Assembly: GCA_000990005.1 (NCBI GenBank)
Contig: LBPF01000001.1
Span: forward strand, 26,315 to 90,314
Reading direction: 5' to 3'
From: Candidatus Woesebacteria bacterium GW2011_GWB1_33_38
GTDB lineage: Bacteria; Patescibacteriota; Microgenomatia; UBA8517
Length of the DNA: 64,000 nt
Part shown: piece by piece, positions 1-64,000 of the stretch
How positions within the stretch are numbered: position 1 is the first letter of the stretch
Layout of the letters: each line of letters starts with the position of its first letter
The notes under the pieces: model-generated
Databases searched by the model: none
Told to the model about the DNA's origin: nothing
What the model saw: the letters and a program-made list of their open reading frames with translations, nothing else
Program-made: the position numbers and the translations under genes

Positions 1-438
1 GTGGTAGGGAGACTTAAATCAATAAGTACTTACGTCAGAATTGGTGGAATTACCTTTGTTGCAATTTTGGGAGCGTCTTCATTTTTAGTTCTTTTGGTAA
101 TTATAAGTATGAGAATGACTACCAGAAAAAATGAAATTGAAATATTAAGTTTGATTGGTGCAACACCAGCTTTTATTAGAAGTCCAATAGTTTTAGAAGC
201 TGTAATTTACTCTATTATAGGAGTCTTATCAGGATGGACTTTAGCTTTAATTTTGTGGCTTTATGCTTCCCCTTCAGTAATTTCTTACTTTGGTCAGATT
301 CCAGTTATTCCAAGGGATCCAATATTATTTTTCTTTCTCTTTGCTACAATCCTGGGGGTTGAACTCCTTTTGGGAGTTATTATATCTTTAACAGGCAGTT
401 TACTGGCTGTTTCCAGGTCTGTGAAAAAGGCAAGATGA
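1..438 (+). CDS. ftsX: Cell-division ABC transporter permease FtsX, C-terminal part (5' end cut by the window edge)
   Basis: The ORF is open from the window start. It has four predicted TM helices with a pattern typical of the FtsX C-terminal permease domain. It overlaps by 4 nt (ATGA) the downstream coiled-coil/M23 peptidase gene, which is the canonical FtsX-EnvC pairing. Confidence 0.6.
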   Translation: MVGRLKSISTYVRIGGITFVAILGASSFLVLLVIISMRMTTRKNEIEILSLIGATPAFIRSPIVLEAVIYSIIGVLSGWTLALILWLYASPSVISYFGQIPVIPRDPILFFFLFATILGVELLLGVIISLTGSLLAVSRSVKKAR

Positions 439-1574
439 CAAGGATAATATTTTTAACATTACTTCTAATTTTTCTATTCATTTTTAGCTATGAAGTAAAT
501 GCGCAGGATTGCAGTGGAGACTTAAATCAAAGAATTAACTGCTATGAAGCCAACATTGCAAAACTTAAAGATTCAGGTGAAACTTTATCAAGTCAAATAT
601 TACAGTTTGATTCTCAAATTAAATTAACTTCACTTAAAATTGCTCAGACAGAAGAACAAATAAATTTACTTTCTGGAAGAATTGATCAATTGGAAGGTTC
701 ACTTGATGATCTGACCAAAGCATTTTCAGGAAGAGTTGTGGAAACTTATAAAATGACAAGGGTGGAGGATCCTATTTTATTAATTCTTTCCTCAAGCAAT
801 TTAGGTAAAGCATTTAATAGATTTTCATATTTGAAAAAAATACAAGAATCAGACAGAAGTTTATTACAAAGATTAAGAAAAGCAAAAGACACTTATAATG
901 CAGAAAAGGTAGATCAAGAAGAACTACAAAATAAATTAGCAAGCCAAAAGAAAAATTTAGATAATCAAAAAGCGGCTAAAGCACATCTTCTATCGGCAAC
1001 CAAAAATGATGAGAAAAAATATCAGATATTACTTGAACAAGCACGGGCGGAATATGAGGCCATACAAGCTATTATTGCAGGAAAGGGAACTGAAACAGAA
1101 GTTGGTCTAGTTTCAGAGGGACAGAGAATTGCTAATATAATACAAGGATCATCGTGTAATTCTGGTGGTAGTCATCTACATTTTATTGTTAGAAATCAAA
1201 ATAGTACAACAGATAATCCGTTTATGTACTTAAAGACTGGTATTTCATATCAAAATTGTTCGGGATCATCGTGTGGTAGTAGTGATGGTGATAGTTTTAA
1301 TCCAAGCGGTTCATGGAATTGGCCAATACAGCCAAATATAAAGTTTAATCAGGGATATGGAAATACTTGGGCAGTCAGGAATACATGGGTTGGAAGAATT
1401 TACAATTTTCATAACGGCATTGATATAAATAGTGAATCGTCAAGCGAGGTTAAAACTGTTAAATCAGGTAAATTATATCAAGGAAGTTATAATGTCGGGT
1501 GTAGACTTAAATATGTTCGTGTTGATCATGATGATAGCGATCTAGACACGTTGTATTTACATATAAACTATTAA
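435..1574 (+). CDS. EnvC/PcsB-like murein hydrolase activator: N-terminal signal/TM, long coiled-coil, C-terminal LytM/M23 peptidase domain
   Basis: The N-terminus is hydrophobic and is followed by an extended heptad-like coiled-coil region (LKxxxxxL repeats). The C-terminus carries an M23 signature (GSHLHF, HxH) and a Gly-rich tail. Confidence 0.65.
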   Translation: MTRIIFLTLLLIFLFIFSYEVNAQDCSGDLNQRINCYEANIAKLKDSGETLSSQILQFDSQIKLTSLKIAQTEEQINLLSGRIDQLEGSLDDLTKAFSGRVVETYKMTRVEDPILLILSSSNLGKAFNRFSYLKKIQESDRSLLQRLRKAKDTYNAEKVDQEELQNKLASQKKNLDNQKAAKAHLLSATKNDEKKYQILLEQARAEYEAIQAIIAGKGTETEVGLVSEGQRIANIIQGSSCNSGGSHLHFIVRNQNSTTDNPFMYLKTGISYQNCSGSSCGSSDGDSFNPSGSWNWPIQPNIKFNQGYGNTWAVRNTWVGRIYNFHNGIDINSESSSEVKTVKSGKLYQGSYNVGCRLKYVRVDHDDSDLDTLYLHINY

Positions 1575-1582
1575 ATAGTTTT

Positions 1583-1608
1583 GTATCAATGAATTGATTC
1601 ATTGATAC
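1583..1608. promoter_or_regulatory. 26-bp palindrome GTATCAATGAAT-TG-ATTCATTGATAC (putative operator, copy 1)
   Basis: Two perfect 12-bp inverted arms are separated by a 2-nt spacer. The site lies about 20 bp upstream of the TrpR-like gene start, in the spacer after the M23 gene stop. Confidence 0.5.
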
Positions 1609-1627
1609 AAGAAGGAATGAAGGAGAT

Positions 1628-2068
1628 ATGACGCAGATATCAAAATATAGAGTATCTCAAAAAGTAAATGATCAGATTTCAGATATTTTTTTCCAAACTG
1701 TTGCAAATTTAACTCAAAAAAAGCAAGTTTTGGAGTTTTTCAGTGAATTTTTAACTCCAACTGAAAAAATAATGTTATCCAAAAGACTAGCTATTGGGTA
1801 TTTGCTAGCTAGAGGTTATGAGTACAGAGAAATTTCAAAGGTTCTAAAAGTAAGTACTGCAACTGTAGGAAACTTTGCTAGATTATATAAACACGGTACT
1901 TCATATCGAAAAATAGTTGATAAGATATTAAGTAAAATTAAAACAAAAGAAATGTTTTTGGATTTCGTTGAAGGATTTGCCGATATTGGTGCAATTGGGG
2001 GAGCAAAATCAGCAGGTTGGTTTGAATTGCGAAATGAAATCAGAAAGAAGAAACAAAATATTTTGTAG
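1628..2068 (+). CDS. TrpR-like / YerC-YecD family small helix-turn-helix DNA-binding protein
   Basis: It is a small alpha-helical protein with an HTH-like segment (STATVGNFARLYKHG), and the size and pattern resemble the Trp-repressor-like YerC family. It has an AAGGAG RBS and is flanked on both sides by the 26-bp palindrome. Confidence 0.45.
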   Translation: MTQISKYRVSQKVNDQISDIFFQTVANLTQKKQVLEFFSEFLTPTEKIMLSKRLAIGYLLARGYEYREISKVLKVSTATVGNFARLYKHGTSYRKIVDKILSKIKTKEMFLDFVEGFADIGAIGGAKSAGWFELRNEIRKKKQNIL

Positions 2069-2072
2069 TCTA

Positions 2073-2098
2073 GTATCAATGAATCAATTCATTGATAC
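2073..2098. promoter_or_regulatory. 26-bp palindrome copy 2 (GTATCAATGAAT-CA-ATTCATTGATAC), inverted relative to copy 1
   Basis: The arms are identical to copy 1 and the 2-nt spacer is the reverse complement. It overlaps the regulator stop codon and the start of the next gene. Confidence 0.5.
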
Positions 2099-2882
2099 AG
2101 TATTATTCTTAATTGTATTTATGTTATTCTTTATTTTTCCATTCACAGTAAAAGCTGCATTTTCACTAGCGATCACAAGTGCAAGTCCTACTGACATTCT
2201 AGATAAAGAGCAAATAGTTGAAGTGACTTTACAAATTGAAGATTTACCGTCTGGTGATTCATATTTTAGGGCAGGGTGGAAATCTGGATCAAGTTATGTA
2301 GGTTATGTTCAAAATAATGGTGGTAATTGGGTAGAATTGCGCGCTCTAAGTGGTGAATGTAGTGATTATTTTAAAATTAGTGAAGCAACCACATCTGCAA
2401 TTTTAAAAATTAAAATTGGAGAGGAAAACGATATTTCCACTGGTACGATACCAATCAAGGCTCATAGGTTAACATCCTCATGTAGTAGTTCTTATGGAAG
2501 TAATGAATTTAATACAAATATTTTACTTCCAACTTCGACACCAGTACCAACAACTACTTCAACACCAATCGTAACCGCAATAAGTACGGCTACTGCGACA
2601 TCAACTCCGATTAAAACTGCGACGTCTACACCCACAAAAACCGCAACAGCAAAACCAACCACAACATCTACTCCAACTGAGTCGGGGCAAGCTGAGACCC
2701 CAGAATTTGTAGTCTCAGATATTAAAACATCAACACCAGAGGGTATTGTCGCTGGTGCGTCAACTTCCAAAAAATTTCCATTTCTATCTATTTTTTTTAT
2801 AGTCGCTGGAATTATGTTTTTGGGATATGGAGGATATTTAATATATAATAATAAGCATGGTAAAACTAATGAAGTTTCTTAA
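2079..2882 (+). CDS. Cell-surface protein: hydrophobic N-terminal signal, globular domain, Thr/Pro/Ala-rich linker, C-terminal TM anchor with basic tail
   Basis: The ORF track begins at 1968 but that stretch overlaps the regulator. In-frame ATGs at 2079 and 2121 precede a signal-like hydrophobic stretch. The linker is TSTPVPTTTSTP...KTATSTPTKTATAKPTTTSTPTE and the C-terminus is FLSIFFIVAGIMFLGYGGYLIYNNKHGK. The exact start is uncertain. Confidence 0.5.
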   Translation: MNQFIDTVLFLIVFMLFFIFPFTVKAAFSLAITSASPTDILDKEQIVEVTLQIEDLPSGDSYFRAGWKSGSSYVGYVQNNGGNWVELRALSGECSDYFKISEATTSAILKIKIGEENDISTGTIPIKAHRLTSSCSSSYGSNEFNTNILLPTSTPVPTTTSTPIVTAISTATATSTPIKTATSTPTKTATAKPTTTSTPTESGQAETPEFVVSDIKTSTPEGIVAGASTSKKFPFLSIFFIVAGIMFLGYGGYLIYNNKHGKTNEVS

Positions 2883-3225
2883 ATTCTGGTTACCTCCCAT
2901 CCTTTGGGCTATTATTATCTTTAGACTTTCGTCAAATGTACTTCCTTCAGTTGGGCCAACTTATTTAAGTGATTTTGCATTTAAAAAATTTTCTCATGTT
3001 TTCTTTTACGCAGTATTGGGGATCTTGGTTTATCGTGCTTTATTATCAGAAAATATCGTTAGGACAAAGGCGCTTTACATCTCAATAATTGTTTGTTTAA
3101 TTTATGGAATAGGTGATGAAATCCATCAATCATTTATCCCTGGCCGTGGACCACATATTAGAGATGTGGTTTTTGATACAATAGGTAGTTCACTAGGAGG
3201 AATATGGGCAAAAAAATACTTGTAA
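2857..3225 (+). CDS. VanZ-like family membrane protein
   Basis: It has four TM helices and a conserved-looking DEIHQSF...R..DVxxDxxG block typical of VanZ-like proteins. Confidence 0.5.
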   Translation: MVKLMKFLKFWLPPILWAIIIFRLSSNVLPSVGPTYLSDFAFKKFSHVFFYAVLGILVYRALLSENIVRTKALYISIIVCLIYGIGDEIHQSFIPGRGPHIRDVVFDTIGSSLGGIWAKKYL

Positions 3226-4190
3226 CTGGAGGAGCGGGTTATATTGGTTCTTTCATGGTCCGTCAGCTGGCGGAGAAAAATTATGAAGTTGTCGTTTTAG
3301 ACAATTTGTCATATGGTCACATAGAAGCAGTTAAAGATTTTCGTTTAGAAAAAATTGATTTAGTGACAGACACTCAGAAGTTAGATGATCTTTTTGAAAA
3401 TGAAAAGTTTTCGGCAGTTGTCCATATGGCTTCTTTTATCCAAATGGGAGAATCTTTTGTTAACCCTGCAAAATACTATTTAAATAATGTTGTTGGTTTT
3501 TTGAATTTAATGGAGGCAATGAGAAAGGGAAATTGTAAAAAAATAGTCCTTTCCTCTTCGGCTGGAGTATATGGAAATCCTGAAAGACTTCCAATTGATG
3601 AAAACGACTCCAAAGATCCTCTAAACCCATATGGAGAAACAAAATATATAATGGAAAGAATCTTGGAAGATTATGATGGTGCATATGAAATAAAGTTTGT
3701 TTCTCTTCGTTATTTCAATGCAGCAGGGGCATCCTTGGACGGTTCAATTGGGGAAGCCCATTCTGAAGAAAGCCATTTAATTCCAAATATTATAACCAAA
3801 GCTATTAAGGGAGAAGAAATTGAAATATTTGGTAGTGATTATGATACACCTGACGGAACATGTATTAGAGATTATATTCATGTTTTGGATTTGGTTGAAG
3901 CTCACTCTTTGGCTTTGGAGTTTTTAGATAATGGAAAAAGTGAAGTTTTTAATTTAGGAATTGGCAAAGGTTATTCAAATAAAGAAATAATTGAAATGAT
4001 TAAAAAAGTGACAGGTTTAGAATTAAAGATAAAATACGGACCAAAAAGAGTGGGGGATGCTAATTCGTTATATGCATCAAATGAAAAAATAAAAAAAGTA
4101 TTAGGTTGGATTCCGAAATATAACTTAAAAGATATTGTTAAATCTTCGTTTATTTGGCATAATACTCATCCAAATGGCTATCATAACTAA
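3204..4190 (+). CDS. galE: UDP-glucose 4-epimerase
   Basis: It carries a Rossmann motif (VTGGAGYIGS), a YxxxK catalytic motif (YGETK) and the full-length GalE pattern. Confidence 0.85.
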   Translation: MGKKILVTGGAGYIGSFMVRQLAEKNYEVVVLDNLSYGHIEAVKDFRLEKIDLVTDTQKLDDLFENEKFSAVVHMASFIQMGESFVNPAKYYLNNVVGFLNLMEAMRKGNCKKIVLSSSAGVYGNPERLPIDENDSKDPLNPYGETKYIMERILEDYDGAYEIKFVSLRYFNAAGASLDGSIGEAHSEESHLIPNIITKAIKGEEIEIFGSDYDTPDGTCIRDYIHVLDLVEAHSLALEFLDNGKSEVFNLGIGKGYSNKEIIEMIKKVTGLELKIKYGPKRVGDANSLYASNEKIKKVLGWIPKYNLKDIVKSSFIWHNTHPNGYHN

Positions 4191-4545
4191 ATGGATTATA
4201 TTATTGATAACAACAATGATTTTCCCAATTGTTTCGAAACCCAGCCCAACGCCTTTTGTATCAATACCTAGTCCGACAATTACATCTTTACCCACCCCTC
4301 TAAGTACACCGACCAATAAGCCAATAGAGACTTTTGAAAGCCAAGAGGATCCTGATATTGTTACTAATTATTACAAAGATTTATTTAATAAAAATGGTTC
4401 AAAAGTTAAATCTTTTATTACAACCAAAACAAATGGAAATGTTTTTAATAAACTAACAGGAACAATAGATGGTAGGATTTTAACAGTAGAAATTAAAAAA
4501 GACGCCGGTTCTACACGGACAGTAACTACTTTGTATTGGAAGTAG
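4174..4545 (+). CDS. Small secreted Pro/Thr-rich hypothetical protein
   Basis: An internal ATG at 4174 precedes a hydrophobic signal-like segment and a PSPTP/TPLSTP-rich region. A strong terminator follows downstream. Confidence 0.35.
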   Translation: MAIITKWIILLITTMIFPIVSKPSPTPFVSIPSPTITSLPTPLSTPTNKPIETFESQEDPDIVTNYYKDLFNKNGSKVKSFITTKTNGNVFNKLTGTIDGRILTVEIKKDAGSTRTVTTLYWK

Positions 4546-4593
4546 GCTTGACAAATCATTTCTGCTTGTGTAACATACAAAAACATTAAGACT

Positions 4594-4618
4594 GCCCCTT
4601 TAAAAGGGGCCTTTTTTG
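4594..4618 (+). terminator. Rho-independent terminator
   Basis: It has a GCCCCTT/AAGGGGC stem of about 7 bp, a 3-nt loop and a TTTTTT run. Confidence 0.6.
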
Positions 4619-4628
4619 TTAAGAAGAG

Positions 4629-5261
4629 ATGAATAAAATAAAAGAGATTATTATTAACTTAAGATTTAAAATTACCCCACTCCTGCGCTTATTAGTTCAA
4701 AGAATATTTGTCAAGAAAAATTTACCAATTGCAGTTTTTGCATTTATTGGAATTTTAGTAGTATCTGGAATAATCTTTGGTGTATATAAACTTATTACTA
4801 AAACTAACGATATAAATTCCTCACAAATTCAAGTAGCTCCAGCCAAAGCAGTTACAGTTATTGGTAAGGAATTTATATTTCCTCTTAAAAATGAAAAAGG
4901 AAATGAGGTTAGTAGAATTAAATATACAATTGAATCTGCGGAGTTAAGAAGTGAAATAGTTGTGAAGGGACAAAAAGCAAGATCAGTTAAAGGAAGAATT
5001 TTCTTTATATTAAATTTAAAAGTTGTTAACGATTTTAAACAAAAAATAGAGATTCAGACGACTGATTATATCAGACTATCTGTCAATGGTAATAAAGATG
5101 TTTGGTTAGCTCCTGATATTCACAGTGATCCAGCTGGAATTCAAGCTATTTCCACCAAATATATAAAAGTAGGTTTTGCTATCAATGAATCTGACAAAGA
5201 TTTAATTTTAAGAGTTGGAGAAATAAATGGAGAAAAAGAGGAATTTCCTGTGAAATTTTAA
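4629..5261 (+). CDS. Hypothetical protein with N-terminal membrane anchor and extracytoplasmic beta-rich domain
   Basis: A single N-terminal TM helix (IAVFAFIGILVVSGIIFGVY) is followed by a soluble domain. I recognise no family. Confidence 0.45.
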   Translation: MNKIKEIIINLRFKITPLLRLLVQRIFVKKNLPIAVFAFIGILVVSGIIFGVYKLITKTNDINSSQIQVAPAKAVTVIGKEFIFPLKNEKGNEVSRIKYTIESAELRSEIVVKGQKARSVKGRIFFILNLKVVNDFKQKIEIQTTDYIRLSVNGNKDVWLAPDIHSDPAGIQAISTKYIKVGFAINESDKDLILRVGEINGEKEEFPVKF

Positions 5262-5267
5262 AAATAT

Positions 5268-5444
5268 ATGAATGACTATTCAACTCAAAATGTTTCCCCC
5301 TTTCTTTTGGAAGAACTTAAACGTGCGTTAGAAAGTGTTCCTGATTATGGAAGTGTGGAAATATATGTTGAAAATGGACTTGTTAGTCAAATTACTACAA
5401 GAAAAATTAAAAAAACGATTAGAAATAAAAATGGACAAAGCTAG
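5268..5444 (+). CDS. Small protein (58 aa) resembling the DUF2292/YezD family
   Basis: The segment GSVEIYVENGLVSQITTRKIKK resembles the DUF2292 core (GSVxIxVQDGRVVQIEKxEKIR). The ORF was not in the track because it is under 60 aa. Confidence 0.3.
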   Translation: MNDYSTQNVSPFLLEELKRALESVPDYGSVEIYVENGLVSQITTRKIKKTIRNKNGQS

Positions 5445-5447
5445 GTC

Positions 5448-5476
5448 TTGACAAGTGTGAAAGTAATGTATATATA
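5448..5476 (+). promoter_or_regulatory. Sigma-70-like promoter (TTGACA, 17 nt, TATATA) for the repeat-protein gene at 5641
   Basis: The hexamers are consensus-like with a 17-nt spacer and lie about 190 nt upstream of the ATG. Confidence 0.4.
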
Positions 5477-5493
5477 TAATTTATAGAATAGTA

Positions 5494-5512
5494 AGCTGAC
5501 CGCAAACGGAGG
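5494..5512 (+). promoter_or_regulatory. Conserved 19-nt 5'-leader element GCTGACCGCAAACGGAGGC (paralogous copy at 11348-11366 on the minus strand)
   Basis: It is 18/19 identical to the element in the leader of the minus-strand paralog gene, in the same orientation and at a similar distance from a TTGACA box. Both leaders also share the GGGGGTGA(A/T)TA...ATGAACAAAT start region. Confidence 0.4.
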
Positions 5513-5640
5513 CTTTTTTTTCTCAGGAGTCTGGGGAGAAGAAGCCTCTGTTTTCGTTTTAAATGAAAATAGGGATGAAGTGCCTCTTAAACCCTGATTT
5601 AATCGGGGGGGGGAAAATAGATTGGGGGTGAATATATATA

Positions 5641-6876
5641 ATGAACAAATATAAAAAAGTCGTAGCCTCTGCACTAGCTGCTGGATCCCTTTTAATTAAT
5701 GGATTTATGCCAGTTCTTGCTCAAACAACAATTATACTTTCAGGTAATGGAACAGGTTCTGGTAATACAGCAACTGTTGCTGTTACTCAAAGTACCTTTG
5801 TTACTCAAAGCAATAATGCAGATGTTACAAATGTAGTAAATGCTGATGCTGACACAGGAGGAAATAAAGCTAGTGATAATACAGGTGGAGATGTTTCCAT
5901 TAAAACTGGAGACTCTGATGTAACCGTTGATATAAAGAATACTTTAAATCAAAATTCAGCTAGTGTTGACTGCTGTGGCGCAACAGGAGCAGATGTACTT
6001 ATTTCAGGTAATGGATCTGATAGTGATAATACTATTGATCTGTCATTGGGAGAAGAAGACGGTATAACAGTAACTCAATCAAATAATGCCAAAGTTAATA
6101 ACAATGTCGATGTTGATTCAGAAACTGGTGATAATAAAGCAAAAGATAACACAGGTGGAGATGTAACAATTGAAACTGGAGACGCAAGTGTTGATGTTTC
6201 ATTATCAACCACAGCTAACGCAAATTCCGCCCAAATTGGTGGAGGAACGGGAGGTGCTGGTTTATTGTCAGCCCGAATATTAGGAAATGGTACAGGTAGC
6301 GATAATGATATTGACTTAGATTTTGGTGGATCACTTTGGATAAAACAGGATAATTATGCTGCTGTTAATAACAGAGTTGATGCCGATGCCGAAACTGGCG
6401 AAAACAAAGCCAACGATAACACAGGTGGGGAAGTTTCAATTGAAACAGGAGACGCCGATGTTACTGTGGGTGTTGATAATAGTGTCAACTTCAATTGGGC
6501 AGACGCAGATTGTGGATGCTTATTAGAAGATGTACTAGTTAAAATCGCTGATAATGGTAGCGATACCCAAAATGATATAACTGCAGGACTTGGACAAGGC
6601 CTTACGGTTTTCCAAGGTAATGTAGCAGGTAGTGGATTGGAAAATTTTATCGATGCTGATGCAGACACTGGAGATAATAAAGCTAAGGATAACACAGGAG
6701 ATCCTGGTAGTGATCCTTCAGTTGAAACAGGTGATGCAACAACAGAGGTAATGCTAGAGAATTCTGGCAATTCCAATGTTTATGGCGGAACCCCAGACTG
6801 GGATTTTCCAGAATTGGGTTTCGATTTCAATTTTTCGTTCGATTTGAGCGATTTATTGGGATGGATGGGGCTATAA
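5641..6876 (+). CDS. Secreted repeat protein, paralog 1 (signal peptide, alternating GNGxxSxNT and TGxNKAxDNTGGxVxIxTGDAxV repeats, CC(G) cysteine pairs)
   Basis: The signal peptide is MNKYKKVVASALAAGSLLINGFMPVLAQ. About four tandem repeat units of roughly 95 aa follow, with Cys pairs (DCCGATGA, DCGC) and an acidic Phe-rich C-terminus. I recognise no family. Confidence 0.7.
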   Translation: MNKYKKVVASALAAGSLLINGFMPVLAQTTIILSGNGTGSGNTATVAVTQSTFVTQSNNADVTNVVNADADTGGNKASDNTGGDVSIKTGDSDVTVDIKNTLNQNSASVDCCGATGADVLISGNGSDSDNTIDLSLGEEDGITVTQSNNAKVNNNVDVDSETGDNKAKDNTGGDVTIETGDASVDVSLSTTANANSAQIGGGTGGAGLLSARILGNGTGSDNDIDLDFGGSLWIKQDNYAAVNNRVDADAETGENKANDNTGGEVSIETGDADVTVGVDNSVNFNWADADCGCLLEDVLVKIADNGSDTQNDITAGLGQGLTVFQGNVAGSGLENFIDADADTGDNKAKDNTGDPGSDPSVETGDATTEVMLENSGNSNVYGGTPDWDFPELGFDFNFSFDLSDLLGWMGL

Positions 6877-6891
6877 TGCCAATCTTAGGAA

Positions 6892-6929
6892 GCTAGAGCG
6901 ACTTACTTACACTTCGGTAAGCGCTCTAG
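6892..6929 (+). other. Long imperfect stem-loop between the two repeat-protein genes
   Basis: GCTAGAGCGaCTTAC-[10 nt]-GTAAGCGCTCTAG forms about a 14-bp stem with one bulge. No T-run follows, so it may be an RNA processing or attenuation structure rather than a terminator. Confidence 0.4.
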
Positions 6930-6950
6930 AAGCCAAGAAGAAATTAAAAT

Positions 6951-9900
6951 ATGAAAAAAATATTAATATTAATTTTTACAATAGCAATAGTATTAGGAAA
7001 TACTGTATCTATTTTTGCGCAAGCTTTGCCTCCTACTCCACCTCCTGCACCAACTGCACCATCAGCTCCTACTCCACCTCCTGCACCAACTATGCCACCT
7101 ATTCCAACAATGATACCAACATTGGCACCAACGCCTCCACCCGTTGTGTCAACACCAACATATTCGCCAATATCTACACCTACTTCAGAATCTTTTATAA
7201 CTGAATCAACTGTTTCAGGAGGTCAGGACTCAGATGCTGGAATGGGATCAAGTTCTATTGACACAGGAGATGCAACTACAGATGGAACATTAATAGTTGA
7301 TGTAAATTCTAATCTTTCTGTAGTTTTGGGAGATTCTGGGTCGCAATCAGGGGGAAGTGCTGGAATTATCAATTCAGGAAATGGAGAGAGTTCAGAAAAT
7401 TCTGGATCAGCCGTTATTATAAATAATAATAATACAGGACAAACTAATTCAGCAAATATTGTTAACGGACTATATCAAAGTGCTATCACGGGAGATAATT
7501 CAGCCAGTAAAAATACTGGCGGAGATTCAATAATTACTACAGGAGACGCAAATGTAACGGGTACTATTATCACTTCAGTAAATACAAATGTGGCAGGAGT
7601 TGCAGTTTCAGAATTTAATGTATTGGAAGACACAACAGGAGATATTATTCTTGATTTTGGAAATACTTGTATTACAAACTGCGGATCTCTGGCTGACGCT
7701 GTAATTAAAAATACAGGTAATGGTACAGATTCAATAAATACAAGCAGTTTGGATGTTACAAATAATAATTTAACAGATCAACTAAATGATGCAATTATAG
7801 TCAATAATATGGACCTTTTTGCAGATTCAGGAAATAATGATACAAACAAAAATACAGGTGGAGATTCAATAATTACAACAGGGGATGCTAATGTCGTTGC
7901 AAATTTACTAACATTTGCTAATAACAACTTAGCAGGAAATGTTGTCTATGCAGTTGTTAATATTTTCGGAAACTTAATTGGAGATATAATTTTTCCTGAA
8001 GGGTCTTTTGCTTCCTGCTGTGGGGTTTTTGATACAGCTCTTGCTAATATCAATAATGGTACAGGTTCTACGAACACAACTTCTTATTCGAATGAGATAA
8101 CAGATTCGGCTACTCAAATCAATAATTTGGAAATTGAGAACAATTTAATATTTGATGCAAATTCTGGAGGCAATGAAACTAAAGGAAATACAGGAGGCAA
8201 TTCATCAATAGTTACTGGAGATACTAATATTGACGCTAGGCTTATTAATATTGCGAATAATAACCTTGCTGGTGGAAATTATTGGCTTGTTATAGTAAAT
8301 GAGGCAGGCAAATGGATAGGAAAGATTCTAGGGACCTCAGATGGCGCAAGTTTTGGAGGAAGTGATGACTTTGAGTTTTTGGTTGATGAAAATGGCGGAG
8401 TAACTGTAGCTAATGCTGGAAATGGTACAGATTCAACAAATACTGCCGTCTACAATGAAACTAATAACAATGAATTAACACAAGTTAATAATGCAAAAAT
8501 AGTAAATAATGTAAATCTTGAAGCTAACTCAGGGGGAAACTCAGCATCAAAAAATACTAATGGAAACTCCTCTATTGTTACTGGGGATGCAAGCATTATT
8601 GCCAATATTGTTAATTTTGTAAATAATAATATTACAGGCGGAGGAAAACTTTTTGTTGCTGTAGTTAATGTATTTGGAAGCTGGGTTGGAGATTTTGTAG
8701 GACCAGGATTTGAGCAAGAAGAACTGGCAACTAGCCCCGATTCAATCGGGATTGGAGGTGCTGATGTAAATTCACAAGAATCTGATGATAATAATGGTGG
8801 TAGCAATAGTAATCAACAAACAACTACTGTATTTCAAGCAAGTTCACCGCAGATTGCAAGCATTGTAATTCCTACAGTATTTAGAAATTCTAGTGCAAGA
8901 GTTTTGGGTAATAAAATTAGTCTTAATTTACCAGAAACTTTAGGATCAGCAATAGATGTAGCTCAAAAGAAGGTGGTTAATATCAACTTTGCTTGGCTTC
9001 TTGCAATCTTGTTTCCAATAGGAATATTCTCCATGATTTTTAGAAGAAGGTTAGCAATAAAAAGAATATTAGCATCGTTTCTTGTGTTAATGCTACTAGT
9101 ATCAAGTGTAAGACCTTTTCTTTCCTTAGCACTTGCCGAGGAAATAGTTATTTTAGGCAATGGATCAGGTTCAGATAATACTGCCGTAGTCTCAATTTCA
9201 AATACGACAACAGTAACTCAAACAAATACCGCAAGTGTCGAAAATGTTGTTACACCCTCAGTCGATACTGGAAATAATACAGTAAATGGTAATACTGGAT
9301 CAGATGTATCAGTGGTAACGGGTGATATAGATACAAATGTTGTATTAAATAATTCTCTTAATAATTCAATAGTAGAAAACTCCTGTTGTGATGCCAACGA
9401 TTCATCGGTTTTAATCACAGCAAACGGAAAGGATTCACAAAACTTAGTTACAATGGATGTTAATAATAATGTTATCAACATTACGCAGTCTGCCGATATT
9501 GGAAATAAAGTAGAGGGAAGTGCTAATACAGGAAATAATACAGCCAATAATACGAGTGGGAACGTAATAATTGATACGGGGGATATTAAAGTTATGGGGG
9601 GTATTAACAATAGTCCAATTAATACTTATTTTATAAAATCAGCAATTAATAATGGTGGATTTCTGGCATCAATTTCAGCAAACGGAACGGATTCTGTTAA
9701 TAAAATAGAAGCTAATTTAGGTGGATCAAACCAAATTGATGCAAAAAATTATTATTTAGCTTACAATTTTGTTGACTGGGATTTAAATACTGGTGGAAAT
9801 ATCGCTAATGGTAATACTGGAGGAAATGTCTTTATCAAAACTGGTAACTTTTTTTTCGATTTTTTAATTTCAAATGCTGGAAATATAGGATATGTTGATG

Positions 9901-10091
9901 TTGGCTGTTGCGGTATAGATAATCCAAATGACTCAGATGATCCTAGCGATCCAGACGATCCTGATATTCCAACTGTTGTCGGAGGTAGTAACCCTGTTTC
10001 TACAACATCAAGTAGTTCTGGATCTTCCAATGGTAGTTCCTCATCAGCAGGACCTGCGATATTAGGTCTTTCTGCGACTTCATCAGAATGA
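6951..10091 (+). CDS. Large secreted repeat protein, paralog 2 (1046 aa) with Pro-rich N-terminal region, repeat domain, internal LPETLG + TM + RRR segment, second repeat domain and acidic Ser-rich C-terminus
   Basis: After the signal peptide comes a PPTPPPAPT-rich stretch, then many NTGGxSxIxTGDAN repeats and CCG motifs. At 8928-9060 the ORF encodes LPETLG, 15 aa, a 17-aa hydrophobic segment and RRRLAIKR, then a signal-peptide-like segment and a further repeat domain. Confidence 0.7.
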   Translation: MKKILILIFTIAIVLGNTVSIFAQALPPTPPPAPTAPSAPTPPPAPTMPPIPTMIPTLAPTPPPVVSTPTYSPISTPTSESFITESTVSGGQDSDAGMGSSSIDTGDATTDGTLIVDVNSNLSVVLGDSGSQSGGSAGIINSGNGESSENSGSAVIINNNNTGQTNSANIVNGLYQSAITGDNSASKNTGGDSIITTGDANVTGTIITSVNTNVAGVAVSEFNVLEDTTGDIILDFGNTCITNCGSLADAVIKNTGNGTDSINTSSLDVTNNNLTDQLNDAIIVNNMDLFADSGNNDTNKNTGGDSIITTGDANVVANLLTFANNNLAGNVVYAVVNIFGNLIGDIIFPEGSFASCCGVFDTALANINNGTGSTNTTSYSNEITDSATQINNLEIENNLIFDANSGGNETKGNTGGNSSIVTGDTNIDARLINIANNNLAGGNYWLVIVNEAGKWIGKILGTSDGASFGGSDDFEFLVDENGGVTVANAGNGTDSTNTAVYNETNNNELTQVNNAKIVNNVNLEANSGGNSASKNTNGNSSIVTGDASIIANIVNFVNNNITGGGKLFVAVVNVFGSWVGDFVGPGFEQEELATSPDSIGIGGADVNSQESDDNNGGSNSNQQTTTVFQASSPQIASIVIPTVFRNSSARVLGNKISLNLPETLGSAIDVAQKKVVNINFAWLLAILFPIGIFSMIFRRRLAIKRILASFLVLMLLVSSVRPFLSLALAEEIVILGNGSGSDNTAVVSISNTTTVTQTNTASVENVVTPSVDTGNNTVNGNTGSDVSVVTGDIDTNVVLNNSLNNSIVENSCCDANDSSVLITANGKDSQNLVTMDVNNNVINITQSADIGNKVEGSANTGNNTANNTSGNVIIDTGDIKVMGGINNSPINTYFIKSAINNGGFLASISANGTDSVNKIEANLGGSNQIDAKNYYLAYNFVDWDLNTGGNIANGNTGGNVFIKTGNFFFDFLISNAGNIGYVDVGCCGIDNPNDSDDPSDPDDPDIPTVVGGSNPVSTTSSSSGSSNGSSSSAGPAILGLSATSSE

Positions 10092-10582
10092 AAAATAGAT
10101 TAGTCATACTATTAATAGGGTTTGCTTTGGGGTTTTTTCTTACAAGGATTGAGGCACCTGCAAATGGTTATACGATCGAAAAGTCATTTTCCAACTCATT
10201 TCCAACAAGAATTATAATACCATCTGTATCAATTGATACATCAGTCAAGAAAGCACTGATTATAAATGGTTATTGGCAAGTATTTTCAGATTCTGCAGCA
10301 TGGGGAGATCAATCAGGAATTCCAGGGCGGATTGGTAATCAAGTAATTTTTGCCCACAAAAGAAGTGGTTTATTTTTACCTCTGACAGATATTCAAATAG
10401 GCGCAAAGGTTTATGTTTTAACTAATGAAAAGTCGTATGCCTACGAAGTCAAAGAAATTAAAGATGTTAAACCATTTCAAATTGAAGTTGTGGCCCCTAC
10501 AAGCGATGAGACACTGACTCTTTACACTTGTACTGGCTTTGGTGATATTGAAAGATTGATTGTTGTAGCCAAAAAAATATAA
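10088..10582 (+). CDS. Sortase-family transpeptidase
   Basis: It has an N-terminal TM anchor, a conserved His region (IFAHKRSG) and an active-site TLYTC motif (TLxTC). It overlaps the stop of the upstream repeat protein by 4 nt (ATGA). Confidence 0.7.
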   Translation: MKNRLVILLIGFALGFFLTRIEAPANGYTIEKSFSNSFPTRIIIPSVSIDTSVKKALIINGYWQVFSDSAAWGDQSGIPGRIGNQVIFAHKRSGLFLPLTDIQIGAKVYVLTNEKSYAYEVKEIKDVKPFQIEVVAPTSDETLTLYTCTGFGDIERLIVVAKKI

Positions 10583-10608
10583 ATCACTGTGTGATTAAAA
10601 CTATACGC

Positions 10609-10645
10609 GAGGACCCCTTGGTTAAATCAAGGGGTTCCTCATTTT
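10609..10645. terminator. Bidirectional terminator hairpin between the sortase (+) and repeat-protein paralog 3 (-)
   Basis: GAGGACCCCTTG...CAAGGGGTTCCTC forms about a 12-bp stem with one bulge. It is followed by ATTTT on the + strand and preceded by an A/T run on the other strand. Confidence 0.5.
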
Positions 10646-11243
10646 AATTAAGAGTATTTAGGCCACCAGTGACTGTCAGATCGCTTGTTGAAGTTGATAC
10701 TCCAGTGCTAACTGTAGTTCCGGCACCCGTATTTCCATTGGCAGTATTCTTGCCTGTCTTTGCTTTGGCTTTAACTAAAGCGCTTACTCTAGTTCGTGCT
10801 CTTTGGCGAACAGTAGTGTCTTTAGTGTTAGCTACAACTATATTATTTGTTGAATTGACACCATTTCCAGATATCTCTGTTGTAGGTGGCACTGCAAGAG
10901 GAGTACAACAACAAGGATCTGTTGCTGAATTATTACCTCCTGTAACTGTCATTGTTGATGCTGCGTTGGCATCACCAGTTGTTATACCAACTGTTCCACC
11001 TGTATTTCCATTGGCAGTATTTCCACCAGTACTAGCAGAAGCTCCTATTAGTGCATCTACATTAGTATTGGCCTTTTGAGAAACTGTGCATGAGCTTGAA
11101 TTTGTTACAACTATTGTATTATCCGAACCCACGCCATTGTCAATAATCTCCAAATTAGCCCCAAATACCATTGGGACAAAGGACATCATAGCAACAGTAG
11201 CAGAAACAACACCTGTAGCTAATTTTTTTGCAAATTTGTTCAT
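10644..11243 (-). CDS. Secreted repeat protein, paralog 3 (199 aa)
   Basis: The signal peptide is MNKFAKKLATGVVSATVAMMSFVPMVFGA. The same two repeat types (GNGVxSxN and TGxNTANGNTGG) and a CCC motif are present. Confidence 0.7.
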   Translation of the reverse strand: MNKFAKKLATGVVSATVAMMSFVPMVFGANLEIIDNGVGSDNTIVVTNSSSCTVSQKANTNVDALIGASASTGGNTANGNTGGTVGITTGDANAASTMTVTGGNNSATDPCCCTPLAVPPTTEISGNGVNSTNNIVVANTKDTTVRQRARTRVSALVKAKAKTGKNTANGNTGAGTTVSTGVSTSTSDLTVTGGLNTLN

Positions 11244-11347
11244 ATTTTAATCACCCCCTTTCTTTACTTAAAATCAATAAGTTAGAAGTCAAAAAATAGG
11301 GATTTAATCTACTGAAGTAATTGTGATTAAAAGTTAAATTCATAATT

Positions 11348-11366
11348 GCCTCCGATTGCGGTCAGC
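11348..11366 (-). promoter_or_regulatory. Conserved 5'-leader element copy (GCTGACCGCAATCGGAGGC on the minus strand)
   Basis: See the feature at 5494-5512. It lies about 105 nt upstream of the minus-strand start codon, downstream of a TTGACA box. Confidence 0.4.
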
Positions 11367-11443
11367 AAAAACAATATCAATCAGTCTATCAAATGAGGTA
11401 GCTTCTCTGTCAACTGCATCTTTATATATGTTAATATAAATTA

Positions 11444-12343
11444 ATGGAGAAATTGATTCATTTATTTATACCAAGGCAGAGTAATAATCACAAAGCTAAA
11501 ATATTGCATTCCTCTAGTTTAATTGTTATTGCGTCGTTTTTTGTTGTATTTCAGGCTTTAATTAATTTTTTACCAAGATTTGGACCAAACATATTAGGCT
11601 ATGCTTCTCAAATCTCACCTGATGAGGTAACTAGACTCACAAATCAAAAAAGGGCCGAGGCAGGTCTGTCAGCCTTAACTTACAATCAAACACTTGCTGG
11701 GGCTGCATATACCAAAGGAAGAGACATGATTGACAGAGATTATTGGGCCCATACAGCACCTGATGGAACTCAGCCATGGAAATTTTTCACAGATTTTGGT
11801 TATAGATATAAATATGCTGGAGAAAATTTGGCACGTGACTTTAGTAGTGCTCAGGCAACAGTTGATGCTTGGATGAACTCACCAACACATAGAGATAATA
11901 TTTTAAATTCTAAGTACAAGGAGATTGGAATTGGCGTGACTGAGGGTGATCTTGCAGGTATTGACACGACTATTGTTGTGCAATTTTTTGGAGCAACTTA
12001 TCAAGACAAAGTATCGGAGCCTGTGGCTCAGGTACAACAAGTAAAAACTCCAGTTCCAACTTTGGCACCAACTATTGTTCCTGTAACTACAAATCTACCA
12101 CAAGTTCAGGCTGAGATAACATCACCTCAACCAAATCAACAAGTTTTGATTTCTCCATTTAATACAACTCGTTTTGCTTCAATTGCCGTTGTATTACTTC
12201 TTTTATTTGTGTTTGTACTTGATGCATTTTTGGTTTCAAGAAGAAGAATTATTAGGGTTGCGGGAAGAACATTTGCACATGTAGCGTTTTTGGGGATGAT
12301 TTTAACTGTTATATTAATATTAAGATCAGGAAAAATACTTTAA
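11444..12343 (+). CDS. CAP/SCP/PR-1-like (YkwD-type) extracellular domain protein with N- and C-terminal TM segments
   Basis: The CAP-domain pattern is YWAHTAPDG...YAGENLARDFSSAQATVDAWMNSPTHRDNIL...EIGIGV. A hydrophobic N-terminus and a C-terminal TM with basic tail flank the domain. Confidence 0.6.
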   Translation: MEKLIHLFIPRQSNNHKAKILHSSSLIVIASFFVVFQALINFLPRFGPNILGYASQISPDEVTRLTNQKRAEAGLSALTYNQTLAGAAYTKGRDMIDRDYWAHTAPDGTQPWKFFTDFGYRYKYAGENLARDFSSAQATVDAWMNSPTHRDNILNSKYKEIGIGVTEGDLAGIDTTIVVQFFGATYQDKVSEPVAQVQQVKTPVPTLAPTIVPVTTNLPQVQAEITSPQPNQQVLISPFNTTRFASIAVVLLLLFVFVLDAFLVSRRRIIRVAGRTFAHVAFLGMILTVILILRSGKIL

Positions 12344-12591
12344 TGAAACATTTACCACATTACGTGTCACTAATTGCCATATTTTTAGCAGGACTTGTTG
12401 GTTTTTATGTTTTTTCATATGATAAATATTTTCGAGTTGGGATAGCTGTAGCACTTTCGGCATCTTATGTAACTTGGGGAGTTATTCACCACGCATCACA
12501 TAAAGATATTTGCTGGACTGTTATATTTGAATACATTGCAGTTTCAATTTTAGGACTAATAATGGTCTTGACCTTGATTTTTAGGGCTTAA
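12343..12591 (+). CDS. Small membrane protein (2-3 TM), hypothetical
   Basis: It is translationally coupled to the upstream gene (TAATG) and is hydrophobic throughout. Confidence 0.35.
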   Translation: MKHLPHYVSLIAIFLAGLVGFYVFSYDKYFRVGIAVALSASYVTWGVIHHASHKDICWTVIFEYIAVSILGLIMVLTLIFRA

Positions 12592-12614
12592 ACTCTGTAT
12601 AATCTTTTCACACT

Positions 12615-13508
12615 ATGAAAAAAGTAACTAAGGCCGTAATACCTGCAGCAGGCTTCGGAACTAGATTTCTTCCTCAGACCAAAGCAATGCCCAAAGAGAT
12701 GCTTCCAATTGTTGATAAACCCGTTATTCAGTATGTGGTAGAGGAACTTGTTGAAGCTGGGATCAAGGATATTTTTATAGTTACAGGATATCACAAAAGA
12801 ACTATTGAAGATCATTTTGATGCTCCAAACTTAGATCTAATTGAAAACCTTCGGATGGCTGGCGAGAAGAAGAAACATCTATTAGAAGAAGTGGAAAAGA
12901 TTTCAAACTTGGCTAATTTTGTCTATGTCAGACAAAAGGGGCCATACGGAAATGGCACACCACTACTTAATGTTAGGCATTTAATAGGAAATGAACCATT
13001 TATTTACACTTGGAGTGATGATTTTATTGTTGCTGAGCCTTCCAGATTTAGACAATTAATAACTACATATGAAAAGTATGGTTGCACTTGTTTGGGCAGT
13101 ATCAGGGCTAAAAAAGATTCTGACTATGATCATTATGGCTTTGCTGGTGGTAAACATCTAACCCCAAGCATAATCGATGTCGAAACGATAATCGAAAAAC
13201 CTGGTAAAGAGAATTCTCCGTCGGACCTTGCAAATGTTTCTGGATTTTTATTTACACCTGACATCTTTGAATATTTGGACAGAGCATTAGAATCTTTGGA
13301 AGATGAAAACGAGCTTTATTATAATAATGCTTTAAATTTAATGCTTGCGGATAAGAAAAGAATATTGGCAGTCGAAATTAAAGGTGGTAAATATTATGAT
13401 ACAGGCAACAAACTTGAATATTTAAAAACTGTTGTTGAATTTGCTCTGAAACATAAAGACCTAAACGGTGAGTTTAAAAAATATTTGGCTTCTTTAGATT
13501 TAAAATGA
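12615..13508 (+). CDS. galU: UTP--glucose-1-phosphate uridylyltransferase
   Basis: The N-terminal IPAAGFGTRFLP...KEMLP..DKP motif matches, and the length fits GalU. Confidence 0.8.
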   Translation: MKKVTKAVIPAAGFGTRFLPQTKAMPKEMLPIVDKPVIQYVVEELVEAGIKDIFIVTGYHKRTIEDHFDAPNLDLIENLRMAGEKKKHLLEEVEKISNLANFVYVRQKGPYGNGTPLLNVRHLIGNEPFIYTWSDDFIVAEPSRFRQLITTYEKYGCTCLGSIRAKKDSDYDHYGFAGGKHLTPSIIDVETIIEKPGKENSPSDLANVSGFLFTPDIFEYLDRALESLEDENELYYNNALNLMLADKKRILAVEIKGGKYYDTGNKLEYLKTVVEFALKHKDLNGEFKKYLASLDLK

Positions 13509-15397
13509 AGTTACTTGTAACGGGTGGAGCTGGGTTCATTGGGGCAAACTTTGTTCACTACTGGGTTAAAAAATATCCAAAAGACAAGATAACAGTAGTT
13601 GACGCTTTAACCTATACAGGTAATCTTGAAAATTTAGCTCTTGTAAAAAAAGAAGTTGAATTTGTTGAGGCTGATATTAATGACAGACCAAAAATTAGTC
13701 AGGCATTAAAAAGAGTTGATGCAGTTATTCATTTTGCTGCTGAAAGTCATGTAGATCGCGCAATTTTTGATCCTTCAACTTATTGGCAAACAAATGTTCA
13801 TGGAACATTGACTTTACTTGAAGAAGCACAAAAAGCAGGCGTACCCAGATTCCATCATATTTCAACGGATGAAGTTTACGGTGAACTTCCTTTAGATTCT
13901 GATGCTAAATTTACTGAAAAAACTCCATATTCTCCGAGACCTGATAATTTATACGCCCTATCAAAGGCAGAGGCAGACAAAATAGTTTTGGATTTCTACC
14001 AAAAAACAAAAATGTATATTACTATTTCAAATTGTTCAAATAACTATGGACCATATCAGTTTCCAGAAAAATATATTCCCATAATAGTTACTAACTTAAT
14101 TGATAAAATCAAAGTTCCGCTTCATGGTGATGGTAGAAATGTTAGAGACTGGATTCACACAAGAGATCATTCTTCAGCAATTGACCTAATTTTAAATAAA
14201 GGTAAGTCAGGAGAAACTTATCTTGTTGGATCAAATAACGATAGAAGCAATAGTTACATTGCTAAAAAAGTAGTTAATCTTTTTGGAGCCAACGAAACTG
14301 TAATTAGGCATGTTTCAGATAGGCACAGTAATGATAGAAGATATGCCATAAATGCTACAAAAATAATGGAAGAATTAGGTTGGAAACCTGAAATTACCAG
14401 AGATAAATTTAATGAAGGATTAAAAGAAACAATTGCTTGGTATAAAGAAAATCAAGGCTGGTGGCGACCACTTCTTAAAAGAAAAGCTATGATTATGGAT
14501 TCTTCAAAGTCAATTTCAGCCTATATATCACTTGATAGAGAATCGGGTAAAACCAAGTTTGTTTTTGGGAAAATCGAGAAGCAGGTAGAGAAAAAAGAAA
14601 CAGTCTTTGATGCAGATAAACACTTCGTGGAACAAAATCTGGTTAGGTATGAAATTGTAATGAAAAATTTAAATAGTAAAAAATGGTACAAAGCAAGTTC
14701 TGATGAAGTTAAAAATGAAATTAAGACATTAGGAATAAACCCTTCCACCTTTGGTTATGTAGAGGACCTCGCTGGTAGGGAAGATCATATTAATGGAGAT
14801 TTAATTTTAAAATTGGAAAAAATTGAACATGCAGATTCTAAATATGGAATATATGGTATTGGATCTTGGTTTGAAGTAGAAAACAAGAAAAAAGAAAAGA
14901 GAATGGAAGGATATTACTCTTGGGGTTGGGGACCAAAGTCTGGAGCAAAGCTTCTAGTTTTGGTCAAAAGAAATGGGGAAATTACTCATCTTGCAACACA
15001 AAGAGAACAAAAATTTCCAACAGGATCTGTTGAATATACATTAGCAGGAGGTTTCCCTAAGTTAAATGAATCAGTCTTGGACTTTATAATTAGATCAATT
15101 CAAAAAGATTTGAACTTAAGTGTAACTAAAAATGACGTAGGTTTAGACCAAATAATTTCCCTAGGAAGATTAAATCCCGATTCAGGTATGACAAATAATA
15201 AACCAAATCTTTATGCAGTTATTGTTAATCTTTCAGATGAACTCTATAAAGACGTTAAAAAAGGAGATAAATTTGAAGAAGATGAGGGAATTGTACTCTG
15301 GCCAATTGATAAACTGGCAGACCTTATTAATAAATGTGATGATGCCTACTTCCTCTCCGCCCTCACTCGCCTCAACCTCACCAAAAACATCCTGTAG
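13505..15397 (+). CDS. rfbB: dTDP-glucose 4,6-dehydratase (RfbB/RmlB) fused to a C-terminal domain of about 300 aa with a degenerate Nudix-like box
   Basis: The N-terminal 340 aa has the full RmlB pattern (VTGGAGFIGANF, YxxxK, ending ...ENQGWW). The ORF continues without a stop for about 290 more residues. This extension includes a partial Nudix-like pattern (GFPKLNE then 7 residues then R), but the downstream catalytic Glu residues are missing. Confidence 0.8.
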   Translation: MKLLVTGGAGFIGANFVHYWVKKYPKDKITVVDALTYTGNLENLALVKKEVEFVEADINDRPKISQALKRVDAVIHFAAESHVDRAIFDPSTYWQTNVHGTLTLLEEAQKAGVPRFHHISTDEVYGELPLDSDAKFTEKTPYSPRPDNLYALSKAEADKIVLDFYQKTKMYITISNCSNNYGPYQFPEKYIPIIVTNLIDKIKVPLHGDGRNVRDWIHTRDHSSAIDLILNKGKSGETYLVGSNNDRSNSYIAKKVVNLFGANETVIRHVSDRHSNDRRYAINATKIMEELGWKPEITRDKFNEGLKETIAWYKENQGWWRPLLKRKAMIMDSSKSISAYISLDRESGKTKFVFGKIEKQVEKKETVFDADKHFVEQNLVRYEIVMKNLNSKKWYKASSDEVKNEIKTLGINPSTFGYVEDLAGREDHINGDLILKLEKIEHADSKYGIYGIGSWFEVENKKKEKRMEGYYSWGWGPKSGAKLLVLVKRNGEITHLATQREQKFPTGSVEYTLAGGFPKLNESVLDFIIRSIQKDLNLSVTKNDVGLDQIISLGRLNPDSGMTNNKPNLYAVIVNLSDELYKDVKKGDKFEEDEGIVLWPIDKLADLINKCDDAYFLSALTRLNLTKNIL

Positions 15398-15405
15398 TTA
15401 CTTGA

Positions 15406-15429
15406 CTTCTTCTTCTTCTTCTTCTTCTT
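15406..15429. repeat. (CTT)8 trinucleotide microsatellite in the promoter/5' region of the gene at 15444
   Basis: Eight perfect CTT units start inside a TTGACT box and end at a TATAAAAT box. Confidence 0.9.
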
Positions 15430-15443
15430 ATAAAATACGTTTT

Positions 15444-24362: not shown

Positions 24363-24407
24363 ATCAGCATATAGTTAGTCTGAAGAAAACTAAAAAACCC
24401 ATGGAAT

Positions 24408-25562
24408 CTATAAAAATGGTGTCCAGTTTGCAATGGGCATGACATTTTGAGAGATGAAGGCCAAAGAATAAAGATAGATTGGAATAATTATTACAAGTAT
24501 TGCAATTTTAAACTCTTTCTTTAAAAGAGTATCTCTAAAAGCTATAAGTATGAATGGAACAATGGGGAGAGCGTATCTTAGTAAATCCCTGTGGGCTACA
24601 AATAAAAGTGAGGCAAAAAAAACTAATGTAAAGTAAAAATAAGTCTTCATTTTTTCTTGATATAGCTTGAAAAGCCCCAAAACTCCAATTGTATATATAA
24701 AAATTACTTCTTCTAACCAAAATGTTCCCACCCAAGGGGCAGAATAGTTAAATATTTGGAAAGGAGGGAAGAAAAGATGAATATTGTCTCCTGACTTAAA
24801 ATAAGTAAAAAAATCTCCGTACCTTATACCATAAATTGAGAAAACTGCAAGTAAGCCTAAAGGAATAAGTAGTATCGGCAAATATTTTTGACTACGAAGT
24901 AGTAAGCTTTGCTTATTATCAATCCGTTTAAAACTACGTAAATGTGGAATCGTAATCTGTAAACAGTATGCAATAAACAAAAGAACTGCTGGAGATTTGG
25001 TCATGGTAGCAAAAAAACCAGCAATACTTGCATATAAATATTTCTTTTTACTAAAAAAGTAAGTTGAAGCAAGAATTAAAGCCACAAAAAGGGGTTCAGG
25101 TGATCCAACACTTCTGACAATTAACCATCTAGCAGGAAAGAATGAAAATATGGCAGTCAAAAAAAAGGCATTTTCTTTTGTAAGATATTTTTTTGCATGT
25201 TGGTAGAAAAAATATAATGCAAATATTGAAGATACTGAGGTTACAAAAAGCATTGAATATGGATATCCAAAGATGTGCGCAAAAAGTTTTATAAGTAGAG
25301 GAAATAATGGAAAATGTGCTGAATAGTATTCATTTGATAATGGAAACTGATAGTTTGATCCTAATTCTTCTGGATTGTAAAATGTTTTAGCAACTGCTAA
25401 GTATAATGGTCCATCAAAATTGGCAACTATTGTGGCCATGCCCTGCTGTGGTAGCGGTATAGTCCAAAATGTTTTAAAACGAAGTAGAAAAGGAGTCCAG
25501 ATTAGTAAAACTGGGATCAAACTTAAAAGTATAATTGGGATCAAGCCTTTAATCTTAGCCAT
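24408..25562 (-). CDS. Polytopic membrane protein (about 11 TM), putative GT-C-fold glycosyltransferase
   Basis: It is hydrophobic throughout and lies in the glycosylation locus. The extracytoplasmic-loop motif (FDGPLYLAVAKTFYNPEE) is typical of GT-C/DUF2029-like proteins. Confidence 0.5.
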   Translation of the reverse strand: MAKIKGLIPIILLSLIPVLLIWTPFLLRFKTFWTIPLPQQGMATIVANFDGPLYLAVAKTFYNPEELGSNYQFPLSNEYYSAHFPLFPLLIKLFAHIFGYPYSMLFVTSVSSIFALYFFYQHAKKYLTKENAFFLTAIFSFFPARWLIVRSVGSPEPLFVALILASTYFFSKKKYLYASIAGFFATMTKSPAVLLFIAYCLQITIPHLRSFKRIDNKQSLLLRSQKYLPILLIPLGLLAVFSIYGIRYGDFFTYFKSGDNIHLFFPPFQIFNYSAPWVGTFWLEEVIFIYTIGVLGLFKLYQEKMKTYFYFTLVFFASLLFVAHRDLLRYALPIVPFILIAFRDTLLKKEFKIAILVIIIPIYLYSLAFISQNVMPIANWTPFL

Positions 25563-25583
25563 TAGTTTGATAATATCATAAAT

Positions 25584-26288
25584 ATGGTCATAGATTCTCT
25601 ATCGGTTTTTTTTCCTACTTATAATGAAGAGGGAAATATCAAAAATACAGTTATTAAAGCCAAGAATGTGCTTTTAAAAAATGTTCATGACTGGGAAATA
25701 CTTATTGTTAATGACGGTTCCACAGACAAAACAAAAGAAATTGCTGATAAATTAGGAACAGAAGATACAAGGATTAGAGTGATAAATCACGAACATAACA
25801 GAGGTTATGGGGCAAGTTTAAAGTCTGGTTTTTATAACAGTAAATATCCCTGGATTGCCTTTACTGATTCAGATGGGCAATTTGATTTCAGTGAAATAGT
25901 TAGTTTCTTTCAAAAACAAAAAGCAACTAACGCAGATTTGGTAATTGGCTACTACAAAAAAAGAAAGGTGAGTAAATTTAAAATAATAACATCAAGAATG
26001 TGGGAAATTTCTGTTATGATTCTTTTTGGCCTACATGTTTATGACATCGATTGCGGATTTAAACTTGTTAGAAAAGAGGTAATTGAAAAAATTCCAAAAT
26101 TAGAAAGCGAAAGGGGGGCATTTATTTCTTCTGAATTATTAATCAAAGCCAAGAAAAAGGGATTTAAAATCGTTGAAATTCCTGTAACCCATTTACCGAG
26201 AATTGTTGGTCGCGGAACTGGTAGAAATATTAAAGTGATATTACAAAGTTTTGTTGATTTATTTAAGCTCTGGAGGAAATTAAAGTGA
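25584..26288 (+). CDS. GT2 family glycosyltransferase (DPM1/dolichyl-phosphate glucosyltransferase-like)
   Basis: The GT2 signatures FFPTYNEEGNI, NDGSTDKT and DSDGQ are present. Confidence 0.75.
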   Translation: MVIDSLSVFFPTYNEEGNIKNTVIKAKNVLLKNVHDWEILIVNDGSTDKTKEIADKLGTEDTRIRVINHEHNRGYGASLKSGFYNSKYPWIAFTDSDGQFDFSEIVSFFQKQKATNADLVIGYYKKRKVSKFKIITSRMWEISVMILFGLHVYDIDCGFKLVRKEVIEKIPKLESERGAFISSELLIKAKKKGFKIVEIPVTHLPRIVGRGTGRNIKVILQSFVDLFKLWRKLK

Positions 26289-27736
26289 ATTTTATTAAAA
26301 AAAACTGGATTTTAATTGCAATTTTATTAGTAGGCGCATTTCTTAGGCTTTATAAAATTGATTCGTACATGACCTTTTTAGGAGACGAGGGAAGGGACGT
26401 TATAATTGTTAGAAATTTACTAGTTAATGTTGATCCAATTTTAATTGGTCCAGGTACTTCAGTTGGAGGAATGTATTTAGGTCCACTTTATTATTACTTC
26501 ATGGCACCCTTTTTATTATTAGCAAATTTTTCTCCAGTTGGTCCTGCTATTGGTGTTGCCTTACTTGGCGTTGCAACAATTTATCTAGTTTATAAAGCAG
26601 GACGTGATTGGTTTTCTGAAAAAACAGGATTGTTTACAGCGATATTGTACGCAATTTCACCTACAGTAATTACTTTTTCTCATTCATCTTGGAATCCAAA
26701 CATTATGCCTTTTTTTGCACTTTTATCGGTGTATTCAATCTGGAAGGTTTGGAAATTAAAGCAATTTAAATGGCTTTTGATCTGTTCTGTCTCATATGCA
26801 TTTGTGCTTCAGTCTCACTATTTAGGATTACTTCTTGGACCTATCTTGTTGATATATTGGTTTTTAGCAAAAGTTCCACTTAAATACAATCTAATTCCAT
26901 TATTTGTATTTTTATTTCTAATGTCCCCGTTAGTAATTTTTGACTTTCGTCATGATTTTATGAATAGTAAGGCACTTTATAAGTTTATAACAGTTAGAGA
27001 GGAAACGGTATCAATCAAACCTTGGACAGTAATTCCTAGGCTTTTCCCTATTTTTGAACAAATCAATGAAAGTCTTTTAATTGCTAAGAATATAATTTTT
27101 GGTAAAATAATTACTTTGTTACTATCGTCTTTTCTTATTTTTTCTTTTTTTAAAAATAAAAAACTATTCACTAATCAATATTCACTAATCACTTTGTGGT
27201 TATTGGTAGGATTGGTTGGTTTTGGAATTTATAAACAGCCTGTTTATGATCACTATTTTGGTTTTTTATTTCCTGTACCGTTTTTATTTACTGGAGCTTT
27301 TTTGTCAAAAATATACGAAAGTAAATACAAAATATTTTCTGTTTTAATGTTGGGATATTTAGTTTCAATTAACTTAATTAATTCACCAATTAGGAACTAT
27401 CCCAATAATCAGATGCAGAGAGCAAAAAATGTCTCAACTAAAGTTCTTGAGATTGCTCAAGGTAACCCGTTTAATTTGGCAGTTTTGGCTGAAAGAAATT
27501 ATGAAGACGGTTATAGGTATTTTATGGAACTTAGTGGTGCACAAGTTATGCATGCGGACAGATGGGATCAAAAAACCATAGTTGATAATTTAATTGTTAT
27601 TTGTGAGATGCCTCAAGAAAAATGTGATCCGACACATTCACCAAAAGCTGAAGTTGCCAACTTTGGTTGGAGTAAAATCGAGAATCAATGGACTGTCGAC
27701 GGTGTTATAATATATAAATTGATACACACCCAATGA
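26285..27736 (+). CDS. GT-C-fold membrane glycosyltransferase (ArnT/PMT-like), paralog family A
   Basis: About 11 TM helices and a first-loop motif (LRLYKIDSYMTFLGDEGRD...GPGTSVGGMYLGPLYYY) are present. It is paralogous to the genes at 28703 and 30802. It contains a degenerate heptamer repeat at 27164-27191. Confidence 0.6.
   Translation: MNFIKKNWILIAILLVGAFLRLYKIDSYMTFLGDEGRDVIIVRNLLVNVDPILIGPGTSVGGMYLGPLYYYFMAPFLLLANFSPVGPAIGVALLGVATIYLVYKAGRDWFSEKTGLFTAILYAISPTVITFSHSSWNPNIMPFFALLSVYSIWKVWKLKQFKWLLICSVSYAFVLQSHYLGLLLGPILLIYWFLAKVPLKYNLIPLFVFLFLMSPLVIFDFRHDFMNSKALYKFITVREETVSIKPWTVIPRLFPIFEQINESLLIAKNIIFGKIITLLLSSFLIFSFFKNKKLFTNQYSLITLWLLVGLVGFGIYKQPVYDHYFGFLFPVPFLFTGAFLSKIYESKYKIFSVLMLGYLVSINLINSPIRNYPNNQMQRAKNVSTKVLEIAQGNPFNLAVLAERNYEDGYRYFMELSGAQVMHADRWDQKTIVDNLIVICEMPQEKCDPTHSPKAEVANFGWSKIENQWTVDGVIIYKLIHTQ
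27164..27191 (+). repeat. Degenerate heptanucleotide tandem repeat CTATTCA CTAATCA ATATTCA CTAATCA
   Basis: It lies in-frame inside the GT-C gene and encodes ..LFTNQYSLITLW. Confidence 0.7.
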
Positions 27737-28722
27737 ATTATCCTGAATCACAATTAATTTTAGAGGAAATTAAAAAGGCAAACAAAATACTTTTGAATTG
27801 CCATAGGGGCCCAGACTCAGATACTGTAGGAAGCGCTTTATCCATGGCGGAAATACTTAGAAATATGGGTAAAGAAATAGAAATAATCTGTCCCAGTAAT
27901 ATTCCAGAAGATTTGTTCTTTTTGGAAGGAAGTAAAGATATTAAAAAAGTTGATTTTAAAACTTTTGATTTTTCGGCATTTGATCTATTTATTGTCATGG
28001 ATTCCTCAACTTATGGTATGGTGGCTAACTCAAAAGAGATTGATAAACCTAATACTAAAATTATTGTGATAGATCATCATCATACGAATGAAGGTTTTGG
28101 CAGTATTAATTTGATTGATAGTAAAATTACTTCAACATCAGAACTGCTTTATAAAATATTTTTTGATTGGAGTGTAACTTTAAATCAAAAGGTTGCAACT
28201 TGTTTATTGACGGGAATTATTGGGGATACTGGAGCATTCCAATATGGAGGAGTTGGCAAATCAACCTTGTTGATAGCGGGTGAGTTAATTGATTTAGGGG
28301 CGGATAAAGATGAAATTATTTACAATATTTACAGAAGTATTAATTTCAAGACAATAAAGTTTTGGGGCAAAGTTATTGAAATGATGCAAATTGATGAAAA
28401 AAGTCATTTTGTATGGTCAGCTATACCATTATCGATATATGAAGAATATGGTAAAGACTCTTCAGCCAAAGAAGATGGCGCTAATTTATTTTTCCCAGTA
28501 GTTAAAAACACTGATTTTGGCGTCATCATGGTCGAAACAGATAAAGACATTTTATCTATAAGTTTCAGATCAAGAAAAGATTTTGATGTTTCAAAAATAG
28601 CTGAAGAGGTTGGCGGAGGTGGACACAAGCCGGCAGCGGGAGCAAAAGTTGAAAATCGTTTTGATGAAGCTGTTGAGAAAGTTTTATCTGCTTGCAGAAA
28701 ATATGCTAATAAAAAAGTATAA
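27733..28722 (+). CDS. nrnA: DHH/DHHA1 phosphoesterase (NrnA-like oligoribonuclease/pAp phosphatase)
   Basis: The DHH (IDHHHTNE), GDTG and GGGH motifs are present. Confidence 0.75.
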   Translation: MNYPESQLILEEIKKANKILLNCHRGPDSDTVGSALSMAEILRNMGKEIEIICPSNIPEDLFFLEGSKDIKKVDFKTFDFSAFDLFIVMDSSTYGMVANSKEIDKPNTKIIVIDHHHTNEGFGSINLIDSKITSTSELLYKIFFDWSVTLNQKVATCLLTGIIGDTGAFQYGGVGKSTLLIAGELIDLGADKDEIIYNIYRSINFKTIKFWGKVIEMMQIDEKSHFVWSAIPLSIYEEYGKDSSAKEDGANLFFPVVKNTDFGVIMVETDKDILSISFRSRKDFDVSKIAEEVGGGGHKPAAGAKVENRFDEAVEKVLSACRKYANKKV

Positions 28723-29533
28723 GCAAAGCTTGCTACTTCGTAGTAGAAATTTTTTTACCCCCTGGAATTTATTGATTTTAATAATTTTACTCCTTGCCTT
28801 TATCTTAAGAATTTATAAAATTGGAGAAACTCTTGATTTCCATTATGATCAAGGAAGAGACGCATTAGTTATTTGGGAATTATGGCATAGAGACAAATTA
28901 TTTTTAATTGGACCAGTTACAGGACTTGAGGGAGTTTTTTTAGGTCCACTTTATTATTATTTAATTGCCCCCTTTTATTTAATTAGTGGTGGAAATCCTG
29001 TTATCCCATCTATTTTTTTATCTTTTTTAACTGTTTTATCTTTACTTATTTTATATTTAACTGGCGTTGAACTTGGCGGAAAAGTAACTGGATTTATAGC
29101 CTTAATAATTGGTTCATTTTCAAACTATATTATTTTTTCTAACAGATGGCTTAGTAATCCTACACCTATATATTTAACTTCAATATTAATTTTTTATGTT
29201 ATGATTTTAATTTTAAAAAGACATAAATTTTACTATTGGTACTTCATTTACTTACTAGTTGGTATATCACTGCATTTTGAACTAGCTAGTGCGATCTTTT
29301 ATTTGCCTATCCTTCTTTTTTTTACAATTTGGCAAAAACCTAAATTAAAAATATTTATACTTTCTGCATTTTTCTTGTTTTTGACTTTAATACCTCAAAT
29401 TTTGTTTAATTTTAAACACGAAAATATTTTATTTAACAATATAATCAAAAACTTAGATCAAAATAATTTTGTTGAAATTAATTATTTGGCAAGATTAGAA
29501 AATATATGGAAAATAATCGTTGGGATATTTTGA
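28703..29533 (+). CDS. GT-C-fold glycosyltransferase paralog (family A), N-terminal portion; apparently interrupted by a frameshift near 29506-29533
   Basis: The motif RIYKIGETLDFHYDQGRD...GPVTGLEGVFLGPLYYY parallels the gene at 26285. The ORF stops after about 277 aa, and the expected C-terminal part continues in another frame. Confidence 0.45.
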   Translation: MLIKKYKQSLLLRSRNFFTPWNLLILIILLLAFILRIYKIGETLDFHYDQGRDALVIWELWHRDKLFLIGPVTGLEGVFLGPLYYYLIAPFYLISGGNPVIPSIFLSFLTVLSLLILYLTGVELGGKVTGFIALIIGSFSNYIIFSNRWLSNPTPIYLTSILIFYVMILILKRHKFYYWYFIYLLVGISLHFELASAIFYLPILLFFTIWQKPKLKIFILSAFFLFLTLIPQILFNFKHENILFNNIIKNLDQNNFVEINYLARLENIWKIIVGIF

Positions 29534-30066
29534 TACTATTTTTATTATTTTTAGGAATTCCATTAATTTGTTATACTTTCTATTCGGGTAACAATGGTAA
29601 TTTGTATGGTTATTATTTGACCGGATTTTATTTACCCATAATTTTAGGGATTTCGTTAATTGTCGCGCGTTTTTGGAAACTTACAATTTTTTTAATTGTT
29701 ATATTTTTATTTTTTAACTTAAAGCAAACTACTTATAAATTCAATAATCCAGATCAAATTAACTTTTCAAACCAGCTCAAAGCAGTTGAATGGATTAAAA
29801 ATGATGGTGGAAATGAAAAGTTTAATATTGATGTTTATGTGCCACCAGTTATTCCTTATTCATATGAGTATTTATTTAAATGGATGGATATTAAACAAGA
29901 TGAAAATAAAGTTTCTTTACTCTATACTTTATATGAAATTGATTCACCTCATCCTGAAAGACTTGTGGTCTGGCTTGAACGGCAAAAAAGAATAGGAAAA
30001 GTTATGGAAAAAGTACAGTTTGGTGGAATTACGGTAGAAAGAAGAGAAAGAATATTATATGAATAA
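29506..30066 (+). CDS. C-terminal portion of the frameshifted GT-C paralog (TM helices plus soluble C-terminal domain)
   Basis: It overlaps the previous ORF by 28 nt in a different frame. The C-terminal domain pattern (FNIDVYVPPVIPYSYEYLFKWMD) parallels the paralogs at 26285 (FNLAVLAERNYEDGYRYFMEL) and 30802. Confidence 0.4.
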   Translation: MENNRWDILILFLLFLGIPLICYTFYSGNNGNLYGYYLTGFYLPIILGISLIVARFWKLTIFLIVIFLFFNLKQTTYKFNNPDQINFSNQLKAVEWIKNDGGNEKFNIDVYVPPVIPYSYEYLFKWMDIKQDENKVSLLYTLYEIDSPHPERLVVWLERQKRIGKVMEKVQFGGITVERRERILYE

Positions 30067-30805
30067 ATTATATTTAAGCATTGTTATACCCTCTTATAAT
30101 GAAGAAAACAATATAAGAACGGGATCACTTTCTGGTATGGTTGATTATCTCAAAGAACAAGACTATTCATGGGAAATATTGGTTGTTGATGATGGATCAA
30201 CGGACAAAACTGCTGAATTAGCTCTTAAATTTGCTGAAACTCACAAAAATATTAGAGTATTAAAAGAACCACATCGAGGTAAAGGTGGTACAGTTATTGC
30301 AGGAATGCTTAAAGCAATTGGTGAAATTGTTATTTTTGATGATATGGATCAAGCAACCCCCATAGATCAGTTAGAAAAGATATTACCTAAATTTAGAGAA
30401 AAATATGATGTTGTTATCGGGTCACGTGCTGGTAGAGAGGGAGCACCATTAATTCGAAAAACTATGGCTTTGGGCCTTTCAATTTTGCGAAATATTGTTT
30501 TACAACTTCCTTATAAAGATACTCAATGTGGATTTAAAGCTTTTACTAAGCCAGCTTCTGAGAAGATTTTTAAAAAATTGCAAATATTTAACAACAATCA
30601 AGCGCAGGCAGGAGCTTCGGTATCGGCAGGATTTGATCTGGAAATATTATATGTAGCTAGAAAACTAAAATTAAAAATTACTGAGGTTCCAGTTGTTTGG
30701 CACCATAAAGAGGGAACAAAAGTAAATCCGATCAAGGATTCATGGGAGGGACTAAGAGATTTATTAAAAATTAGAATAAATGCCATAAAGGGAATTTATA
30801 GGTGA
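30059..30805 (+). CDS. GT2 family glycosyltransferase
   Basis: The GT2 signatures IVIPSYNEENNI and VVDDGSTDKT are present. Confidence 0.8.
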   Translation: MNKLYLSIVIPSYNEENNIRTGSLSGMVDYLKEQDYSWEILVVDDGSTDKTAELALKFAETHKNIRVLKEPHRGKGGTVIAGMLKAIGEIVIFDDMDQATPIDQLEKILPKFREKYDVVIGSRAGREGAPLIRKTMALGLSILRNIVLQLPYKDTQCGFKAFTKPASEKIFKKLQIFNNNQAQAGASVSAGFDLEILYVARKLKLKITEVPVVWHHKEGTKVNPIKDSWEGLRDLLKIRINAIKGIYR

Positions 30806-32175
30806 AAAAATATTTAAAATATTTTCTAGTTATATCATTATTAGTTTTTGGCTTGTTCTTGCGAATTTATAAACTTCAGGAAAGAACTTTATTTGACGCG
30901 GATCAAGAATGGCTGGCAACTCGTGCAGATAAAATTGTAAAAGGAGACTTTGCACTTTTGGGTCAAGTCACGTCAGTTGGTAATTTTTCTATAGGTCCAG
31001 GGTATATCTATCTTGTAAGTTTTACTTCATTACTGATGGATAATAATCCAATTTCAGGTGCAGTTTTAAGTGTTATTTTAGGTGTTATAACCTTATTTTT
31101 AATTTATTTATTTGCTGACAGATTTATTGACAATAAAACTTCAATTATTTTACTTCTTTTAACAGTAACCTCGTTTAACTTAATTACGTGGGACCAAACG
31201 CCTTGGGCGCCTTCCCTTTTTTTTATTGCTCAGATAATACTTCTAACAGGTGCATACCTTTCTCAAAAAAATCAAATAGGTTATTTAGTTATGTCGCTTG
31301 GTTTTATTTTAGGTTTTCAATCACATTTTGGGATAGTCTTAAGTCTATTTTCTATTTTAACTTATTTTATATTTGCAAATCCTGTTCGACCAAAGATGTT
31401 AACAATCGTTTACACAAGCCTAATTGTGATAATTGGATTGTCCTCAAATATAGTTTTTGACGTAGCGCATAACTTTAGTAACTTTAATAAACTTGCCGGG
31501 ATTTTTAAAGGCGACAGCCTAGATTATTTTCTAGGATTTGGGAAAATTATTAATATTTTGTCCAATAATATTGTTCCAACTTTATATCCCAGGAATGTTA
31601 ATATTCTTGACAATATAATTGTCAAAGGTATATTTGCTCTGATATTGGTCAATTGCATTAGTTTTTTAAGAGATAAAAATAAAAATAAACTTTCACTTCT
31701 TCTTTTAATTACTACTGCCTTTCCATCACTCTTTTTCTTTATTCAACAGGGAAAATTTTCAGAATATTATTTACTGATGACTGTACCATCTTTATTGTTT
31801 ATGTTAGCCTTTTTCTTAAAAACATTATCGAAACAAAAGGCTATATTTATATTTGTTTTAATAGTAGCTACTTATTTAAATTTGAAAGCTTGGTATGGTT
31901 ATAAAAAGAGTTGGAGCTTAAAATCAAAAACAGATATCGCTGAGTTTATTGTTGATAAGGTAGGTTATGAAAATTATGGAATTTCTCTAAGTACTAAACT
32001 TGGGGATGGTTTTGGATTTAAATATATTTTCGATTATTATGGAATTAAAGCCGATGTTCCTCCCAAAAAAGGAGAAACCAAAATATTTTCAATTATTATT
32101 CCAGATGGATTTGATGGAATGAAAGGATTAAAAACATTTGACGGCATCGGCCTCATCTGGCAAGGTTTTGACTAA
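30802..32175 (+). CDS. GT-C-fold membrane glycosyltransferase (ArnT-like), paralog family A
   Basis: The first-loop motif (RIYKLQERTLFDADQEW...GQVTSVGNFSIGPGYIY) is present and the protein is polytopic. Confidence 0.6.
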   Translation: MKKYLKYFLVISLLVFGLFLRIYKLQERTLFDADQEWLATRADKIVKGDFALLGQVTSVGNFSIGPGYIYLVSFTSLLMDNNPISGAVLSVILGVITLFLIYLFADRFIDNKTSIILLLLTVTSFNLITWDQTPWAPSLFFIAQIILLTGAYLSQKNQIGYLVMSLGFILGFQSHFGIVLSLFSILTYFIFANPVRPKMLTIVYTSLIVIIGLSSNIVFDVAHNFSNFNKLAGIFKGDSLDYFLGFGKIINILSNNIVPTLYPRNVNILDNIIVKGIFALILVNCISFLRDKNKNKLSLLLLITTAFPSLFFFIQQGKFSEYYLLMTVPSLLFMLAFFLKTLSKQKAIFIFVLIVATYLNLKAWYGYKKSWSLKSKTDIAEFIVDKVGYENYGISLSTKLGDGFGFKYIFDYYGIKADVPPKKGETKIFSIIIPDGFDGMKGLKTFDGIGLIWQGFD

Positions 32176-32232
32176 AGTGTTATATTTAACAAAGTGAAAA
32201 ATGCAATTTTGATAAATCTAATTAATGTTGGT

Positions 32233-32258
32233 GTATCACTGTACTAGTACAGTGATAC
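32233..32258. promoter_or_regulatory. Perfect 26-bp palindrome GTATCACTGTAC-TA-GTACAGTGATAC (type-B site with a TrpR-operator-like GTACTAGTAC core)
   Basis: It shares the outer GTATCA/TGATAC half-sites with the 26-bp palindrome family. It lies 25 bp upstream of another family member, ahead of the SGNH hydrolase gene. Confidence 0.5.
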
Positions 32259-32283
32259 AATTAATTTAAGAGCGTGGTTTCTG

Positions 32284-32308
32284 GATCAATGAATTGATTC
32301 ATTGATAC
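32284..32308. promoter_or_regulatory. Palindrome copy 3 (GATCAATGAAT-TG-ATTCATTGATAC; one base missing in the left arm)
   Basis: It sits immediately upstream (3 nt) of the SGNH hydrolase ORF. Confidence 0.5.
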
Positions 32309-32311
32309 AAG

Positions 32312-33055
32312 GTGAATAATTTAATAACAAAAAATGAAATGATTTTACTTGAAGATATAAAACAAAAATTAAATAACAATGGAAAATATTGGATTGCTTT
32401 TGTTGGAGACTCCATAACATCCTGTGAATGGGTACATCCAAACTGGAGAGAAATAGTCGAGTATGTATTACAAGAAGAAATGACCAAATTCATGGGAGAT
32501 TGGCAAAAATCTGAGTGGGGAATAAGGGGATTTAACCTTGCACTTGATGGTTCAACGACAAAAGACATATTGGACAGGGTTGATACTATTAAATTGATTA
32601 GTCCAGACCTAGTAATAGGTTTAATGGGTGGAAATGATCCTGTGTTGGGCATTGATGTACAAAGTAGCGTTGAAAATGTAATTAAGATTGTAAATAAATT
32701 AAACACACAGGTTGTATGGTGTAACTCAACCCCTGCGGGAGACGGTTCTAAAAAAAATAAAGAGTATGAACCTTATGCAAAAGCTTTTATGGATGTTCCT
32801 GGTCTACCTAACCTCCAAAAAATTGATATGTTTAGCATATACCAAAAGTTTTCGACAGAGAAGTTTTTCACTTTCATTTCTGAGGAAAATTCAGTTGAAG
32901 GTATTAAAGCAGGTGAGGTTGACCTACAACATCCAAATCAACTGGGAAATGCCTATATTGCCAAAGTTATTTTGAAAGAAGTTTTTAATATTGATTTTGA
33001 CCCTGAGTTGTATATTAAAACAACATTATCTGGTGAAAAGTTTCCAAAATACTAA
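32312..33055 (+). CDS. SGNH/GDSL-family hydrolase (putative esterase/acyl- or acetyl-transferase acting on glycans)
   Basis: A GDSIT block and downstream Gly and GGND-like blocks (MGGNDP) are present, along with D..H near the C-terminus (DLQHPN). Confidence 0.6.
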   Translation: MNNLITKNEMILLEDIKQKLNNNGKYWIAFVGDSITSCEWVHPNWREIVEYVLQEEMTKFMGDWQKSEWGIRGFNLALDGSTTKDILDRVDTIKLISPDLVIGLMGGNDPVLGIDVQSSVENVIKIVNKLNTQVVWCNSTPAGDGSKKNKEYEPYAKAFMDVPGLPNLQKIDMFSIYQKFSTEKFFTFISEENSVEGIKAGEVDLQHPNQLGNAYIAKVILKEVFNIDFDPELYIKTTLSGEKFPKY

Positions 33056-33059
33056 TCTG

Positions 33060-33086
33060 TTGACTTAGGTATTGATTCGGTATACT
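33060..33086 (+). promoter_or_regulatory. Promoter-like TTGACT, 15 nt, TATACT
   Basis: The hexamers are near-consensus but the spacer is short. It lies upstream of the small Cys protein and SDR genes. Confidence 0.3.
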
Positions 33087-33094
33087 GTTAATTA

Positions 33095-33355
33095 ATGGTT
33101 AAGAAAATAAAAGAATTCAGATTTTGTTACCACGATTATAAAAAAGCTATACCAGTTGGAAAAATTGACCATATGTGCCCAAAATGCTTAAAAATTTTAG
33201 ATCCTGGAGAATGGTTTTTGATGACGAATTTCGATGTAGTTGATGTTTCATCTGAAGAAACCAAGAGAGAATTGCGAAAGAAAGATAGAGAAACAAGTAG
33301 AAAAGTTATTAGTAAGTACAAATTTAGCCCAAAAAGTATTAAACTAATTAAATAA
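33095..33355 (+). CDS. Small Cys-containing protein (CYHDY...CPKC), hypothetical
   Basis: It is an 86-aa ORF with Cys spacing consistent with a zinc ribbon. The family is unknown. Confidence 0.35.
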   Translation: MVKKIKEFRFCYHDYKKAIPVGKIDHMCPKCLKILDPGEWFLMTNFDVVDVSSEETKRELRKKDRETSRKVISKYKFSPKSIKLIK

Positions 33356-34092
33356 TGAAAAAACAGAAAATCGTTGTTGTAACAGGGGCAAGTTATGGAT
33401 TAGGTAAGTCTTTATCTGGCAGATTTCTTTTAAACGGCTATAAAGTGTATGGCATTTCACGAACTAATCCGAATATTAATGATAATAACTTTATTTGGGT
33501 TAACGTAGATTTATTAAAGTCAGAAAGTTTTGAATTAATCAAAAATTCAATTTCAGAATCAAAAATTGATATATTAATTAATAATGCAGGGGTTGTGTTT
33601 GCTGAAAAATCTTTAGACTTTACTGAAGAAACTTTTAATAAAACATTTGGTATTAATTTGATCGCTCCTATAAAATTAACATCATTATTAAAACAGAAGC
33701 TTCAAGGAGGGGTAGTAGTAAATATTTCGTCGACTTCGGATCGATTTGCAGAAGATGGTTTGGGGATGTATTGTTCTTCAAAAGTAGCCATTGATATTTA
33801 TTTTGATTCTGTTGCTATAGAAAACAAAGATATCAAAGTATTAACAATTTTACCCGTTTATGTTGATACACCAATGCTAAAGGACATAGCAGCTAAATTA
33901 GGATTTACAACAGATGACGCGGTAGATCCATTAAAGGTTGCAGAGGCAATTGAAAAGATAATTACTGATCAGAAATTAGAATCTGGCTCAAGAATAATGA
34001 TTTTGACTAACAAATCAATGAATGAAATAATAAATTCTGAAAGACTTTATTATTATAATATTGATACAAAAGAGTTTAAAAAAGTGAAATGA
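33355..34092 (+). CDS. Short-chain dehydrogenase/reductase (SDR) family oxidoreductase
   Basis: The TGASYGLG cofactor motif and YxxxK (YCSSK) are present. Confidence 0.7.
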   Translation: MKKQKIVVVTGASYGLGKSLSGRFLLNGYKVYGISRTNPNINDNNFIWVNVDLLKSESFELIKNSISESKIDILINNAGVVFAEKSLDFTEETFNKTFGINLIAPIKLTSLLKQKLQGGVVVNISSTSDRFAEDGLGMYCSSKVAIDIYFDSVAIENKDIKVLTILPVYVDTPMLKDIAAKLGFTTDDAVDPLKVAEAIEKIITDQKLESGSRIMILTNKSMNEIINSERLYYYNIDTKEFKKVK

Positions 34093-34128
34093 TTTTGTTT
34101 TTATTGACACTTATGTAATAATGTAAGT

Positions 34129-34308
34129 ATGAATAATAAAGCAAAGCCAGAAAAGATAAATAGCGTCTTTAAGTTAGGTGGCAGGAAAGTTTCTGTCAAA
34201 GATTTTAGTGGTTTTAATGAAAGGACTGTTAAAGATTTTGAAAAAGCGTTGAGAATATTATCCGTGAAAAAAGTTTTCCCTCAGCCAAACTTTATAATAA
34301 ATGAGTGA
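34129..34308 (+). CDS. Small hypothetical protein (59 aa), possible antitoxin partner of the downstream gene
   Basis: It overlaps the downstream ORF by 8 nt (ATGAGTGA) and is preceded by a TTGACA box. It was not in the ORF track. Confidence 0.3.
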   Translation: MNNKAKPEKINSVFKLGGRKVSVKDFSGFNERTVKDFEKALRILSVKKVFPQPNFIINE

Positions 34309-34837
34309 TACAAACGATTTAGGTTCAAAGAATCCAATACAAAATATTATTTTGGATACTTGTATACTTCAATATTTATCGAATAAGTACCTAAAAGGCG
34401 AATTGGGAAAGTATTTATTAAGTTTGGTAGGTAGAGGTTTTGGTTTAGCTATCTCTGACATTTCGATATCGGAATTGTTGCAGGATGCAACTTTGGAACA
34501 GGAAAAAATAAGTTCTTCAACACTAAGTTTATTTAACAGATATCCTTTGAACGAAGATATTCTAATTGCTGGTGCTCAGATTTCAACGCTTTATAAAATT
34601 GATAACACTAAAAATAATTCAATTTCGTTGCCAGACAAAATAATTGCTTCAGCTTCTGTATTAAGCGGGTCTTTAATTCTTACTGCTGATGTCAACGATT
34701 ATCCTAGACTATTTTTTAGTGAAGCTGAGGAAAAATGGATTCTGTATAGAAAGAATAACAAAAACAATATTTTAGTTATCCAGTTATTGAGGCCGAATAC
34801 AGAATATATAAAGCAAAAGTTTTCCGAGAGAATATAA
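34301..34837 (+). CDS. Hypothetical protein with PIN-like N-terminal signature (IILDTCIL)
   Basis: An Asp-containing hydrophobic N-terminal strand is typical of PIN domains. At 178 aa it is longer than canonical VapC. Confidence 0.35.
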   Translation: MSDTNDLGSKNPIQNIILDTCILQYLSNKYLKGELGKYLLSLVGRGFGLAISDISISELLQDATLEQEKISSSTLSLFNRYPLNEDILIAGAQISTLYKIDNTKNNSISLPDKIIASASVLSGSLILTADVNDYPRLFFSEAEEKWILYRKNNKNNILVIQLLRPNTEYIKQKFSERI

Positions 34838-34843
34838 AAATAA

Positions 34844-36376
34844 ATGTATAAAACAAAAAAAATTATAAATGAATGGAAGTGGGCGGGGTTGGGACTATTT
34901 ATAATACTCATAATTGGTTTTGGAATTAGGATTACAAACTTAACAATACTACCTATCTTTGTAGATGAGGCAATATATGTCAGATGGGCACAGGTAATGG
35001 CTAATGAACCAACACTACGGTTTTTGCCTTTATCTGATGGTAAACAGCCTCTTTTTATGTGGATTTTAATGTTTTTAATTAACAGGTTCTCGGACCCTTT
35101 ATTTATAGGCCGTCTGATTTCAGTTTGTACTGGCATGGGTACTTTGCTTGGAGTTTTTACTTTAAGTTATTTACTTTTTAAATCCAAAAAGGTTTCCTTA
35201 TTAGCCTCTTTCCTCTATGCACTTTCACCTTTTGCTGTTTTCTTTGACAGAATGGCGCTTGTCGATTCAATGCTTTCAATGTTTGGTATCTGGACTGCGA
35301 TTTTTGGATTACTAACAGCCAAATACAAAAGGCTTGATCTTGCCATGGTAACTGGATTTTTGTTAGGATTTGCAGTACTTACAAAGTCCCCTGCAATTTT
35401 TATTGCACTTTTATTACCTTCTTTTTGGTTTTTGACAAATTGGAAAGGAATATGGCGATTGGGAGCAACTTATTTAATTGCGTTTGGAATTTACAATATC
35501 CAAAGACTTGGTCCAAATTTTGGGATGTTAACTTCAAGGACAGGAGATTATGTTTTGCCTTTAAGCCATATTTGGACAAACTTTTTTGACCCTTTAATTC
35601 CATACTTAAAAGATTTTGCAGTTTGGATTGTTACAATGGGACCTTTTATTTTAATTCCGTTATTTTTAATTGGAATTTATGTGGGTTTTAAAAAATACTT
35701 TAAAGAGACACTTGTCCTTTTTGCCTGGTTTTTATTCCCACTTTTTGTTCAAGCGGAGTTAGCTCGAGTTTTTACTGCAAGATATATATTTTTTATCTTG
35801 CCATATTTATTTATTTTATCTGGAATGGTTTTCTTATCAAAAGCTAAGTGGTTGCTGGTTACAAGTTATGGGTTAATAGGCCTTTTTGTTATTCAAAGTT
35901 CCATTTTCAATTTTTATTTACTGACAAATCCTGAAAAAGCAAACCTACCAAGGGGGGAAAGGTCTGGCTATTTGGAGGAGTGGACAGCTGGGCAAGGAAT
36001 AGCGGAAATTGCCAATTTCCTGAAAATTCAAAACCTCCAAAATCCAAAAACTCAAATTGTGGTGGGGACAGAAGGATACTTTGGGACACTGCCTGATGGA
36101 CTTCAAATATATGTTAATGATATTCCAAACATTGTAGTCATAGGAGTTGGGGTTATTGTTGATGGTACGCCCAAGAGTTTACGAGAAGCAGTTGATGCAG
36201 GCAATAAAACTTATTTAGTGGTTAATAAATCAAGATTTCATGCTAGTGCTGAGGAACAAGGTTTTAAGTTAATTAATAAGTTTACTAAAGGTTTAAGACT
36301 ACCAGATTCAGATCAATACACTAAGTTTGGTCCTCAAGAAGAACTTTTGTTTTTTGAGGTGCTACAATCTAAATAA
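34844..36376 (+). CDS. GT-C-fold membrane glycosyltransferase (GT39/ArnT/PMT-like)
   Basis: The first-loop acidic motif (ILPIFVDEAIYVRWA) is present. It has about 11 TM helices and a soluble C-terminal domain. Confidence 0.6.
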   Translation: MYKTKKIINEWKWAGLGLFIILIIGFGIRITNLTILPIFVDEAIYVRWAQVMANEPTLRFLPLSDGKQPLFMWILMFLINRFSDPLFIGRLISVCTGMGTLLGVFTLSYLLFKSKKVSLLASFLYALSPFAVFFDRMALVDSMLSMFGIWTAIFGLLTAKYKRLDLAMVTGFLLGFAVLTKSPAIFIALLLPSFWFLTNWKGIWRLGATYLIAFGIYNIQRLGPNFGMLTSRTGDYVLPLSHIWTNFFDPLIPYLKDFAVWIVTMGPFILIPLFLIGIYVGFKKYFKETLVLFAWFLFPLFVQAELARVFTARYIFFILPYLFILSGMVFLSKAKWLLVTSYGLIGLFVIQSSIFNFYLLTNPEKANLPRGERSGYLEEWTAGQGIAEIANFLKIQNLQNPKTQIVVGTEGYFGTLPDGLQIYVNDIPNIVVIGVGVIVDGTPKSLREAVDAGNKTYLVVNKSRFHASAEEQGFKLINKFTKGLRLPDSDQYTKFGPQEELLFFEVLQSK

Positions 36377-37842
36377 TGGAAGACAAGGATTTATCAATTT
36401 CTGACGTAAAAGCAAGGTCGGTTAGAGGCGTTGTTGTCTTAACAGGTAGAACCGTAATTTTACAAGTTGTAACTTTAGTAGCTCAGCTTTTACTTTTTGC
36501 CTATTTGGGAGTTTCTGAATTTGGTGTTTTTGCAATTGTTTCGGCAGTTGTTAACTTTTTGACTTATTTTTCTGACATCGGTTTGGCGGCAGCCTTAATT
36601 CAAAAGAAAGAAACTCCATCTGATACTGATTTAAAAACTACATTTACTGTTCAACAGTGTCTTATTTTGTTTTTAGTTTTAATTTTATTTATTGTTTCCC
36701 CACTAATCACTAATCACTATTCACTGTCCACTGGTGGCCAGTGGTTAATGTATGCACTAGGATTTTCATTGATAATATCTTCTTTGAAAAGTATTCCCTC
36801 TGTTCTACTTGAAAGAAAACTTGAATTTGTTAAGTTGGTTTTCCCTCAAATTCTAGAAACTTTTGTTTATAACATTGTTTTAGTTGTTTTTGCCATGAAA
36901 GGCTTTGGGATAACCAGTTTTACTGTAGCAGTTATTATTAGAAGTTTGGTGGGACTTACCGTAATTTACTGGATACAACCTTGGAAACCGGGATTTTCAT
37001 TTTCTTTATCAACTTTAAAAGATTTATTTAAATTTGGTGTACCTTATCAAATAAATACACTCCTAGCTACATTTAAAGACGATGGAATGACATTAATTTT
37101 GGGTGGAATCATAGGTCCAGCTGGTATTGGGATACTTTCTTTTGCTCAAAAAGTTGCAAGGCTTCCCCTGACCTTTTTTATGGACACAGTAACGAAAGTT
37201 ACTTTCCCTGCATTTTCTAGACTACAAACTGAAAAAGACCATTTAGAAAGAAGCGTTACAAGATCAATATTCTTTATATGTTTACTCGTTTTTCCCAGCT
37301 TAGTTGGGATTGTCATATTGATGCCTTGGGTTGTAGAACTTGTTCCTAAATACAATAAATGGGTGGTTGCACTTACACCGTTATTGTTCATATCAATTAA
37401 TTACGCTTTTGCTTCAGCAACAACCCAATTAACAAATCTTTTAAATGCTATTGGTAAAATTAAAATCACATTTTACTTGATGATTATGTGGACAACTTTG
37501 ACTTGGGTTTTAATCCCTTTCTTGGCCATTAAGTTTGGTGTAAATGGCGCTGCCGTAGGTTACAGTTTAGTTGGACTTTCTTCAGTCGTCGCAGTCTATA
37601 TTGCTAAAAAGTATGTTAATTTTTCAATTAGTGATTCAATGATTAAACCTCTTATGGCCTCAATTATTATGTTTGTTACTTTAGTATTTGTTAGAAAGTT
37701 TTTAGATGTAAGTTTTTACTCCTTGGGAATTTTAGTTTTAGTGGGAGTAATTTCCTATTCTGCCTCAATTATTTCCATGGTCGGTTCAAGTTTGTTAGAA
37801 GATGTTAAAAAAAGCCTTAAAACCATTTTTAATCGCAATTAG
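36376..37842 (+). CDS. wzx: Wzx-like oligosaccharide flippase (MOP superfamily polysaccharide biosynthesis protein)
   Basis: It has 12-14 TM helices, an N-terminal pattern typical of the polysaccharide-biosynthesis (PST) family, and a start overlapping the upstream stop (TAATG). It contains a heptamer repeat at 36702-36729. Confidence 0.7.
   Translation: MEDKDLSISDVKARSVRGVVVLTGRTVILQVVTLVAQLLLFAYLGVSEFGVFAIVSAVVNFLTYFSDIGLAAALIQKKETPSDTDLKTTFTVQQCLILFLVLILFIVSPLITNHYSLSTGGQWLMYALGFSLIISSLKSIPSVLLERKLEFVKLVFPQILETFVYNIVLVVFAMKGFGITSFTVAVIIRSLVGLTVIYWIQPWKPGFSFSLSTLKDLFKFGVPYQINTLLATFKDDGMTLILGGIIGPAGIGILSFAQKVARLPLTFFMDTVTKVTFPAFSRLQTEKDHLERSVTRSIFFICLLVFPSLVGIVILMPWVVELVPKYNKWVVALTPLLFISINYAFASATTQLTNLLNAIGKIKITFYLMIMWTTLTWVLIPFLAIKFGVNGAAVGYSLVGLSSVVAVYIAKKYVNFSISDSMIKPLMASIIMFVTLVFVRKFLDVSFYSLGILVLVGVISYSASIISMVGSSLLEDVKKSLKTIFNRN
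36702..36729 (+). repeat. Degenerate heptanucleotide tandem repeat ACTAATC ACTAATC ACTATTC ACTGTCC
   Basis: It lies in-frame inside wzx and encodes PLITNHYSLST. Confidence 0.75.
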
Positions 37843-39424
37843 TTTAGTAATTTTAATTGCAATTAGATTTATTTATCTAAACGAATTTCCGGTTGGAGTT
37901 TTAAATGATGAAGTTGACGTAACACTTTCCTCAAAAAGTTATTTTGATAATGGTACAGACCTTTCTGGAGTACCTTTCCCTAAATCGCTTTTTGTAACCA
38001 ATACCTGGGCAGGTTTGAGTGGGTTACCTTCATATCTACTATCTCCAATTTATGGACCATTTGAATTATTGCCGATTGTTATTAGAGCCCCATTTGTAAT
38101 TGTAAGTATTTTTATCGGGTTATTTATAAGTTTAATAATTTTTGAATTAACTAAAAATAAAAAGTTTAGTCTAATTTCATTTTTTGTTTCACTTATTAAC
38201 CCTTGGCTATATTTTTATAGTCGCCAGCCTACAGAGGCGCCATTCGCATTACTTTTTGCTTTAATTGGTATTTATTTGTTCTTTAAGTTAAAGTTTCAAA
38301 AAATTATATACCCATTTATATTTTTTATACTTTCATTCTATTCATATTTTGGAGCCAAGCCAGTAATCCCTGTTCTTTTATTATCTTTATCTTTATTTAA
38401 TAAAAAGTTAGTCATAATATCTATTTCGTTTGTCTTACTATTAACTAGTTCATATTTCTATATTTCAAAGAGCCTAAATGGTAGTACTTTATCTCAAAGA
38501 TCTAATCAAATTACATTTTTGAATTTGGAAAAATATGCTGAAGTCGTTAATCAAAACAGAAGGGTTTCTGTCGATTTTCTCCTAAAGGAAGTTTTTTATA
38601 ATAAATTTACAGTTTTTGCTAAAATAACCACCTCAAAATTTGTAAACCAGTTTTCTCCTGAGTTTTTGTTTTTATCTGGAGATGGTGTAGTTCCTTTTGC
38701 TGATCATGGTGTTTTATATCTTCTGGATGGTTTAATGATAATTATTGCTCTATATTACTTTAGCAACTCAAAGGATAAAGGTGAAAAAAATTTATTAGTT
38801 TTATGTCTAATCCTTTTTATTTCAGGTAGTGTTGCTTCAACAATTAGTACAGTAGGTAACCAGTTTGTTTTTAGATCGTTTTTGCATATACCTCTCTATA
38901 TAATTTTAATATCCTACGGAATATATAAATTCAATTTCAAAGTGGTTGTTGTAGGGTTGTACATTCTTTTGTTTATAAACTTTTTGATTTTCTTTTTGTT
39001 CCGTTATTCGATTGATCAACAAGATAATCATTTCATAACTGAGAGGATTGTTGCTAGTTATTTAAATAGAACTAAACTTGAAACTATTGTTGTCACATCA
39101 GAATCAGAAAGAATTTATTATCAAACAGTTTTTTATAACAAACATGCTCAACGAAAATTATTTACTAATATTTGTCCGAAAATTGAAATTGGAAAAACCT
39201 ACCTTATTGATTCAAAATTAGATTGCACGATAGATGGGGATTTTGTAGTTATTCAAAGCCAAAAAGATTCGGGTGTTAAGTATAGAATTTATGATGATAA
39301 ACTCTGTAATTTTGATGATTTAACTCCATATCGTAGGGTTCACTTTATTTCCGACTATGATGTTGAAAGATTGGATGATAAAATCTTTTGCAACCGTTGG
39401 ATACAAAATGGCAAAACTAACTAA
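37802..39424 (+). CDS. Polytopic membrane protein, putative GT-C-fold glycosyltransferase
   Basis: It has more than 12 TM helices and an acidic first loop (LNDEVDV). No precise family is recognised. Confidence 0.5.
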   Translation: MLKKALKPFLIAISLVILIAIRFIYLNEFPVGVLNDEVDVTLSSKSYFDNGTDLSGVPFPKSLFVTNTWAGLSGLPSYLLSPIYGPFELLPIVIRAPFVIVSIFIGLFISLIIFELTKNKKFSLISFFVSLINPWLYFYSRQPTEAPFALLFALIGIYLFFKLKFQKIIYPFIFFILSFYSYFGAKPVIPVLLLSLSLFNKKLVIISISFVLLLTSSYFYISKSLNGSTLSQRSNQITFLNLEKYAEVVNQNRRVSVDFLLKEVFYNKFTVFAKITTSKFVNQFSPEFLFLSGDGVVPFADHGVLYLLDGLMIIIALYYFSNSKDKGEKNLLVLCLILFISGSVASTISTVGNQFVFRSFLHIPLYIILISYGIYKFNFKVVVVGLYILLFINFLIFFLFRYSIDQQDNHFITERIVASYLNRTKLETIVVTSESERIYYQTVFYNKHAQRKLFTNICPKIEIGKTYLIDSKLDCTIDGDFVVIQSQKDSGVKYRIYDDKLCNFDDLTPYRRVHFISDYDVERLDDKIFCNRWIQNGKTN

Positions 39425-40274
39425 ACATACCTGTCTTATTTGTGGTAGTAAAAAACATAAAGAATATTGGGCAATGCATGGTTATAAACTAGCAAAATGC
39501 TCTAACTGTTCCTTTGTTTGGGATTTTTTTCATTCTGAAAATGTTTTAGCTCAATATGATAAGAGTTACTTTCAAAACCAAAACCCTAAAGGAGGGTATG
39601 CAAATTACTATGAAGGTATGAGAGTTAATAAGAAAACATTTACAGATAGGCTTAATAAAATACAAAAAAGAATTTCTGGTAAGGGTAAATTTTTGGATGT
39701 TGGTTGTGCACTAGGAGATTGCTTAATGGCCGCAAAAGAAGAAGGTTGGAAAGATGTAAGTGGAGTTGAAGTTTCAAAATTTGCTTACGAGTTTGCCATA
39801 AAAAGAGGCTTAAATGTTAAAAATACTACACTTGATAAGGCGGGGTTTAAACCTAATTCGTTTGAGGCAATAGCCTATCAAGATGTTATTGAACATGTTG
39901 AAGATCCTCTTTATGAACTTGAAACAGCTCACAAACTGCTTAAAAACAAAGGTTATATTTTTCTCGTTACTCCTGATGTAGGTGGTCTATGGCACAAACT
40001 TCTTAATGGCCTTTGGTATCATTATAAACCAGGTGAGCATATTATGTATTTTTCACAGGCATCACTTAGGTTGGCACTTGAAAAAACTGGATACAAAAAC
40101 ATTGAAACTAGAAGAACGTATCATGTTTTAAGTATTGAATATGTTTTAAATCGACTTAAATATTATTCACCCTTCATTTTTGACAATCTGGCAAAGATTG
40201 TGCATGGGTTTCATTTTAAAGATTTTGCATTTAAAGCCTATACTGGAGAAATTGAAGCATGGGGTCAAAAATAG
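39408..40274 (+). CDS. Class I SAM-dependent methyltransferase with N-terminal CxxC...CxxC zinc ribbon
   Basis: The zinc-ribbon pattern is CLICGS...CSNCSF. The SAM-binding motif LDVGCALGDC and an acidic loop are present. I prefer the ATG at 39408 over the track start at 39357. Confidence 0.7.
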   Translation: MAKLTKHTCLICGSKKHKEYWAMHGYKLAKCSNCSFVWDFFHSENVLAQYDKSYFQNQNPKGGYANYYEGMRVNKKTFTDRLNKIQKRISGKGKFLDVGCALGDCLMAAKEEGWKDVSGVEVSKFAYEFAIKRGLNVKNTTLDKAGFKPNSFEAIAYQDVIEHVEDPLYELETAHKLLKNKGYIFLVTPDVGGLWHKLLNGLWYHYKPGEHIMYFSQASLRLALEKTGYKNIETRRTYHVLSIEYVLNRLKYYSPFIFDNLAKIVHGFHFKDFAFKAYTGEIEAWGQK

Positions 40275-41914
40275 TTAAATATTTTATAGTTCTACTTGGT
40301 ACTTTGATTTGGTCTGTCACCATGTTTAGAAGTGGGTTGGAAGGTTCTAATGGCATTGGCTTCTGGGGTGCAAATGGACACGATGGGGTGTGGCATGTTG
40401 CCTTAATTGAATCTCTTGCAAGAAGAGGTTTTAATAATCCTGTTTTTTCCGGTTCTGTTTTACAGAATTATCATCTTGGCTTTGATATATTATTAGCGAT
40501 AACACATCGTTTAACAGGGATCAGTATTGGTTCCCTGTATTTTCAATTACTTCCCATTGTTTTTTCATTTCTAATTGGAATATTGACTTATAAATTTGTT
40601 TTTAACTGGAGAAGGTCACTTAGTGAAAGTTTTTGGGCTGTATTTTTTGTTTATTTTGGTAGTAGCTTCGGTTTTGTAATTACATTTTTAAGAGACAAGG
40701 TTGTTACAGGTGAATCAATGTTTTGGGCTTCACAATCAATTTCAACATTAATTAATCCGCCTTTTGCATTATCTTTAATTATTATTTTATTAGGTTTAAT
40801 TGCACTACAAAATAAAAAATTATTACTAAGTATATTGTGTTTTGGAATTCTAATTCAAATTAAAGCCTATGCTGCAATTTTAGTTCTTGGTGGATTATTT
40901 ATTGCTAGTATTTTTGAACTGTTCACTGCTCATCGTTCACTGCTCACCAAAGTCTTTCTCGGTTCTTTACTATTAAATTTAATATTATTTTTTCTATTTA
41001 AAAATGATGGCACATCTGTATTTGTTTGGCAACCCTTTTGGTTTTTGGAAACTATGATGTCTTATTCAGACAGATTGGGTTGGGATAGGTTTTATTCTGC
41101 TATGACTACTTACAAAATGGGACACATCTGGATAAAAGGTATCTTAGCCTATGGAACTGCTTTTGTAATATTTATCATAGGCAATATGGGATTAAGAGTT
41201 GTTGGGTTTTACTTCTTTTTAAAACATAAAAAACTTGACACTCTTTTAGTATTTATTCTGACAGTGGTTTTAATGGCTATTGTAATTCCAATGTTTTTTG
41301 TTCAAAAGGGTACGCCTTGGAATACTATTCAATTCTTCTATTACTATCTATTCTTCTTTTCTGTTTTTGCAGGAATTGCAATAAGTTGGTCGAAAGTTAT
41401 ATTTAAACTGATAATTATTGTTTTTGCTATTTTTGGTAGTTGGGCTACGCTTCAACACTATTTGCCACCAAGGCCACAATCCAAAATATCAACAGATGAG
41501 TTATATGCATTGAAATTTTTAGCAAATCAAGATCGGGGGATAGTTTTTACTTACCCCTTTGATTCTAATAAAGCGAAAACGGCAGAAAATAATCCACCAA
41601 GACCTCTGTATTTTTACGATTCAACAGCGTATGTATCCGCCTACTCTAAAAAGGACGTTTTTCTCGAGGATGAAATTAATTTAAATATCATGGATTATGA
41701 TTGGAAAACAAGAAGAGAAGAATCCTTGAATTTCATCTCAAATTTAGATCCTCAAAAAGGGAGCATGTTCTTAAAAGATAATAACATTAAATATTTATAT
41801 CTTGTCAAAGATAACTCTCCGCTTAGTGGAGAATATCTAAAATTGGGTACAGGCGATTTAAACTTAGAAAAGATTTTTGAGAACAGGGAGGTTATACTAT
41901 ATAAGTATGAATAA
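40259..41914 (+). CDS. Polytopic membrane protein, paralog family B (GHDGxWH motif), putative GT-C-like
   Basis: It has about 13 TM helices and a soluble C-terminal domain. It is clearly homologous to the minus-strand gene at 58334-60160 in both the N-terminal motif and the C-terminal domain. It contains a 14-mer x2 repeat. Confidence 0.55.
   Translation: MGSKIVKYFIVLLGTLIWSVTMFRSGLEGSNGIGFWGANGHDGVWHVALIESLARRGFNNPVFSGSVLQNYHLGFDILLAITHRLTGISIGSLYFQLLPIVFSFLIGILTYKFVFNWRRSLSESFWAVFFVYFGSSFGFVITFLRDKVVTGESMFWASQSISTLINPPFALSLIIILLGLIALQNKKLLLSILCFGILIQIKAYAAILVLGGLFIASIFELFTAHRSLLTKVFLGSLLLNLILFFLFKNDGTSVFVWQPFWFLETMMSYSDRLGWDRFYSAMTTYKMGHIWIKGILAYGTAFVIFIIGNMGLRVVGFYFFLKHKKLDTLLVFILTVVLMAIVIPMFFVQKGTPWNTIQFFYYYLFFFSVFAGIAISWSKVIFKLIIIVFAIFGSWATLQHYLPPRPQSKISTDELYALKFLANQDRGIVFTYPFDSNKAKTAENNPPRPLYFYDSTAYVSAYSKKDVFLEDEINLNIMDYDWKTRREESLNFISNLDPQKGSMFLKDNNIKYLYLVKDNSPLSGEYLKLGTGDLNLEKIFENREVILYKYE
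40921..40948 (+). repeat. Tandem 14-mer GTTCACTGCTCATC / GTTCACTGCTCACC
   Basis: It lies in-frame and encodes FTAHRSLLT. Confidence 0.7.
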
Positions 41915-42770
41915 AATTTCAGTTGTTTATTGTTCACATAATGAAGAGCTAAATATTGAGGAATCTATCAAATCTATTAAAGACTTTGCAGATGAAATAA
42001 TTTTTGTCGATTTGGAGTCAACAGATAGAACAGTCGAGATTGCAAAAAGGATGGGGGCCAAAATATACAAACATGAAAATTTAAGCTTTGTTGAACCTGT
42101 TAGAAACTTTGGAATTTTAAAAACAACTGGAGATTGGATATTAATTCTTGATCCAGATGAAAAGCTAACTGAGAGTTTAAAAAAACTTTTGAAAGAAGAG
42201 ATAAAAGATCCTCGGGCAGATTTTTATAGAATTCCTCGCAAAAATATAATTTTTGGAAAGTGGATGAAGCACACAGGTTGGTGGCCAGATTTTAACATTC
42301 GTTTCTTTAAAAACGGACACGTTTCTTGGAATGAAATAATACATTCTGTGCCAATGACGAAAGGAAAAGGATTTGATTTAGTAGCTAAAGAAGATTTAGC
42401 AATTATCCACAATAATTATACGTCTCTTGATAGTTATGTTGAGAAGATGTTTAGATATTCAAAAGTTCAAGCTGCCGAGTTAATAAAAGGTAGTTATAAA
42501 TTCAGTTGGCAGGATTTGATTAGAAAACCGCTATCAGAATTTTTATCAAGGTTCTTTGCCAGAGAAGGTTATAAGGATGGTATTCATGGCCTGATCCTGT
42601 CACTGCTACAATCTTTTTCTGAATTCTTTGTTTATCTAAGAGTTTGGGAATCTTTAAAATATAAAGAAGTAGAAATAGATAAAAAAGAGTTTAATAGTGT
42701 TATTAAATCATTTGTTAATGATATAAAATGGTGGATGAGAAAGGAGTTTTCATGGTTAAAGTTTCTATAA
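41907..42770 (+). CDS. GT2 family glycosyltransferase
   Basis: The start VVYCSHNEELNI and a DxD-like motif (DPDE) are present. The ATG at 41907 overlaps the stop of the upstream gene. Confidence 0.75.
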   Translation: MNKISVVYCSHNEELNIEESIKSIKDFADEIIFVDLESTDRTVEIAKRMGAKIYKHENLSFVEPVRNFGILKTTGDWILILDPDEKLTESLKKLLKEEIKDPRADFYRIPRKNIIFGKWMKHTGWWPDFNIRFFKNGHVSWNEIIHSVPMTKGKGFDLVAKEDLAIIHNNYTSLDSYVEKMFRYSKVQAAELIKGSYKFSWQDLIRKPLSEFLSRFFAREGYKDGIHGLILSLLQSFSEFFVYLRVWESLKYKEVEIDKKEFNSVIKSFVNDIKWWMRKEFSWLKFL

Positions 42771-43678
42771 TTATTTTAACTACCAACGCTCTTGATATGA
42801 CCAAGGAAGAGCTTAAAGATATTGCTGTTTTAAATCCAGGGAAACTTAAATTGGAGTGTATTGTTGTAGATAATAATTCCTCAGACGATACAGAGAGAGT
42901 GCTTAAAAATTATAGCTTACCCAATATGGGTTTTAAGTTTATTCAAAGCGGTGCTAATCGAGGTTATGCTGGTGGAAATAATTATGGAATTAAAGATGCA
43001 ATTAAAAGAGGGGCAGATTATATTTTGCTTTTAAATAATGATGTCATAGTTCCTGCTGACATGGTTACAAAAATGGTGGATTTTATGGAAAAAACTCCAA
43101 AAGCAGGCATTGTCTCTCCAAAGATGTATTTTGCAAAAGGATATGAATTCCACAAAGATAAATATAAAAATGACGAACTTGGAAAAGTCTTATGGTATGC
43201 AGGTGGAATACTAGACTGGGATAATATTTATTCACCCCATAGAGGAGTAGATGAAGTAGATGTAGGACAATACGACAAGGCAGAAAAAACTGATTTTGCA
43301 AATGGTGCAACACTATTAATTAAAAGAGAAGTATTTGAAAAAGTCGGACTTCTTGATCCTTCATTTTTTCTTTATTGGGAAGACCCAGATTTTTCAATGA
43401 AGGCCAAAGCTAAAGGTTTTGAAACTTATTATTTTCCTGGAACATGCATGTGGCACAAAGTATCTGCTTCTACAGGTGGATCAGGTAGCCCCACAAATGA
43501 TTATTTTTTGACCAGAAATAGATTATATTTTGCCATGCGATATGCAAAAGTTAGAACAAAAATTGCAGTTATAAGAGATTGTGTTAGATTAATATTTAAA
43601 GGTAGAACATGGCAAAAATGGGGAGCAATTGATGCACTTTTAGGAAGAAAGGGGATGGGGCAATGGCAATACCGTTAA
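42752..43678 (+). CDS. GT2 family glycosyltransferase (rhamnosyltransferase-like)
   Basis: An AAGGAG RBS lies 5 nt upstream of the ATG at 42752. The VVDNNSSDDT and YAGGNNYG motifs are present. Confidence 0.75.
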   Translation: MVKVSIIILTTNALDMTKEELKDIAVLNPGKLKLECIVVDNNSSDDTERVLKNYSLPNMGFKFIQSGANRGYAGGNNYGIKDAIKRGADYILLLNNDVIVPADMVTKMVDFMEKTPKAGIVSPKMYFAKGYEFHKDKYKNDELGKVLWYAGGILDWDNIYSPHRGVDEVDVGQYDKAEKTDFANGATLLIKREVFEKVGLLDPSFFLYWEDPDFSMKAKAKGFETYYFPGTCMWHKVSASTGGSGSPTNDYFLTRNRLYFAMRYAKVRTKIAVIRDCVRLIFKGRTWQKWGAIDALLGRKGMGQWQYR

Positions 43679-44385
43679 TATCGGCGGTCGTGTTAATAGG
43701 CGAGAATGTTGATAAAAAACTTTTAGAAAAATCTTTTAAATCTATTTCTTGGTGTGATGAGATAATTAAAGTAGATACAAGTAAAATAAGAGGTAGCTTT
43801 AGCGAGTGGCGAAATGAAGGAATGAGTCTTGCTAAGGGTAAGTGGGTTTTGTATGTTGATGCAGATGAAGAAGTTACGCAATTTCTTCGCAAAGAAATTG
43901 AGTTACAAATCACAAATCACAAATCACAAATCACTGCCTTTGCAATTCCTAGGCGGAATTTCATTTTTGGGCAAGAATTTAAGTATGGTGGACAATACCC
44001 TGATTACCAAAAAAGACTTTTTTTAAGACGCAGTCTAAAAAAATGGATGGGGGAACTACATGAGGAACCAGAATTTGAAGGCGAACTGAGCCATTTTAAA
44101 AATCCGATTGTTCACCGCAAAAATATTACTGTTTCTCAAATGATTGAGAAGACAAACAAGTGGTCAGAAATTGAAAGTAAACTAATGGTAGATGCGGGAC
44201 ACCCCAAAATGAACGTTTTAAGATTTGCATCAGCTGGATTTAGAGAATTTTATATAAGATTTGTTAAAGAACTTTGTTTTCTAGATGGTACAAAAGGAAT
44301 AATTTATGGAATTTATCAAATATATAGTAGACTGATTAGCTATTCAAAATTATGGGAAAAGCAAGCTTATACAATCCATACTTAG
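43663..44385 (+). CDS. GT2 family glycosyltransferase carrying an in-frame (ACAAATC)4 repeat
   Basis: It is paralogous to the gene at 41907, with the motifs YVDADEE and FGQEFKYGGQYPDYQKR. Relative to the paralog it contains the extra segment LQITNHKSQITAF, which the repeat encodes. Confidence 0.7.
   Translation: MAIPLISAVVLIGENVDKKLLEKSFKSISWCDEIIKVDTSKIRGSFSEWRNEGMSLAKGKWVLYVDADEEVTQFLRKEIELQITNHKSQITAFAIPRRNFIFGQEFKYGGQYPDYQKRLFLRRSLKKWMGELHEEPEFEGELSHFKNPIVHRKNITVSQMIEKTNKWSEIESKLMVDAGHPKMNVLRFASAGFREFYIRFVKELCFLDGTKGIIYGIYQIYSRLISYSKLWEKQAYTIHT
43905..43932 (+). repeat. (ACAAATC)x4 perfect heptanucleotide tandem repeat inside the GT2 coding sequence
   Basis: Four exact units were read directly. 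Confidence 0.9.
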
Positions 44386-45392
44386 ACACTCTTGGTGGTG
44401 GTGAAAAATACACCTTGTCTTTTGCTAAAGTTTTAGCTGAAGATTTAGGGTTTGATGTTGATATCGAGTGGAAAGATAAAAATATCAAAGAAAAACTAAC
44501 AAAACGTTTTGGAATAAAACTTCCTAAAAACGTTAATTTTGTTAAAGATATAAATAGAGGTGAAGGGTATGATGTATGTTTTTGGGTGAGTGATGGAAGT
44601 GTACCAACACTACGAGCTAAAAATAATTACCTTCATTTTCAAGTTCCATTCACAAATGTAAATGGAAACTCGCTTCTTAATAAAATGAAACTATTTAGAA
44701 TTAAAAAAATAATATGCAATTCAAAATTTACTAAAAATGTAATTGATAAGGAATATACTGTTAACTCCTTAGTGCTTTACCCACCAGTAGATACTAAGTT
44801 ATTTAAACCCAAAAGAAAAGAAAACATTGTTTTGTATGTTGGAAGATTTTCAAATCTTGTACAAAACAAAGGTCATAAAATTTTAATTACTGAATTCAAA
44901 AAACTTGTTAAAGACAAAAGTTACCACAATTGGAAACTAATTTTAGCTGGTGGTACTGAAGTTGGTGTTGGAGAGTATGTTAATAAACTTAAAAAAATAT
45001 GTAGTGGGTATAATATTGATATTGTTGAAAGTCCAAGTTTTAAAAAAATAGTTGATATTTATGGGAAGAGTAAATTCTTTTGGTCAGCAGCAGGTTTTGG
45101 AATTGATGAAGAGAAAAATCCGGAAAAGGTAGAACATTTTGGTATAACTCTAGTTGAAAGTATGGCCGCTGGATGTGTACCAATTGTTTTTAATTCAGGA
45201 GGCTTTAAAGAAATTATTGTAAACGGCATAAATGGTTTTCTCTGGGAATACAAAAGCGATTTAGTAAAGATAACAAAAAAGGTACTATCAAAACCTGGAA
45301 TTTACAAATCAATTTCAAAATCTGCGACTGAGAGCGCAAAAGAATTTAGTCATGAGATTTTTAAGAAAAAAATGTTAGAATTAATGACTTAA
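44352..45392 (+). CDS. GT4 (GT-B fold, glycos_transf_1) glycosyltransferase
   Basis: The C-terminal motif GITLVESMAAGCVPIVFNSGGFKEII is present. Confidence 0.75.
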   Translation: MGKASLYNPYLDTLGGGEKYTLSFAKVLAEDLGFDVDIEWKDKNIKEKLTKRFGIKLPKNVNFVKDINRGEGYDVCFWVSDGSVPTLRAKNNYLHFQVPFTNVNGNSLLNKMKLFRIKKIICNSKFTKNVIDKEYTVNSLVLYPPVDTKLFKPKRKENIVLYVGRFSNLVQNKGHKILITEFKKLVKDKSYHNWKLILAGGTEVGVGEYVNKLKKICSGYNIDIVESPSFKKIVDIYGKSKFFWSAAGFGIDEEKNPEKVEHFGITLVESMAAGCVPIVFNSGGFKEIIVNGINGFLWEYKSDLVKITKKVLSKPGIYKSISKSATESAKEFSHEIFKKKMLELMT

Positions 45393-45400
45393 TAACAATT

Positions 45401-46333
45401 ATGAAAAGTTTTAAAGTATCTGTAGTAATGCCAAATATTAATGGGAAAACCATTATGGAAAAGAATTTGCCAAAGCTTTTTGAAGCTGTCAATAATCCTA
45501 AAAATAATATTATTGAAGTTATCATAGTAGATGATGGAAGTTGGGATGATAGTGTGAAGTTTCTGTCTACTGAATATAAAGATAAGGTAAAATTAATTAA
45601 ACATACTAAAAACAGAGGTTTTTCGGCAGCTGTTAATACTGGGGTTAGGGCAACAAGTGGTGATTTAATCCTTCTAATTAATACTGATGTTATTCCAGAA
45701 AAGAATTTTTTAGAAAGTGTAGTGCCTCATTTTGAAGATCCAAAAGTTTTTGCCGTTTCAACACATGAGACTGGGTATGGGGGAGCTAAGGGTTTTTGGG
45801 CAGATGGCTACATCCAACTTGGAATGAACGAAGAAACTAAGAGCGTTCATCAAAGTTTTTATGTAAGCGGAGGAAGTGGAGTTTTTAGAAAAAGTATTTG
45901 GCAGGAGTTGGGGGGAATGGATGAAAAACTACTTTCTCCTTTTTATTGGGAAGATATTGATCTTTGTTACAGAGCAACAAAAAGAGGTTATATTAATTTA
46001 TGGGAACCAAATGGAAAAGTTGTTCATCAACATGAGTCAACAATTTCAAAATTTCCTAAAAAATATGTTGCTCGTGTTAAAGAAAGGAATCAACTTCTAA
46101 TGCTTTGGAAAAATATACATAGTAAAAATTTAATTAAAAAACATATCCCTGCAATTATTTTAAGAGCTCTAAGACACCCTGGTTATTTTTTGATTATCTT
46201 TATGGCCTTGGGTAGACTTAACATTGCTTTAAAAGCTAGAAAAAAAGAAATAAAAGAATGTAAGGTTTCAGATGAGGCAATATTTGCAAACTATAAATTC
46301 ACCCCCACACCAAAACAGTCTATAAAAAAATGA
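45401..46333 (+). CDS. GT2 family glycosyltransferase
   Basis: The motifs VVMPNING and VDDGSWDDS are present, and the protein is about 310 aa. Confidence 0.75.
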   Translation: MKSFKVSVVMPNINGKTIMEKNLPKLFEAVNNPKNNIIEVIIVDDGSWDDSVKFLSTEYKDKVKLIKHTKNRGFSAAVNTGVRATSGDLILLINTDVIPEKNFLESVVPHFEDPKVFAVSTHETGYGGAKGFWADGYIQLGMNEETKSVHQSFYVSGGSGVFRKSIWQELGGMDEKLLSPFYWEDIDLCYRATKRGYINLWEPNGKVVHQHESTISKFPKKYVARVKERNQLLMLWKNIHSKNLIKKHIPAIILRALRHPGYFLIIFMALGRLNIALKARKKEIKECKVSDEAIFANYKFTPTPKQSIKK

Positions 46334-47193
46334 AAATTACGGAAAATGTTGATTTTAATTTTGGTGTGGGGGTGAAACTCTCCATAATTATTGTTAATCT
46401 AAATACGGTCGACTTGACTGAAGGCTGTATCAAATCAATTTATAAACATAAATTAAATTCCCCATTTGAAGTCATTGTTACTGATAATGGCAGTAATGAT
46501 GGTTCGGTTGAGATGCTTAAAAAATATGATAAAGATTATAAAAACTTTACTGCAATATTTAATAACAACAATACTGGTTATGCTAAAGCTAATAATCAAG
46601 GAATCAGAAAGAGTAAGGGTAATTATATATTACTTTTAAATAATGATACTGTTGTCTACAAAAATTCATTAAATAGTTTAGTCGAATTTGCAGAAAAAAA
46701 TCCTGACGCAGGTGTTGTGGGTAGCAAACTTTTAAACATTGACGGAACCCCTCAAATGTCATGTTTTAATTTTCCTACAATTACAAATGCCATTAAAGAA
46801 TACTTTTTGGGTCAAAAAGGTTTGTTTGATAAATTCGCACCAAAGGATACTAAACCTACAACCGTAGATTCTGTAGTTGGAGCTGTATTTTTAATTACAC
46901 CAGAAGCAAGAAAAAAAGTGGGAATATTAGACGAGAGATATTTTGCCTATTTTGAAGATATTGATTATTGCAGGCAAACATGGAATAAAGGCTTAAAGGT
47001 TTATTATCTTCCCGAATCAGTCATAACTCATTATCATGGTGCAACATTTAAAAAACTTGCAGATGAAGGGGAGAGGTGGAAAAAGTTAATACCATCAAGT
47101 AAAACTTATCATGGACTTGTCAAGCATTATATAATTAATGCTATAATCTGGTCCGGCCAAAAATGGCAAAAAATATTGGGACTTTTTAAATAA
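46330..47193 (+). CDS. GT2 family glycosyltransferase
   Basis: The motifs LSIIIVNLN and VTDNGSNDGS are present. It overlaps the upstream gene by 4 nt. Confidence 0.75.
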   Translation: MKITENVDFNFGVGVKLSIIIVNLNTVDLTEGCIKSIYKHKLNSPFEVIVTDNGSNDGSVEMLKKYDKDYKNFTAIFNNNNTGYAKANNQGIRKSKGNYILLLNNDTVVYKNSLNSLVEFAEKNPDAGVVGSKLLNIDGTPQMSCFNFPTITNAIKEYFLGQKGLFDKFAPKDTKPTTVDSVVGAVFLITPEARKKVGILDERYFAYFEDIDYCRQTWNKGLKVYYLPESVITHYHGATFKKLADEGERWKKLIPSSKTYHGLVKHYIINAIIWSGQKWQKILGLFK

Positions 47194-47199
47194 AAACTC

Positions 47200-48210
47200 A
47201 TGGAAAATATTAAAAATTTAAATTTAAAAGACATGAGGCTTGTCGAAGGAAAATTAGTTGCCGAGATTTGTGAACAAAATATTGCTGAAATAATAAATGA
47301 AGTTGAAAAAGGTTTTGCTCAATTATCAAATGGAGACGCAGTATCTCCGCCATTTATTAATTTTCCAACTGAGGGTCTACATGGTAAAGAAGGTCATGTC
47401 CATTTTAAGGCTGGATATGTTCGAGGCGACGACTATTTCGTTTTTAAGTATTCTGCAGGGTTTTGGGGCAATCAAGAAGTGGGGATTCCTACGGATACTG
47501 GTTTTTTTATGATTTTTGATGCAAAAACAGGTCAACCTGTTTCATTGATTGAAGGAGGAGACTTTACTTTAACTGATCATAGGACAGCCGCTGCTGGCGC
47601 TGTGGCTTCTAAATGGCTTTCCCGAGAGAATAGTAAAACAGTTGGGATAATTGGCAACGGTGTACAAGCTAAACTGCAACTTATTTATCTTAGTAAAGTA
47701 AGAAATATTGAAAGCGTAAAGGTTTGGGGAAGGAACACAAGTCATGTTGCAGAGTATATTGATTGGATGGGTAAAAAGTTCCCCGATATTAATTTGGTTG
47801 GTTGCAAAGAAATTAAAGATGTTGTTTCTGGTGTTGATGTTTTAGTTACGGCTGTTCCAAGTTCTCAACCAATTATTTTTTCAGAATGGATCAGTAAAGG
47901 AACACATATAACAGGGGTTGGTGCTTGTGGACCTACAATGCAAGAACTAGATGCAAAAGTTTTTGGATTACCTAATGTTAAAATATATGCAGATTCCATA
48001 GAAGCTTGTTCTACAAATGGAGATATTCATCATGCGTTAGAAGAAAAAGTTATAACCAGATCAGAAATAAAAGGGAATTTGGGAGATGTGATTATTGGAA
48101 GTGTGAAGGGAAGGGCATCAGATGATGATATTACAATTGTTGATTTGGTAGGCTTAGGTGTTCAAGACGCTAAAATAGGTAATTGGTTTTACAAAAAAAT
48201 TTCTTGCTAG
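47200..48210 (+). CDS. Ornithine cyclodeaminase/mu-crystallin family NAD-dependent enzyme
   Basis: The family pattern and an internal Rossmann segment (GIIGNGVQAKLQL) are present. Confidence 0.6.
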   Translation: MENIKNLNLKDMRLVEGKLVAEICEQNIAEIINEVEKGFAQLSNGDAVSPPFINFPTEGLHGKEGHVHFKAGYVRGDDYFVFKYSAGFWGNQEVGIPTDTGFFMIFDAKTGQPVSLIEGGDFTLTDHRTAAAGAVASKWLSRENSKTVGIIGNGVQAKLQLIYLSKVRNIESVKVWGRNTSHVAEYIDWMGKKFPDINLVGCKEIKDVVSGVDVLVTAVPSSQPIIFSEWISKGTHITGVGACGPTMQELDAKVFGLPNVKIYADSIEACSTNGDIHHALEEKVITRSEIKGNLGDVIIGSVKGRASDDDITIVDLVGLGVQDAKIGNWFYKKISC

Positions 48211-48229
48211 GATATGTATAATAGTCTTT

Positions 48230-48988
48230 ATGCACAAAAATAAAAAACAAAAAGTTGCGGTTGTTACAGGATCGTCTAAAGGAATTGGTAAGGCAATCGC
48301 AATTCGTTTGGCGAGGGATGATTATTATGTTTATGTCACTAGTTTTTCCGACGAGGTAGGTGGTAAAAATACAGTAAGAGAAATTGAAAAAACAGGTGGA
48401 AAAGCTTCCTTACAAGAATTAGATGTTACTGAAGAACAAAGTGTTTTGAGACTGATGAAATTGGTAGGAAAAGAATTTGGTTATCTAGATGTGTTAATTA
48501 ATAACGCTGAACGAGATATAGTTAAGACTATTGAAGATTCAACTTTTGAAGAGTGGAAACTTGCGATTGATACAAAACTTCATGGAGCATGGCTATCTAC
48601 GAAATATGCAATACCTCTTCTAAAGAAAAGCAAAAATGCAAATATAATTATGATATCGAGTAATGCAGACGAGAGGCCCGCAGAAGATATATTATCATAT
48701 GCGACTGCTACAGCCGCACTAACTTCGTTTACGAAATCACTTGCTATACACTTACCAAAATATGGTATTCGTGTAAACGCAGTTATGCCTGGTCAAGTTC
48801 GTACAGATAATTGGGGAGATTCAAAAAATAATGACGAACTTTGGAAGAAATTTGCAGAAGAAAATCCGTTTAAGCGCGTTGCAACAGTAGAAGATATTGC
48901 TGATGCAACAATTTTACTAATTAATGACCCGCATAAATTTTTAAACGGTAATTTTCTTTTTGTAAATGGTGGTAGTCATCTAAAATAG
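48230..48988 (+). CDS. SDR family oxidoreductase (FabG-like)
   Basis: The motifs TGSSKGIGKAIA, NNAE and YxxxK (YATATAAL) are present. Confidence 0.75.
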   Translation: MHKNKKQKVAVVTGSSKGIGKAIAIRLARDDYYVYVTSFSDEVGGKNTVREIEKTGGKASLQELDVTEEQSVLRLMKLVGKEFGYLDVLINNAERDIVKTIEDSTFEEWKLAIDTKLHGAWLSTKYAIPLLKKSKNANIIMISSNADERPAEDILSYATATAALTSFTKSLAIHLPKYGIRVNAVMPGQVRTDNWGDSKNNDELWKKFAEENPFKRVATVEDIADATILLINDPHKFLNGNFLFVNGGSHLK

Positions 48989-49002
48989 ATTAAGTGTTTT
49001 TT

Positions 49003-49028
49003 GTATCAATGAATTGATTCATTGATAC
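49003..49028. promoter_or_regulatory. 26-bp palindrome copy 4 (GTATCAATGAAT-TG-ATTCATTGATAC, identical to copy 1 including the 5' TTT flank)
   Basis: It lies 15 nt after the SDR stop and about 50 nt upstream of the PNPOx-like gene. Confidence 0.5.
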
Positions 49029-49080
49029 AGAGTACAGAGTGAAAAATATCAAGATATAAATGTGGTAGAATTGGAACATT

Positions 49081-49562
49081 ATGGTTAAGGATTTAAATAA
49101 ATTAGCAAGAGAGATAATTGAAAGTAATCAGTATCTAACAATTGCTTCAAGTGGGGGGGCAGACCGTGGATCTCTCCAGTAGTTTACGTATATGATACGG
49201 ATTGGAATTTATATTTTGTTTCCATGCCAACATCAAGGCATTGTGTAAATATAAAAGCAAATAAAGATATTGCAGTTGCAATTTTTGACTCACAACAGCT
49301 TTGGGGTGAAGGAGTAGGGCTTCAAATTGAGGCAATTGCAGAAGTTGTTAATTTAAAGGATTCTCTTAAAATTGCAAAAATTTATGGATTAAGAAAATAT
49401 CCATATGGTGGAATTAATACCAAACGAGCAATTCAATTTATTAAATCGATGGTTTTTGATGGTAAAAGCTATAAAATTTATAAAATTACTCCAAAAACCG
49501 TTTGGATGAATGATCCAAACTCAAGCGTTGATGTCAGAGTAAAAATTGACCTAAAAAAATAA
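49081..49562 (+). pseudogene. Pyridoxamine-5'-phosphate-oxidase-like FMN-binding split-barrel protein, interrupted by a -1 frameshift at a G7 homopolymer (49153-49159)
   Basis: The N-terminal 33 codons (MVKDLNKLAREIIESNQYLTIASSGG) stop at 49180-49182. The continuation PWISPVVYVYDTDWNLYFVSMPTS... is in the +2 frame, which joins the track ORF 49224-49562. Adding one G restores a single ORF of about 160 aa. Confidence 0.5.
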
Positions 49563-49587
49563 CTCCAGATTGTTGTAAAATAAAAAG

Positions 49588-51252
49588 GTGAAACGATACA
49601 TTTGGTATATTTTGGTTATTTTAGCCGTAATCCCAGCTTGTTGGAACTTGATGCGTCCTGGTTTTTTCTCCATGCAGGATGATTTACAGGCATTTCGTGT
49701 ACAACAACTTGATAAATGTCTGGATGACTTCCAAATTCCCTGCCGTTGGGTGCCTGATGCAGGTTATGGTTATGGTTATCCTCAGTTTAATTATTACCCT
49801 CCATCTGTTTATTATGTTGGAGCATTACTGCATAGGTTAGGTTTGCAATACATAGATACAGTAAAAATACTCTTTATCTTAGGTTATTTTGCCTCGGCAC
49901 TTGCTATGTTTATTTTGGTTGACTCTTTGATTGGCTCATGGCCAGCCTTTGTATCTTCAATTCTTTATACATATGTGCCTTATAAAGCAGTTGAGGTTTA
50001 CGTTAGAGGAGCAATGAGTGAGTTTTGGGCCTTAACTTTCTTCCCCCTGGTTCTTTGGGCAATATATATGCTAATAAAAAATGGGTCTAAAAAATATTTA
50101 GTTTTATTTTCATTATTTTTAGGTCTACTTCTAACCACTCATAATTTAATGTCTTTAATTTTTGCTCCGATTGCTTTAATTTGGGCAGGATATTGGTTAA
50201 TTGGAGAAAGTAAAAATAAGTGGATCAAAGTTGGTTTATCAGGACTCTTGGGTCTTGGTTTAGCTGCCTTTTTTACACTACCTGTAATTTTTGAGAAAAA
50301 TTTTGTTCATGTTGATTCTATCCTCTCTGGATATTTTGATTATCGTGCACATTTTGTCAGTTTGTATAAGTTGTTTATTTCACGAGAGTGGGGTTATGGT
50401 TCATCTGGTTTTCCAAATGAGCTTTTAAATCTTTCAACAGGGCTTGTCCAATGGATTGTAGGTTTATTAGCAGCGGGCATTGCTTTTGTGAATTACAAAA
50501 AAGAGCGAAAACTATCTATTTTAACTTTATTACTTTGTATCTTATCACTAGTCACCATCTTCATGATTCATATGAAATCAAGCTTTATTTGGGTCAAACT
50601 CCCAATCTTGTGGTGGTTACAGTTTCCATGGAGATATTTAGCGGTTAGTATATTTCTTTTATCAATTTTAGGTGGATTTGCTATCCACTTTTCTAAAAAA
50701 TATAAATATTTATTTGGAGGAATAATTATTATTAGCGTCTTTGTTTTAAATATTGGTTTCTTTGTTCCCAAAGATTGGATTAACATAACAGATAAGGAAA
50801 AGTTTTCAGGAATAAGTTGGCAGAAACAAATGACGATATCGATTTTTGATTATTTGCCAATTTTCGCTGTACTTCCACCAATTAACGAAGCTCCAGATGT
50901 TCCTGAAATTATGGACGGAAAAGCAGAGATATTAAATTACGAAAAAGGCAGTAATTTTCAAACTGGAGATATTAAAGTATTAGAAAATGCGAATATTCGT
51001 TTACCATTATTTGACTTTCCAGGGATGCAGGTTAAAGTTAATGGGCAAAAAGTAAATCATTACAATAATGATTGTAGAGGTACAGACTTTTGTTATGGAT
51101 TAATTTCTTTTAAATTGTCTAAAGGTGAATATAAAATTACGGCAAGACTTACCGATACACCAATTAGAAAAATAGGAAATTTTCTAACATTAACTAGTAT
51201 ACTGATATTGTTTTGGTTAATTATTAAAAATGAAAAAACTCTTACAAAATAA
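49588..51252 (+). CDS. Polytopic membrane protein, paralog family C copy 1 (PTPS-related/PF10131-like GT-C-type)
   Basis: The conserved first loop is QDDLQAFRVQQLDKCLDDFQIPCRWVPDAGYGYGYPQFNYYP. It has about 13 TM helices and a C-terminal beta-rich domain. Confidence 0.55.
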   Translation: MKRYIWYILVILAVIPACWNLMRPGFFSMQDDLQAFRVQQLDKCLDDFQIPCRWVPDAGYGYGYPQFNYYPPSVYYVGALLHRLGLQYIDTVKILFILGYFASALAMFILVDSLIGSWPAFVSSILYTYVPYKAVEVYVRGAMSEFWALTFFPLVLWAIYMLIKNGSKKYLVLFSLFLGLLLTTHNLMSLIFAPIALIWAGYWLIGESKNKWIKVGLSGLLGLGLAAFFTLPVIFEKNFVHVDSILSGYFDYRAHFVSLYKLFISREWGYGSSGFPNELLNLSTGLVQWIVGLLAAGIAFVNYKKERKLSILTLLLCILSLVTIFMIHMKSSFIWVKLPILWWLQFPWRYLAVSIFLLSILGGFAIHFSKKYKYLFGGIIIISVFVLNIGFFVPKDWINITDKEKFSGISWQKQMTISIFDYLPIFAVLPPINEAPDVPEIMDGKAEILNYEKGSNFQTGDIKVLENANIRLPLFDFPGMQVKVNGQKVNHYNNDCRGTDFCYGLISFKLSKGEYKITARLTDTPIRKIGNFLTLTSILILFWLIIKNEKTLTK

Positions 51253-52846
51253 CTGGCAGCTTGCTTTAATTTTTGTTCTAGGAATATTTGTTTCATTGCC
51301 GTTGTTTAGGAGCGGATATTTTTCTCATCAAGATGATTTGCATGTAATAAGGATAGTTGAAATACGAAAATGTTTTACCGACTTCCAAATTCCTTGCCGT
51401 TGGGTGCCAGATATGGGTTGGGGAAATGGAATGCCTGTTTTTAATTTCTACGGTGTTTCAGTTTATTACATTGGTGCAATATTAAGTTATTTTGTAGGCT
51501 TTTTAGGTGCATCTAAATTGCTTTTCTTTGCAAGTTTAATATTTGGTAGTTTCGGTCTTTATTTACTGGTCAGAGATTTGTGGGGAAAATATGCAGGTTT
51601 AACTTCAGCAGTACTTTATATGTTTGCCCCCTACAAGGCTCTTGATGTTTATGTTAGGGGTGCGCTTTCAGAAAGTATGGCCTTAGCAATTATTCCCTTT
51701 GTTTTTTACTTTTTTTACAAAAAGTCATTCGGTTGGGCAACCTTTTTCTTGGCTTTATTTTTGATAACACACAATATTATGACTGTCGTATTTCTACCCG
51801 TAATTATTGTATGGATCTTATATCTACTTTGGAGCGAAAATCGGGAACATTATAAGTTATTTTTACTAAGTTTATTACTTGCTTTTGGTCTCTCTGCTTT
51901 TTTTACGTTACCTGCATTTTTGGAAAAAAATTTGGTACAAACAGAAAGTTTAACTAGGTTTGAACTTGATTACAGGGCAAACTTTATCAGTATTCGACAA
52001 TTATTTTTTGATAGAGTTTGGGGATATGGAACCTCAATTCCGGGTCCAACTGGCGCTATGAATTTTCAAATTGGTTGGCCACACTGGATCCTTGCTGTTT
52101 TCACCCCAATCTTCCTATTTTTTAGGAAAACTAAAAAACACTTGCTACTTACTACATTCTACTTTCTACTGTTTGTCATCTCCATTTATATGACTCACAA
52201 TAAGTCAACTATTTTTTGGGAAAATATTAGTATTTTACAGTTTTTTCAATTTCCGTGGAGATTTTTATCGCTATCTATTTTTACATCATCACTTTTGGGG
52301 GGAGTGATTGTTTTTATGACAAAAGAAAAATGGCAAAAGATATTAGCAATAATAATTATAAGTTTGACAGTTTTATTAAATTGGGGTTATTTTAGACCTA
52401 GAGAATATTATGACATTAATGATTCACAAAAATTAACAGGGAATTTATGGGAAGAACAGAGACGTGGTGCACTTTTAGATTATTTACCTAAAACTGCTCT
52501 AGAACCAAGAGAAGGTGCTCCTGAAAATCCGTTAATAATTTCTGGAGAAGCAAAATTAATCAACTTTGTAAATCAGTCGAATCGCTTTTCATTTAATGCC
52601 GATGTAATGACAGTAAGTCAAATCGATATTCCAGTATTTTATTTTCCAAACTGGGAAGTTAAGGTTGATGGAAATAAGCATCTTGTAACACATGATAATA
52701 TTTTAGGTAGAATTTCAATTTTATTAACTCCGGGGCAACATGAGGTAATTGGTAATTTCAAAAACACTCCACTTAGAACATTTGCAAATATGATATCAAT
52801 CATTAGTTTGTTTGCTTTGTTGGGTTTTATAAAATGCAAAAAATAA
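51230..52846 (+). CDS. Polytopic membrane protein, paralog family C copy 2
   Basis: It has the same loop motif (HQDDLHVIRIVEIRKCFTDFQIPCRWVPDMGWGNGMPVFNFY) and architecture. Confidence 0.55.
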   Translation: MKKLLQNNWQLALIFVLGIFVSLPLFRSGYFSHQDDLHVIRIVEIRKCFTDFQIPCRWVPDMGWGNGMPVFNFYGVSVYYIGAILSYFVGFLGASKLLFFASLIFGSFGLYLLVRDLWGKYAGLTSAVLYMFAPYKALDVYVRGALSESMALAIIPFVFYFFYKKSFGWATFFLALFLITHNIMTVVFLPVIIVWILYLLWSENREHYKLFLLSLLLAFGLSAFFTLPAFLEKNLVQTESLTRFELDYRANFISIRQLFFDRVWGYGTSIPGPTGAMNFQIGWPHWILAVFTPIFLFFRKTKKHLLLTTFYFLLFVISIYMTHNKSTIFWENISILQFFQFPWRFLSLSIFTSSLLGGVIVFMTKEKWQKILAIIIISLTVLLNWGYFRPREYYDINDSQKLTGNLWEEQRRGALLDYLPKTALEPREGAPENPLIISGEAKLINFVNQSNRFSFNADVMTVSQIDIPVFYFPNWEVKVDGNKHLVTHDNILGRISILLTPGQHEVIGNFKNTPLRTFANMISIISLFALLGFIKCKK

Positions 52847-54462
52847 TATCTAAATATTTATTACTAGTAATTTTGATTTTATCAATTCCTGCTGTCCGCT
52901 ATCTTTTTGTCAATGGTTATTTTGGTGTTTCTGATGACCTGCATATTGGCTGGCTTTTTGAGATGAATAGGGCTGTTAAAAGTTTACAATTTCCACCCAG
53001 ATATGTCCCTGATTTAAGTTTTGGTTTTGGCTATCCTCTTTTTACTTTTGTATATCCTCTTCCATTTTACATCGCAGAAATATTTCATTTGATAGGCTTT
53101 TCGCTAGTTAATAGTGTGAAGTTGGTTTTTGGTTTATCAGTTCCTGTATCTATGTATTTCATGTATAAACTTCTAAGAGTATATATGAAGGAGGATTTTT
53201 CGCTAGCCGGTGCTGTTCTCTATGTCTATGCGCCCTACAGGGCTTTAGAATTTTTTGTTAGAGGGACGATAGGAGAGATAACGGCTTTTGTATTTTTTCC
53301 ACTAATCATTTTGGCAATAATAAAAAACAAGCCATACATACTTGCTCTATCTTTTGCTGGTCTAATATTGTCACACAATATTATGGCATATATGTTCATG
53401 CCTTTTTTACTGTTGTTTGTTATCTTAAGAATTTATTTTGTTTCTGTAGACCGTAGTCAATCAGTGGTTAGCAGTTTAAAGTCTTTAGTTTTAGGTCTTT
53501 TGTGTTCTGTCTATTTTTGGCTCCCTGCAATATACGAAAGTACTTTAATGAAATACGATACAGTCTTTAATTTTTATGACCATTTCCCTGCACTAAAACA
53601 ATTTATCACTCCATATTGGGGATATGGGGCATCTGTTCCTGGAAATTATGACACAATGTCTTTTTACATGGGTGCTGTGGGAATTTTAGTTGTTATTTTT
53701 GGTTCAATTATATTTCTCTTAAAAAGAAAAAAATATTCGACAGAGGAAAAGATTTTTATTAGTTGGTCTATAATAGTCTGTTTACTCAGTGTGTTTATGA
53801 TGAATTTTCGTTCGGCTTGGTTTTGGAGAAATTTACCACTTCTACCATACTTCCAATTTCCATGGAGATTTCTGGCAATGGTCACATTAGTTAGTCCGAT
53901 ATTTATGATTGTGTTTTCAAAATTCAAAATATTTAGATTTGTACCATTTATTGTCATCTTCCTTTCAATTTTTCTTAACTTTAATTATTTTAAGACTAGT
54001 GAATATTTAGGTAGAAACGACGATTATTATATAAATAGATATATACCAATTCCTTCAGCAAGTACCCAATATTTGAAAACTTCAGAAGAATATTTAAGAC
54101 TTCCAAAGGAAACAGAAATAAAACCAGACAAGAATTATCCTAGAGCCTTTACAGAAAATCGTGACGCATTACTTGAAATCGAGGAGTTAAATCCACTAGA
54201 TGCAATTATTCAAACTGATAGTAAAAGTGAATTTGTGTTAAGTTATAATAAATATAACTACCCAGGCTTTGGAGCTATAGTTGATGGACAAAAAGTTGAA
54301 ATATTTTCTGGCAAGCCGTTTGGGCAAATTTCAATTAACATACCAAGTGGAAAGCATGAAGTAACAGTAGAGTACAAAGAGTCACTGTTTAGATTGATAT
54401 TTGATATTATTTCAATATCGGCAATTGGAATATCTGTATATTTAATAATTAAAAAGAGATGA
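52834..54462 (+). CDS. Polytopic membrane protein, paralog family C copy 3
   Basis: It carries a divergent loop motif (SDDLHIGWLFEMNRAVKSLQFPPRYVPDLSFGFGYPLFTFVYP) and the same architecture. Confidence 0.55.
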   Translation: MQKIISKYLLLVILILSIPAVRYLFVNGYFGVSDDLHIGWLFEMNRAVKSLQFPPRYVPDLSFGFGYPLFTFVYPLPFYIAEIFHLIGFSLVNSVKLVFGLSVPVSMYFMYKLLRVYMKEDFSLAGAVLYVYAPYRALEFFVRGTIGEITAFVFFPLIILAIIKNKPYILALSFAGLILSHNIMAYMFMPFLLLFVILRIYFVSVDRSQSVVSSLKSLVLGLLCSVYFWLPAIYESTLMKYDTVFNFYDHFPALKQFITPYWGYGASVPGNYDTMSFYMGAVGILVVIFGSIIFLLKRKKYSTEEKIFISWSIIVCLLSVFMMNFRSAWFWRNLPLLPYFQFPWRFLAMVTLVSPIFMIVFSKFKIFRFVPFIVIFLSIFLNFNYFKTSEYLGRNDDYYINRYIPIPSASTQYLKTSEEYLRLPKETEIKPDKNYPRAFTENRDALLEIEELNPLDAIIQTDSKSEFVLSYNKYNYPGFGAIVDGQKVEIFSGKPFGQISINIPSGKHEVTVEYKESLFRLIFDIISISAIGISVYLIIKKR

Positions 54463-55583
54463 CACGTTTTATAGCAATAGTTTTAACAATTGGGATAATC
54501 TTAAGAATTATATTGTCTCTTGCGACATATCATTCTGATGTTATCCCATTTGATTTTGCTGGGAAAGTAATTTTAGAAGGTAATATCACAAACTTTTACG
54601 ATTATCTTTGGGACCTTCCTGAAGATCACCCGTATTTAAAAGTATATCCGAGAAACTTATTTAACTATCCACCACTTCCTTATTTCTTTTTAGGGGGAGC
54701 GTCGCTTTTAACAACTTGGATGGTAGACCAAAATGTTCATAATAATTTTATATTAGATTTTTCAAAAACCCTAGGCAGTCCCCAGCTTAATTTACTGTTA
54801 TTTTTAATGAAACTTCCATACTTTTTCTTTGATATAGCATTAGCTTTTGTATTGATGGGATTATTTAAAACAGAGAAAGAAAAAAAATGGGCATTTGCAC
54901 TTAGTGCTGTTTTGTTAGGTCTTGGTGCAGGTTTTAAAATATTTCCACTGTTATTTATAATTCCTTTGGTCTTAGTTAAAACTGATTGGTGGGAAAGATT
55001 TAAAATATTATTTACATCGGGGATTACTTATTTGGTGTTTTCATTTCCGTTTATTTTATCAGAAGGTTTTAGAAGAACTGCAATGCTGGCTGGCCAAACA
55101 ACAAAAAGCTTTTACGCGCAAATACCAATTTCAGGTGGTGAATCAGTAATTCTTTTTCTTGTTGCAACTATTTTTATATATTTAATATTTCTTTACCATA
55201 AGACTTACATTGAGTCTTTGTGGCAAAATTTATTTATTATTATATTAACATTTTTCATCTTTACCCATTTTCACCCACAGTGGTTTTTGTGGACAATGCC
55301 ATTTTTTGTGCTGGATTTAGTTTATACAAAGTTTAAACACTGGCCGTTGTTTGTTGGTTTACTAATGACATATGTGGGAATGATTAGTTTTTTTGATTCA
55401 GGTCTGTCTGTTGGTCTTTTTTCAGCAGTTAATCCTGCGCTTTATAATTTGCCAGGTTTTTGGAAAATGATGGGAACAAGTCTTGATATTAATATGGCAA
55501 GAAGTTTATTGCATAGTGTTTTTGTTGGAATTTCGGCCTATTATATATATTACTATTTCCCAAGAAAAGAAAATGAACCTTAG
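54459..55583 (+). CDS. Polytopic membrane protein, paralog family D (DUF2029/GT87-like?)
   Basis: It has about 10 TM helices and a first-loop motif (HSDVIPFDFAGK). It is homologous to the next gene. Confidence 0.5.
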   Translation: MTRFIAIVLTIGIILRIILSLATYHSDVIPFDFAGKVILEGNITNFYDYLWDLPEDHPYLKVYPRNLFNYPPLPYFFLGGASLLTTWMVDQNVHNNFILDFSKTLGSPQLNLLLFLMKLPYFFFDIALAFVLMGLFKTEKEKKWAFALSAVLLGLGAGFKIFPLLFIIPLVLVKTDWWERFKILFTSGITYLVFSFPFILSEGFRRTAMLAGQTTKSFYAQIPISGGESVILFLVATIFIYLIFLYHKTYIESLWQNLFIIILTFFIFTHFHPQWFLWTMPFFVLDLVYTKFKHWPLFVGLLMTYVGMISFFDSGLSVGLFSAVNPALYNLPGFWKMMGTSLDINMARSLLHSVFVGISAYYIYYYFPRKENEP

Positions 55584-56775
55584 AAAATTATTAGTATTAG
55601 CTGTTGCGCTAAGATTACTTGTTTCTGGATTGTTGTTTCATCCAGATATAAAGACAATAGCTTTTCAAACCTCATTTTTTAAACAAGGTGTTGTTAACAT
55701 TTACCCATATTTAATAAATAATAGGGCAAGTTTATCGTTGAAAGAAGAATTTGTATATTTCCCTTTAACTTATTTTACTCTTGGTAGCTACCAAGCCATA
55801 ATTTCAACTGTTTTGGGAAACAATTTTACAAAATGGCTGTCTGATGCTGGTGCAAATTCTGTGGTTAATAATCCTAATATAATTCTTTATTTAATATTTT
55901 TAAAACTTCCATTATTGATTGCCGATTTAGCAATCGCATTTATACTGCTTAAACTTTTTAAAGACAAAAAAGAAGGGGAACAGGCATTTGCTTTGTGGTT
56001 ATTTAATCCTTTTACAATAGTTTTGATTTATACCTTTTCTAATATTGATCTTTTTGCAGTACTTCTTACATTAATTGCATTTTTATATATTAAAAGAGAA
56101 AAGTTACTGACAGCTGCAATTTTTATTGGCCTTGCTGTATCGTTTAAACTTTATGCGCTTCTTTTTGTACCGTTCTTGATACTTAAGGCAAAAAATACAA
56201 AAGAAAAGATATTGTCTGTAGTTATTCCAATATCAATATTTTTATTTACAATAATTCCATTTTGGTCACAGGCTTTTACAAGCTCAGCGCTTCTTTCTGG
56301 ACTCTCAACGCGACTATTTGGACCAAGTTTTACAATTGGTTTTGGCGAATCAATTGTAATGGGACTATTCTTGATGACCGCATTATTCTTTACAGGTTAT
56401 GTTTTTGACAAGAAGGTCCATTTATTTAATTACTTAGTCAGTTTACTTTTAATTATCTTTTCGTTTTCTCACTTTCATATATCGTGGTTACTTTGGATTG
56501 CACCATTTCTGATTATTTTAGTAGTTAAAAAACCAATTCTGTCGATACCTATATTTTTCTGGGCAATTTTTGCAATAAGTATTCCTTTATTTTATTCAGA
56601 TCGCTCAATGACAATCTCACTATTTAGAATTTATACAACTTGGTACGACATGTTACCAACTCCATTTTTAGCTATACAGAAATTTTACGACCCCTTTATT
56701 TTCCAAAGCATGTTGCACTCTGTTTTAGCAGGAATATCATTAGTAATTGCTTACAAAATAAATAAAAATGACTAA
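55573..56775 (+). CDS. Polytopic membrane protein, paralog family D copy 2
   Basis: The ATG at 55573 follows the upstream stop. The N-terminal loop (FHPDIKTIAFQTSFFKQG) and overall architecture match the gene at 54459. Confidence 0.5.
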   Translation: MNLRKLLVLAVALRLLVSGLLFHPDIKTIAFQTSFFKQGVVNIYPYLINNRASLSLKEEFVYFPLTYFTLGSYQAIISTVLGNNFTKWLSDAGANSVVNNPNIILYLIFLKLPLLIADLAIAFILLKLFKDKKEGEQAFALWLFNPFTIVLIYTFSNIDLFAVLLTLIAFLYIKREKLLTAAIFIGLAVSFKLYALLFVPFLILKAKNTKEKILSVVIPISIFLFTIIPFWSQAFTSSALLSGLSTRLFGPSFTIGFGESIVMGLFLMTALFFTGYVFDKKVHLFNYLVSLLLIIFSFSHFHISWLLWIAPFLIILVVKKPILSIPIFFWAIFAISIPLFYSDRSMTISLFRIYTTWYDMLPTPFLAIQKFYDPFIFQSMLHSVLAGISLVIAYKINKND

Positions 56776-57340
56776 ATTTACTGTCATATCAATATTAGCT
56801 TTAATATTTGTGTTACCTATTCTAATGTTACTTCCAATTAAAATGGTTCCTAGTGGAGATCAGCCAGGGTATGGAGATATGGGTAGAGTTTCTATATATG
56901 GTACCAGAACTTTTACTCAAGAATTTATCTCTAAGAATAATAATTTAATGGCTGTGGGTACAACAATTAAAAACCCAAATTTAAAAAATAAAAAGAATAT
57001 TAATTTTAGCTTGTATGATGAAAAGAATAATTTAATAAGAGAAGTTATGCTAAATGGTTTTAATGTTGGAGATGGCGACTTTGTGAAAATTGTTTTTGAT
57101 CCACTTTCTGATTCAAAAAATAAAAAGTTTAAGTTTATAATTTCTTCACCAACAGCAGGGGAAGAAGAAATAATAGAGTTATTTTTAATTACTCCAACTG
57201 ATTCAGTTCTTAACTATAATTACGGCGAAGAAACAAAAGAAGGTGGAATTCCAATGGTTACATTTCACAAATCAGAGGGCGTTCTTACGAATGTAAAAAC
57301 AATCTATTCTAATATCTTTTCCAAATGGCGAATAAAGTAA
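56768..57340 (+). CDS. Hypothetical exported/membrane-anchored protein
   Basis: It has an N-terminal TM or signal sequence. No family is recognised. Confidence 0.4.
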   Translation: MTKFTVISILALIFVLPILMLLPIKMVPSGDQPGYGDMGRVSIYGTRTFTQEFISKNNNLMAVGTTIKNPNLKNKKNINFSLYDEKNNLIREVMLNGFNVGDGDFVKIVFDPLSDSKNKKFKFIISSPTAGEEEIIELFLITPTDSVLNYNYGEETKEGGIPMVTFHKSEGVLTNVKTIYSNIFSKWRIK

Positions 57341-58332
57341 CTCAAAAATCTAAGTTTATTCTTTATACATCCACAAATGGTGATGTTAAGCTTGATGTTT
57401 ATGTCCAAAATGAAACTTTATGGCTAACTCAAAAAATGATAGCTCAGTTGTTCAGTGTGGAAGTTCCCGCCATTAGTAAACATCTAGCCAATATTTTTGA
57501 AAGTGGCGAATTGAATGAAAAGTCAGTTATTTCCATTTTGGAAACAACTGCAAATGATAATAAAATATACAAAACGAGATTTTACAATCTCGATGCAATT
57601 ATTGCTGTTGGTTATAGAGTTAATTCGCAACGAGCTACTCAATTTCGCATTTGGGCTACCCAGATACTCCGAGAATATATTATTAAAGGATTTGTGTTAA
57701 ATGATAACCGACTTAAACAAGGGTCGAAAGTTTTTGGACAAGATTACTTCAGAGATTTATTAGAAAGGGTTCGTTCGATTCGTGCCAGTGAACGTAGAAT
57801 TTATCAACAAATAACTGATATTTTTGCTGAATGTAGTGTTGATTATAATCCACAGTCTCAAATAACTAAAGTTTTTTTTGCAAGCATTCAAAATAAATTT
57901 CACTATGCAATTACTGGTCACACAGCTGCGGAGTTAATAAGTGATCGATCGGATCATAAAATGCCTTATATGGGACTTACTACTTGGAAAAACGCTCCAG
58001 ATGGCAGAATATTATCATTAGATGTAGTAATTGCCAAAAATTATTTGTCTGAAAAACAAATTAAAAGACTCGAACGTTCGATCTCTGGCTTTTTTGATTA
58101 TATTGAGAATTTAATTGAAAACCAGCAGACTTTTGACATGATAGAGTTTGCTGAAAGTGTTAATAATTTTTTAACTTTTAATAAATACAATGTTTTAAAA
58201 GGTAAAGGAAGAGTTTCAAAGGAAAAAGCCGACAAGAAAGCATTAGAAGAATATGAAGAATTTAATAAAACTCAGCCAATCGAATCCGACTTTGACAAAG
58301 TTATTAAAAGGTTGATTAAAGAAGGAGGATAA
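57325..58332 (+). CDS. RhuM-family (virulence-associated, DNA-binding/Fic-DOC-associated) protein
   Basis: The N-terminal block resembles the RhuM signature: DVKLDVYVQNETLWLTQKMIAQLF...ISKHLANIFESGEL...YNLDAIIAVGYRVNSQRATQFRIWATQILREYIIKGF. Confidence 0.65.
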   Translation: MANKVTQKSKFILYTSTNGDVKLDVYVQNETLWLTQKMIAQLFSVEVPAISKHLANIFESGELNEKSVISILETTANDNKIYKTRFYNLDAIIAVGYRVNSQRATQFRIWATQILREYIIKGFVLNDNRLKQGSKVFGQDYFRDLLERVRSIRASERRIYQQITDIFAECSVDYNPQSQITKVFFASIQNKFHYAITGHTAAELISDRSDHKMPYMGLTTWKNAPDGRILSLDVVIAKNYLSEKQIKRLERSISGFFDYIENLIENQQTFDMIEFAESVNNFLTFNKYNVLKGKGRVSKEKADKKALEEYEEFNKTQPIESDFDKVIKRLIKEGG

Positions 58333-58333
58333 A

Positions 58334-60160
58334 TTATATTTTCCAAATTATGACCTCTGAATTTTCAAAAAATTTTGATAGACCAAGTAATTCTGGATTG
58401 ACTTTCGGTGCAACTACTTTAGGGTAATAAAGAATACTGGCATTGGTAGACTTTAGAGCCTCACTAATCTTGGTAGCATCTAAGTTGTCAAAAATTATCT
58501 TCTTTGTTTCAAGACGTGATTTATAATCATAACCCATGATATCTACTTGCTCGTAATCGTCAAAGTATGTTCTTCTTGAAGTTAGTGCAGAAACATACGA
58601 TGTATCAAACCAGTCCCAAATATCAGGAACTGGTTTTTTTAAATTCAGATACTCGTTATAAGGTGGAGTTAATATAACATCATTTATACTAGTATTCTCT
58701 TTTATAAAATTAAGAGCATCTAGTTCTGCCTTACTAACTTTAGTAAATGGTTGTCTTAGGTGATTTTCAGAGATGTAAAATTCCTTAAACAACTTTACTT
58801 GTGTTGGAATCATTAGAGCGAAAATAACAGGAAACAGAAAATAAGAAAAAGTCTTAGGAATTTTTGAAATCGCAATTCCTGATAGTATTCCAAATAATAA
58901 AATAAAGTATTGTAGAAATTGTGCAGTATTACTGGCAACACCTTTTTGAAGAAATAATAATGGTAATACCAATGATAAAACTATTGATACTTTAAATATT
59001 GTATTAGTTCTTATGAATTCCCATAGGCCCAAAAATCTCATTCCAAGATTTCCGAAAAAGAAAATCAAAAAGCCCATTCCTTCAAGCCAAATAACTCTTT
59101 TTAAGTTATGCTCGTAAATATATGTTTGGCGTCTTAACTCCCAATCCAGCAGGTTTAGTCTTGACGGTTCAACAATCATGGTTCGTATATACCACCATGG
59201 TTCATAAATTAAAAATGATCCAGAGTTTGATGAATTAGGTAAATATAAAGCCAAGGCAATAATTCCGCTAAACAATGTAAGTATGAATAATCTGAGGTCT
59301 TTCTTAAATATTAAATTCCAAGTACCAATTAAACCTAAAGTTAATAAAATAATTACTCCAGCATAAATTTTGAATGCAGAAATTGTCCCAAGTAAAATAA
59401 GTGAGATAAAAAAGTATAATTTTTGTTTTGACTTGTCACTATTTTGTAAAAATGTTAAGACAAAATAAATAGCAGTTAAAAATAAAAAGTTAGAAACTAT
59501 TTGTGGTGGGTTGCCACTTGAGCTTTGTATTTGAGTTGCCCAAAAAACACTTTCTCCTTTACCTATTAAATATCCAAAACTTCCTGCAAAATATGTAAAA
59601 ATTACAGCCCAAATTGGTGCGTTTGAGTTTGTTGTAATTTTTTTAGTTAAGAAATAGACTGAAATACCTAACCAGAAGGAATAAATAGCAGGGAATATTC
59701 TGAAGTAGAGATTCAAATCTGAAATTCCGGTATATTTACTTATCATTGCTGGCAAAATATCAGAGAAGAAGTGATAATTGGTTAGTTTAGTTTCTGAAAA
59801 GATTGGGTTTTGGAAAAGCCAGCCCTTCTTAATCTCTTCCATTAGAGCCATATGCCATGTTCCATCGTGGCCATGAGCGCTCCAAAAGATTAAATCACCA
59901 TTTTGGTAGATCCCGCTTGGAGCAATAACTGCTAGTTGGCCAATAATTCCGATCAAAAATACCAAAAGAACTATAAATGTTTGAAGATTCCAGACTATTT
60001 TTACATTTTTAATATGGGAGTAAAAACGTTTAAATCCCCAGATACATAAAAAAACAACAATTGGTATGATTATATAAGGAATATTTAGTACAATTAAGAT
60101 ATATGATAGGAAGGTTAATAGGGCGAATACAAAAATTGATCCCATCAGTAAAGTTTCCAT
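58334..60160 (-). CDS. Polytopic membrane protein, paralog family B (second copy, inverted orientation)
   Basis: The GHDGTWH loop motif and the C-terminal soluble domain are homologous to the gene at 40259-41914. It is the only minus-strand gene in the 25-64 kb block. Confidence 0.55.
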   Translation of the reverse strand: METLLMGSIFVFALLTFLSYILIVLNIPYIIIPIVVFLCIWGFKRFYSHIKNVKIVWNLQTFIVLLVFLIGIIGQLAVIAPSGIYQNGDLIFWSAHGHDGTWHMALMEEIKKGWLFQNPIFSETKLTNYHFFSDILPAMISKYTGISDLNLYFRIFPAIYSFWLGISVYFLTKKITTNSNAPIWAVIFTYFAGSFGYLIGKGESVFWATQIQSSSGNPPQIVSNFLFLTAIYFVLTFLQNSDKSKQKLYFFISLILLGTISAFKIYAGVIILLTLGLIGTWNLIFKKDLRLFILTLFSGIIALALYLPNSSNSGSFLIYEPWWYIRTMIVEPSRLNLLDWELRRQTYIYEHNLKRVIWLEGMGFLIFFFGNLGMRFLGLWEFIRTNTIFKVSIVLSLVLPLLFLQKGVASNTAQFLQYFILLFGILSGIAISKIPKTFSYFLFPVIFALMIPTQVKLFKEFYISENHLRQPFTKVSKAELDALNFIKENTSINDVILTPPYNEYLNLKKPVPDIWDWFDTSYVSALTSRRTYFDDYEQVDIMGYDYKSRLETKKIIFDNLDATKISEALKSTNASILYYPKVVAPKVNPELLGLSKFFENSEVIIWKI

Positions 60161-61572
60161 TACTTACAAATTATATACTAATTGCCATACTTCTATTAGG
60201 CTTTGCAATTCGAGCCTATAAGATAAATTCAATGCCCTTGTATGGGGATGAACTTACCATTGTTTATGATTCATACTCGCTTCTTTTGACAGGAAAAGAT
60301 CAAACAGGCGAAGCCTTCCCTCTAACATTTAAAATGGGTGTAGGTAGGCCTGCTGGATATGTCTATGGCAGTGTACCTTTTGTAGCCATCTTTGGGCCCA
60401 GTGTTTGGGGGGTAAGGGGATTATCTTTTGTATCGGGTCTTGGAATTATTGTTTTAATGTACTTCCTGGGTAAAAAGTTATTCAGTGAAAAGGTCGGACT
60501 TATTGCAAGTTTTTTAACTGCCATATCTATGTGGGATATATATCTCTCCCGAGCAGGATTTGAGGCTCATTTTGCGTTATTTCTTGCTCTTTTTGGGGTA
60601 GTTATGTTTTTATATAAAAAGTATATTCCCATGGCTCTTGGCATTGGTCTGGCTATTTTTACCTATCCAACATTTAAATTAACTCTGCCATTACTGCTTT
60701 TAATTTTAGTCATATATACTAATTTTAAAGAAATAATTAAAAGCAAATTATTTATAATCGCCTTAATTATTTTGACATTATTCGCAGCTTTATCTATTAG
60801 AGAAACATTAAAAGGCGTTTCAGAAGAAAGATTTTTAAGATTAAATGTTTTATCTGATTCTAATTTGAGAGAAGAGATTACTCAAAAGATAAATGAAGAA
60901 AGAACATTATCAACCTTACCTAAAATTATTAAGCCGTTGGTTTATAACAAGCCTTTAAAGTATGTAAGAGTGTTATTTGAAGGTTATATGGAAAACCTCT
61001 CACCCGAATTTCTTTTTTTAAGAGGGGATAGAAATCCAAGGCATAATCCTGGCGAGTGGGGAATGTTATACATAATTGAATTACTAGTTTTACTTTTTGG
61101 TTTATATCAGCTTAAAAAGAATAGTCCAAAAGACTTATATTTATTATTAACTTGGATATTAATAGTTCCCCTGGCTACAATGTTTTTGGGACAAACTCAT
61201 GCTCTTCGTAATAATTTAATGATTCCACCATTTATATTAATTTCTGCTTACGCGCTAGATTGCGTTTCGAAGAAAATGCGATTTATTATATTTACCATGA
61301 TGTGTGTTCAACTTATTGCAGTGCTTGTAACTATTTATTATTATGCACCAAATAAGTTTGGTAGTTTCTGGTCGCTTGAGGCCAAAAATGCATCACTAAA
61401 AGCAATAAAAGAAAGTCAAGATCACGAGATTATGCTATCAACTGATATAGACAATATTGAATACGCCTATCCAGTTTATGCTAAGGTTGACCCAAGACTT
61501 GTAATATCACAATATCAAAAATGGCCAAAAATATATGGCAATGTAACAATTACTGATCAAAATGAAAAGTAA
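60103..61572 (+). CDS. GT-C-fold membrane glycosyltransferase (ArnT-like), paralog family E
   Basis: The first-loop motif is IRAYKINSMPLYGDELTIVYDSYSL. The ATG at 60103 would overlap the 5' end of the divergent minus-strand gene by 58 nt, so the true start may be downstream or non-ATG. Confidence 0.5.
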   Translation: MIGRLIGRIQKLIPSVKFPLLTNYILIAILLLGFAIRAYKINSMPLYGDELTIVYDSYSLLLTGKDQTGEAFPLTFKMGVGRPAGYVYGSVPFVAIFGPSVWGVRGLSFVSGLGIIVLMYFLGKKLFSEKVGLIASFLTAISMWDIYLSRAGFEAHFALFLALFGVVMFLYKKYIPMALGIGLAIFTYPTFKLTLPLLLLILVIYTNFKEIIKSKLFIIALIILTLFAALSIRETLKGVSEERFLRLNVLSDSNLREEITQKINEERTLSTLPKIIKPLVYNKPLKYVRVLFEGYMENLSPEFLFLRGDRNPRHNPGEWGMLYIIELLVLLFGLYQLKKNSPKDLYLLLTWILIVPLATMFLGQTHALRNNLMIPPFILISAYALDCVSKKMRFIIFTMMCVQLIAVLVTIYYYAPNKFGSFWSLEAKNASLKAIKESQDHEIMLSTDIDNIEYAYPVYAKVDPRLVISQYQKWPKIYGNVTITDQNEK

Positions 61573-63196
61573 ATTAATATTAATATTAGCCCTCGCATTT
61601 TTTTTAAGATTTTACAAAATTACTTCAATTCCTCCATCCTTAAATTGGGATGAGACCTCAATTGCTTATAATGCATATTCAATTTTAAAGACGGGGAGAG
61701 ATGAATGGGGACAGTTTATGCCTGTTCACTTTAAATCATTTGGAGAGTATAAACTACCTGCTCAAATATATGCATCAATTCCGGGAGTTGCCATCTTTGG
61801 ACTAAACGAGTTTGGGGTTCGCATCACCCCTGTTGTTTATGGAACTTTAACAATATTTCTTTTATATCTTTTAGCGCAGGAACTGTACAGAAAAAGATAT
61901 ATTTCTTTAATTTCGGCATTTCTTTTAGCTGTTTCTCCTTGGCACATTCAACTTACTCGCGCTTCATTTGAATCATCATTCTCTTTATTTTGGTTTTTGC
62001 TGGCCTTACTGTTTTTAGTTAAAGGTTTAAAAGAAAAAAAATGGATTATTGTTTCAATGGTTCCGTTTGTAATTTCGGTCTATACTTACAACACAGCAAG
62101 AATTTTTACACCATTGTTCTTGTTTGTTTTTTATCTATTAAATTTTAATTTTTTCTTGAAGAATCTTAAATATTTAGCATTTAGCTTTTTAGCATTTATA
62201 TTTTTAACTTCGCCCATTATACCTTTTGTTCTTTCGGGAGATGCCTCTGCACGCTATAAGTTAGTTAGTATTACAAATGATAAAGGACTAATCCCTAGAA
62301 TTGAAGAAAGAAGAAATTTATCAAAATTATCACCTATTTTTACAAAATTAATTCATAACAGATATACATATAACACATATTATTTTAGTCAAAACTATCT
62401 TGCCCACTTTAGTCCAAGTTTTTTATTTCTTAAAGGTGCTGGTCATCACCAACATCATGTTCAAGGTGTTGGTGAGCTATATTGGTTCCAAGCCCCATTT
62501 TTATTGTTTGGTATTTTTGTACTGTTAAAAAAGAAAGATCTTAGTTTAAAAATATTACTGCCATGGTTACTGTTATCGTTTGTGCCTGTTTCTATGACCA
62601 ATGATAGTATTCCCAATGCACTTCGCACCTTAATTGCTGCCCCTGTTTATCAGATTTTTACTGCAGTTGGTATATATGAATTCATACAAAAGACTAAAGA
62701 CCAAAGACTAAAGACTGCAATAATCGCGACAACAGTTGCTCTATTTATAATTAACTTTTGTATATTTGCAACTAATCTCTATACCCTATACCCTATACGC
62801 TATTCTCGAGACTGGCAATATGGGAACAAACAGGTTGTTGAATATATAAAGGATCATATGGATGAGTACAGTTTAATTGTTTTTACAAGACACTATGGAG
62901 AACCACACATTTTTACACTTTTCTATTTAAAATATGATCCAGCCAGATTTCAGAACAGTTATAATTTAGAGAGGTTTGAAACTTTTGATTGGGTAAGAGT
63001 ACTAAGATTTGATAGATTTTATTTTCCTGACCTAGGGGATGAAGGTACAAAATATCAAGATGTCATTAAGGCAAATAAAGGCAAAAAAATATTATTTATT
63101 GGAAAACCTGGTGATTTCCCACCTGAGGCCAAAATACTTGAAAAAATTTATTTCCTAAACGGTGAACCAGCATTCGAAATAACAAATAATCTATGA
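61562..63196 (+). CDS. GT-C-fold membrane glycosyltransferase (ArnT-like), paralog family E
   Basis: The first-loop motif is LRFYKITSIPPSLNWDETSIAYNAYSI. It contains the heptamer repeat at 62771-62805. Confidence 0.6.
   Translation: MKSKLILILALAFFLRFYKITSIPPSLNWDETSIAYNAYSILKTGRDEWGQFMPVHFKSFGEYKLPAQIYASIPGVAIFGLNEFGVRITPVVYGTLTIFLLYLLAQELYRKRYISLISAFLLAVSPWHIQLTRASFESSFSLFWFLLALLFLVKGLKEKKWIIVSMVPFVISVYTYNTARIFTPLFLFVFYLLNFNFFLKNLKYLAFSFLAFIFLTSPIIPFVLSGDASARYKLVSITNDKGLIPRIEERRNLSKLSPIFTKLIHNRYTYNTYYFSQNYLAHFSPSFLFLKGAGHHQHHVQGVGELYWFQAPFLLFGIFVLLKKKDLSLKILLPWLLLSFVPVSMTNDSIPNALRTLIAAPVYQIFTAVGIYEFIQKTKDQRLKTAIIATTVALFIINFCIFATNLYTLYPIRYSRDWQYGNKQVVEYIKDHMDEYSLIVFTRHYGEPHIFTLFYLKYDPARFQNSYNLERFETFDWVRVLRFDRFYFPDLGDEGTKYQDVIKANKGKKILFIGKPGDFPPEAKILEKIYFLNGEPAFEITNNL
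62771..62805 (+). repeat. Degenerate heptanucleotide tandem repeat ACTAATC TCTATAC CCTATAC CCTATAC GCTATTC
   Basis: It lies in-frame and encodes TNLYTLYPIRYS. Confidence 0.75.
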
Positions 63197-63852
63197 AAAT
63201 ATATAATAAATTATTTTTAGCATCGTTTACTGCATATGTAGTCGATGATCTAGTTAAATTTATTAACATATTACCGAAAAAGGTTTCTATTGCTTTTATT
63301 TCGACCGCAGCTGATCCATATCAAGACAAATGGTTTGTCGAAAAAGATAAAGAAGCCTTACTAAATAAAGGATTTAAAATAACCGATGTTGATATTAAGA
63401 ATAAAAAAGAAAAAGTGTTATATAAATTGCTTGTAAATTTTGATTTGATATTTGTATCTGGTGGAAATGCATTTTATTTATTAGAAAAGTCTCTAGAAAG
63501 CGGTTTTGATAAAGTAATTAAAAAATTGTTGCGAAAAGGTTTGATTTATGTTGGGAGTAGTGCAGGATCAGCAATAGTTGGTCCATCGTTGGAAGCGGTA
63601 ATAACTTTAGATGATCCAAAACTAGGACCGAATCTAAAGAACTATAACGGATTTGGTATTGTAGATTTTACAATACTGCCTCATTATGGTGATCCGAAGT
63701 ACGAAGGTCGATATAAGAAGATTGTTGGCGATTTTACCAATTCTAAATATAAAGTTATTCCACTTACAAATCAACAAGCAATTCAAGTAGTAGGCGATGA
63801 TTACAAAATTATAGAGTCAAAGCAAACAAGTACTGCTGTACTAGTACAATGA
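63193..63852 (+). CDS. Peptidase S51 (dipeptidase E-like / class I glutamine-amidotransferase-like)
   Basis: The motifs FVSGGNAFYLL and GSSAGS are present, and the size is PepE-like. Confidence 0.6.
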   Translation: MKIYNKLFLASFTAYVVDDLVKFINILPKKVSIAFISTAADPYQDKWFVEKDKEALLNKGFKITDVDIKNKKEKVLYKLLVNFDLIFVSGGNAFYLLEKSLESGFDKVIKKLLRKGLIYVGSSAGSAIVGPSLEAVITLDDPKLGPNLKNYNGFGIVDFTILPHYGDPKYEGRYKKIVGDFTNSKYKVIPLTNQQAIQVVGDDYKIIESKQTSTAVLVQ

Positions 63853-63856
63853 TACA
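63837..63856. promoter_or_regulatory. Half-degenerate type-B palindrome (tgTGTACTAGTACAaTGATACA) overlapping the pepE-like stop codon
   Basis: The right half is identical to the 32233-32258 palindrome except for one base, and the left half is degenerate. It lies 4 nt upstream of the next GT-C gene. Confidence 0.4.
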
Positions 63857-63859
63857 AAT

Positions 63860-64000: not shown

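Follow-up and report, generated by a model that had tools for sequence, protein, structure and literature searches.

The palindromes of the form GTATCA-N14-TGATAC that recur in a 64,000-nucleotide stretch of the genome of Candidatus Woesebacteria bacterium GW2011_GWB1_33_38 (LBPF01000001.1:26315-90314; the whole stretch is called the window here) are very probably operators bound by the TrpR-family regulator encoded between two of them, at 1628-2068. A preliminary description, made from the sequence of the window, had proposed that they are operators of the flanked TrpR-like regulator, with autoregulation. At the level of sequence comparison this proposal is supported by the conservation of the sites together with the gene, by the match between the two sites of a locus, by the covariation of the sites with a residue of the regulator and by the position of the sites relative to promoters.

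Hardly any bacteria of the candidate phyla radiation have been cultured, and gene regulation in them is nearly unexplored. The present analysis yields a concrete prediction that is cheap to examine by experiment, comprising a 146-amino-acid protein, its 28-bp site and a swap of specificity by a single residue; this would be a first testable regulator-operator code for uncultured organisms. Hundreds of Microgenomates genomes contain the regulator family, frequently as multiple copies, and it adjoins core functions such as FtsEX-hydrolase cell division, recA-recX, RecJ/CCA and MetRS. If the operator reading is true, regulons could be read straight from metagenome-assembled genomes, the TrpR/HisR family would reach beyond amino-acid control, and natural orthogonal repressor-operator pairs would be at hand. 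A search of the available library for TrpR or YerC in the candidate phyla radiation (Patescibacteria) found nothing relevant, the nearest work being a study of HisR (PMC9413887).

Palindromes and the regulator gene in the window

When at most one mismatch was allowed, GTATCA-N14-TGATAC matched the window five times, at 1583-1608, 2073-2098, 32233-32258, 32283-32308 and 49003-49028. The G+C content of the window is 32%, and its dinucleotide-preserving shuffles contained a mean of 0.16 matches, with none of 100 shuffles reaching five; the palindrome family reported in the preliminary description is therefore real, and its sequences are as described there. The type A palindrome is GTATCAATGAAT-TG-ATTCATTGATAC, with the centre flipped to CA in the copy at 2073, and the type B palindrome, at 32233, is GTATCACTGTACTAGTACAGTGATAC. 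The palindromes extend to 28-30 bp (TTGTATC...GATACAA at 1581-1610).

The list of copies given earlier stands for 1583, 2073, 32233 and 49003, whereas its third type A copy starts at 32283 and begins with GGATCA, so that it carries one mismatch and is not perfect. The copies at 1583 and 49003 had been called identical including their flanks; they are identical for 31 nt (ttttGTATC...GATACa), but the wider flanks differ. A half-degenerate copy had been placed at 63837-63856, where a degenerate type B copy indeed exists; its best placement is 63830-63855 (GTACTGCTGTACTAGTACAATGATAC), with 22 of 26 bases in common with the site at 32233. This weak copy lies mostly within the last codons of an S51-peptidase ORF and overlaps its TGA stop. 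The claim that all sites are intergenic thus does not extend to it, whereas none of the five strong palindromes falls within a gene body; non-coding DNA makes up at most 8.9% of the window (an upper bound, because the greedy ORF-based caller dropped real genes, the regulator gene included). The copy at 2073 is not upstream of a start codon, as had been stated, but overlaps the probable ATG of the next gene, at 2079. In 11 metagenome contigs the exact motif was likewise present, never within a gene body, and the scattering of the motif through coding regions, which had been named as an observation that would count against operators, was seen neither in the window nor in these contigs.

The sites, to which no strand is assigned, and the genes next to them are as follows.

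1581-1610: predicted upstream operator, type A, TTGTATCAATGAAT-TG-ATTCATTGATACAA; motif match, with an equivalent site in homologous loci
1628-2068, plus strand: gene of the 146-amino-acid TrpR-family regulator; PF01371 match, PDB sequence matches, AF2 model and Foldseek
2073-2098: predicted downstream operator, type A with CA centre; motif match, with equivalents near the stop codons of homologs
2079-2882, plus strand: gene of a secreted or anchored protein, its probable start inside the operator; signal-peptide-like MNQFIDTV..., Thr/Pro-rich linker and C-terminal TM
2857-3225: VanZ gene, after the gene at 2079-2882
3204-4190: gene of a GalE-like epimerase, after VanZ
32232-32259: type B palindrome, TGTATCACTGTACTAGTACAGTGATACA, with GTATCA as outer arms and CTAG at the centre; the first of two tandem sites
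32283-32308: predicted type A operator with one mismatch (GGATCA...); 24 nt upstream of the ATG at 32333
32333-33055: gene of a GDSL-family hydrolase, 24 nt past the site at 32283-32308
49002-49029: predicted type A operator, identical to the copy at 1583; 52 nt upstream of the ATG at 49081
49081 (ATG): PNPOx-like gene, frameshifted, followed by a run of membrane glycosyltransferase-like genes
63830-63855: degenerate type B site, the weakest of the set; ends 6 nt before the ATG at 63862
63862 (ATG): PMT_2-like gene, weakly linked through the degenerate site at 63830

The upstream palindrome ends about 18-20 nt before the ATG of the regulator, with a GAAGGAG ribosome-binding site in between, and the downstream palindrome begins 4 nt past its stop codon. 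The ORF at 1628-2068 is the only Trp_repressor-family ORF that hmmsearch found in the 64-kb window, and the copies at 1583 and 2073 flank it; two palindromes do bracket the only TrpR-like gene of the window, as first noticed. The protein matches Pfam PF01371 over residues 19-91 (48.8 bits against a cut-off of 27, E 7.6e-13), as do all but one of 79 database homologs. A profile of 41 homologs matches the YerC/HisR-type structures 3frw, 3kor and 3g1c in the PDB; the AF2 model of the regulator has a pLDDT above 90 over residues 11-100, and its top Foldseek matches in the PDB are 3kor, 3frw, 3g1c and E. coli TrpR (probability 1.00, target-normalised TM 0.70-0.79). As modelled, the regulator is a TrpR-like all-helical fold with a helix-turn-helix. 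The TrpR-like core spans about residues 11-105 and is followed by a C-terminal extension of about 45 amino acids, in which residues 106-146 comprise a helix, a Gly-rich loop (GGAKSxGW) and a basic helix that are conserved in all 41 aligned homologs. Against the equivalog models, the regulator scores just below the cut-off of YerC/YecD (TIGR02531 in NCBIfam, 38.4 bits against 42.2) and far below that of TrpR (TIGR01321, 22.9 bits against 67.25). The label TrpR/YerC-like, under which the gene was introduced, is thus borne out by PF01371 and by the YerC-type fold matches, but not at the level of the YerC/YecD equivalog. The homologs come from Woese-, Levy-, Roizman-, Shapiro-, Curtiss-, Davies- and Gottesmanbacteria, all Microgenomates of the candidate phyla radiation.

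Conservation of the sites with the regulator gene

Scanning one genome per species yielded 324 relatives, and 80 loci were kept, flanks of up to 10 kb being included on either side. In nearly all of these there is a palindrome of 22-38 bp directly upstream of the regulator start and another directly past the stop, and the palindromes are lineage-specific, for example TGCTTTAATGATTTAAATCATTAAAGCA, ACTTCGATGATTCGAATCATCGAAGT and ACTACAATACTATATAGTATTGTAGT. A strong dyad was defined as at least 10 of 12. Of 79 loci, 60 had such a dyad in the 100 nt preceding the start, and 55 of 77 had one immediately past the stop; in 1600 control windows drawn from these loci the rate was 3.5%. The upstream and downstream sites of one locus have a median of 21 of 24 bases in common, compared with 13 of 24 between loci. 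The upstream site mostly ends 1-20 nt before the ATG, and the downstream site mostly starts between -9 and +10 nt from the stop codon. Where the regulator of a relative is 93% identical to that of the window (L084/L085), the palindromes are kept and the flanks have diverged. Sites and regulator are therefore both conserved in related genomes, which is the comparison that the preliminary description had put forward as a check. In genomes with two or three paralogs, a different operator is found at each copy.

Neighbour clustering and Pfam place the regulator loci in four deep synteny groups. Group A, which includes the window, runs FtsE-FtsX-peptidoglycan hydrolase-regulator-secreted protein-VanZ/GalE; group B runs regulator-RecA-RecX-RNase Y; group C has RecJ/CCA-adding enzyme before the regulator and SecF further on; and group D runs MetRS-regulator-TatD. 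This distribution indicates vertical inheritance in housekeeping contexts and not transposition.

A mobile origin of the palindromes, as REP/MITE-like elements or as a palindrome-gene-palindrome cassette whose proximity to genes reflects tolerance of insertion, has some features in its favour: several near-identical palindrome copies occur in one genome, several copies of the regulator gene occur per genome, the gene is flanked by inverted, self-complementary repeats, the tandem operator pair in the relative L086 is flanked by a 21-nt direct repeat, and weak similarities to HTH_23, HTH_38 and a transposase HTH were found. However, the four deeply conserved synteny groups point to vertical inheritance, no catalytic domain is present, the sites stand in a fixed register to the start and stop codons of the regulator, just 15 extra palindrome copies occur in 80 loci, and the sequence of the sites tracks the recognition helix of the regulator. 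We consider a mobile element extremely unlikely, and a MITE/REP repeat was rejected on the conserved synteny and the fixed register.

Operator anatomy and the recognition helix

Among 147 sites, 128 (87%) are symmetric through the centre (the 4 central bases), with a loop of zero. The 28-mer core is conserved across lineages beyond what mere pairing would require (A8-T9-G10...C19-A20-T21), and the 28-mers, when examined by direct-repeat autocorrelation, give their maximum at a shift of 8 bp (0.50, compared with 0.20-0.40). The site of the window can be written as ATCAAT-GA-ATTGAT-TC-ATTGAT, that is, as three hexamers at 8-bp intervals; across the family the consensus is AATGAT-TYRA-ATCATT, flanked by outer arms that vary. 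The middle hexamer cannot be palindromic, which explains the apparent flip of the centre between TG and CA. The operator centres of relatives are TTAA, TTGA or TCAA, and the upstream centre in L084/L085 is oriented opposite to that of the window, so that the orientation seems to be neutral there.

E. coli TrpR binds tandemly on its longer operators. Tandem TrpR dimers on DNA have been documented, and an offset of 8 bp is their geometry (PDB 1TRR). Because the repeat of the palindromes has the same offset, we infer two dimers per operator, and the operator is most likely bound by two TrpR-like dimers in tandem. A dimer like that of TrpR or HisR would read the 26-30-bp dyad as three short boxes 8 bp apart, and two such dimers would bind in tandem with the central box common to both. 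This three-box model fits many operators but not all, as some have ATCA, ACCA or AAAA as outer boxes. In operators of the Levybacteria type one can read two TTTA-N6-TAAA units that overlap with a shift of 8 bp, and TTTA-N6-TAAA is the core of the HisR consensus (PMC9413887).

In an hhalign alignment with E. coli TrpR, A78-T79 of the regulator fall on Ala80-Thr81, at the start of the recognition helix. T79 is invariant among the aligned homologs, whereas residue 78 varies and tracks the central base pairs of the operator: A, T or P goes with TTAA, G with TCGA, ACGA or ACGT, S mostly with CG, and E or N with CTAG. Counts of CG against TA centres were 23:2 where residue 78 is G, S, Q or D and 1:34 where it is another residue (Fisher p = 3e-13, a value that overstates independence in related sequences and is not a true probability). 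Position 78 also has the highest mutual information with the operator centre among the 22 positions tested (0.75 bit, the rest at most 0.39). When non-overlapping closest pairs with differing centres were compared, residue 78 switched as predicted in 12 of 15, and the switching pairs include pairs within a synteny group at 50-71% identity. This covariation is the strongest argument that the TrpR-like family reads the palindromes, and it points to a mechanism in which residue 78, at the start of the recognition helix, would set part of the operator specificity.

The same properties bear on whether the palindromes act mainly as RNA hairpins, that is, as transcript-end, processing or stability elements insulating both ends of the regulator mRNA, and as bidirectional terminators between convergent genes, with protein binding secondary or absent. 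Each site could form a stable RNA hairpin (-13 to -19 kcal/mol, z-scores -3.1 to -5.6), but any perfect palindrome folds well as RNA, and this stability therefore carries no weight. A consensus scan marks 2073-2098 as terminator-like, and the downstream site stands at the stop codon also when a convergent gene follows. However, the T fraction after the downstream sites is 0.29, which equals background, with at least 6 T in 10 positions in just 7 of 70, and the stems are A+T-rich, in contrast to the G+C-rich stem and T-tract of an intrinsic terminator; a Rho-independent terminator was rejected for these two reasons. A hairpin loop would not need the symmetry through the 4 central bases that 87% of the sites show, and these bases covary with a recognition-helix residue. 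The primary sequence (AATGAT...ATCATT) is conserved across lineages with its 8-bp periodicity, and identical sites stand directly before start codons, where a 13-bp hairpin would block translation. An Rfam scan of the whole window matched no family. The hairpin reading is accordingly very unlikely, and the terminator and MITE roles that the preliminary description had named as alternatives both fail, given the missing T-tract, the conserved synteny and the fixed register.

The operator reading has also to accommodate the type B sites. The sites at 32233 and 32283 form a tandem pair, 50 bp from centre to centre, and this B+A pair is kept in the relatives L086 and L091, where the spacer has diverged. 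Only two symmetric substitutions separate the type B site from the L084 downstream operator (GTATCA-ATGTAT-TA-ATACAT-TGATAC), and one protein may bind sites of both types. Alternatively, the sites might be bound by a different factor, or the type B sites (32233 and 63830) might belong to an unseen paralog, in which case the set would not be a single regulon. Microgenomates genomes have several paralogs with distinct operators, CTAG-centred operators elsewhere go with E or N at residue 78 where the protein of the window has A, and the window covers 64 kb of the genome. For type A, however, the bracketing of the regulator gene and the covariation tie the site to the TrpR-like family, and type B shares its outer GTATCA arms with type A, lies close to the L084 operator as noted and forms a conserved tandem pair with type A. 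A second TrpR-like gene that could own the type B sites was looked for in the 64-kb window, and none was found there. This alternative seems very unlikely to us.

HisR (B. subtilis YerC) is a TrpR-family histidine repressor of less than 100 amino acids, and HisR and TrpR both have lineage-specific palindromic operators and are often autoregulated (PMC9413887). The regulator described here resembles HisR in its PF01371 domain and in its best PDB matches (3kor, 3frw and 3g1c, of YerC/HisR type), and its operators resemble those of HisR in being lineage-specific palindromes that, in the Levybacteria type, contain the HisR core. Unlike HisR, its family measures 144-153 amino acids, with a conserved extension (GGAKS.GW and a basic helix), and its operators are 26-30 bp long instead of 20 bp, with a second one at the stop codon of the regulator. 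No histidine genes lie beside the sites in the window and related loci, where cell-surface, hydrolase and DNA-repair genes are found instead, and a genome has several regulator paralogs. With E. coli TrpR the regulator has in common the fold (target-normalised TM 0.70-0.76), the alignment of A78-T79 with Ala80-Thr81, dyad operators, a predicted autoregulation and an 8-bp periodicity reminiscent of tandem dimers, and the type B site carries the GTACTAGTAC core of the trp operator. In contrast to E. coli TrpR, N82 replaces Arg84, no trp or aro genes are found at the sites, and the type A sequence is unrelated to CTAG. What is new relative to TrpR and HisR would therefore be the C-terminal extension, the 26-30-bp operators with 8-bp periodicity, the bracketing of the gene by its own operators, the several paralogs and the lack of visible amino-acid biosynthesis targets.

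In Microgenomates genomes there are several such regulators, each with an operator sequence of its own. We can speculate, with some doubt, that these form a radiating set of mutually orthogonal TrpR-like operator-gene-operator modules, in which the C-terminal extension would aid two dimers binding in tandem on a three-box, 28-bp operator, residue 78, at the tip of the recognition helix, would reprogram the operator centre (A/T/P for TA, G/S for CG and E/N for CTAG), and the downstream site would also serve as start codon and first codons of a probably leaderless gene or as a roadblock insulator in a very compact genome.

Promoters, the downstream site and the adjoining genes

Many related loci have a recognisable promoter of the sigma-70 type, of the form TTGACA-17/18-(-10), just upstream of the regulator. 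The operator overlaps the -10/start region in L017, L020, L022, L023, L036, L049 and L072, whereas in L011, L027, L028, L030, L034 and L043 it follows the transcription start and precedes the ATG. In a mechanical scan, 23 loci had a -35 box matching at least 5 of 6 positions; the operator of 13 of them overlaps -12..+5, that of 7 falls between the transcription start and the ATG, and that of 3 is located upstream. The overlap of operator and promoter in related loci suits repression, and binding at the promoter or 5' end of the regulator gene would repress that gene, which amounts to autoregulation. A promoter consensus scan around the sites of the window gave 26 matches against 22 in shuffles, without excess, and hand inspection of the sites at 1583 and 49003 revealed no convincing -35/-10 boxes. 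As promoters of the window were not convincingly placed, the promoter geometry is taken from the related loci, and from these we infer repression, rather than activation, as the direction of regulation in the window. For the site at 49003, a possible start is found about 50 bp past the centre, and this placement would be just as compatible with activation.

The second matching operator, at the stop codon, would control or insulate what lies downstream, and in the window it covers the probable start codon of the secreted-protein gene. The ATG at 2079, inside the operator, opens the ORF MNQFIDTVLFLIVF..., in which MNQFI... is encoded by ATGAATCAATTCAT. Genes at the same position in L001, L003 and L088 likewise start inside the operator; that of L088 encodes MNQFINTK... 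followed by a lamin-tail-like QVLINEF motif, and that of L001 encodes MNRFIKVF... and has the Pfam domain LTD. Pfam found nothing in the secreted protein of the window (2079-2882), and the only match between this protein and the LTD protein at the same position of other group A loci is the operator-encoded N-terminus. A TG centre would stop this frame (ATG AAT TGA), whereas a CA centre reads on, which may explain the orientation of the centre at downstream sites.

At least 13 loci keep the downstream site although a convergent gene follows. The site is accordingly part of the regulator unit and not simply the operator of the next gene, and simple promoter occlusion does not explain its role. 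Repressors with auxiliary operators that act through looping include LacI (O1/O2) and GalR (OE/OI). The loci described here resemble these in that the operator at the promoter is matched by a second one several hundred bp further on; they differ in that the second operator is exactly at the stop codon of the repressor gene itself and in that the spacing of 466-574 bp has no helical phasing. This phasing was sought in 44 operator-operator distances (466-574 bp) with a Rayleigh test at periods of 9-12.5 bp, and as none was found, looping is unsupported, although it may occur. The downstream operator could thus act in cooperative autorepression, as a roadblock or insulator, or as the promoter-operator of a leaderless downstream mRNA.

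The genes at the sites of the window are, besides the regulator, that of the secreted or anchored protein, with the VanZ and GalE-like epimerase genes behind it, and those listed above at the further copies, which would put the GDSL hydrolase gene, the PNPOx-like and glycosyltransferase genes and possibly the PMT_2 gene under the same control. The preliminary description had named envelope genes as the targets. This label is loose: directly at the sites of the window are the genes of the regulator, the secreted or anchored protein, the GDSL hydrolase and the frameshifted PNPOx-like protein, the glycosyltransferase genes lie only further downstream, and in other lineages the genes at the sites include recA, UDG and miaA. 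Extra sites in those lineages occur at miaA, a release-factor gene, UDG and an Exo_endo_phos nuclease, and the operator of group B precedes recA. The 80 loci (at most 20 kb each) contain 15 extra sites, 12 of which are intergenic (some intergenic distances being unreliable). As extra sites are few, the regulons are small and not the same for every paralog, and the name 'envelope regulon' is too restrictive. In the metagenome relatives with the exact motif, the neighbouring genes are those of a HAD hydrolase, a serine-hydrolase-like protein (MKNAILIHG...) and, as read from the sequence, an M20-type peptidase.

Probable operator sequence within coding sequence

The operator downstream of the TrpR-like regulator gene doubles as coding sequence: the next gene takes its start codon and opening five codons from it at the following positions.

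Window 2079-2098
L088 (homologous locus from another genome) 2065-2090
L001 (likewise) 10454
L003 (likewise)

The MNQFI or MNRFI N-terminus of the post-regulator gene is encoded by the operator itself, in which a TG centre would give rise to an in-frame TGA, whereas the CA centre avoids it.

Coding sequence also runs into the type-B palindrome (CTAG centre).

Window 32193-32246: small ORF of 17 codons, (GTG)KNAILINLINVGVSLY, whose stop is the TAG at the palindrome centre

A counterpart, MKNAILINLIYLDVSLY followed by a stop, is present in L086, a relative that keeps the tandem type-B and type-A pair. There the initial 21 nt of the ORF are identical to the first 21 nt of a hydrolase gene 3' of both operators (L086 positions of ORF and repeat: 671-745 and 819-839). 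The window retains this stretch, of 22 nt, although it lacks that hydrolase gene. The small ORF may encode a leader peptide, or it may be the scar of a rearrangement.

Gene content around the probable operators

The 457-aa PMT_2 gene preceding the tandem operators in the window (30802-32175) has apparently only a short remnant as its counterpart in L086 (300-392), and the gene 3' of the operators is serine-hydrolase-like in L086 but a GDSL hydrolase in the window. As judged from these two sequences, the operators are conserved while the surrounding gene content changes.

The 64 kb encode ten or more large membrane proteins that are paralogs of one another and belong to the PMT_2/GT-C (ArnT/PMT-like) type of glycosyltransferase, an unusually high density.

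Window 30802-32175, 34844-41914, 49588-54462, 60103-63196 and 63862-64000: PMT_2/GT-C paralogs

The gene following the type-A operator at 49003 is split by a frameshift.

Window 49081-49562: PNPOx-like gene, broken within the seven-G run 49153-49159

Insertion of one G regains the frame, which then reads ...SGGGRPWISPV..., and the repaired protein matches PF01243 (4.5e-10). The frameshift reflects either an assembly error, a pseudogene or a phase-variable gene.

Other repeats and taxonomic labels

Two further repeats were found in the window.

Window 46298-46315 / 46359-46376: perfect 18-nt inverted repeat, G+C-rich, TTCACCCCCACACCAAAA / TTTTGGTGTGGGGGTGAA
Window 10226-10239: short palindrome GTATCAATTGATAC, within ORF 10088-10582

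The G+C-rich arms of the former stand in a genome of 32% G+C. Their 43-nt loop holds the ATG (46330) of ORF 46330-47193, and the repeat might be a control element of a different kind, translational or transcriptional. The latter consists of the two outer operator half-sites fused, with the inner 12 bp missing, and is probably a chance occurrence.

Microgenomates-type loci (FtsEX-hydrolase-TrpR-like-LTD protein) were found in many MAGs labelled 'uncultured Gammaproteobacteria' or 'Pseudomonadales' (loci L001-L003, L005, L007-L010, L015 and others); these labels appear to be wrong.

What the first reader, a model, noticed from the sequence alone, without database searches (positions are those of the whole stretch)
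8928..9120. Internal sorting-signal-like segment (LPETLG + hydrophobic + RRR) followed by a second signal peptide inside the 1046-aa repeat protein
Seen in sequence. In the middle of ORF 6951-10091 the protein reads ...NLPETLGSAIDVAQKKVVNINFAWLLAILFPIGIFSMIFRRRLAIKRILASFLVLMLLVSSVRPFLSLALAEE IVILGNGSGSDNT.... Established knowledge: the first part has the architecture of a sortase cell-wall sorting signal, namely an LPxT(x)G-like motif, about 15 aa, a hydrophobic stretch and a basic tail. The segment from the in-frame ATG at 9033 (MIFRRRLAIKR...SLALA|EE) also looks like a classical signal peptide. The mature start IVILGNGSGSDNTAVV mirrors paralog 1 (ILSGNGTGSGNTATV). An AGGAA lies 9 nt upstream of that ATG. 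Inference: either two adjacent paralog genes (a sorted protein of about 690 aa and a secreted paralog of about 350 aa) are fused by loss of a stop, or one polyprotein is processed by both sortase and signal peptidase, or there is an internal translation start. Any of these would be unusual.
Basis: partly seen in the sequence, partly recalled or inferred. Interest (0 to 1): 0.7.

Follow-up and report, generated by a model that had tools for sequence, protein, structure and literature searches.

The report
Two surface-protein genes fused in frame
The odd internal "anchor plus second signal peptide" marks the seam where two neighbouring surface-protein genes of an uncultured groundwater bacterium (Woesebacteria) fused into one; the sortase recognition motif most likely lies at the very end of the protein, not at LPETLG.

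Summary
ORF 6951-10091 (1046 aa) contains LPETLG, a hydrophobic helix, RRR, then a signal-peptide-like stretch ending ALA|EE. A sortase gene (10088-10582) overlaps its stop codon.

Comparison explains it. More than 190 relatives have two genes here. Gene A (about 700-800 aa) ends with a conserved tail: KKxx(I/V)NLAW, a short helix, then K/R. Gene B (about 340-410 aa) starts with a signal peptide. A sortase gene follows. In the closest split relatives, the A stop and the B start overlap by 8 nt. In the window and two other genomes (66-67% identical to it), a one-base frame change joined A and B, and B's ATG was lost.

The internal segment is therefore A's membrane anchor plus B's signal peptide, which I predict forms a helical hairpin. 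The identical ORF occurs on 12 contigs, so it is not an assembly error.

LPETLG lies in a variable linker and is not conserved (0 LPxTG and 1 LPxTxG in 189 relatives). The likely sortase motif is B's C-terminal L(P/S)xT(G/S), whose type co-varies 58/58 with sortase subtype. In this clade it is LSATSSE at the extreme C-terminus, with the usual helix and basic tail lost. That truncation is the most unusual feature.

Whether signal peptidase or sortase cleaves the protein is inferred, not shown. Interest is moderate.

The parts
5641..6876 (+). Paralog 1 (411 aa). It has a signal peptide and N/G/T-rich repeats, and ends in a hydrophobic C-terminus (...FDFNFSFDLSDLLGWMGL) with no LPXTG-like motif. 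It is the first gene of the conserved cluster.
   Evidence: The same position is occupied by a 411-aa gene in L001 and a 428-aa gene in L003. Relatives with the same type of C-terminus appear (P0170, P0197, P0205, P0210, P0212...).
6951..10091 (+). Fused A-B gene (1046 aa). It corresponds to gene A (about 700-800 aa in relatives) plus gene B (about 340-410 aa in relatives).
   Evidence: The identical protein (P0241) is found on 12 contigs.
6951..7019 (+). N-terminal signal peptide of the A part (MKKILILIFTIAIVLGNTVSIFA|QA), followed by a Pro-rich linker.
   Evidence: Read from the sequence. It aligns with the N-termini of P0002, P0004, P0005 and P0007. Cleavage is inferred.
8928..8945 (+). LPETLG (aa 660-665). 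It lies in the variable Ser/Gly/Ala-rich linker of the A part and is probably not a sorting motif.
   Evidence: The 25 positions upstream of the xNLAW motif show no conservation. LPxTG occurs in 0 of 189 related linkers and LPxTxG in 1 of 189 (P0002 only). P0003, which is also fused, reads KLATSEVLG here.
8967..8996 (+). Conserved membrane-proximal motif KKVVNINFAW of family A (consensus KK-x-(V/I)-x-(I/V)-N-L-A-W).
   Evidence: Among 116 homologues, N is present in 116, A in 114 and W/Y in 113. The motif was found only in family A among 5651 ORFs of the fetched loci.
8988..9041 (+). TM1 (F680-F697). In almost all relatives this is the C-terminal membrane helix of gene A.
   Evidence: in relatives the protein ends 24-40 aa after the start of the motif.
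9042..9065 (+). Basic loop RRRLAIKR (five positive charges). RRR is the basic tail of A. LAIKR is the former positively charged N-terminal region of B's signal peptide. The fusion junction lies between them.
   Evidence: DNA comparison. Split L001 reads AGAAGAAGA-TCAC-ATG-CTT-AAA-CGA and split L005 reads AGAAGAAGA-AAAC-ATG-TTT-AAA-AAA. The fused window reads AGAAGAAGG-TTA-GCA-ATA-AAA-AGA. No stop codon and no ATG/GTG/TTG remains at the ancestral start.
9066..9137 (+). TM2, the former signal peptide of gene B. It has a hydrophobic core (ILASFLVLMLLVSSV) and a cleavage region (RPFLSLALA). The predicted signal peptidase I site is A729|E730, between 9137 and 9138.
   Evidence: It is homologous to the N-terminal signal peptides of stand-alone B proteins, such as MLKRLFILTLLPAVFLFYVGPFIPYVVA|QE and MFKKIVFLALLPIIFIFNISPFISLVFA|EE. 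Small residues at positions -3 and -1 are kept in all three fused proteins. Cleavage itself is inferred.
9138..10049 (+). Extracellular domain of the B part. It has three N/G/T-rich repeats, each containing a CC pair, and is predicted to be a beta-solenoid, followed by an Asp/Pro- and Ser-rich linker.
10050..10088 (+). C-terminal GPAILGLSATSSE. This is a truncated sortase sorting signal: the LSATS motif (10068-10082) is kept, but the membrane helix and basic tail are absent.
   Evidence: It aligns with (I/L)GLSxTS(S/G)+helix+K/R tails and with LPxTG+helix+RLRSGRSP tails of B homologues. The LPXTG-anchor model TIGR01167 hits the LPATG form. The motif type co-varies 58/58 with sortase subtype. 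GP(A/Q)ILGLSATSS(E/K) is conserved in five genomes next to a hypervariable linker.
10088..10582 (+). Sortase (164 aa) with an N-terminal membrane helix. The sequence contains FAHKRS and TLYTC, positions that in sortases hold the catalytic His and Cys. Its start overlaps the stop codon of the fused gene (ATGA).
   Evidence: PF04203, E = 1e-19. TIGR01076 sortase family 41.4 bits, above its 39.35-bit cut-off; no class-specific model reaches its cut-off. It is the only sortase in the 64-kb window. Alignment.
10644..11243 (-). A third, short paralog (199 aa) on the opposite strand, with a signal peptide, two repeats and no anchor. It keeps its position in related loci.
   Evidence: The same position and strand are seen in L001 (199 aa), L002 (198 aa) and L004 (partial).

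Best explanation
The segment is the seam of a lineage-specific in-frame fusion of two adjacent genes. Both belong to a conserved sortase-linked surface-protein cluster of Microgenomates/Woesebacteria.

Shown:
- The ancestral arrangement is gene A, gene B, then a sortase.
- Gene A has a signal peptide, a large repeat ectodomain, and a C-terminal anchor of KKxx(I/V)NLAW, a short helix and K/R.
- Gene B has a signal peptide, three repeats, and a C-terminal L(P/S)xT(G/S) sorting signal.
- In the nearest split relatives, the A stop overlaps the B start by 8 nt.
- In the window lineage, a one-base frame change between A's RRR codons and B's ATG joined the two frames, and the ATG was then lost.
- LPETLG-...-TM1-RRR is therefore A's ordinary anchor, with a non-conserved LPET in its variable linker. 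LAIKR-TM2-ALA|EE is B's former signal peptide.

Inferred mechanism:
- The N-terminal signal peptide exports the A domain.
- TM1 stops transfer across the membrane.
- The loop, with five positive charges, stays in the cytoplasm.
- TM2 re-initiates export of the B domain. Both repeat domains end up outside, joined by a helical hairpin.
- The signal-peptidase site (small residues at -3 and -1, Pro at -8) is kept in all three fused genomes. I therefore think cleavage after A729 is somewhat more likely than not (about 0.5-0.6). Cleavage would yield the same mature B as in split genomes, plus an A protein carrying one extra helix. The fusion would then be nearly neutral.
- The sortase encoded next door is expected to act on the C-terminal LSAT|SSE of the B part, not on LPETLG.
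For: - Most homologues stop at the anchor. 117 of the 120 best hits to the whole protein are 598-796 aa and end at xNLAW-helix-K/R. All 120 best hits to the second part are stand-alone proteins with N-terminal signal peptides.
- Synteny with two genes is seen in L001 (411 / 733 / 343 / sortase 164 / 199(-) / CAP domain), which matches the window's gene order, and in L003.
- None of 80 species-representative loci is fused. The A/B spacing ranges from -14 to +237 nt, and overlaps of -4, -8 and -11 are common.
- The junction DNA shows the frame change and loss of the start codon.
- The fusion is shared by P0002/L004 and P0003/L002, which are 66-67% identical to the window over ungapped A+B columns. 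They come from other samples and carry the same RRRLAIK(R/K)I linker.
- The identical 1046-aa ORF occurs on 12 contigs, with four NCBI accessions listed.
- The sortase is adjacent, and a sortase lies about 1.0-1.4 kb downstream of the A stop in most loci.
- The motif at the end of the protein just upstream of the sortase co-varies with sortase subtype with no exceptions. LPxTG goes with the AHS(S/T)-plus-insertion type in 34 of 34 loci. LSxT(S/G) or LAxT goes with the AHxR type in 24 of 24.
- LPETLG is not conserved.
Against: - No experiment exists. Membrane topology, signal-peptidase cleavage and sortase cleavage are all inferred.
- AlphaFold2 drew the TM1/TM2 region as helices 679-687 and 691-724 at low confidence, not as a hairpin. 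This says little, because no membrane is modelled.
- The trees do not resolve whether the three fused genomes form one group. Support is 53% on the A tail, and the B part groups the window with split L005 at 68%. One fusion event is inferred mainly from the identical linker.
- LPET(L/V)G is shared by the window and P0002, and a priori it is unlikely to arise by chance at that place (P about 0.0013). A lineage-specific role cannot be excluded.
- Co-variation of motif and sortase subtype is confounded by shared ancestry.
Confidence: 0.8

Rival explanations
1. The fusion is real, but TM2 is not cleaved. The product is one polypeptide with two extracellular repeat domains held together by a permanent two-helix membrane hairpin.
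For: The hairpin geometry obeys the positive-inside rule: RRRLAIKR carries five positive charges between two hydrophobic stretches. The split relatives L001 and L005 have a Pro inside the hydrophobic core (LLP), whereas the three fused proteins have none, which could make TM2 a more stable helix. In a clade that has lost B's C-terminal helix, an uncleaved TM2 would keep B at the membrane.
Against: The cleavage region (Pro at -8, small residues at -3 and -1, acidic +1/+2) is retained in all three fused proteins exactly as in cleavable stand-alone B signal peptides. The hydrophobic core is only 15 residues, which is typical of signal peptides rather than membrane anchors.
Confidence: 0.3
2. LPETLG plus TM1 plus RRR is a working sortase sorting signal in this lineage. 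The sortase would cleave after T663 and attach the A domain to the cell wall.
For: The layout of motif, helix and basic tail is present, with a sortase next door. LPET(L/V)G is shared with P0002. Chance expectation at that position is low (P about 0.0013).
Against: The motif has Leu, not Gly or Ser, after the Thr, whereas the motifs that pair with these sortases are L(P/S/A)xT(G/S/A). It is absent from the third fused genome (P0003) and from both nearest split relatives. LPxTG occurs in 0 of 189 related linkers, which equals the shuffle expectation. TIGR01167 gives no hit even at E up to 10. The 15-aa spacer contains the truly conserved KKxxINxAW motif, which has no Thr.
Confidence: 0.05
3. 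The B part is also, or mainly, made separately by internal translation initiation at ATG 9033 (M695). This would give MIFRRRLAIKR...ALA|EE as an ordinary signal peptide.
For: From M695 onward the sequence has an ideal signal-peptide layout of a positively charged start, a hydrophobic core and a cleavage region. The ATG is present in all three fused genes. AGGAA lies 8 nt upstream.
Against: The Shine-Dalgarno argument is void in this genome. 52 of 54 real starts lack such a motif, and it precedes 11 of 275 internal ATGs. The AGGA comes from the conserved Pro-Ile-Gly codons of TM1. M695 also occurs in split relatives, where it is only a helix residue (L005, L011, L016, P0005, P0008). B's ancestral start codon has been lost in all three fused genes, which suggests that separate initiation was no longer needed.
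Confidence: 0.1
4. The long ORF is an artefact (a single-base sequencing or assembly error) or a decaying pseudogene.
For: One base is enough to join the two frames. One GenBank contig (KKP56263.1 / P0001) has an unrelated 41-aa 5' end, which shows that assemblies of this repeat-rich gene can be imperfect.
Against: The identical 1046-aa protein is found on 12 contigs across NCBI, JGI, ENA and Logan, with four NCBI accessions listed. Two other genomes, 66-67% identical over ungapped A+B columns, have the same in-frame junction. No stop codon or frameshift occurs anywhere in 3.1 kb, and both halves keep all family-invariant residues.
Confidence: 0.02

Closest known systems
Sortase-dependent surface-protein and pilus loci of Gram-positive bacteria (LPXTG cell-wall sorting signal, TIGR01167; sortase PF04203). 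Comparison from established knowledge.
   Same: A membrane-anchored sortase gene lies directly next to its presumed substrate. In most relatives, gene B carries a textbook three-part signal of LPxTG, a helix and a basic tail. Sortase was already reported as near-ubiquitous in Microgenomates (PMC6744442).
   Different: The substrates are N/G/T-rich beta-solenoid-like repeats, not Ig-like pilin domains. A large sub-group uses LSxT(S/G) with a different sortase subtype. In the window clade the signal is reduced to the motif at the extreme C-terminus. The substrate is fused behind another membrane-anchored paralog.
Class E sortases and their LAXTG substrates (Actinobacteria). Comparison from established knowledge.
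   Same: They offer a precedent for a non-Pro residue at position 2 of the motif. The class E model gives a weak hit to the window sortase (NF033747, E = 3.5e-10). Some loci here do use LAxT(S/G/A).
   Different: The score is far below the class E cut-off (40 versus 160 bits). No class-specific model reaches its cut-off. Ser at both position 2 and the position after Thr is, to my knowledge, not a described specificity.
Internal signal sequences cleaved by signal peptidase in multi-domain precursors, such as flavivirus polyproteins and engineered bacterial leader-peptidase substrates. Comparison from established knowledge.
   Same: A stop-transfer helix, a basic cytoplasmic loop and a signal-like helix with an AxA site form the layout that allows signal peptidase to cut a precursor into two exported products.
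   Different: Here the layout arose by accidental fusion of two complete bacterial secretory proteins, and cleavage has not been tested.
Beta-solenoid fibre and surface-layer proteins: curli CsgA, FapC, RsaA.
   Different: There is no sequence homology. The rmsd is high and TM-scores are low. The export and anchoring logic differs, using Sec plus sortase rather than the curli or Fap machinery.
Pam pili of Candidate Phyla Radiation (CPR) bacteria (bioRxiv 10.64898/2026.03.03.709456).
   Same: It is a CPR-specific surface-filament operon that is also found in Microgenomatia. Its components have signal peptides, and some have C-terminal membrane helices.
   Different: Pam pilins are Ig-like and assemble by donor-strand exchange with chaperone-like proteins, and no sortase is involved. 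The proteins here are predicted beta-solenoids. No sequence comparison was possible because the Pam sequences are not held.

Membership tests
Sortase cell-wall sorting signal (for the internal segment 8928-9050) | LPXTG-type pentapeptide conserved among orthologues | tested here: not met
   The motif is LPETLG, with the Gly displaced by one residue. In 189 other family-A linkers, LPxTG occurs 0 times and LPxTxG once. The linker positions are unconserved. P0003 reads LATSEVLG.
Sortase cell-wall sorting signal (for the internal segment 8928-9050) | Match to the LPXTG-anchor profile TIGR01167 | tested here: not met
   No hit at E up to 10 for the window segment or for a second family-A tail. A gene-B LPATG tail scored 20.1 bits against a 15.9-bit cut-off.
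Sortase cell-wall sorting signal (for the internal segment 8928-9050) | Hydrophobic helix followed by a positively charged tail | tested here: met
   F680-F697 followed by RRR. This feature is conserved family-wide.
Sortase cell-wall sorting signal (for the internal segment 8928-9050) | Located at the C-terminus of the precursor | tested here: not met
   In the window, 346 residues follow RRR. In split relatives the tail is C-terminal.
Sortase cell-wall sorting signal (for the internal segment 8928-9050) | Cleavage by a sortase | not testable with these tools
   This needs an in vitro peptide assay or proteomics.
Sortase cell-wall sorting signal (for the C-terminus 10050-10088) | Motif homologous to LPXTG and paired with a cognate sortase | tested here: met
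   LSATS aligns with the LSxTS and LPxTG tails of B homologues. Motif type and sortase subtype co-vary 58/58. The sortase gene overlaps the stop codon.
Sortase cell-wall sorting signal (for the C-terminus 10050-10088) | Helix and basic tail after the motif | tested here: not met
   The protein ends two residues after LSATS. Other loci have 27-57 residues after the motif. The same truncation is seen in L001, L002, L004 and L005.
Sec signal peptide cleaved by signal peptidase I (for 9051-9137) | Basic N-terminal region, hydrophobic core of about 15 residues, and a cleavage region with small residues at -3 and -1 | tested here: met
   The sequence is LAIKR / ILASFLVLMLLVSSV / RPFLSLALA|EE. It is homologous to the N-terminal signal peptides of 120 stand-alone B proteins.
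Sec signal peptide cleaved by signal peptidase I (for 9051-9137) | Located at the N-terminus of the translated protein | tested here: not met
   It is internal (aa 701-729). The ancestral start codon is replaced by TTA-GCA-ATA.
Sec signal peptide cleaved by signal peptidase I (for 9051-9137) | Actual cleavage | not testable with these tools
   This needs N-terminal proteomics or heterologous expression.
Fusion of adjacent genes | Orthologous loci carry two separate genes in the same order and orientation | tested here: met
   L001, L003 and L005. All 80 species-representative loci are split.
Fusion of adjacent genes | In-frame junction without a stop codon, reproducible in independent assemblies and in other genomes | tested here: met
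Sortase (PF04203) for ORF 10088-10582 | Sortase domain profile above the curated cut-off, plus sequence motifs at the positions that hold the catalytic His and Cys | tested here: met
   PF04203 scores 71 bits against a 26.6-bit cut-off. TIGR01076 scores 41.4 against 39.35. FAHKRS and TLYTC are conserved in the alignment. Their catalytic role is assumed from established knowledge of sortases, not tested.
Named sortase classes A-F | Class-specific NCBIfam model above its cut-off | tested here: not met
   The best class models score 34-40 bits against cut-offs of 140-166.

The most novel reading that the evidence does not exclude
In this Woesebacteria clade, the sortase substrate has lost the helix and basic tail that normally hold a substrate in the membrane for the sortase. 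It nevertheless keeps a strictly conserved GP(A/Q)ILGLSATSS(E/K) at its extreme C-terminus. Membrane retention would instead come from the N-terminal side: from an uncleaved signal peptide or, in the window lineage, from the hairpin created by fusion to protein A. That would be a sortase substrate with an inverted retention logic and a three-residue leaving group. The fusion would then be adaptive rather than neutral.
Probability: 0.15. Interest if true: 0.7.

Novelty: new variant of a known kind. Interest (0 to 1): 0.4.

Why it matters
The flagged feature has an ordinary cause, a gene fusion, so it does not point to new processing chemistry at LPETLG. The work does expose an uncharacterised gene cluster that is widely conserved in Microgenomates. 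The cluster holds three paralogous beta-solenoid-like surface proteins, each with a different C-terminal ending, plus a dedicated sortase.

- It gives sequence-level predictions for two sortase specificities in CPR bacteria: LPxTG, and LSxT(S/G).
- It identifies a clade in which the sorting signal is cut down to the bare motif.

CPR cell envelopes and surface appendages are almost unstudied, and these bacteria are thought to live attached to other cells. These proteins are therefore plausible major envelope or fibre components. The fused and truncated variants are natural experiments on what a sortase substrate minimally needs.

Tried and rejected
- Pfam and NCBIfam scans gave nothing for the fused protein or for paralog 1 and the 199-aa minus-strand paralog. 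Only the sortase and a CAP domain protein were recognised.
- NCBIfam scans of the isolated tails at E up to 10 found no known C-terminal sorting-domain model for the xNLAW tail, the LSxTS tail or the tail of paralog 1.
- A PDB sequence-profile search gave only one insignificant hit. Foldseek against the PDB gave nothing at E <= 0.001.
- The AlphaFold2 model was uninformative about the hairpin.
- I considered the Pam pilus of CPR bacteria as an identity for these proteins. I set it aside because its fold and assembly differ and it involves no sortase.
- I tested whether the Shine-Dalgarno-like AGGAA supports an internal start. It does not.
- I tested whether the xNLAW tail is a general sorting tag shared by other protein families in the neighbourhood. 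It is not: 78 of 79 occurrences are in family A.
- Trees built to show a single origin of the fusion did not resolve it.
- I checked whether the sortase's N-terminal helix might derive from B's lost helix. The alignment gives no support for this.
- Literature searches found no description of this protein family.
Full report
**1. Observation**

ORF 6951-10091 (+ strand, 1046 aa) reads ...NLPETLGSAIDVAQKKVVNINFAWLLAILFPIGIFSMIFRRRLAIKRILASFLVLMLLVSSVRPFLSLALAEEIVILGNGSGSDNT....

- LPETLG is aa 660-665 (8928-8945).
- The first hydrophobic stretch is F680-F697.
- RRR is aa 698-700 (9042-9050).
- The in-frame ATG is at 9033 (M695).
- The ALA|EE junction is A729|E730.

This makes the sortase question concrete. 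No Pfam or NCBIfam model hits the long protein or its paralogs.

**2. What relatives look like**

I searched with the whole protein. Of the 120 best hits, 117 are 598-796 aa long and cover only the first 48-69% of the query. They all end at the same place. The ending is a conserved motif, KK-x-(V/I)-x-(I/V)-N-L-A-W, followed by about 14 hydrophobic residues with a Pro at +10, then K/R-K/R-R/K and a short tail. Among 116 homologues N is invariant, A is present in 114 and W/Y in 113. I call this family A.

I then searched with the second part, from M695 onward. It returned 120 stand-alone proteins, mostly of about 340-430 aa (range 325-506). Each starts with a normal signal peptide ending ...A|(E/Q)E(I/L)xISGNG. 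I call this family B. A minority of these hits belong to the paralog-1 type, with a different C-terminus.

The two halves of the window protein are therefore normally two separate proteins. The internal segment equals A's C-terminal anchor followed by B's N-terminal signal peptide.

**3. Synteny and the junction**

Locus L001 holds P0004, which is 64-65% identical to the window protein. Its gene order is 411 aa / 733 aa / 343 aa / sortase 164 aa / 199 aa (minus strand) / CAP domain. The window has the same order except that the 733-aa and 343-aa genes are one.

In L001 and L005 the two genes overlap by 8 nt: AGA AGA AGA TCA C-ATG-CT-TAA-A... and AGA AGA AGA AAA C-ATG-TT-TAA-A.... The window reads AGA AGA AGG TTA GCA ATA AAA AGA. 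L004 reads AGA AGA AGA TTA GCA ATC AAA AAG. L002 reads AGA AGA AGA CTC GCT ATC AAG AAA.

Three things follow from this comparison.

- The spacer between RRR and B's start changed frame by one base.
- The stop codon is no longer in frame.
- No ATG, GTG or TTG remains at the ancestral start position.

The residues LAIKR-ILASF... correspond to B's M-(L/F)-K-(R/K)-(L/I)-(F/V)... in the split genomes.

A scan of one genome per species returned 80 related loci. None is fused. The A/B spacing ranges from -14 to +237 nt, and overlaps of 4, 8 or 11 nt are common. Such overlaps make a one-base fusion easy.

**4. Not an artefact**

- The identical 1046-aa protein (P0241) is recorded on 12 contigs from NCBI, JGI, ENA and Logan. 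Four NCBI accessions from Candidatus Woesebacteria GW2011 bins are listed.
- Two other organisms carry the same in-frame junction and the same RRRLAIK(R/K)I linker. They are L004 (a Logan assembly) and L002 (GCA_964355505.1). Each is 66-67% identical to the window over ungapped A+B columns.
- Both halves retain all family-invariant residues.

**5. LPETLG**

The 25 positions upstream of the xNLAW motif are unconserved Ser/Gly/Ala-rich linker. Among 189 other family-A linkers, LPxTG occurs 0 times and LPxTxG once, in P0002 (LPETVG). These counts match shuffle expectation. The third fused protein reads KLATSEVLG at this place, and the nearest split relatives have nothing similar. The LPXTG-anchor profile TIGR01167 does not hit the segment.

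In the window protein alone the motif is unlikely by chance at that spot (P about 0.0013). A lineage-specific role therefore cannot be strictly excluded, but nothing supports one.

**6. The likely sortase signal**

Family-B proteins end with one of two signals. One is LPxTG plus a helix plus ...RLRSGRSP; TIGR01167 hits an example at 20.1 bits against a 15.9-bit cut-off. The other is (I/L)GLSxTS(S/G) plus a helix plus a Lys-rich tail.

A sortase lies about 1.0-1.4 kb downstream of the A stop in most loci, directly after B. Sortases fall into two sequence types.

- Type I has ...FAH(A/K)R(E/S)GLF....
- Type II has ...FAHSS... with a 9-residue insertion after the His, the position of the catalytic residue in sortases.

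The motif at the end of the protein just upstream matches the sortase type without exception. LPxTG goes with type II in 34 of 34 loci. LSxT(S/G) or LAxT goes with type I in 24 of 24. Shared ancestry confounds this result. It is still what co-evolution of enzyme and substrate would predict.

The window's sortase is type I. The only ORF in the 64-kb window that has such a motif near its C-terminus is the fused protein, which ends ...GPAILGLSATSSE.

**7. An unexpected feature**

In nearly all other loci with a recognisable motif, 27-57 residues (a helix and a basic tail) follow it. One other exception is L080, with a degenerate LAYTN and 19 non-hydrophobic residues. In the window, L001, L002, L004 and L005, the protein stops two residues after LSATS. 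These five form a clade with 100% bootstrap support. GP(A/Q)ILGLSATSS(E/K) is almost invariant among them, although it sits next to a hypervariable Ser/Gly/Asp/Pro linker. This suggests the bare motif is still under selection.

All natural sortase substrates known to me have the helix and tail, which hold the precursor in the membrane for the enzyme (established knowledge). How retention works here is open. Three of the five genomes in this clade carry the fusion, which ties B to a membrane hairpin. This is the basis of the more novel reading given separately. The two unfused members show that the fusion is not required.

**8. Mechanism**

Shown:

- The identity of each element.
- The fusion event.
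- Conservation of the signal-peptidase-type cleavage region in all three fused proteins: SLALA|EE, QTVFA|EE and TAVLA|QE.

Inferred:

- Export of A by its N-terminal signal peptide.
- TM1 acting as a stop-transfer helix.
- The RRRLAIKR loop (five positive charges) staying inside the cell.
- TM2 re-initiating export of B.
- Probable cleavage after A729.
- Sortase action at LSAT|SSE.

If cleavage occurs, the products equal those of split genomes apart from one extra helix on A. That would make the fusion nearly neutral and would explain its persistence.

Internal initiation at ATG 9033 is possible but unsupported. 52 of 54 ordinary starts in this window have no Shine-Dalgarno motif, and such motifs precede 11 of 275 internal ATGs. 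The AGGA comes from the conserved Pro-Ile-Gly codons. M695 also exists in split relatives.

**9. What the proteins are**

The cluster therefore most likely encodes beta-solenoid-like surface or fibre proteins with three different endings.

- Paralog 1 has a hydrophobic FxFxF...L..W-type end.
- A has the xNLAW anchor, found only in family A (78 of 79 occurrences).
- B has the sortase signal.

Sortase was already reported as near-ubiquitous in Microgenomates (PMC6744442). I found no description of this protein family. The recently described Pam pili of CPR bacteria are built differently.

**10. Verdict**

The sortase-signal reading of LPETLG is not supported, and the internal-start argument is empty.

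The feature is a new variant within a known kind of system, a sortase plus its substrate locus. The interest lies less in the seam itself than in three other things:

- the uncharacterised, widely conserved CPR cluster;
- the predicted LSxT(S/G) specificity;
- the truncated sorting signal.

Noticed in passing
window 10050-10088; also L001 11188-11226 and the C-termini of the long genes in L002, L004 and L005: The sortase motif of the B part sits at the extreme C-terminus (GP(A/Q)ILGLSATSS(E/K)*), with the usual helix and basic tail missing. It is nevertheless nearly invariant in five genomes. Almost all other loci have 27-57 residues after the motif.
   Followed up: partly
loci L001-L085, sortase genes about 1.0-1.4 kb downstream of the gene A stop: There are two sortase sequence types: AHxR, and AHS(S/T) with a 9-residue insertion. 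They pair without exception (58/58) with LSxT(S/G)/LAxT and LPxTG tails, respectively, on the upstream protein. This predicts two specificities in Microgenomates.
   Followed up: partly
window 8967-9050 and the C-termini of about 190 homologues: Family A has a strongly conserved C-terminal element: KKxx(I/V)NLAW, a helix of about 14 residues with a Pro, then K/R. It has no match among known C-terminal sorting-domain models and was found only in this family. Its role (plain anchor or processing signal) is unknown.
   Followed up: partly
window 5641-6876 (paralog 1), C-terminus: Paralog 1 and its relatives (P0170, P0197, P0205, P0210, P0212, P0215...) end in a conserved hydrophobic/aromatic tail (...FDFNFSFDLSDLLGWMGL). 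It has no basic cluster and no LPXTG-like motif. This is a third type of ending in the same cluster.
   Followed up: no
GenBank KKP56263.1 (P0001) compared with window 6951-7709: The partial GenBank protein from contig UR48_C0037 is identical to the window protein from aa 253 onward. Its first 41 residues (TTTPTTTTPTTPTVVYKADFIITNEVWSW...) occur nowhere in the window. It is probably a chimeric contig end or a strain variant within the repeat region.
   Followed up: partly
whole window, gene starts: 52 of 54 first-ATG starts of ORFs of at least 150 aa have no Shine-Dalgarno-like motif within 4-16 nt upstream. This organism seems to make little use of such sites, so these motifs cannot be used to call starts here.
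   Followed up: partly
L014 and L081 (gene A homologues of 812 and 839 aa): Two family-A homologues lack the xNLAW tail. They end with a different basic-plus-hydrophobic tail (...RLRVAYYTRQIKSRLANRRAGGVFMGSLIAATVYLLNRVS).
   Followed up: no
L024, L028, L042, L047, L048, L050, L053, L063, L076: In several Gottesmanbacteria, Amesbacteria and related loci, the protein between gene A and the sortase is only about 190-240 aa. Where a motif was recognised (L047, L048, L063, L076; also the short B found in L028), it is LAxT(S/G/A) or LSATA. The sortase is longer (204-293 aa).
   Followed up: no
window 11444-12343: A CAP/SCP-domain protein (PF00188, E = 1.5e-21) with N- and C-terminal hydrophobic segments lies just after the cluster. 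It keeps this position in L001, and a CAP gene is also present further downstream in L002.
   Followed up: no
L001 4538-5068; also L028, L049, L050, L063, L079: Some genomes carry a second sortase gene about 5-9 kb upstream of gene A. The 64-kb window has only one sortase.
   Followed up: no

Follow-up and report, generated by a model that had tools for sequence, protein, structure and literature searches.

Seven tandem tracts with a period of 7 or 14 nucleotides were found in frame within six plus-strand open reading frames (ORFs) of the window, a 64-kb stretch from a genome of Candidatus Woesebacteria (CPR), a group of tiny and uncultured bacteria from groundwater. On balance, these tracts are probably self-homogenising heptanucleotide microsatellites (7- or 14-nt period) that lie in the reading frames of glycan-assembly genes and constitute frameshift hot spots. 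Replication slippage or unequal exchange would repeatedly copy or delete units of 7 or 14 nt, with this turnover confined to a small number of permissive loops in the glycosyltransferases, the flippase and the GT-C-like membrane proteins. Turnover would homogenise each tract, leaving the units alike inside a tract and different between lineages, while selection for an open frame would set the tract length and repair unit-borne stop codons by one base change. Slippage is the molecular mechanism that we infer, and homogenisation would be the cause of the conservation observed in the arrays.

Tracts of the window and their host genes

The original prediction placed related heptamer tracts in frame in at least five envelope genes. 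All of its five tracts were found to be exact in every letter and were independently recovered by TRF, with the tract at 43905 running on to 43934, and two overlooked tracts (52140-52170 and 62689-62716) can be added to them. All hosts and tracts described below lie on the plus strand.

The degenerate heptamer tract at 27164-27191 (CTATTCA CTAATCA ATATTCA CTAATCA), equivalent to 1.9 copies of a 14-mer, encodes the peptide LFTNQYSLIT in the PMT_2/GT-C gene 26285-27736. A perfect (CTAATCA)n repeat would create an in-frame TAA here, and the codon read from the sequence is TAT. The closest ortholog of this gene (L086) has 7 aa (21 nt) fewer at the tract. The ACTAATC-type tract at 36700-36733 consists of 2.6 perfect copies followed by two degenerate units (ACTAATC ACTAATC ACTATTC ACTGTCC at 36702-36729). 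It is translated as PLITNHYSLST, part of the Wzx-type flippase (gene 36376-37842), and an A-to-T change in the third unit converts an in-frame TAA to TAT. Orthologs of wzx have a loop of equal length without the repeat, with only the YSL codons common to both, which indicates at the sequence level that the tract arose out of ancestral YSL codons. A tandem 14-mer made of two double-heptamer units (GTTCACTGCTCATC / GTTCACTGCTCACC) lies at 40921-40948 inside the 11-TM protein gene 40259-41914 and contributes the peptide LFTAHRSLLT to a product that bears the UniRef name RgtA/B/C/D-like GT domain. Other heptamer arrays occupy the same loop in its orthologs (CATACTA x4, TCTTACA, ATTCTAC, TCATAAA and ACTAATC), and the closest ortholog (L049) is without the 33 nt.

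The perfect tract (ACAAATC) x4.3 at 43905-43934 is located in the GT2 gene 43663-44385, which has a GT-A fold, and encodes LQITNHKSQIT. In the AlphaFold2 model of the protein (pLDDT 91.9) it reaches from the last part of helix 73-84 through the turn into the beginning of strand 90-101. The degenerate tract at 52140-52170 (ACTTGCT ACTTACT ACATTCT ACTTTCT ACT, that is ACTTNCT x4.4) falls in the 10-TM gene 51230-52846 and is translated as HLLLTTFYFLL; the same place in orthologs holds ACTTTTT x4.9 (L031 and L038), TGTTACT (L008) or ACATTCT (L013). The last two tracts share the PMT/GT-C gene 61562-63196. One of them, at 62689-62716, has four copies (AAAGACT AAAGACC AAAGACT AAAGACT; peptide QKTKDQRLKT), and the only base that departs from the pattern, a C for T in unit 2, is precisely the one that abolishes an in-frame TAA. 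The other, at 62771-62805, is composed of ACTAATC, CTATACC x2.9 and a degenerate unit, and encodes TNLYTLYPIRYS.

The TCAC core proposed as common to the tracts is present in four of them and absent from CTATACC at 62779. The pattern (TCACNNN)3 with at most one mismatch has 10 matches in the window against 0.21 expected, all on the plus strand, and the self-matching segments at lag 7 and lag 14 number three and two respectively against about zero in dinucleotide shuffles. The description of the tracts as always hydrophilic, loop-like insertions did not hold, as several tracts encode hydrophobic peptides (HLLLTTFYFLL, and ALFTFYFLLFTF in orthologs) and the loops of wzx, GT2 and the 40259 family have the same length as in tract-less orthologs.

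Period-7 arrays across related genomes

A census in two independent sets covered the orthologous glycan clusters of more than 100 related genomes, 1.5 Mb in total. The first set (the window and 49 GTDB loci) contains 29 period-7 arrays against at most five for each of the other periods between 4 and 21, and the second (80 metagenome loci) contains 34 against at most five for other periods. Period-7 arrays are a trait of the whole Woesebacteria lineage and not specific to the window. Fifty-one of 55 arrays are located within ORFs, all 51 of them in ORFs for glycosyltransferases or polytopic membrane proteins. The enrichment expected for envelope-glycan genes was borne out (51 arrays against none in other ORFs, p = 0.003), in a test that is weak as the census consists almost entirely of glycan clusters and the other ORFs amount to 167 kb. 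Per kb, arrays were denser in the non-ORF sequence, which totals 33 kb.

The 51 arrays have 35 different consensus units and every array is on the coding strand, with G making up 7% of the array sense strand, where the background has 20% and heptamers free of stop codons are expected to have 21%. The copy numbers of perfect tracts have a second mode (4-4.9 copies), and no perfect tract of five or more copies was found in the census. All arrays fall within the first 76% of the host gene, and no N-terminal bias was found among them.

Orthologous positions are re-used by arrays in at least four gene families, with units that differ by lineage. In the GT2 loop, lag-7 identity of at least 80% was observed in 20 of 111 orthologs, against 0-3 for periods 5, 6, 8 and 9. 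The units at this one site include ACAAATC, GAATCAC, GGAAATT, AATTTAC, GTCAACC, GTCAAAG and CCATTAG, and a loop length of 22 aa is shared by 78 of 115 orthologs. The presence of tracts at equivalent positions in distant orthologs had been taken in advance as a sign of ordinary conserved codons; the positions are indeed shared, but the codons are not conserved. The comparison of sequences indicates that the conserved feature is the position together with the 7-nt periodicity.

The unit contains a stop codon in one phase in 17 of the 51 arrays. Among the 39 deviations from consensus in these 17 arrays, 22 hit would-be in-frame stop codons, which make up 11% of positions (p = 1e-11), and outside the would-be stop codons the arrays are about 96% perfect. 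The arrays are therefore as perfect as the frame permits, because most deviations merely abolish a would-be stop codon. In five ortholog pairs no other 33-nt window of the gene is as well conserved as the array; between L016 and L050, for instance, all 35 array bases are identical in genes that are 66% identical. This conservation is consistent with homogenisation, which would expose each base to selection in three codon phases.

Natural length variants

The GT2 tract at 43905-43934 is the only one in the window with demonstrated length polymorphism. An independent assembly of the same strain (L052) is missing 43905-43918, exactly two ACAAATC units, and this 14-nt deletion is the only difference from the window across 20,290 nt that are otherwise 100% identical. 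The deletion splits GT2 into products of 91 and 112 aa, and modelled one- or two-unit changes in this gene shorten the product to 91-125 aa. The short allele occurs in a single contig, against at least 23 contigs (38 blocks) with the full-length tract. The deletion could be an assembler error, although a collapse with the smallest k-mer in common use would cost the tract one unit and not two.

Further differences between close relatives were found elsewhere in the lineage. A 14-nt tandem duplication frameshifts another GT2 gene in L107 and is not present in the 99.7%-identical L018, L108 and L110, and an AAATTCG x3.7 array shared by L019, L112 and L113 is missing from the 95%-identical L025. 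Of the slipped-strand hot spots originally suggested, the natural gain and loss of units that shifts the frame (L052 and L107) is therefore observed, while slippage itself would be the likely route.

The degenerate tracts at 27164, 36702, 40921, 62689 and 62779 have zero variants in 20-40 assemblies, ten further predicted one- or two-unit variants of five tracts were not found among about 15 billion proteins, and the protein at the 62771-62805 tract is identical across 28 assembly blocks. These degenerate tracts now act like ordinary stable codons. Frameshifts are absent from all 111 non-redundant GT2 orthologs, and orthologs of the other tract-bearing genes in 49 genomes showed none at the tract. 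Classical high-frequency phase variation is not supported by these observations, and neither is the programmed variability that had been proposed, with copy number always below five and the degenerate tracts free of variants.

Alternative explanations and known repeat systems

The AT-rich composition of the genome could be thought to generate such arrays by chance, as its G+C content is 32% and low-score AT-rich period-7 rows are present in the TRF output; however, shuffles contain about zero such arrays, and only period 7 is in excess, a result that a second, independent set repeated. This refutes the artefact and leaves it a negligible probability. The repeated insertion of a small element with an ACTAATC/TCAC core into envelope genes, also put forward originally, is very improbable and for the most part refuted. 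Several observations would fit it: TCAC recurs at 7-nt spacing in four window genes, ACTAATC-type arrays (peptide L-I-T-N-H-x-S-L-I-T) recur across families and genomes, GT-C gene 26285 exceeds its closest ortholog by 21 nt at the tract, and these genomes do contain a genuine dispersed mini-element (TAAGCRAAGCTTGGC plus a hairpin) that inserts in frame. This mini-element lies inside the GT2 array loop at three independent loci, with most of its copies elsewhere. An orthologous loop, however, holds unrelated units in different lineages, the array loops of wzx, GT2 and the 40259 family equal those of array-less orthologs in length (the wzx tract being derived from YSL codons), terminal repeats and target duplications are absent from the tracts, and the single-copy heptamer is not over-represented in the window. 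A mobile element of RPE or MITE type was likewise rejected on the lack of terminal structure, unchanged loop length and mixed units at one site, GT-C gene 26285 being the exception. We find it equally improbable that the arrays are a cis element on DNA or mRNA (a protein or sRNA site, a pause or a processing signal) or a selected peptide motif, even though in several ortholog pairs the arrays are better conserved at the nucleotide level than the catalytic motifs, the sense strand is strongly depleted of G and all arrays are on the coding strand. The units vary between lineages at one site and between genes of one genome, no common recognition sequence exists beyond period and composition, and there is no match in Rfam. 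A peptide motif, moreover, predicts 21-nt rather than 7-nt periodicity and variable synonymous positions, and the earlier view of the tracts as a DNA-level repeat and not a peptide motif stands.

A rather unlikely, though more substantial, explanation is that second-order selection keeps the arrays as contingency loci, where stochastic on/off states of glycan genes diversify the surface of an episymbiotic CPR bacterium with possible benefits against phage or in host attachment; this corresponds to the programmed variability proposed originally. A frame-shifting period is strongly favoured over in-frame periods inside ORFs, the arrays are confined to surface-glycan genes, the same sites are kept over deep divergence with arrays more conserved than the remaining gene, and their location in the first 76% of genes means that a frameshift would inactivate the protein. 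There is also a natural OFF allele (L052), and the GT2 tract exceeds the bioinformatic cut-off for phase-variable simple sequence repeats (SSRs), which asks for three or more repeats when the unit has 5-9 nt (PMC8091471). The remaining six tracts of the window fall below this cut-off, with longest perfect runs of 2.6 (36702), 2.9 (62779) and elsewhere fewer than two heptamer copies. Against such selection are the lack of any frameshift in the 111 GT2 orthologs and at the tracts of other genes in 49 genomes, copy numbers below five with near-constant loop length (unlike neuO), the absence of N-terminal bias, and arrays that are mostly imperfect and without variants. The glycan cluster is also conserved and syntenic class-wide, which indicates a core function. 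The microsatellite reading has its own difficulties, as slippage alone leaves unexplained the preference for period 7 over other non-triplet periods, the sense-strand G-poverty and the unchanged imperfect array shared by L016 and L050, and the window tracts offer one length variant in a single contig.

Among known systems, pglE contains a heptanucleotide tract, and cyanobacterial STRR heptanucleotide repeats with SDR mini-elements embedded in them were reportedly described by Mazel in 1990 and Elhai in 2008. STRR repeats comprise few fixed unit families that are dispersed and mostly intergenic in heterocystous cyanobacteria. The Woesebacteria arrays resemble them in the lineage-wide preference for a tandem 7-nt unit (29 and 34 arrays against at most five for other periods) and may resemble them in the tiny hairpin elements (about 21-30 nt) found within heptamer arrays and in frame in genes, but differ in their diverse units, their position inside ORFs at orthologous loops and their CPR host. 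The neuO gene of E. coli K1 phage CUS-3 carries a heptanucleotide VNTR (AAGACTC, 3-53 copies) as a single 5'-terminal tract that is ON only at copy numbers divisible by 3 and OFF in 65.6% of genomes (PMC13001214). Both systems have a translated tandem 7-nt unit in the coding sequence of a surface-glycan enzyme, the frame of neuO being toggled by strand slippage (PMC13001214), whereas the Woesebacteria tracts are mid-gene, reach at most 4-4.9 copies, occur in many genes with lineage-specific units at conserved positions, and are essentially always ON. SSR contingency in glycosyltransferase genes is described for Neisseria (pglA/E/H/G), Haemophilus (tetranucleotide LOS genes) and Campylobacter (polyG), and these loci share with our arrays non-triplet repeats in glycan-assembly ORFs and frameshift alleles in natural populations (PMC8091471, PMC2651432, PMC8437040). 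Their tracts, unlike those of Woesebacteria, are long, strain-variable in copy number and often OFF in host-adapted pathogens, with repeat positions that are not conserved over deep divergence. Perfect tandem repeats of Borg elements create disordered protein regions, and are similarly lineage-specific, fast-evolving and near-perfect within ORFs (PMC9879509). The Woesebacteria arrays, for their part, are short tracts of a frame-shifting 7-nt unit that take the place of existing loops.

The tracts are real mutation hot spots in the glycan-assembly genes of this lineage, and on/off switching is a real consequence, although a programmed switch that is selected as contingency behaviour is the less probable reading. 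Within the window, appreciable switching is likely only for the perfect GT2 tract at 43905-43934. With 7 not divisible by 3, every unit gained or lost shifts the frame, and a perfect tract is consequently a hot spot for revertible null alleles.

Heptamer tracts in the glycan-assembly cluster

Five tracts predicted from the sequence alone were found exactly as described, at 27164-27191, 36702-36729, 40921-40948, 43905-43932 and 62771-62805, and Tandem Repeats Finder calls each of them independently. All five are in frame, each within a long + strand ORF. The first lies in a PMT_2/GT-C gene (26285-27736, +; tract peptide LFTNQYSLIT), the second in a Polysacc_synt_3/Wzx-type flippase gene (wzx; 36376-37842, +; LITNHYSLST), the third in a gene for an 11-TM protein without a Pfam match (40259-41914, +; LFTAHRSLLT), the fourth in a GT2 gene (43663-44385, +; LQITNHKSQIT) and the fifth in a PMT/GT-C gene (61562-63196, +; TNLYTLYPIRYS). 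Two further tracts had been overlooked, namely ACTTNCT x4.4 at 52140-52170 in a 10-TM gene (51230-52846) and AAAGACT/AAAGACC x4 at 62689-62716 in the GT-C gene that also has the CTATACC tract.

The window has a G+C content of 32% and nearly all of its genes are on the + strand. For its proteins, identical entries exist under Candidatus Woesebacteria bacterium GW2011_GWA1_33_30 and GWA2_33_28, which come from Rifle groundwater. Between 23 and 64 kb lies a single large glycan-assembly cluster whose synteny is kept across the class; besides wzx and sugar-nucleotide enzymes, it includes many GT2, GT1, GT-C/PMT_2 and GT87/MptA-like genes. A chance origin of the tracts is excluded: the pattern (TCACNNN)3 with at most one mismatch has 10 matches in the window against 0.21 expected, every time on the + strand, and the self-similar segments at lags 7 and 14 exceed those of every dinucleotide shuffle. 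An uptake-signal-like or Chi-like motif was considered and rejected, as the heptamers showed no over-representation as single copies when the window was scanned for enriched k-mers. No Rfam family match was found within the window.

A weak period-7 tract (AAATTGA x4.4, 75% matches, peptide QIENLKLNNEK) was also observed at 20246-20276, below the threshold for an array. It is the sole candidate outside a glycosyltransferase or membrane gene, its host being a 434-aa ORF (19609-20913) with no Pfam match and no TM segment, and its peptide is unchanged in close relatives.

Period seven and stop codons across the lineage

The census covered orthologous loci, of which 49 were taken from GTDB species genomes and 80 from metagenomes. 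The window and the GTDB loci together contain 29 arrays of period 7 and five of period 14, with at most four of any other period from 4 to 21, while the metagenome loci contain 34 and three respectively, with at most five of any other period. Arrays with an in-frame period (6, 9 or 12) are rare. After duplicate loci were dropped, 1.49 Mb were left, in which 27 arrays were found in 825 kb of polytopic-membrane ORFs, 24 in 483 kb of glycosyltransferase ORFs, none in 167 kb of other ORFs (binomial p = 0.003) and four in 33 kb of non-ORF sequence. This enrichment in glycosyltransferase and polytopic-membrane ORFs is suggestive rather than conclusive because the sampled loci centre on glycan clusters. 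Over the window and these loci, the sense strand of the arrays contains 7% G, compared with 20% in the coding background and 21% expected from stop-free random heptamers, which is opposite in sign to the positive GC skew of the window + strand. The copy numbers of perfect period-7 tracts have a second mode at 4-4.9 and stay below five throughout.

A heptamer repeat passes through all three codon phases every 21 nt, so that a perfect (ACTAATC)3 has TAA in every frame. In the window tracts, the breaks in periodicity coincide with a would-be in-frame stop: TAA is changed to TAT in the tracts of wzx and 26285, and in the 62689 tract the lone T-to-C change (unit 2) turns GAC-TAA into GAC-CAA. Among the 51 ORF-borne arrays of all loci, 17 have a consensus unit with a stop codon in one phase. 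In these 17 arrays, 22 of the 39 deviations from consensus hit would-be stop codons, to which 11% of positions belong (p = 1e-11), and outside these codons the arrays are about 96% perfect. In the GT2 orthologs, x of the peptide I-T-N-H-x-S-L-I-T is Y, Q, K or R, and the codons for Y, Q and K are one base away from TAA.

Loops and repeat units among orthologs

The most informative result of this analysis, from comparison of orthologs, is a conserved site with a lineage-dependent unit. The GT2 loop (aa 80-91) holds ACAAATC x4.3 in the window and in L013 (L numbers denote orthologous loci or contigs fetched from other genomes or metagenomes), GAATCAC x4.4 in L105, GGAAATT x4 in L083, AATTTAC in L016, L050 and L075, GTCAACC/GTTCACC in L005, GTCAAAG in L022, CCATTAG in L100, and ACTAATC or ACTGATC in L080 and L065. 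Lag-7 identity of at least 80% was found at this loop in 20 of the 111 non-redundant orthologs, with periods of 5, 6, 8 and 9 giving 0-3; in deep-branching orthologs the loop is without the repeat and 2 aa shorter. Units also differ in the 40259 family at about aa 220-235 (CATACTA x4, TCTTACA, ATTCTAC, TCATAAA and ACTAATC) and in the 51230 family (ACTTTTT x4.9, TGTTACT and ACATTCT).

The length of the GT2 loop is 22 aa in 78 of 115 orthologs, and in wzx, GT2 and the 40259 family loop length is equal with and without an array. In wzx, ancestral YSL codons seem to be the source from which the tract extended upstream. Equal lengths and this extension argue that the arrays overwrite loops and are not inserted into them. 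Exceptions were observed in the 40259 family, where 33 nt are absent from L049 and L011, and in GT-C gene 26285, which is longer by 21 nt than its closest ortholog. The original prediction had proposed, as one of two readings, repeated insertion of a small sequence element; this mobile-element reading is rejected for the heptamers, as one orthologous loop holds different units in different lineages and its length is mostly kept.

An AlphaFold2 model of the GT2 protein (pLDDT 91.9) has a GT-A fold in which the tract runs from the last part of helix 73-84 through a turn into the beginning of strand 90-101; SunS/ThuS and TarS/TarP are the closest solved structures. The array is better conserved than any other 33-nt window of the entire gene in five ortholog pairs; the window and L013 share 31 of 33 array bases and L016 and L050 share 35 of 35, both at a gene identity of 66%. 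We infer that homogenisation within arrays puts every base under selection in all three codon phases, so that no array site would be effectively synonymous.

A second site of heptamer arrays occurs in some orthologs at the extreme 5' end (codons 4-15) of the gene for the 240-aa GT2 product, with AAAATTC x4.7 or AAAGGTC x3-4 (L080 45-78; L095 17-48; L096 2684-2715), in a stretch shared with the 3' end of the preceding GT2 gene. The C-terminal tails of GT2 orthologs (…STIHT) looked repeat-derived; they probably stem instead from an overlap between this gene and the beginning of the following one.

A dispersed mini-element was also observed, consisting of a conserved 15-mer, TAAGCRAAGCTTGGC, a short variable hairpin (e.g. 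CCGGCTTTGCCGG or CCAATGAAATTGG) and then TAA. The 15-mer has 21 exact matches in 19 of 142 loci, always on the gene strand, against a rough chance expectation of about 0.006. Sites include window 28720-28755, L013 18658, L049 14782, L067 12586, L071 10245, L072 17365, L083 3882, L124 10255 and L137 8211, with others besides. Most copies are in frame within long ORFs, encoding [YNH]KQSLA..GK or ISKAWP.., and in three loci the element lies inside the GT2 heptamer loop. The one copy in the window is degenerate (TAAGCAAAGCTTG CTAC TTC GTAG TAG) and covers the stop codon of a DHH gene and codons 6-17 of the PMT_2 gene that follows. The element resembles cyanobacterial SDR elements and Rickettsia RPEs.

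Gain and loss of units and its interpretation

Protein products of changes by one, two and three units were modelled and looked up as exact sequences among about 15 billion proteins, where the 91-aa product of the GT2 allele minus two units is present. Its contig, L052 (ENA ERZ27254745 k141_1099024, 206 kb), matches window 33663-53952 at 100% identity over 20,290 nt save for the loss of 43905-43918, exactly two ACAAATC units, and its GT2 gene is called as two pieces of 91 and 112 aa. If differences were random, the chance that the lone one falls in the 30-nt tract is about 0.0015. An assembler artefact is unlikely because collapse at the smallest usual k-mer would cost a single unit where two are missing, and the larger k values exceed the tract length. 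The full-length allele occurs in at least 23 contigs (38 blocks).

A second event was found in L107, one of four assemblies of relatives of Woesebacteria GW2011_GWA1_41_7 with 99.7-100% identity (the others being L018, L108 and L110). Compared with L018 5696, it has a 14-nt tandem duplication (AAAAACTTGCCAAA) at 2751-2764, which arose de novo from previously unique sequence and shifts the frame in the N-terminal region of another GT2 gene. Both indels resolved as discrete events, in L052 and L107, are 14 nt, two units. In addition, the AAATTCG array of L019 is absent from the 95%-identical L025.

Among the same 15 billion proteins, no exact match was found for GT2 products at -1, +1, +2, -3 or +3 units, for wzx or either of the 61562 tracts (A, B) at -1, +1 or -2 units, for 40259 at -14/+14 or for 26285 at -14; ten predicted variants of tracts other than GT2 are absent. 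The tract peptide is unaltered in all close relatives in the 90% clusters of the host proteins, and none of the 49 genomes has an ortholog with a frameshift at a tract, the lone wzx frameshift (L018) being elsewhere in the gene. Together with the many contigs that have the full-length GT2 allele and the 111 GT2 orthologs, all free of frameshifts, these results speak against frequent switching. JGI metagenomes had 0 matches to a flank-gap-flank pattern built on the GT2 tract, which indicates that the species is absent from that collection.

Apparent variants in L002 and L054 were scaffold N-gaps, plus one 21-nt indel. In L054, a Rifle scaffold of the same strain, CACAAAACAATTAAAAAAGTTGGT (9444-9467) replaces the window AAA at 42192-42194 in GT2 gene 41877-42770. 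The additional 21 nt (7 aa) do not form a heptamer repeat; they fall in the loop that separates the DPDE motif from IPR, a structural equivalent of the tract loop of the 240-aa GT2. As the scaffold has N-gaps, the difference may be an assembly artefact. The GT87-like gene at 54459-55583 is without 120 nt at 54902/54903 (40 codons, in frame, no tandem repeat) that are present in all four other assemblies fetched there (L058-L061), giving 374 aa in the window compared with 414 aa; the 374-aa product has no record anywhere in the protein collection.

The best supported interpretation is that the tracts are self-homogenising heptanucleotide microsatellites, restricted to permissive loops of glycan-assembly proteins, that serve as frameshift hot spots; slippage at a non-triplet SSR in a glycan gene is a known class of mechanism. 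The perfect GT2 tract is demonstrably polymorphic, and the degenerate, stop-patched tracts are stable at present. A function as a peptide motif or a cis-acting element is unlikely: the former fails to account for the 7-nt periodicity or for the stop-codon pattern of the deviations, and for the latter the units differ too strongly among lineages for a sequence-specific role.

Classical contingency behaviour is not displayed by the tracts. Copies here stay below five and 0 of 111 GT2 orthologs are frameshifted, compared with 3-53 copies and an OFF state in 65.6% of genomes for neuO (PMC13001214). Selection for low-rate switching, close to the phase variation originally proposed, is possible but less likely than not. 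A broader reading, improbable as a whole, is that an active, lineage-specific process in Woesebacteria, and perhaps other CPR lineages, writes and keeps tracts that are G-poor on the sense strand and 7-nt-periodic, at certain loops of surface-glycan genes that they share with the hairpin mini-element of about 30 nt. Such a process would be mechanistically akin to the cyanobacterial STRR/SDR system, possibly templated or RNA-mediated, and its tracts would be exploited as low-rate frameshift switches in many genes for combinatorial change of the cell-surface glycan.

A preference for heptamers as a lineage trait is already known from cyanobacterial STRR, and to our knowledge it has never been explained. 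Literature searches found no paper on heptamer repeats in CPR. As far as these searches show, the tracts in CPR bacteria are new, as are conservation of position and period while the unit turns over, the cap below five copies, stop patching, sense-strand G depletion and the spread over several genes of one conserved cluster. With Woesebacteria, a strong preference for tandem units of 7 nt is now seen in a second lineage, phylogenetically far from the first. Being frame-constrained, the arrays have dynamics that are readable from comparative data (stop patching, fewer than five copies, homogenisation without length change), which brings the origin of heptamer repeats within easier reach.

Should the tracts be neutral by-products, they would still be useful as strain markers, and a frameshifted glycosyltransferase gene may even then be a slippage allele and not a pseudogene, which calls for caution in annotation. 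CPR bacteria are uncultured episymbionts whose surface glycans probably mediate host attachment and phage exposure. Heptamer tracts at fixed loops of GT2, Wzx and GT-C-like genes are concrete loci that can be scored from reads, with natural null alleles from at least one of them.

Follow-up and report, generated by a model that had tools for sequence, protein, structure and literature searches.

Introduction

Among the repeats closest to the one analysed here are heptanucleotide tracts that lie in coding sequences. In Neisseria meningitidis, pglE encodes a phase-variable glycosyltransferase of the O-linked protein glycosylation pathway and carries an intragenic heptanucleotide repeat in which a change in unit number shifts the frame, with loss of one sugar step from a surface glycan (PMC7157529). 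In Escherichia coli K1, neuO of the CUS-3 prophage encodes a polysialate O-acetyltransferase with a poly-psi VNTR of unit AAGACTC; this tract begins 2 nt after the start codon, has 2-93 copies and is translated, with three units making one peptide heptad, the ON state at multiples of 3 and one-copy slippage as the commonest event (PMC3046976). Heptamer SSRs of Haemophilus influenzae include (AACAACC)n, located within a TonB-dependent receptor gene or close to it, and (TGAAAGA)n in the hmw promoters, with copy numbers that reach 13-38 (hmw), and unit numbers that differ between strains truncate ORFs (PMC2651432). More broadly, heptamer SSR over-representation is a general trait of many bacteria and has been attributed to polymerase-slippage bias (PMC4692102, citing 2007 work), and the units include GGGAATC in Xanthomonas, GGGGATT in Nostoc and TAACTGA in Beggiatoaceae (PMC4692102; PMC4679880). 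Within the CPR, a Gracilibacteria genome contains a gene with a hypervariable 9-mer (PTD) repeat (PMC6851277).

Here we describe a heptanucleotide tract within a GT2-type glycosyltransferase gene of the Woesebacteria, located in a 64-kb window (the whole stretch of DNA that was analysed, 64,000 nt). The CPR/Patescibacteria, to which this organism belongs, have tiny genomes with few regulators and rely on cell-surface contact with hosts. A literature search returned no paper tying phase variation to Patescibacteria or Woesebacteria; the element is of a known kind, an intragenic frameshifting heptamer, and is the first reported for CPR bacteria within the literature searched.

The preliminary description of this locus had likened it to intragenic heptanucleotide switches, and the analogy is apt for both pglE (PMC7157529) and neuO (PMC3046976). 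The tract resembles that of pglE in its position within a glycosyltransferase gene and in its frameshifting, with loss of a sugar step predicted here as well. However, ON/OFF switching of pglE has been followed in carrier isolates (PMC7157529), whereas the Woesebacteria tract has 4 units and one OFF allele in an uncultured groundwater CPR bacterium, and no sequence relationship is implied. As in neuO, a translated unit lies in the coding sequence and the ON state is set by unit number modulo 3 (PMC3046976), but the Woesebacteria tract is mid-gene (codons 81-91), at a helix-loop-strand junction, has 4 copies, is ON at n=1, 4, 7 and belongs to a GT-A glycosyltransferase rather than an acetyltransferase; its mode of action resembles that of neuO, yet it falls outside the neuO-type translated heptad VNTRs. 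The SSRs of H. influenzae, unlike the one here, affect iron-receptor and adhesin genes, and the hmw tracts act on promoter transcription (PMC2651432). With the heptamer SSRs of bacteria in general, the Woesebacteria-type arrays share a period-7-specific excess, a size of mostly about four units and length and sequence that vary between close relatives (PMC4692102; PMC4679880), but those SSRs are mostly intergenic with a lineage-wide consensus unit (PMC4692102), whereas the arrays reported here lie in coding regions, at conserved glycan-gene sites, with lineage-dependent units. The Gracilibacteria PTD repeat likewise represents slippage-type hypervariability in a CPR bacterium, but its units are in-frame 9-nt units that alter protein length and composition, with no frameshift ON/OFF (PMC6851277).

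Results

A perfect heptamer array in a GT2-type glycosyltransferase gene

The array, its gene and the two flanking genes are arranged as follows.

42728..43678, + strand: upstream GT2 gene, 316 aa, with its 3' end overlapping the start of the focal gene by 16 nt
43663..44385, + strand: focal GT2-type glycosyltransferase gene, 240 aa, GT-A fold, ON allele with 4 units (Pfam, homologues, AF2, Foldseek)
43905..43934, + strand: heptanucleotide array (ACAAATC)x4.3, perfect, 100% matches, TRF score 60
44352..45392, + strand: downstream GT4-type (Glycos_transf_1) gene, starting 34 nt within the focal gene

The focal protein was assigned to GT2 (GT-A fold) by a profile match, a DxD motif and a Rossmann-like fold. 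Its Pfam PF00535 score is borderline (23.4 bits against a cutoff of 23.3, covering profile positions 54-129), and many of its orthologues have a precomputed PF00535 match. The DxD motif is D66-A-D68, with both D66 and D68 invariant across 31 aligned sequences. The AF2 model has a pLDDT of 91, and Foldseek placed SunS/ThuS S-glycosyltransferases at the top of its matches (E 1e-9), followed by TarS, TarP and others. There are 772 homologues, the best of which share 60-70% identity and are 230-250 aa long; the N-terminal nucleotide-binding part of the protein is shorter than in typical GT2 proteins, and an NCBIfam search returned no meaningful family name.

The preliminary description had reported an exact (ACAAATC)4 at 43905-43932; the tract is indeed exact and uninterrupted within the reading frame, and it extends two bases further, to 43934. 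Laid out in TCAC phase it reads TTACAAA-TCACAAA-TCACAAA-TCACAAA-TCACTGC. It runs from the third base of codon 81 to codon 91 and encodes, in frame within the ORF 43663-44385 (+), the peptide E-L-Q-I-T-N-H-K-S-Q-I-T-A-F that had been read from it, which in the AF2 model spans the last part of helix 73-84, the loop 85-89 and the first part of strand 90-101; these columns are the least conserved in the family alignment. No other perfect repeat in the window combines a unit of 4 nt or more with 4 or more copies, and the only one besides it to reach 3 or more copies is the in-frame hexamer GGTTAT x3 at 49762. The lag-7 identity run of the array is 23, compared with an average of 0.2 runs of at least 10 per window in 20 codon-block shuffles, and by our own arithmetic runs of at least 21 are expected about 1e-7 times per window; the array is expected by chance approximately zero times. 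Its four units exceed a survey threshold of at least 3 units (PMC2651432), but the tract is far shorter than those with measured switching.

Unit number determines the reading frame

The 7-nt unit is not a multiple of 3, and products computed for n=0-8 units are full length at n=1, 4 and 7 only, in agreement with the earlier claim that gain or loss of one unit would frameshift the gene. The features that define the truncated products are as follows.

43950..43952, + strand: premature TAG stop for n=2, 5, 8 (computed); the 2-unit product is 91 aa and ends ...ELQITNHCLCNS
44024..44026, + strand: premature stop for n=0, 3, 6, in the frame of ORF 43829-44026 (computed)
44047..44385, + strand: residual C-terminal ORF, 112 aa from M129, called when the gene is frameshifted (P0122 in the collection)

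An allele with n=4 (or 1, 7) would produce the 240-aa enzyme. At any other of these unit numbers the frame would shift past the DxD motif, at about residue 86, and the resulting stub of 91-125 aa would be missing about 60% of the protein and with it more than 40 invariant residues.

A two-unit allele in a natural sample

The predicted 2-unit product of 91 aa has an exact match in the public collection (P0123), and this fragment and the 112-aa remnant P0122 are both on the same single contig, L168 (ENA assembly ERZ27254745; 206 kb). Compared with window positions 33663-53952, L168 has 0 mismatches in an alignment of 20,276 nt, and the one gap, of 14 nt, is exactly two units, in register, and cuts the gene to 91 aa; every other heptamer array in the rest of the 20 kb is unaltered. 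Unit-number variation, which the preliminary description had made the test of its proposal, is thus present as a 2-unit allele on a background 100% identical over 20 kb, in this single instance. Four units are found on about 23 contigs (38 blocks in the index) versus two units on one. Among loci retrieved via the focal protein and two neighbours, 7/7 have 4 units, the other differences being N-run scaffold gaps, and an exact look-up of the predicted products for n=1, 3, 5, 6, 7 and 8 in the public collection gave zero matches. A scan of JGI metagenome contigs with the exact flanks and a variable gap N{9,39} gave 0 matches, indicating that the window strain is absent from that collection.

Given that the 2-unit variant is known from one contig of one consensus assembly, and that De Bruijn assembly at small k can go wrong in tandem repeats, we considered whether the tract might be stable, a frozen remnant of an old duplication, and the variant an assembly or sequencing artefact. 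This is very unlikely. The name of L168 indicates MEGAHIT at k=141, and a k-mer of that length covers the whole 30-nt tract together with unique flanks; the contig L005, which comes from another sample and has a k141-type name, yields 4 units; and the 14-nt difference matches the register of the repeat, with no other mismatch in 20 kb.

These data uphold one part of the phase variation originally proposed, namely that a glycosyltransferase gene in a surface-glycan operon contains a real frameshifting repeat, with a 2-unit allele; the case for phase variation itself is weakened by the ratio of one variant to about 23 contigs, among which no reversion was observed. The dominance of ON alleles at the consensus level and the zero count of 3- or 5-unit alleles argue against very high switching rates.

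The operon context of the focal gene

The 16-nt overlap of the upstream GT2 gene with the focal gene implies that both are in one operon. No promoter or terminator was called on the + strand between the focal GT2 and the GT4 gene, nor was a + strand promoter called near the focal gene. The sole terminator-like site lies upstream, within the preceding GT2 gene. The surrounding cluster consists of co-directional, overlapping glycan genes that encode GT2s, a GT4, a Wzx-like flippase, PMT_2/GT-C proteins and sugar-nucleotide enzymes, and by this gene content the cluster is a large envelope-glycan operon of Rifle-groundwater Woesebacteria. Family membership suggests that the focal GT2 affects a surface structure, and an OFF allele would then leave one sugar-transfer step missing from the surface glycan. 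Translation of the overlapping GT4 gene may also suffer in an OFF allele, a possible polar effect of the premature stop.

Heptamer arrays at the same loop in orthologues

The segment had been described as absent from the paralogous GT2 at 41907-42770, which proved incorrect: BLASTP pairs ELQITNHKSQITAFAIPRRN with EEIKDPRADF--YRIPRKN, leaving a gap of only 2 aa. The loop is as long as that of the window protein in 30 orthologues. The possibility that the tract is an insertion relative to the paralogue and orthologues was accordingly rejected, the orthologue loops being equally long and the paralogue loop just 2 aa shorter.

Heptamer periodicity is a feature of the loop beyond the window strain. 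At least 15/21 lag-7 matches were found in 19/146 distinct orthologue loops versus 0/730 control segments of the same genes, and 31/146 loops reached the top 1% of windows of their own gene. The orthologue arrays have at least 12 different consensus units, including GGAAATT, GTCAACC, ATTAACC and CAATTAA. Most are degenerate, with perfect arrays in 2/146 loops, the second being (GGAAATT)x4 in L099, for which a variant look-up found the native protein alone and, with just 3 contigs, had no power. Frameshift stubs predicted for the L130, L148 and L015 arrays are 34-84 aa, unlikely to be called as genes. At the consensus level, the reading frame is intact across the loop in all 160 orthologous loci. 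The unit of the nearest relatives is TCACTAA, which cannot form a perfect coding array because TAA comes up in every frame within 21 nt; the window lineage has the stop-free TCACAAA in all units, and a perfect array is therefore possible. A protein-level heptad was rejected as the explanation, the lag-7 signal (0.372) exceeding the lag-21 signal (0.338) and the units differing between lineages.

Heptamer arrays in other glycan genes

Further arrays were found in other genes of the window, as follows.

27160..27200, + strand: sister array TATTCACTAATCAA x1.9, 14-nt period, in a PMT_2 / GT-C gene, encoding LFTNQYSLIT
36697..36734, + strand: sister array CCACTAA-TCACTAA-TCACTAT-TCACTGT-CCACTGG in the Wzx-like flippase gene, encoding SPLITNHYSLST
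40915..40950, + strand: sister array TCACTGC-TCATCGT-TCACTGC-TCACC in a 551-aa membrane-protein gene, encoding ELFTAHRSLLT
52140..52172, + strand: imperfect heptamer array CTACTTN x4 in a 538-aa membrane-protein gene
62684..62809, + strand: two imperfect heptamer arrays in a PMT-like 544-aa gene
62689-62716, + strand: AAAGACT x4, one mismatch, in the PMT-like 544-aa gene
62779-62803, + strand: CTATACC x3.6 in the PMT-like 544-aa gene

The window contains 5 period-7 arrays versus 0.03 in shuffles, and none of periods 8-12. In 797 kb of related loci, sampled from glycan clusters only, there are 32 heptamer arrays versus 0 in shuffles, and the heptamer is the sole enriched long period; 30/32 of these arrays are intragenic, all ON at the consensus level, and the remaining two are intergenic. 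Orthologues of the 551-aa membrane protein carry different heptamer units at the same site, and fixed-site arrays also occur in orthologues of the upstream GT2. Overall, arrays recur at the same sites in orthologues down to about 33% identity and are homogeneous within each array.

The pattern (TCACNNN)4 with at most one mismatch occurs in four different window genes, all on the coding strand, versus 0.01 expected, and the arrays in this phase encode similar peptides, as would be the case if the periodic sequence were itself a functional element, either a peptide motif (xITNHxSxIT) or a coding-strand site read by a protein as TCAC every 7 nt. We regard this as most improbable. Orthologous arrays share the period while their sequences differ, similar heptamers automatically yield similar peptides when translated, and the array columns are those least conserved in the protein family. 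In addition, a search for an over-represented or strand-skewed 7-mer of the uptake-sequence or KOPS type was negative for TCACTAA, which, array effects aside, occurs 7 versus 6 times per strand.

Alternatively, the arrays could be a non-adaptive by-product of heptamer-biased replication slippage at sites where the protein tolerates it, with no switching function: they would churn at helix-loop-strand junctions and in loops of membrane proteins, and unit changes would be deleterious one-way knock-outs purged by selection. We consider this possible, though we doubt it. Alleles are nearly always ON, most arrays are degenerate, the arrays lie in the least conserved loop columns, the copy number here is just four, return to frame from the 2-unit allele requires a +2 or -1 unit event, and the heptamer excess of other bacteria has been ascribed to the polymerase footprint (PMC4692102). 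On the other hand, coding DNA should tolerate in-frame periods of 6, 9 and 12 far better, yet period 7 dominates and none of periods 8-12 occurs; the sites are shared across distant orthologues; each sampled array, from loci that are all glycan clusters, lies in or beside a surface-glycan gene, and such genes are the classic target of phase variation; and an OFF allele is present at the consensus level in a natural sample.

A candidate switch for envelope glycans

We put at about even the chances that the tract is a slippage-prone coding microsatellite acting as a frameshift ON/OFF switch for the GT2 in the Woesebacteria envelope-glycan operon. Under this proposal, unit changes would arise in replication, by slipped-strand mispairing or deletion between direct repeats, and would be heritable and in principle reversible. 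That units are alike within an array but different between lineages suggests continuing slippage (concerted evolution), which is the probable mechanism of the tract changes. The arrays may represent a lineage-wide set, given the same loop in many orthologues and the fixed sites in neighbouring glycan genes. With four units the switching rate is probably modest, and high-frequency reversible switching is something we only infer, because the tract has just four units and nearly all alleles are ON. In classical contingency loci, OFF alleles are common, which differs from the all-ON consensus of the orthologous loci here. Moreover, heptamer enrichment alone is no proof of selection for switching, because heptamer over-representation is general in many bacteria. 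A change in the glycan could carry a selective benefit, such as bet-hedging against phage or in host attachment.

More tentatively, and on balance improbably, the Microgenomates (CPR) could possess a lineage-wide 'phasome', in which short 7-nt repeats are kept at fixed sites of several envelope-glycan genes. These sites would comprise the focal GT2, the upstream GT2, the 551-aa membrane protein and the Wzx-like and PMT-like proteins, and they would be maintained by second-order selection and renewed by slippage; constant renewal would account for the different units between lineages. If so, small-genome episymbionts would stochastically toggle single glycan steps against phage or for host attachment, and theirs would then be the first contingency-locus system on record beyond cultured and mostly host-associated bacteria.

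A repeat that shifts the frame and has a broken allele in nature, located in a conserved glycan operon, provides a concrete candidate mechanism for heritable surface heterogeneity in uncultured bacteria, and arrays of period 7 only, at conserved sites, with unit turnover to about 33% identity, constitute a natural data set on mutational bias versus selection for mutability. A 14-nt tandem duplication that shifts the frame of another GT2 gene of the same cluster type, in L104 compared with L105 and L106, is a second natural case. In practical terms, such tracts will show up in MAGs as apparent pseudogenes and as genes called in pieces.

A perfect heptanucleotide tract within a GT2 gene

The unit ACAAATC occurs in four exact copies at window positions 43905-43932, and the array continues to 43934 (4.3 copies, 100% identity, TRF score 60). 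The tract lies in frame in the focal gene of the following cluster.

41907-42770, paralogous GT2 glycosyltransferase gene
42728-43678, upstream GT2 gene, sharing a 16-nt overlap with the focal gene
43663-44385, + strand, focal GT2-type gene, 240 aa, tract encoding ...E-L-Q-I-T-N-H-K-S-Q-I-T-A-F...
44352-45392, downstream GT4-type gene, starting 34 nt within the focal gene

The exact sequence, TRF and the reading frame thus confirm the preliminary description of a perfect (ACAAATC)4 inside a GT2 gene. No other perfect repeat in the window combines four or more copies with a unit of 4 nt or longer; if three copies suffice, the in-frame hexamer GGTTAT x3 at 49762 is the one addition. Given this, and a lag-7 identity run of 23 compared to an average of 0.2 runs of at least 10 per window in codon-block shuffles, the tract is real and far beyond chance.

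The focal protein scores barely above the Pfam GT2 threshold (23.4 bits versus 23.3), and its family comprises 772 homologues found in Woesebacteria, Dojkabacteria, Microgenomates and Patescibacteria, the best being 230-250 aa long at 60-70% identity. NCBI accessions of the identical protein include KKP48290.1, labelled 'Candidatus Woesebacteria bacterium', and contigs with the focal protein originate from Rifle groundwater (PRJNA268031). The DxD motif residues D66 and D68 do not vary across the family alignment, nor do about 60 others. AlphaFold confidently predicts a GT-A fold (pLDDT 91), with the SunS/ThuS S-glycosyltransferases as the nearest solved structures and GmaR nearest by sequence. 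In this model, the segment encoded by the tract runs from the last residues of helix 73-84 through loop 85-89 into the beginning of strand 90-101, and its columns are the least conserved of the family alignment. All 64 kb of the window form an envelope-glycan island with nearly everything on one strand; its genes encode epimerases/dehydratases, RmlD, a nucleotidyl transferase, several GT2s, a GT4, PMT_2/GT-C proteins and a Wzx-like flippase.

The segment had also been described as absent from the paralogue at 41907-42770, but BLASTP alignment of the loop shows merely a 2-aa gap. Loop length is identical to that of the window protein in 30 of 30 aligned orthologues, and the loop peptide of many orthologues is similar to the focal one, e.g., LITNHQSLITAF or QITNHRSPITCF. 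An origin of the tract as an insertion is ruled out by the paralogue alignment together with the equal loop length in the 30 orthologues; the repeat fills a loop that already existed.

Unit number and natural alleles

Alleles with 0-8 units were constructed in silico and their products computed.

Computed products by unit number (n)
n = 1, 4, 7: full-length; 233, 240, 247 aa
n = 2, 5, 8: stop at 43950-43952; 91, 98, 105 aa
n = 0, 3, 6: stop at 44024-44026; 111, 118, 125 aa

All products of the frameshifted (OFF) alleles stop soon after the DxD motif and lack about 60% of the protein. We looked up the predicted products by exact sequence in a 15-billion-protein collection. The 4-unit (ON) protein was present on 23 contigs (38 blocks in the index), and the 2-unit product (91 aa, ...ELQITNHCLCNS) on one contig; products for n = 1, 3, 5, 6, 7 and 8 were not found in this collection. 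The same contig carries a 112-aa fragment from M129, a remnant expected from any OFF allele and found on this contig only, so that the ON:OFF ratio is roughly 23 to 1 at the consensus level. This 2-unit contig (ENA ERZ27254745 k141_1099024, 206 kb, designated L168) aligns with window 33663-53952 across 20,276 nt; the alignment is mismatch-free and shows a single 14-nt gap, exactly two heptamer units, and the tract is therefore the sole difference in 20 kb. All seven loci fetched via the exact focal protein and two neighbours have 4 units and represent the same strain (99.7-100% identity), the remaining differences being N-run scaffold gaps. An exact-flank scan of JGI metagenome contigs returned zero matches.

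It is a minor alternative that the 2-unit allele is an assembly artefact. Collapse is unlikely because the 30-nt tract fits within the 141-nt k-mer implied by the contig name, because a similarly named k141-type contig of another sample (L005) gives 4 units, and because other heptamer arrays within the same 20 kb are unaltered in L168. Unit-number variation across populations, which the preliminary description proposed to look for, thus occurs in nature, and its claim that gain or loss of a unit frameshifts the gene holds for the computed 3- and 5-unit alleles, which truncate; the natural 2-unit allele also inactivates the gene.

Heptamer arrays at the same loop in orthologues

From 160 orthologous loci, we took the stretch of DNA delimited by the conserved E78-I79 and A-Y-A-I-P-R. 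Many have 7-nt-periodic DNA at exactly the focal loop site, with differing units, including TCACTAA-type arrays in the nearest relatives L171, L170 and L169.

Further loop arrays in orthologous loci (L-numbers)
L013: CAAATCA x4.7, one mismatch; the window's unit, at 58% aa identity
L099, 2244-2271: GGAAATT x4, perfect
L009, L098: GTCAACC
L103: ATTAACC / ATTAGCC
L093: TCACGGT
L089: CAATTAA
L016: TCAATTM
L061, L085: AATTTCA, at only 33-35% aa identity

Among orthologues with at least 50% identity, lag-7 self-match was 0.372 in loops compared to 0.268 elsewhere in those genes, and lags 14 and 21 were raised too. The top 1% of own-gene windows was reached by 31 of 146 distinct loops, and at least 15/21 lag-7 matches (best 28-nt window) by 19 of 146 loops versus 0 of 730 control segments. 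Loop arrays with at least 13/21 lag-7 matches comprise 22 different canonical units. Alike units within an array and differing units between lineages would be the signature of concerted evolution through continuing slippage. A protein-level heptad origin was rejected, as it would predict a 21-nt period and the observed period is 7 nt. A further minor explanation holds that the tract is a sequence-specific element; TCACTAA outside arrays displayed neither over-representation nor strand skew.

No frameshift at the loop was detected in any of the 160 loci, in each of which a tblastn segment spans the loop. A perfect TCACTAA array places TAA in every frame within 21 nt, and therefore each coding array of this type needs one changed unit (TAT, AAA, CGT or CAA). 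The window lineage has the stop-free TCACAAA in all positions, which permits a perfect array.

Several further features were observed at these loci. The L093 loop array and window 40923-40947, in an unrelated 551-aa gene, have the 18-mer TCACTGCTCATCGTTCAC in common, which may reflect TCAC-phased convergence or some exchange. In L170 (the closest relative, 70% identity; 1501-3400), the array is broken by 18 nt whose ends are inverted (CACCTG...CAGGTG), and the focal orthologue is separated from the GT4 gene by two added genes (Polyketide_cyc2-like and Bro-N domain). Heptamer arrays also occupy the short intergenic space directly downstream of the focal orthologue at L163 2741-2775 and L053 3738-3773.

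Heptamer arrays in other genes

With a cut-off of at least 4 copies and at least 80% lag-match, the window holds 5 arrays of period 7, compared to 0.03 in shuffles, and zero of periods 8-12. In 797 kb from 162 related loci, 32 period-7 arrays were found versus 0 in three shuffles, and none of periods 8-12. (TCACNNN)4 with at most one mismatch occurs in four window genes versus 0.01 expected; these TCAC-phased arrays translate to the similar peptides LFTNQYSLIT, LITNHYSLST, LFTAHRSLLT and QITNHKSQIT (xITNHxSxIT type). Perfect arrays, all in frame with the ORF running through as in L099, were found in other Microgenomates loci. Those of the upstream-GT2 orthologues (window 42728-43678) lie near the N-terminus at a helix-to-strand junction.

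Perfect arrays in related loci
L130/L131, 1066-1093: TATCAAT, upstream-GT2 orthologue
L148, 1096-1123: AAATTAC, upstream-GT2 orthologue
L015, 2225-2268: CAATTTC, upstream-GT2 orthologue
L074, 5423-5450: AAGGACG, 639-aa ORF

Six further imperfect heptamer (or 14-nt) arrays lie inside other glycan-cluster genes of the window.

36697-36734: Wzx-like flippase gene
40915-40950: 551-aa membrane-protein gene
27160-27200: PMT_2-type GT-C gene
52140-52172: 538-aa membrane-protein gene
62684-62719 and 62771-62809: PMT_2-type GT-C gene

At the same residue positions, orthologues of the 551-aa protein have different heptamer units (L012, TCATAAA x5; L010, ATCTTAC x5; L037, CATTCTA x4-5), and this gene is a second with a site-conserved heptamer hot spot (L009, L010, L012, L037).

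Proposed slippage and switching, and a possible mutational by-product

Based on these data, the best-supported interpretation is that the tract is a slippage-prone coding microsatellite through which a glycan GT2 acquires heritable ON/OFF alleles by frameshift. Phase variation by heptanucleotide repeats within genes is established for the Neisseria meningitidis glycosyltransferase gene pglE (PMC7157529) and for Escherichia coli K1 neuO, in which (AAGACTC)n of 2-93 copies is ON at multiples of 3 and translated into heptads (PMC3046976), and has been proposed for (AACAACC)n in Haemophilus influenzae, with a survey threshold of 3 units (PMC2651432). Like pglE or neuO, the focal tract is an intragenic heptamer with frameshift ON/OFF alleles, and given these precedents it belongs to an already known class; the family-wide, site-conserved arrays are the more novel element. 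In the literature searched, no paper connects Patescibacteria, Woesebacteria or the Candidate Phyla Radiation with phase variation, the nearest CPR report being an in-frame 9-mer hypervariable gene in a Gracilibacterium (PMC6851277).

The proposal of phase variation is partly supported: unit-number polymorphism with gene inactivation is real, as seen in L168, and fast reversible switching and adaptive value are hypothetical. Several points speak against a classical high-frequency switch: the tract has just four units, consensus data are ON-dominated, the collection look-up yielded no 3- or 5-unit alleles, orthologous arrays are mostly degenerate, and heptamer over-representation is known in many bacteria and ascribed to polymerase-slippage bias (PMC4692102). 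For these reasons, the main rival is that the arrays are a non-adaptive mutational by-product. However, the enrichment is confined to the frameshifting period 7, with in-frame periods 9 and 12 absent, array sites are conserved over deep divergence, and one natural sample has an OFF allele at consensus, all of which argue against a mere by-product.

Other indels and repeats

Among near-identical locus pairs, the sole frameshifting indel longer than 3 nt was a 14-nt tandem duplication, AAAAACTTGCCA(A/T)A (L104 2751-2778 versus L105/L106 3797-3810), which distinguishes strains of 99.4-99.5% identity. The duplication shifts the frame at codon ~20 of another GT2 from this cluster type, the orthologue of window gene 45401-46333 (276 aa versus 298 aa), and is a second natural broken allele. 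The 14-nt size of both the focal and L104 indels, together with two perfect 14-nt blocks (x1.9) that TRF calls at window 27165 and 62689, hints at slippage in two-unit steps.

In L004/L007, the paralogue (41907-42770) has a net 21-nt in-frame insertion at ~42191, ...CTTTTG[CACAAAACAATTAAAAAAGTTGGT]GAAGAG... (scaffold_1426, ERZ28563784), within the helix that precedes the counterpart of the focal loop (294 aa versus 287 aa). It is possibly an artefact; the same scaffold set has N-run gaps.

A perfect (CTT)x8 lies at window 15406-15429, flanked by TTGACT (15402) and TATAAA (15430); a likely ATG follows closely at 15444. Promoter calling gave no canonical promoter at 15402-15444; the 22-nt TTGACT-TATAAA spacer is composed of the trinucleotide repeat, which could tune spacer length. 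Finally, a G9 homopolymer occurs at window 5605-5613 in this genome of 32% GC. It lies within a region of ~380 nt that precedes a signal-peptide protein gene (5641-6876), and a promoter-like TTGACA...TATA(T/A)A near 5448-5480 lies upstream of it; no Rfam family matched this region.
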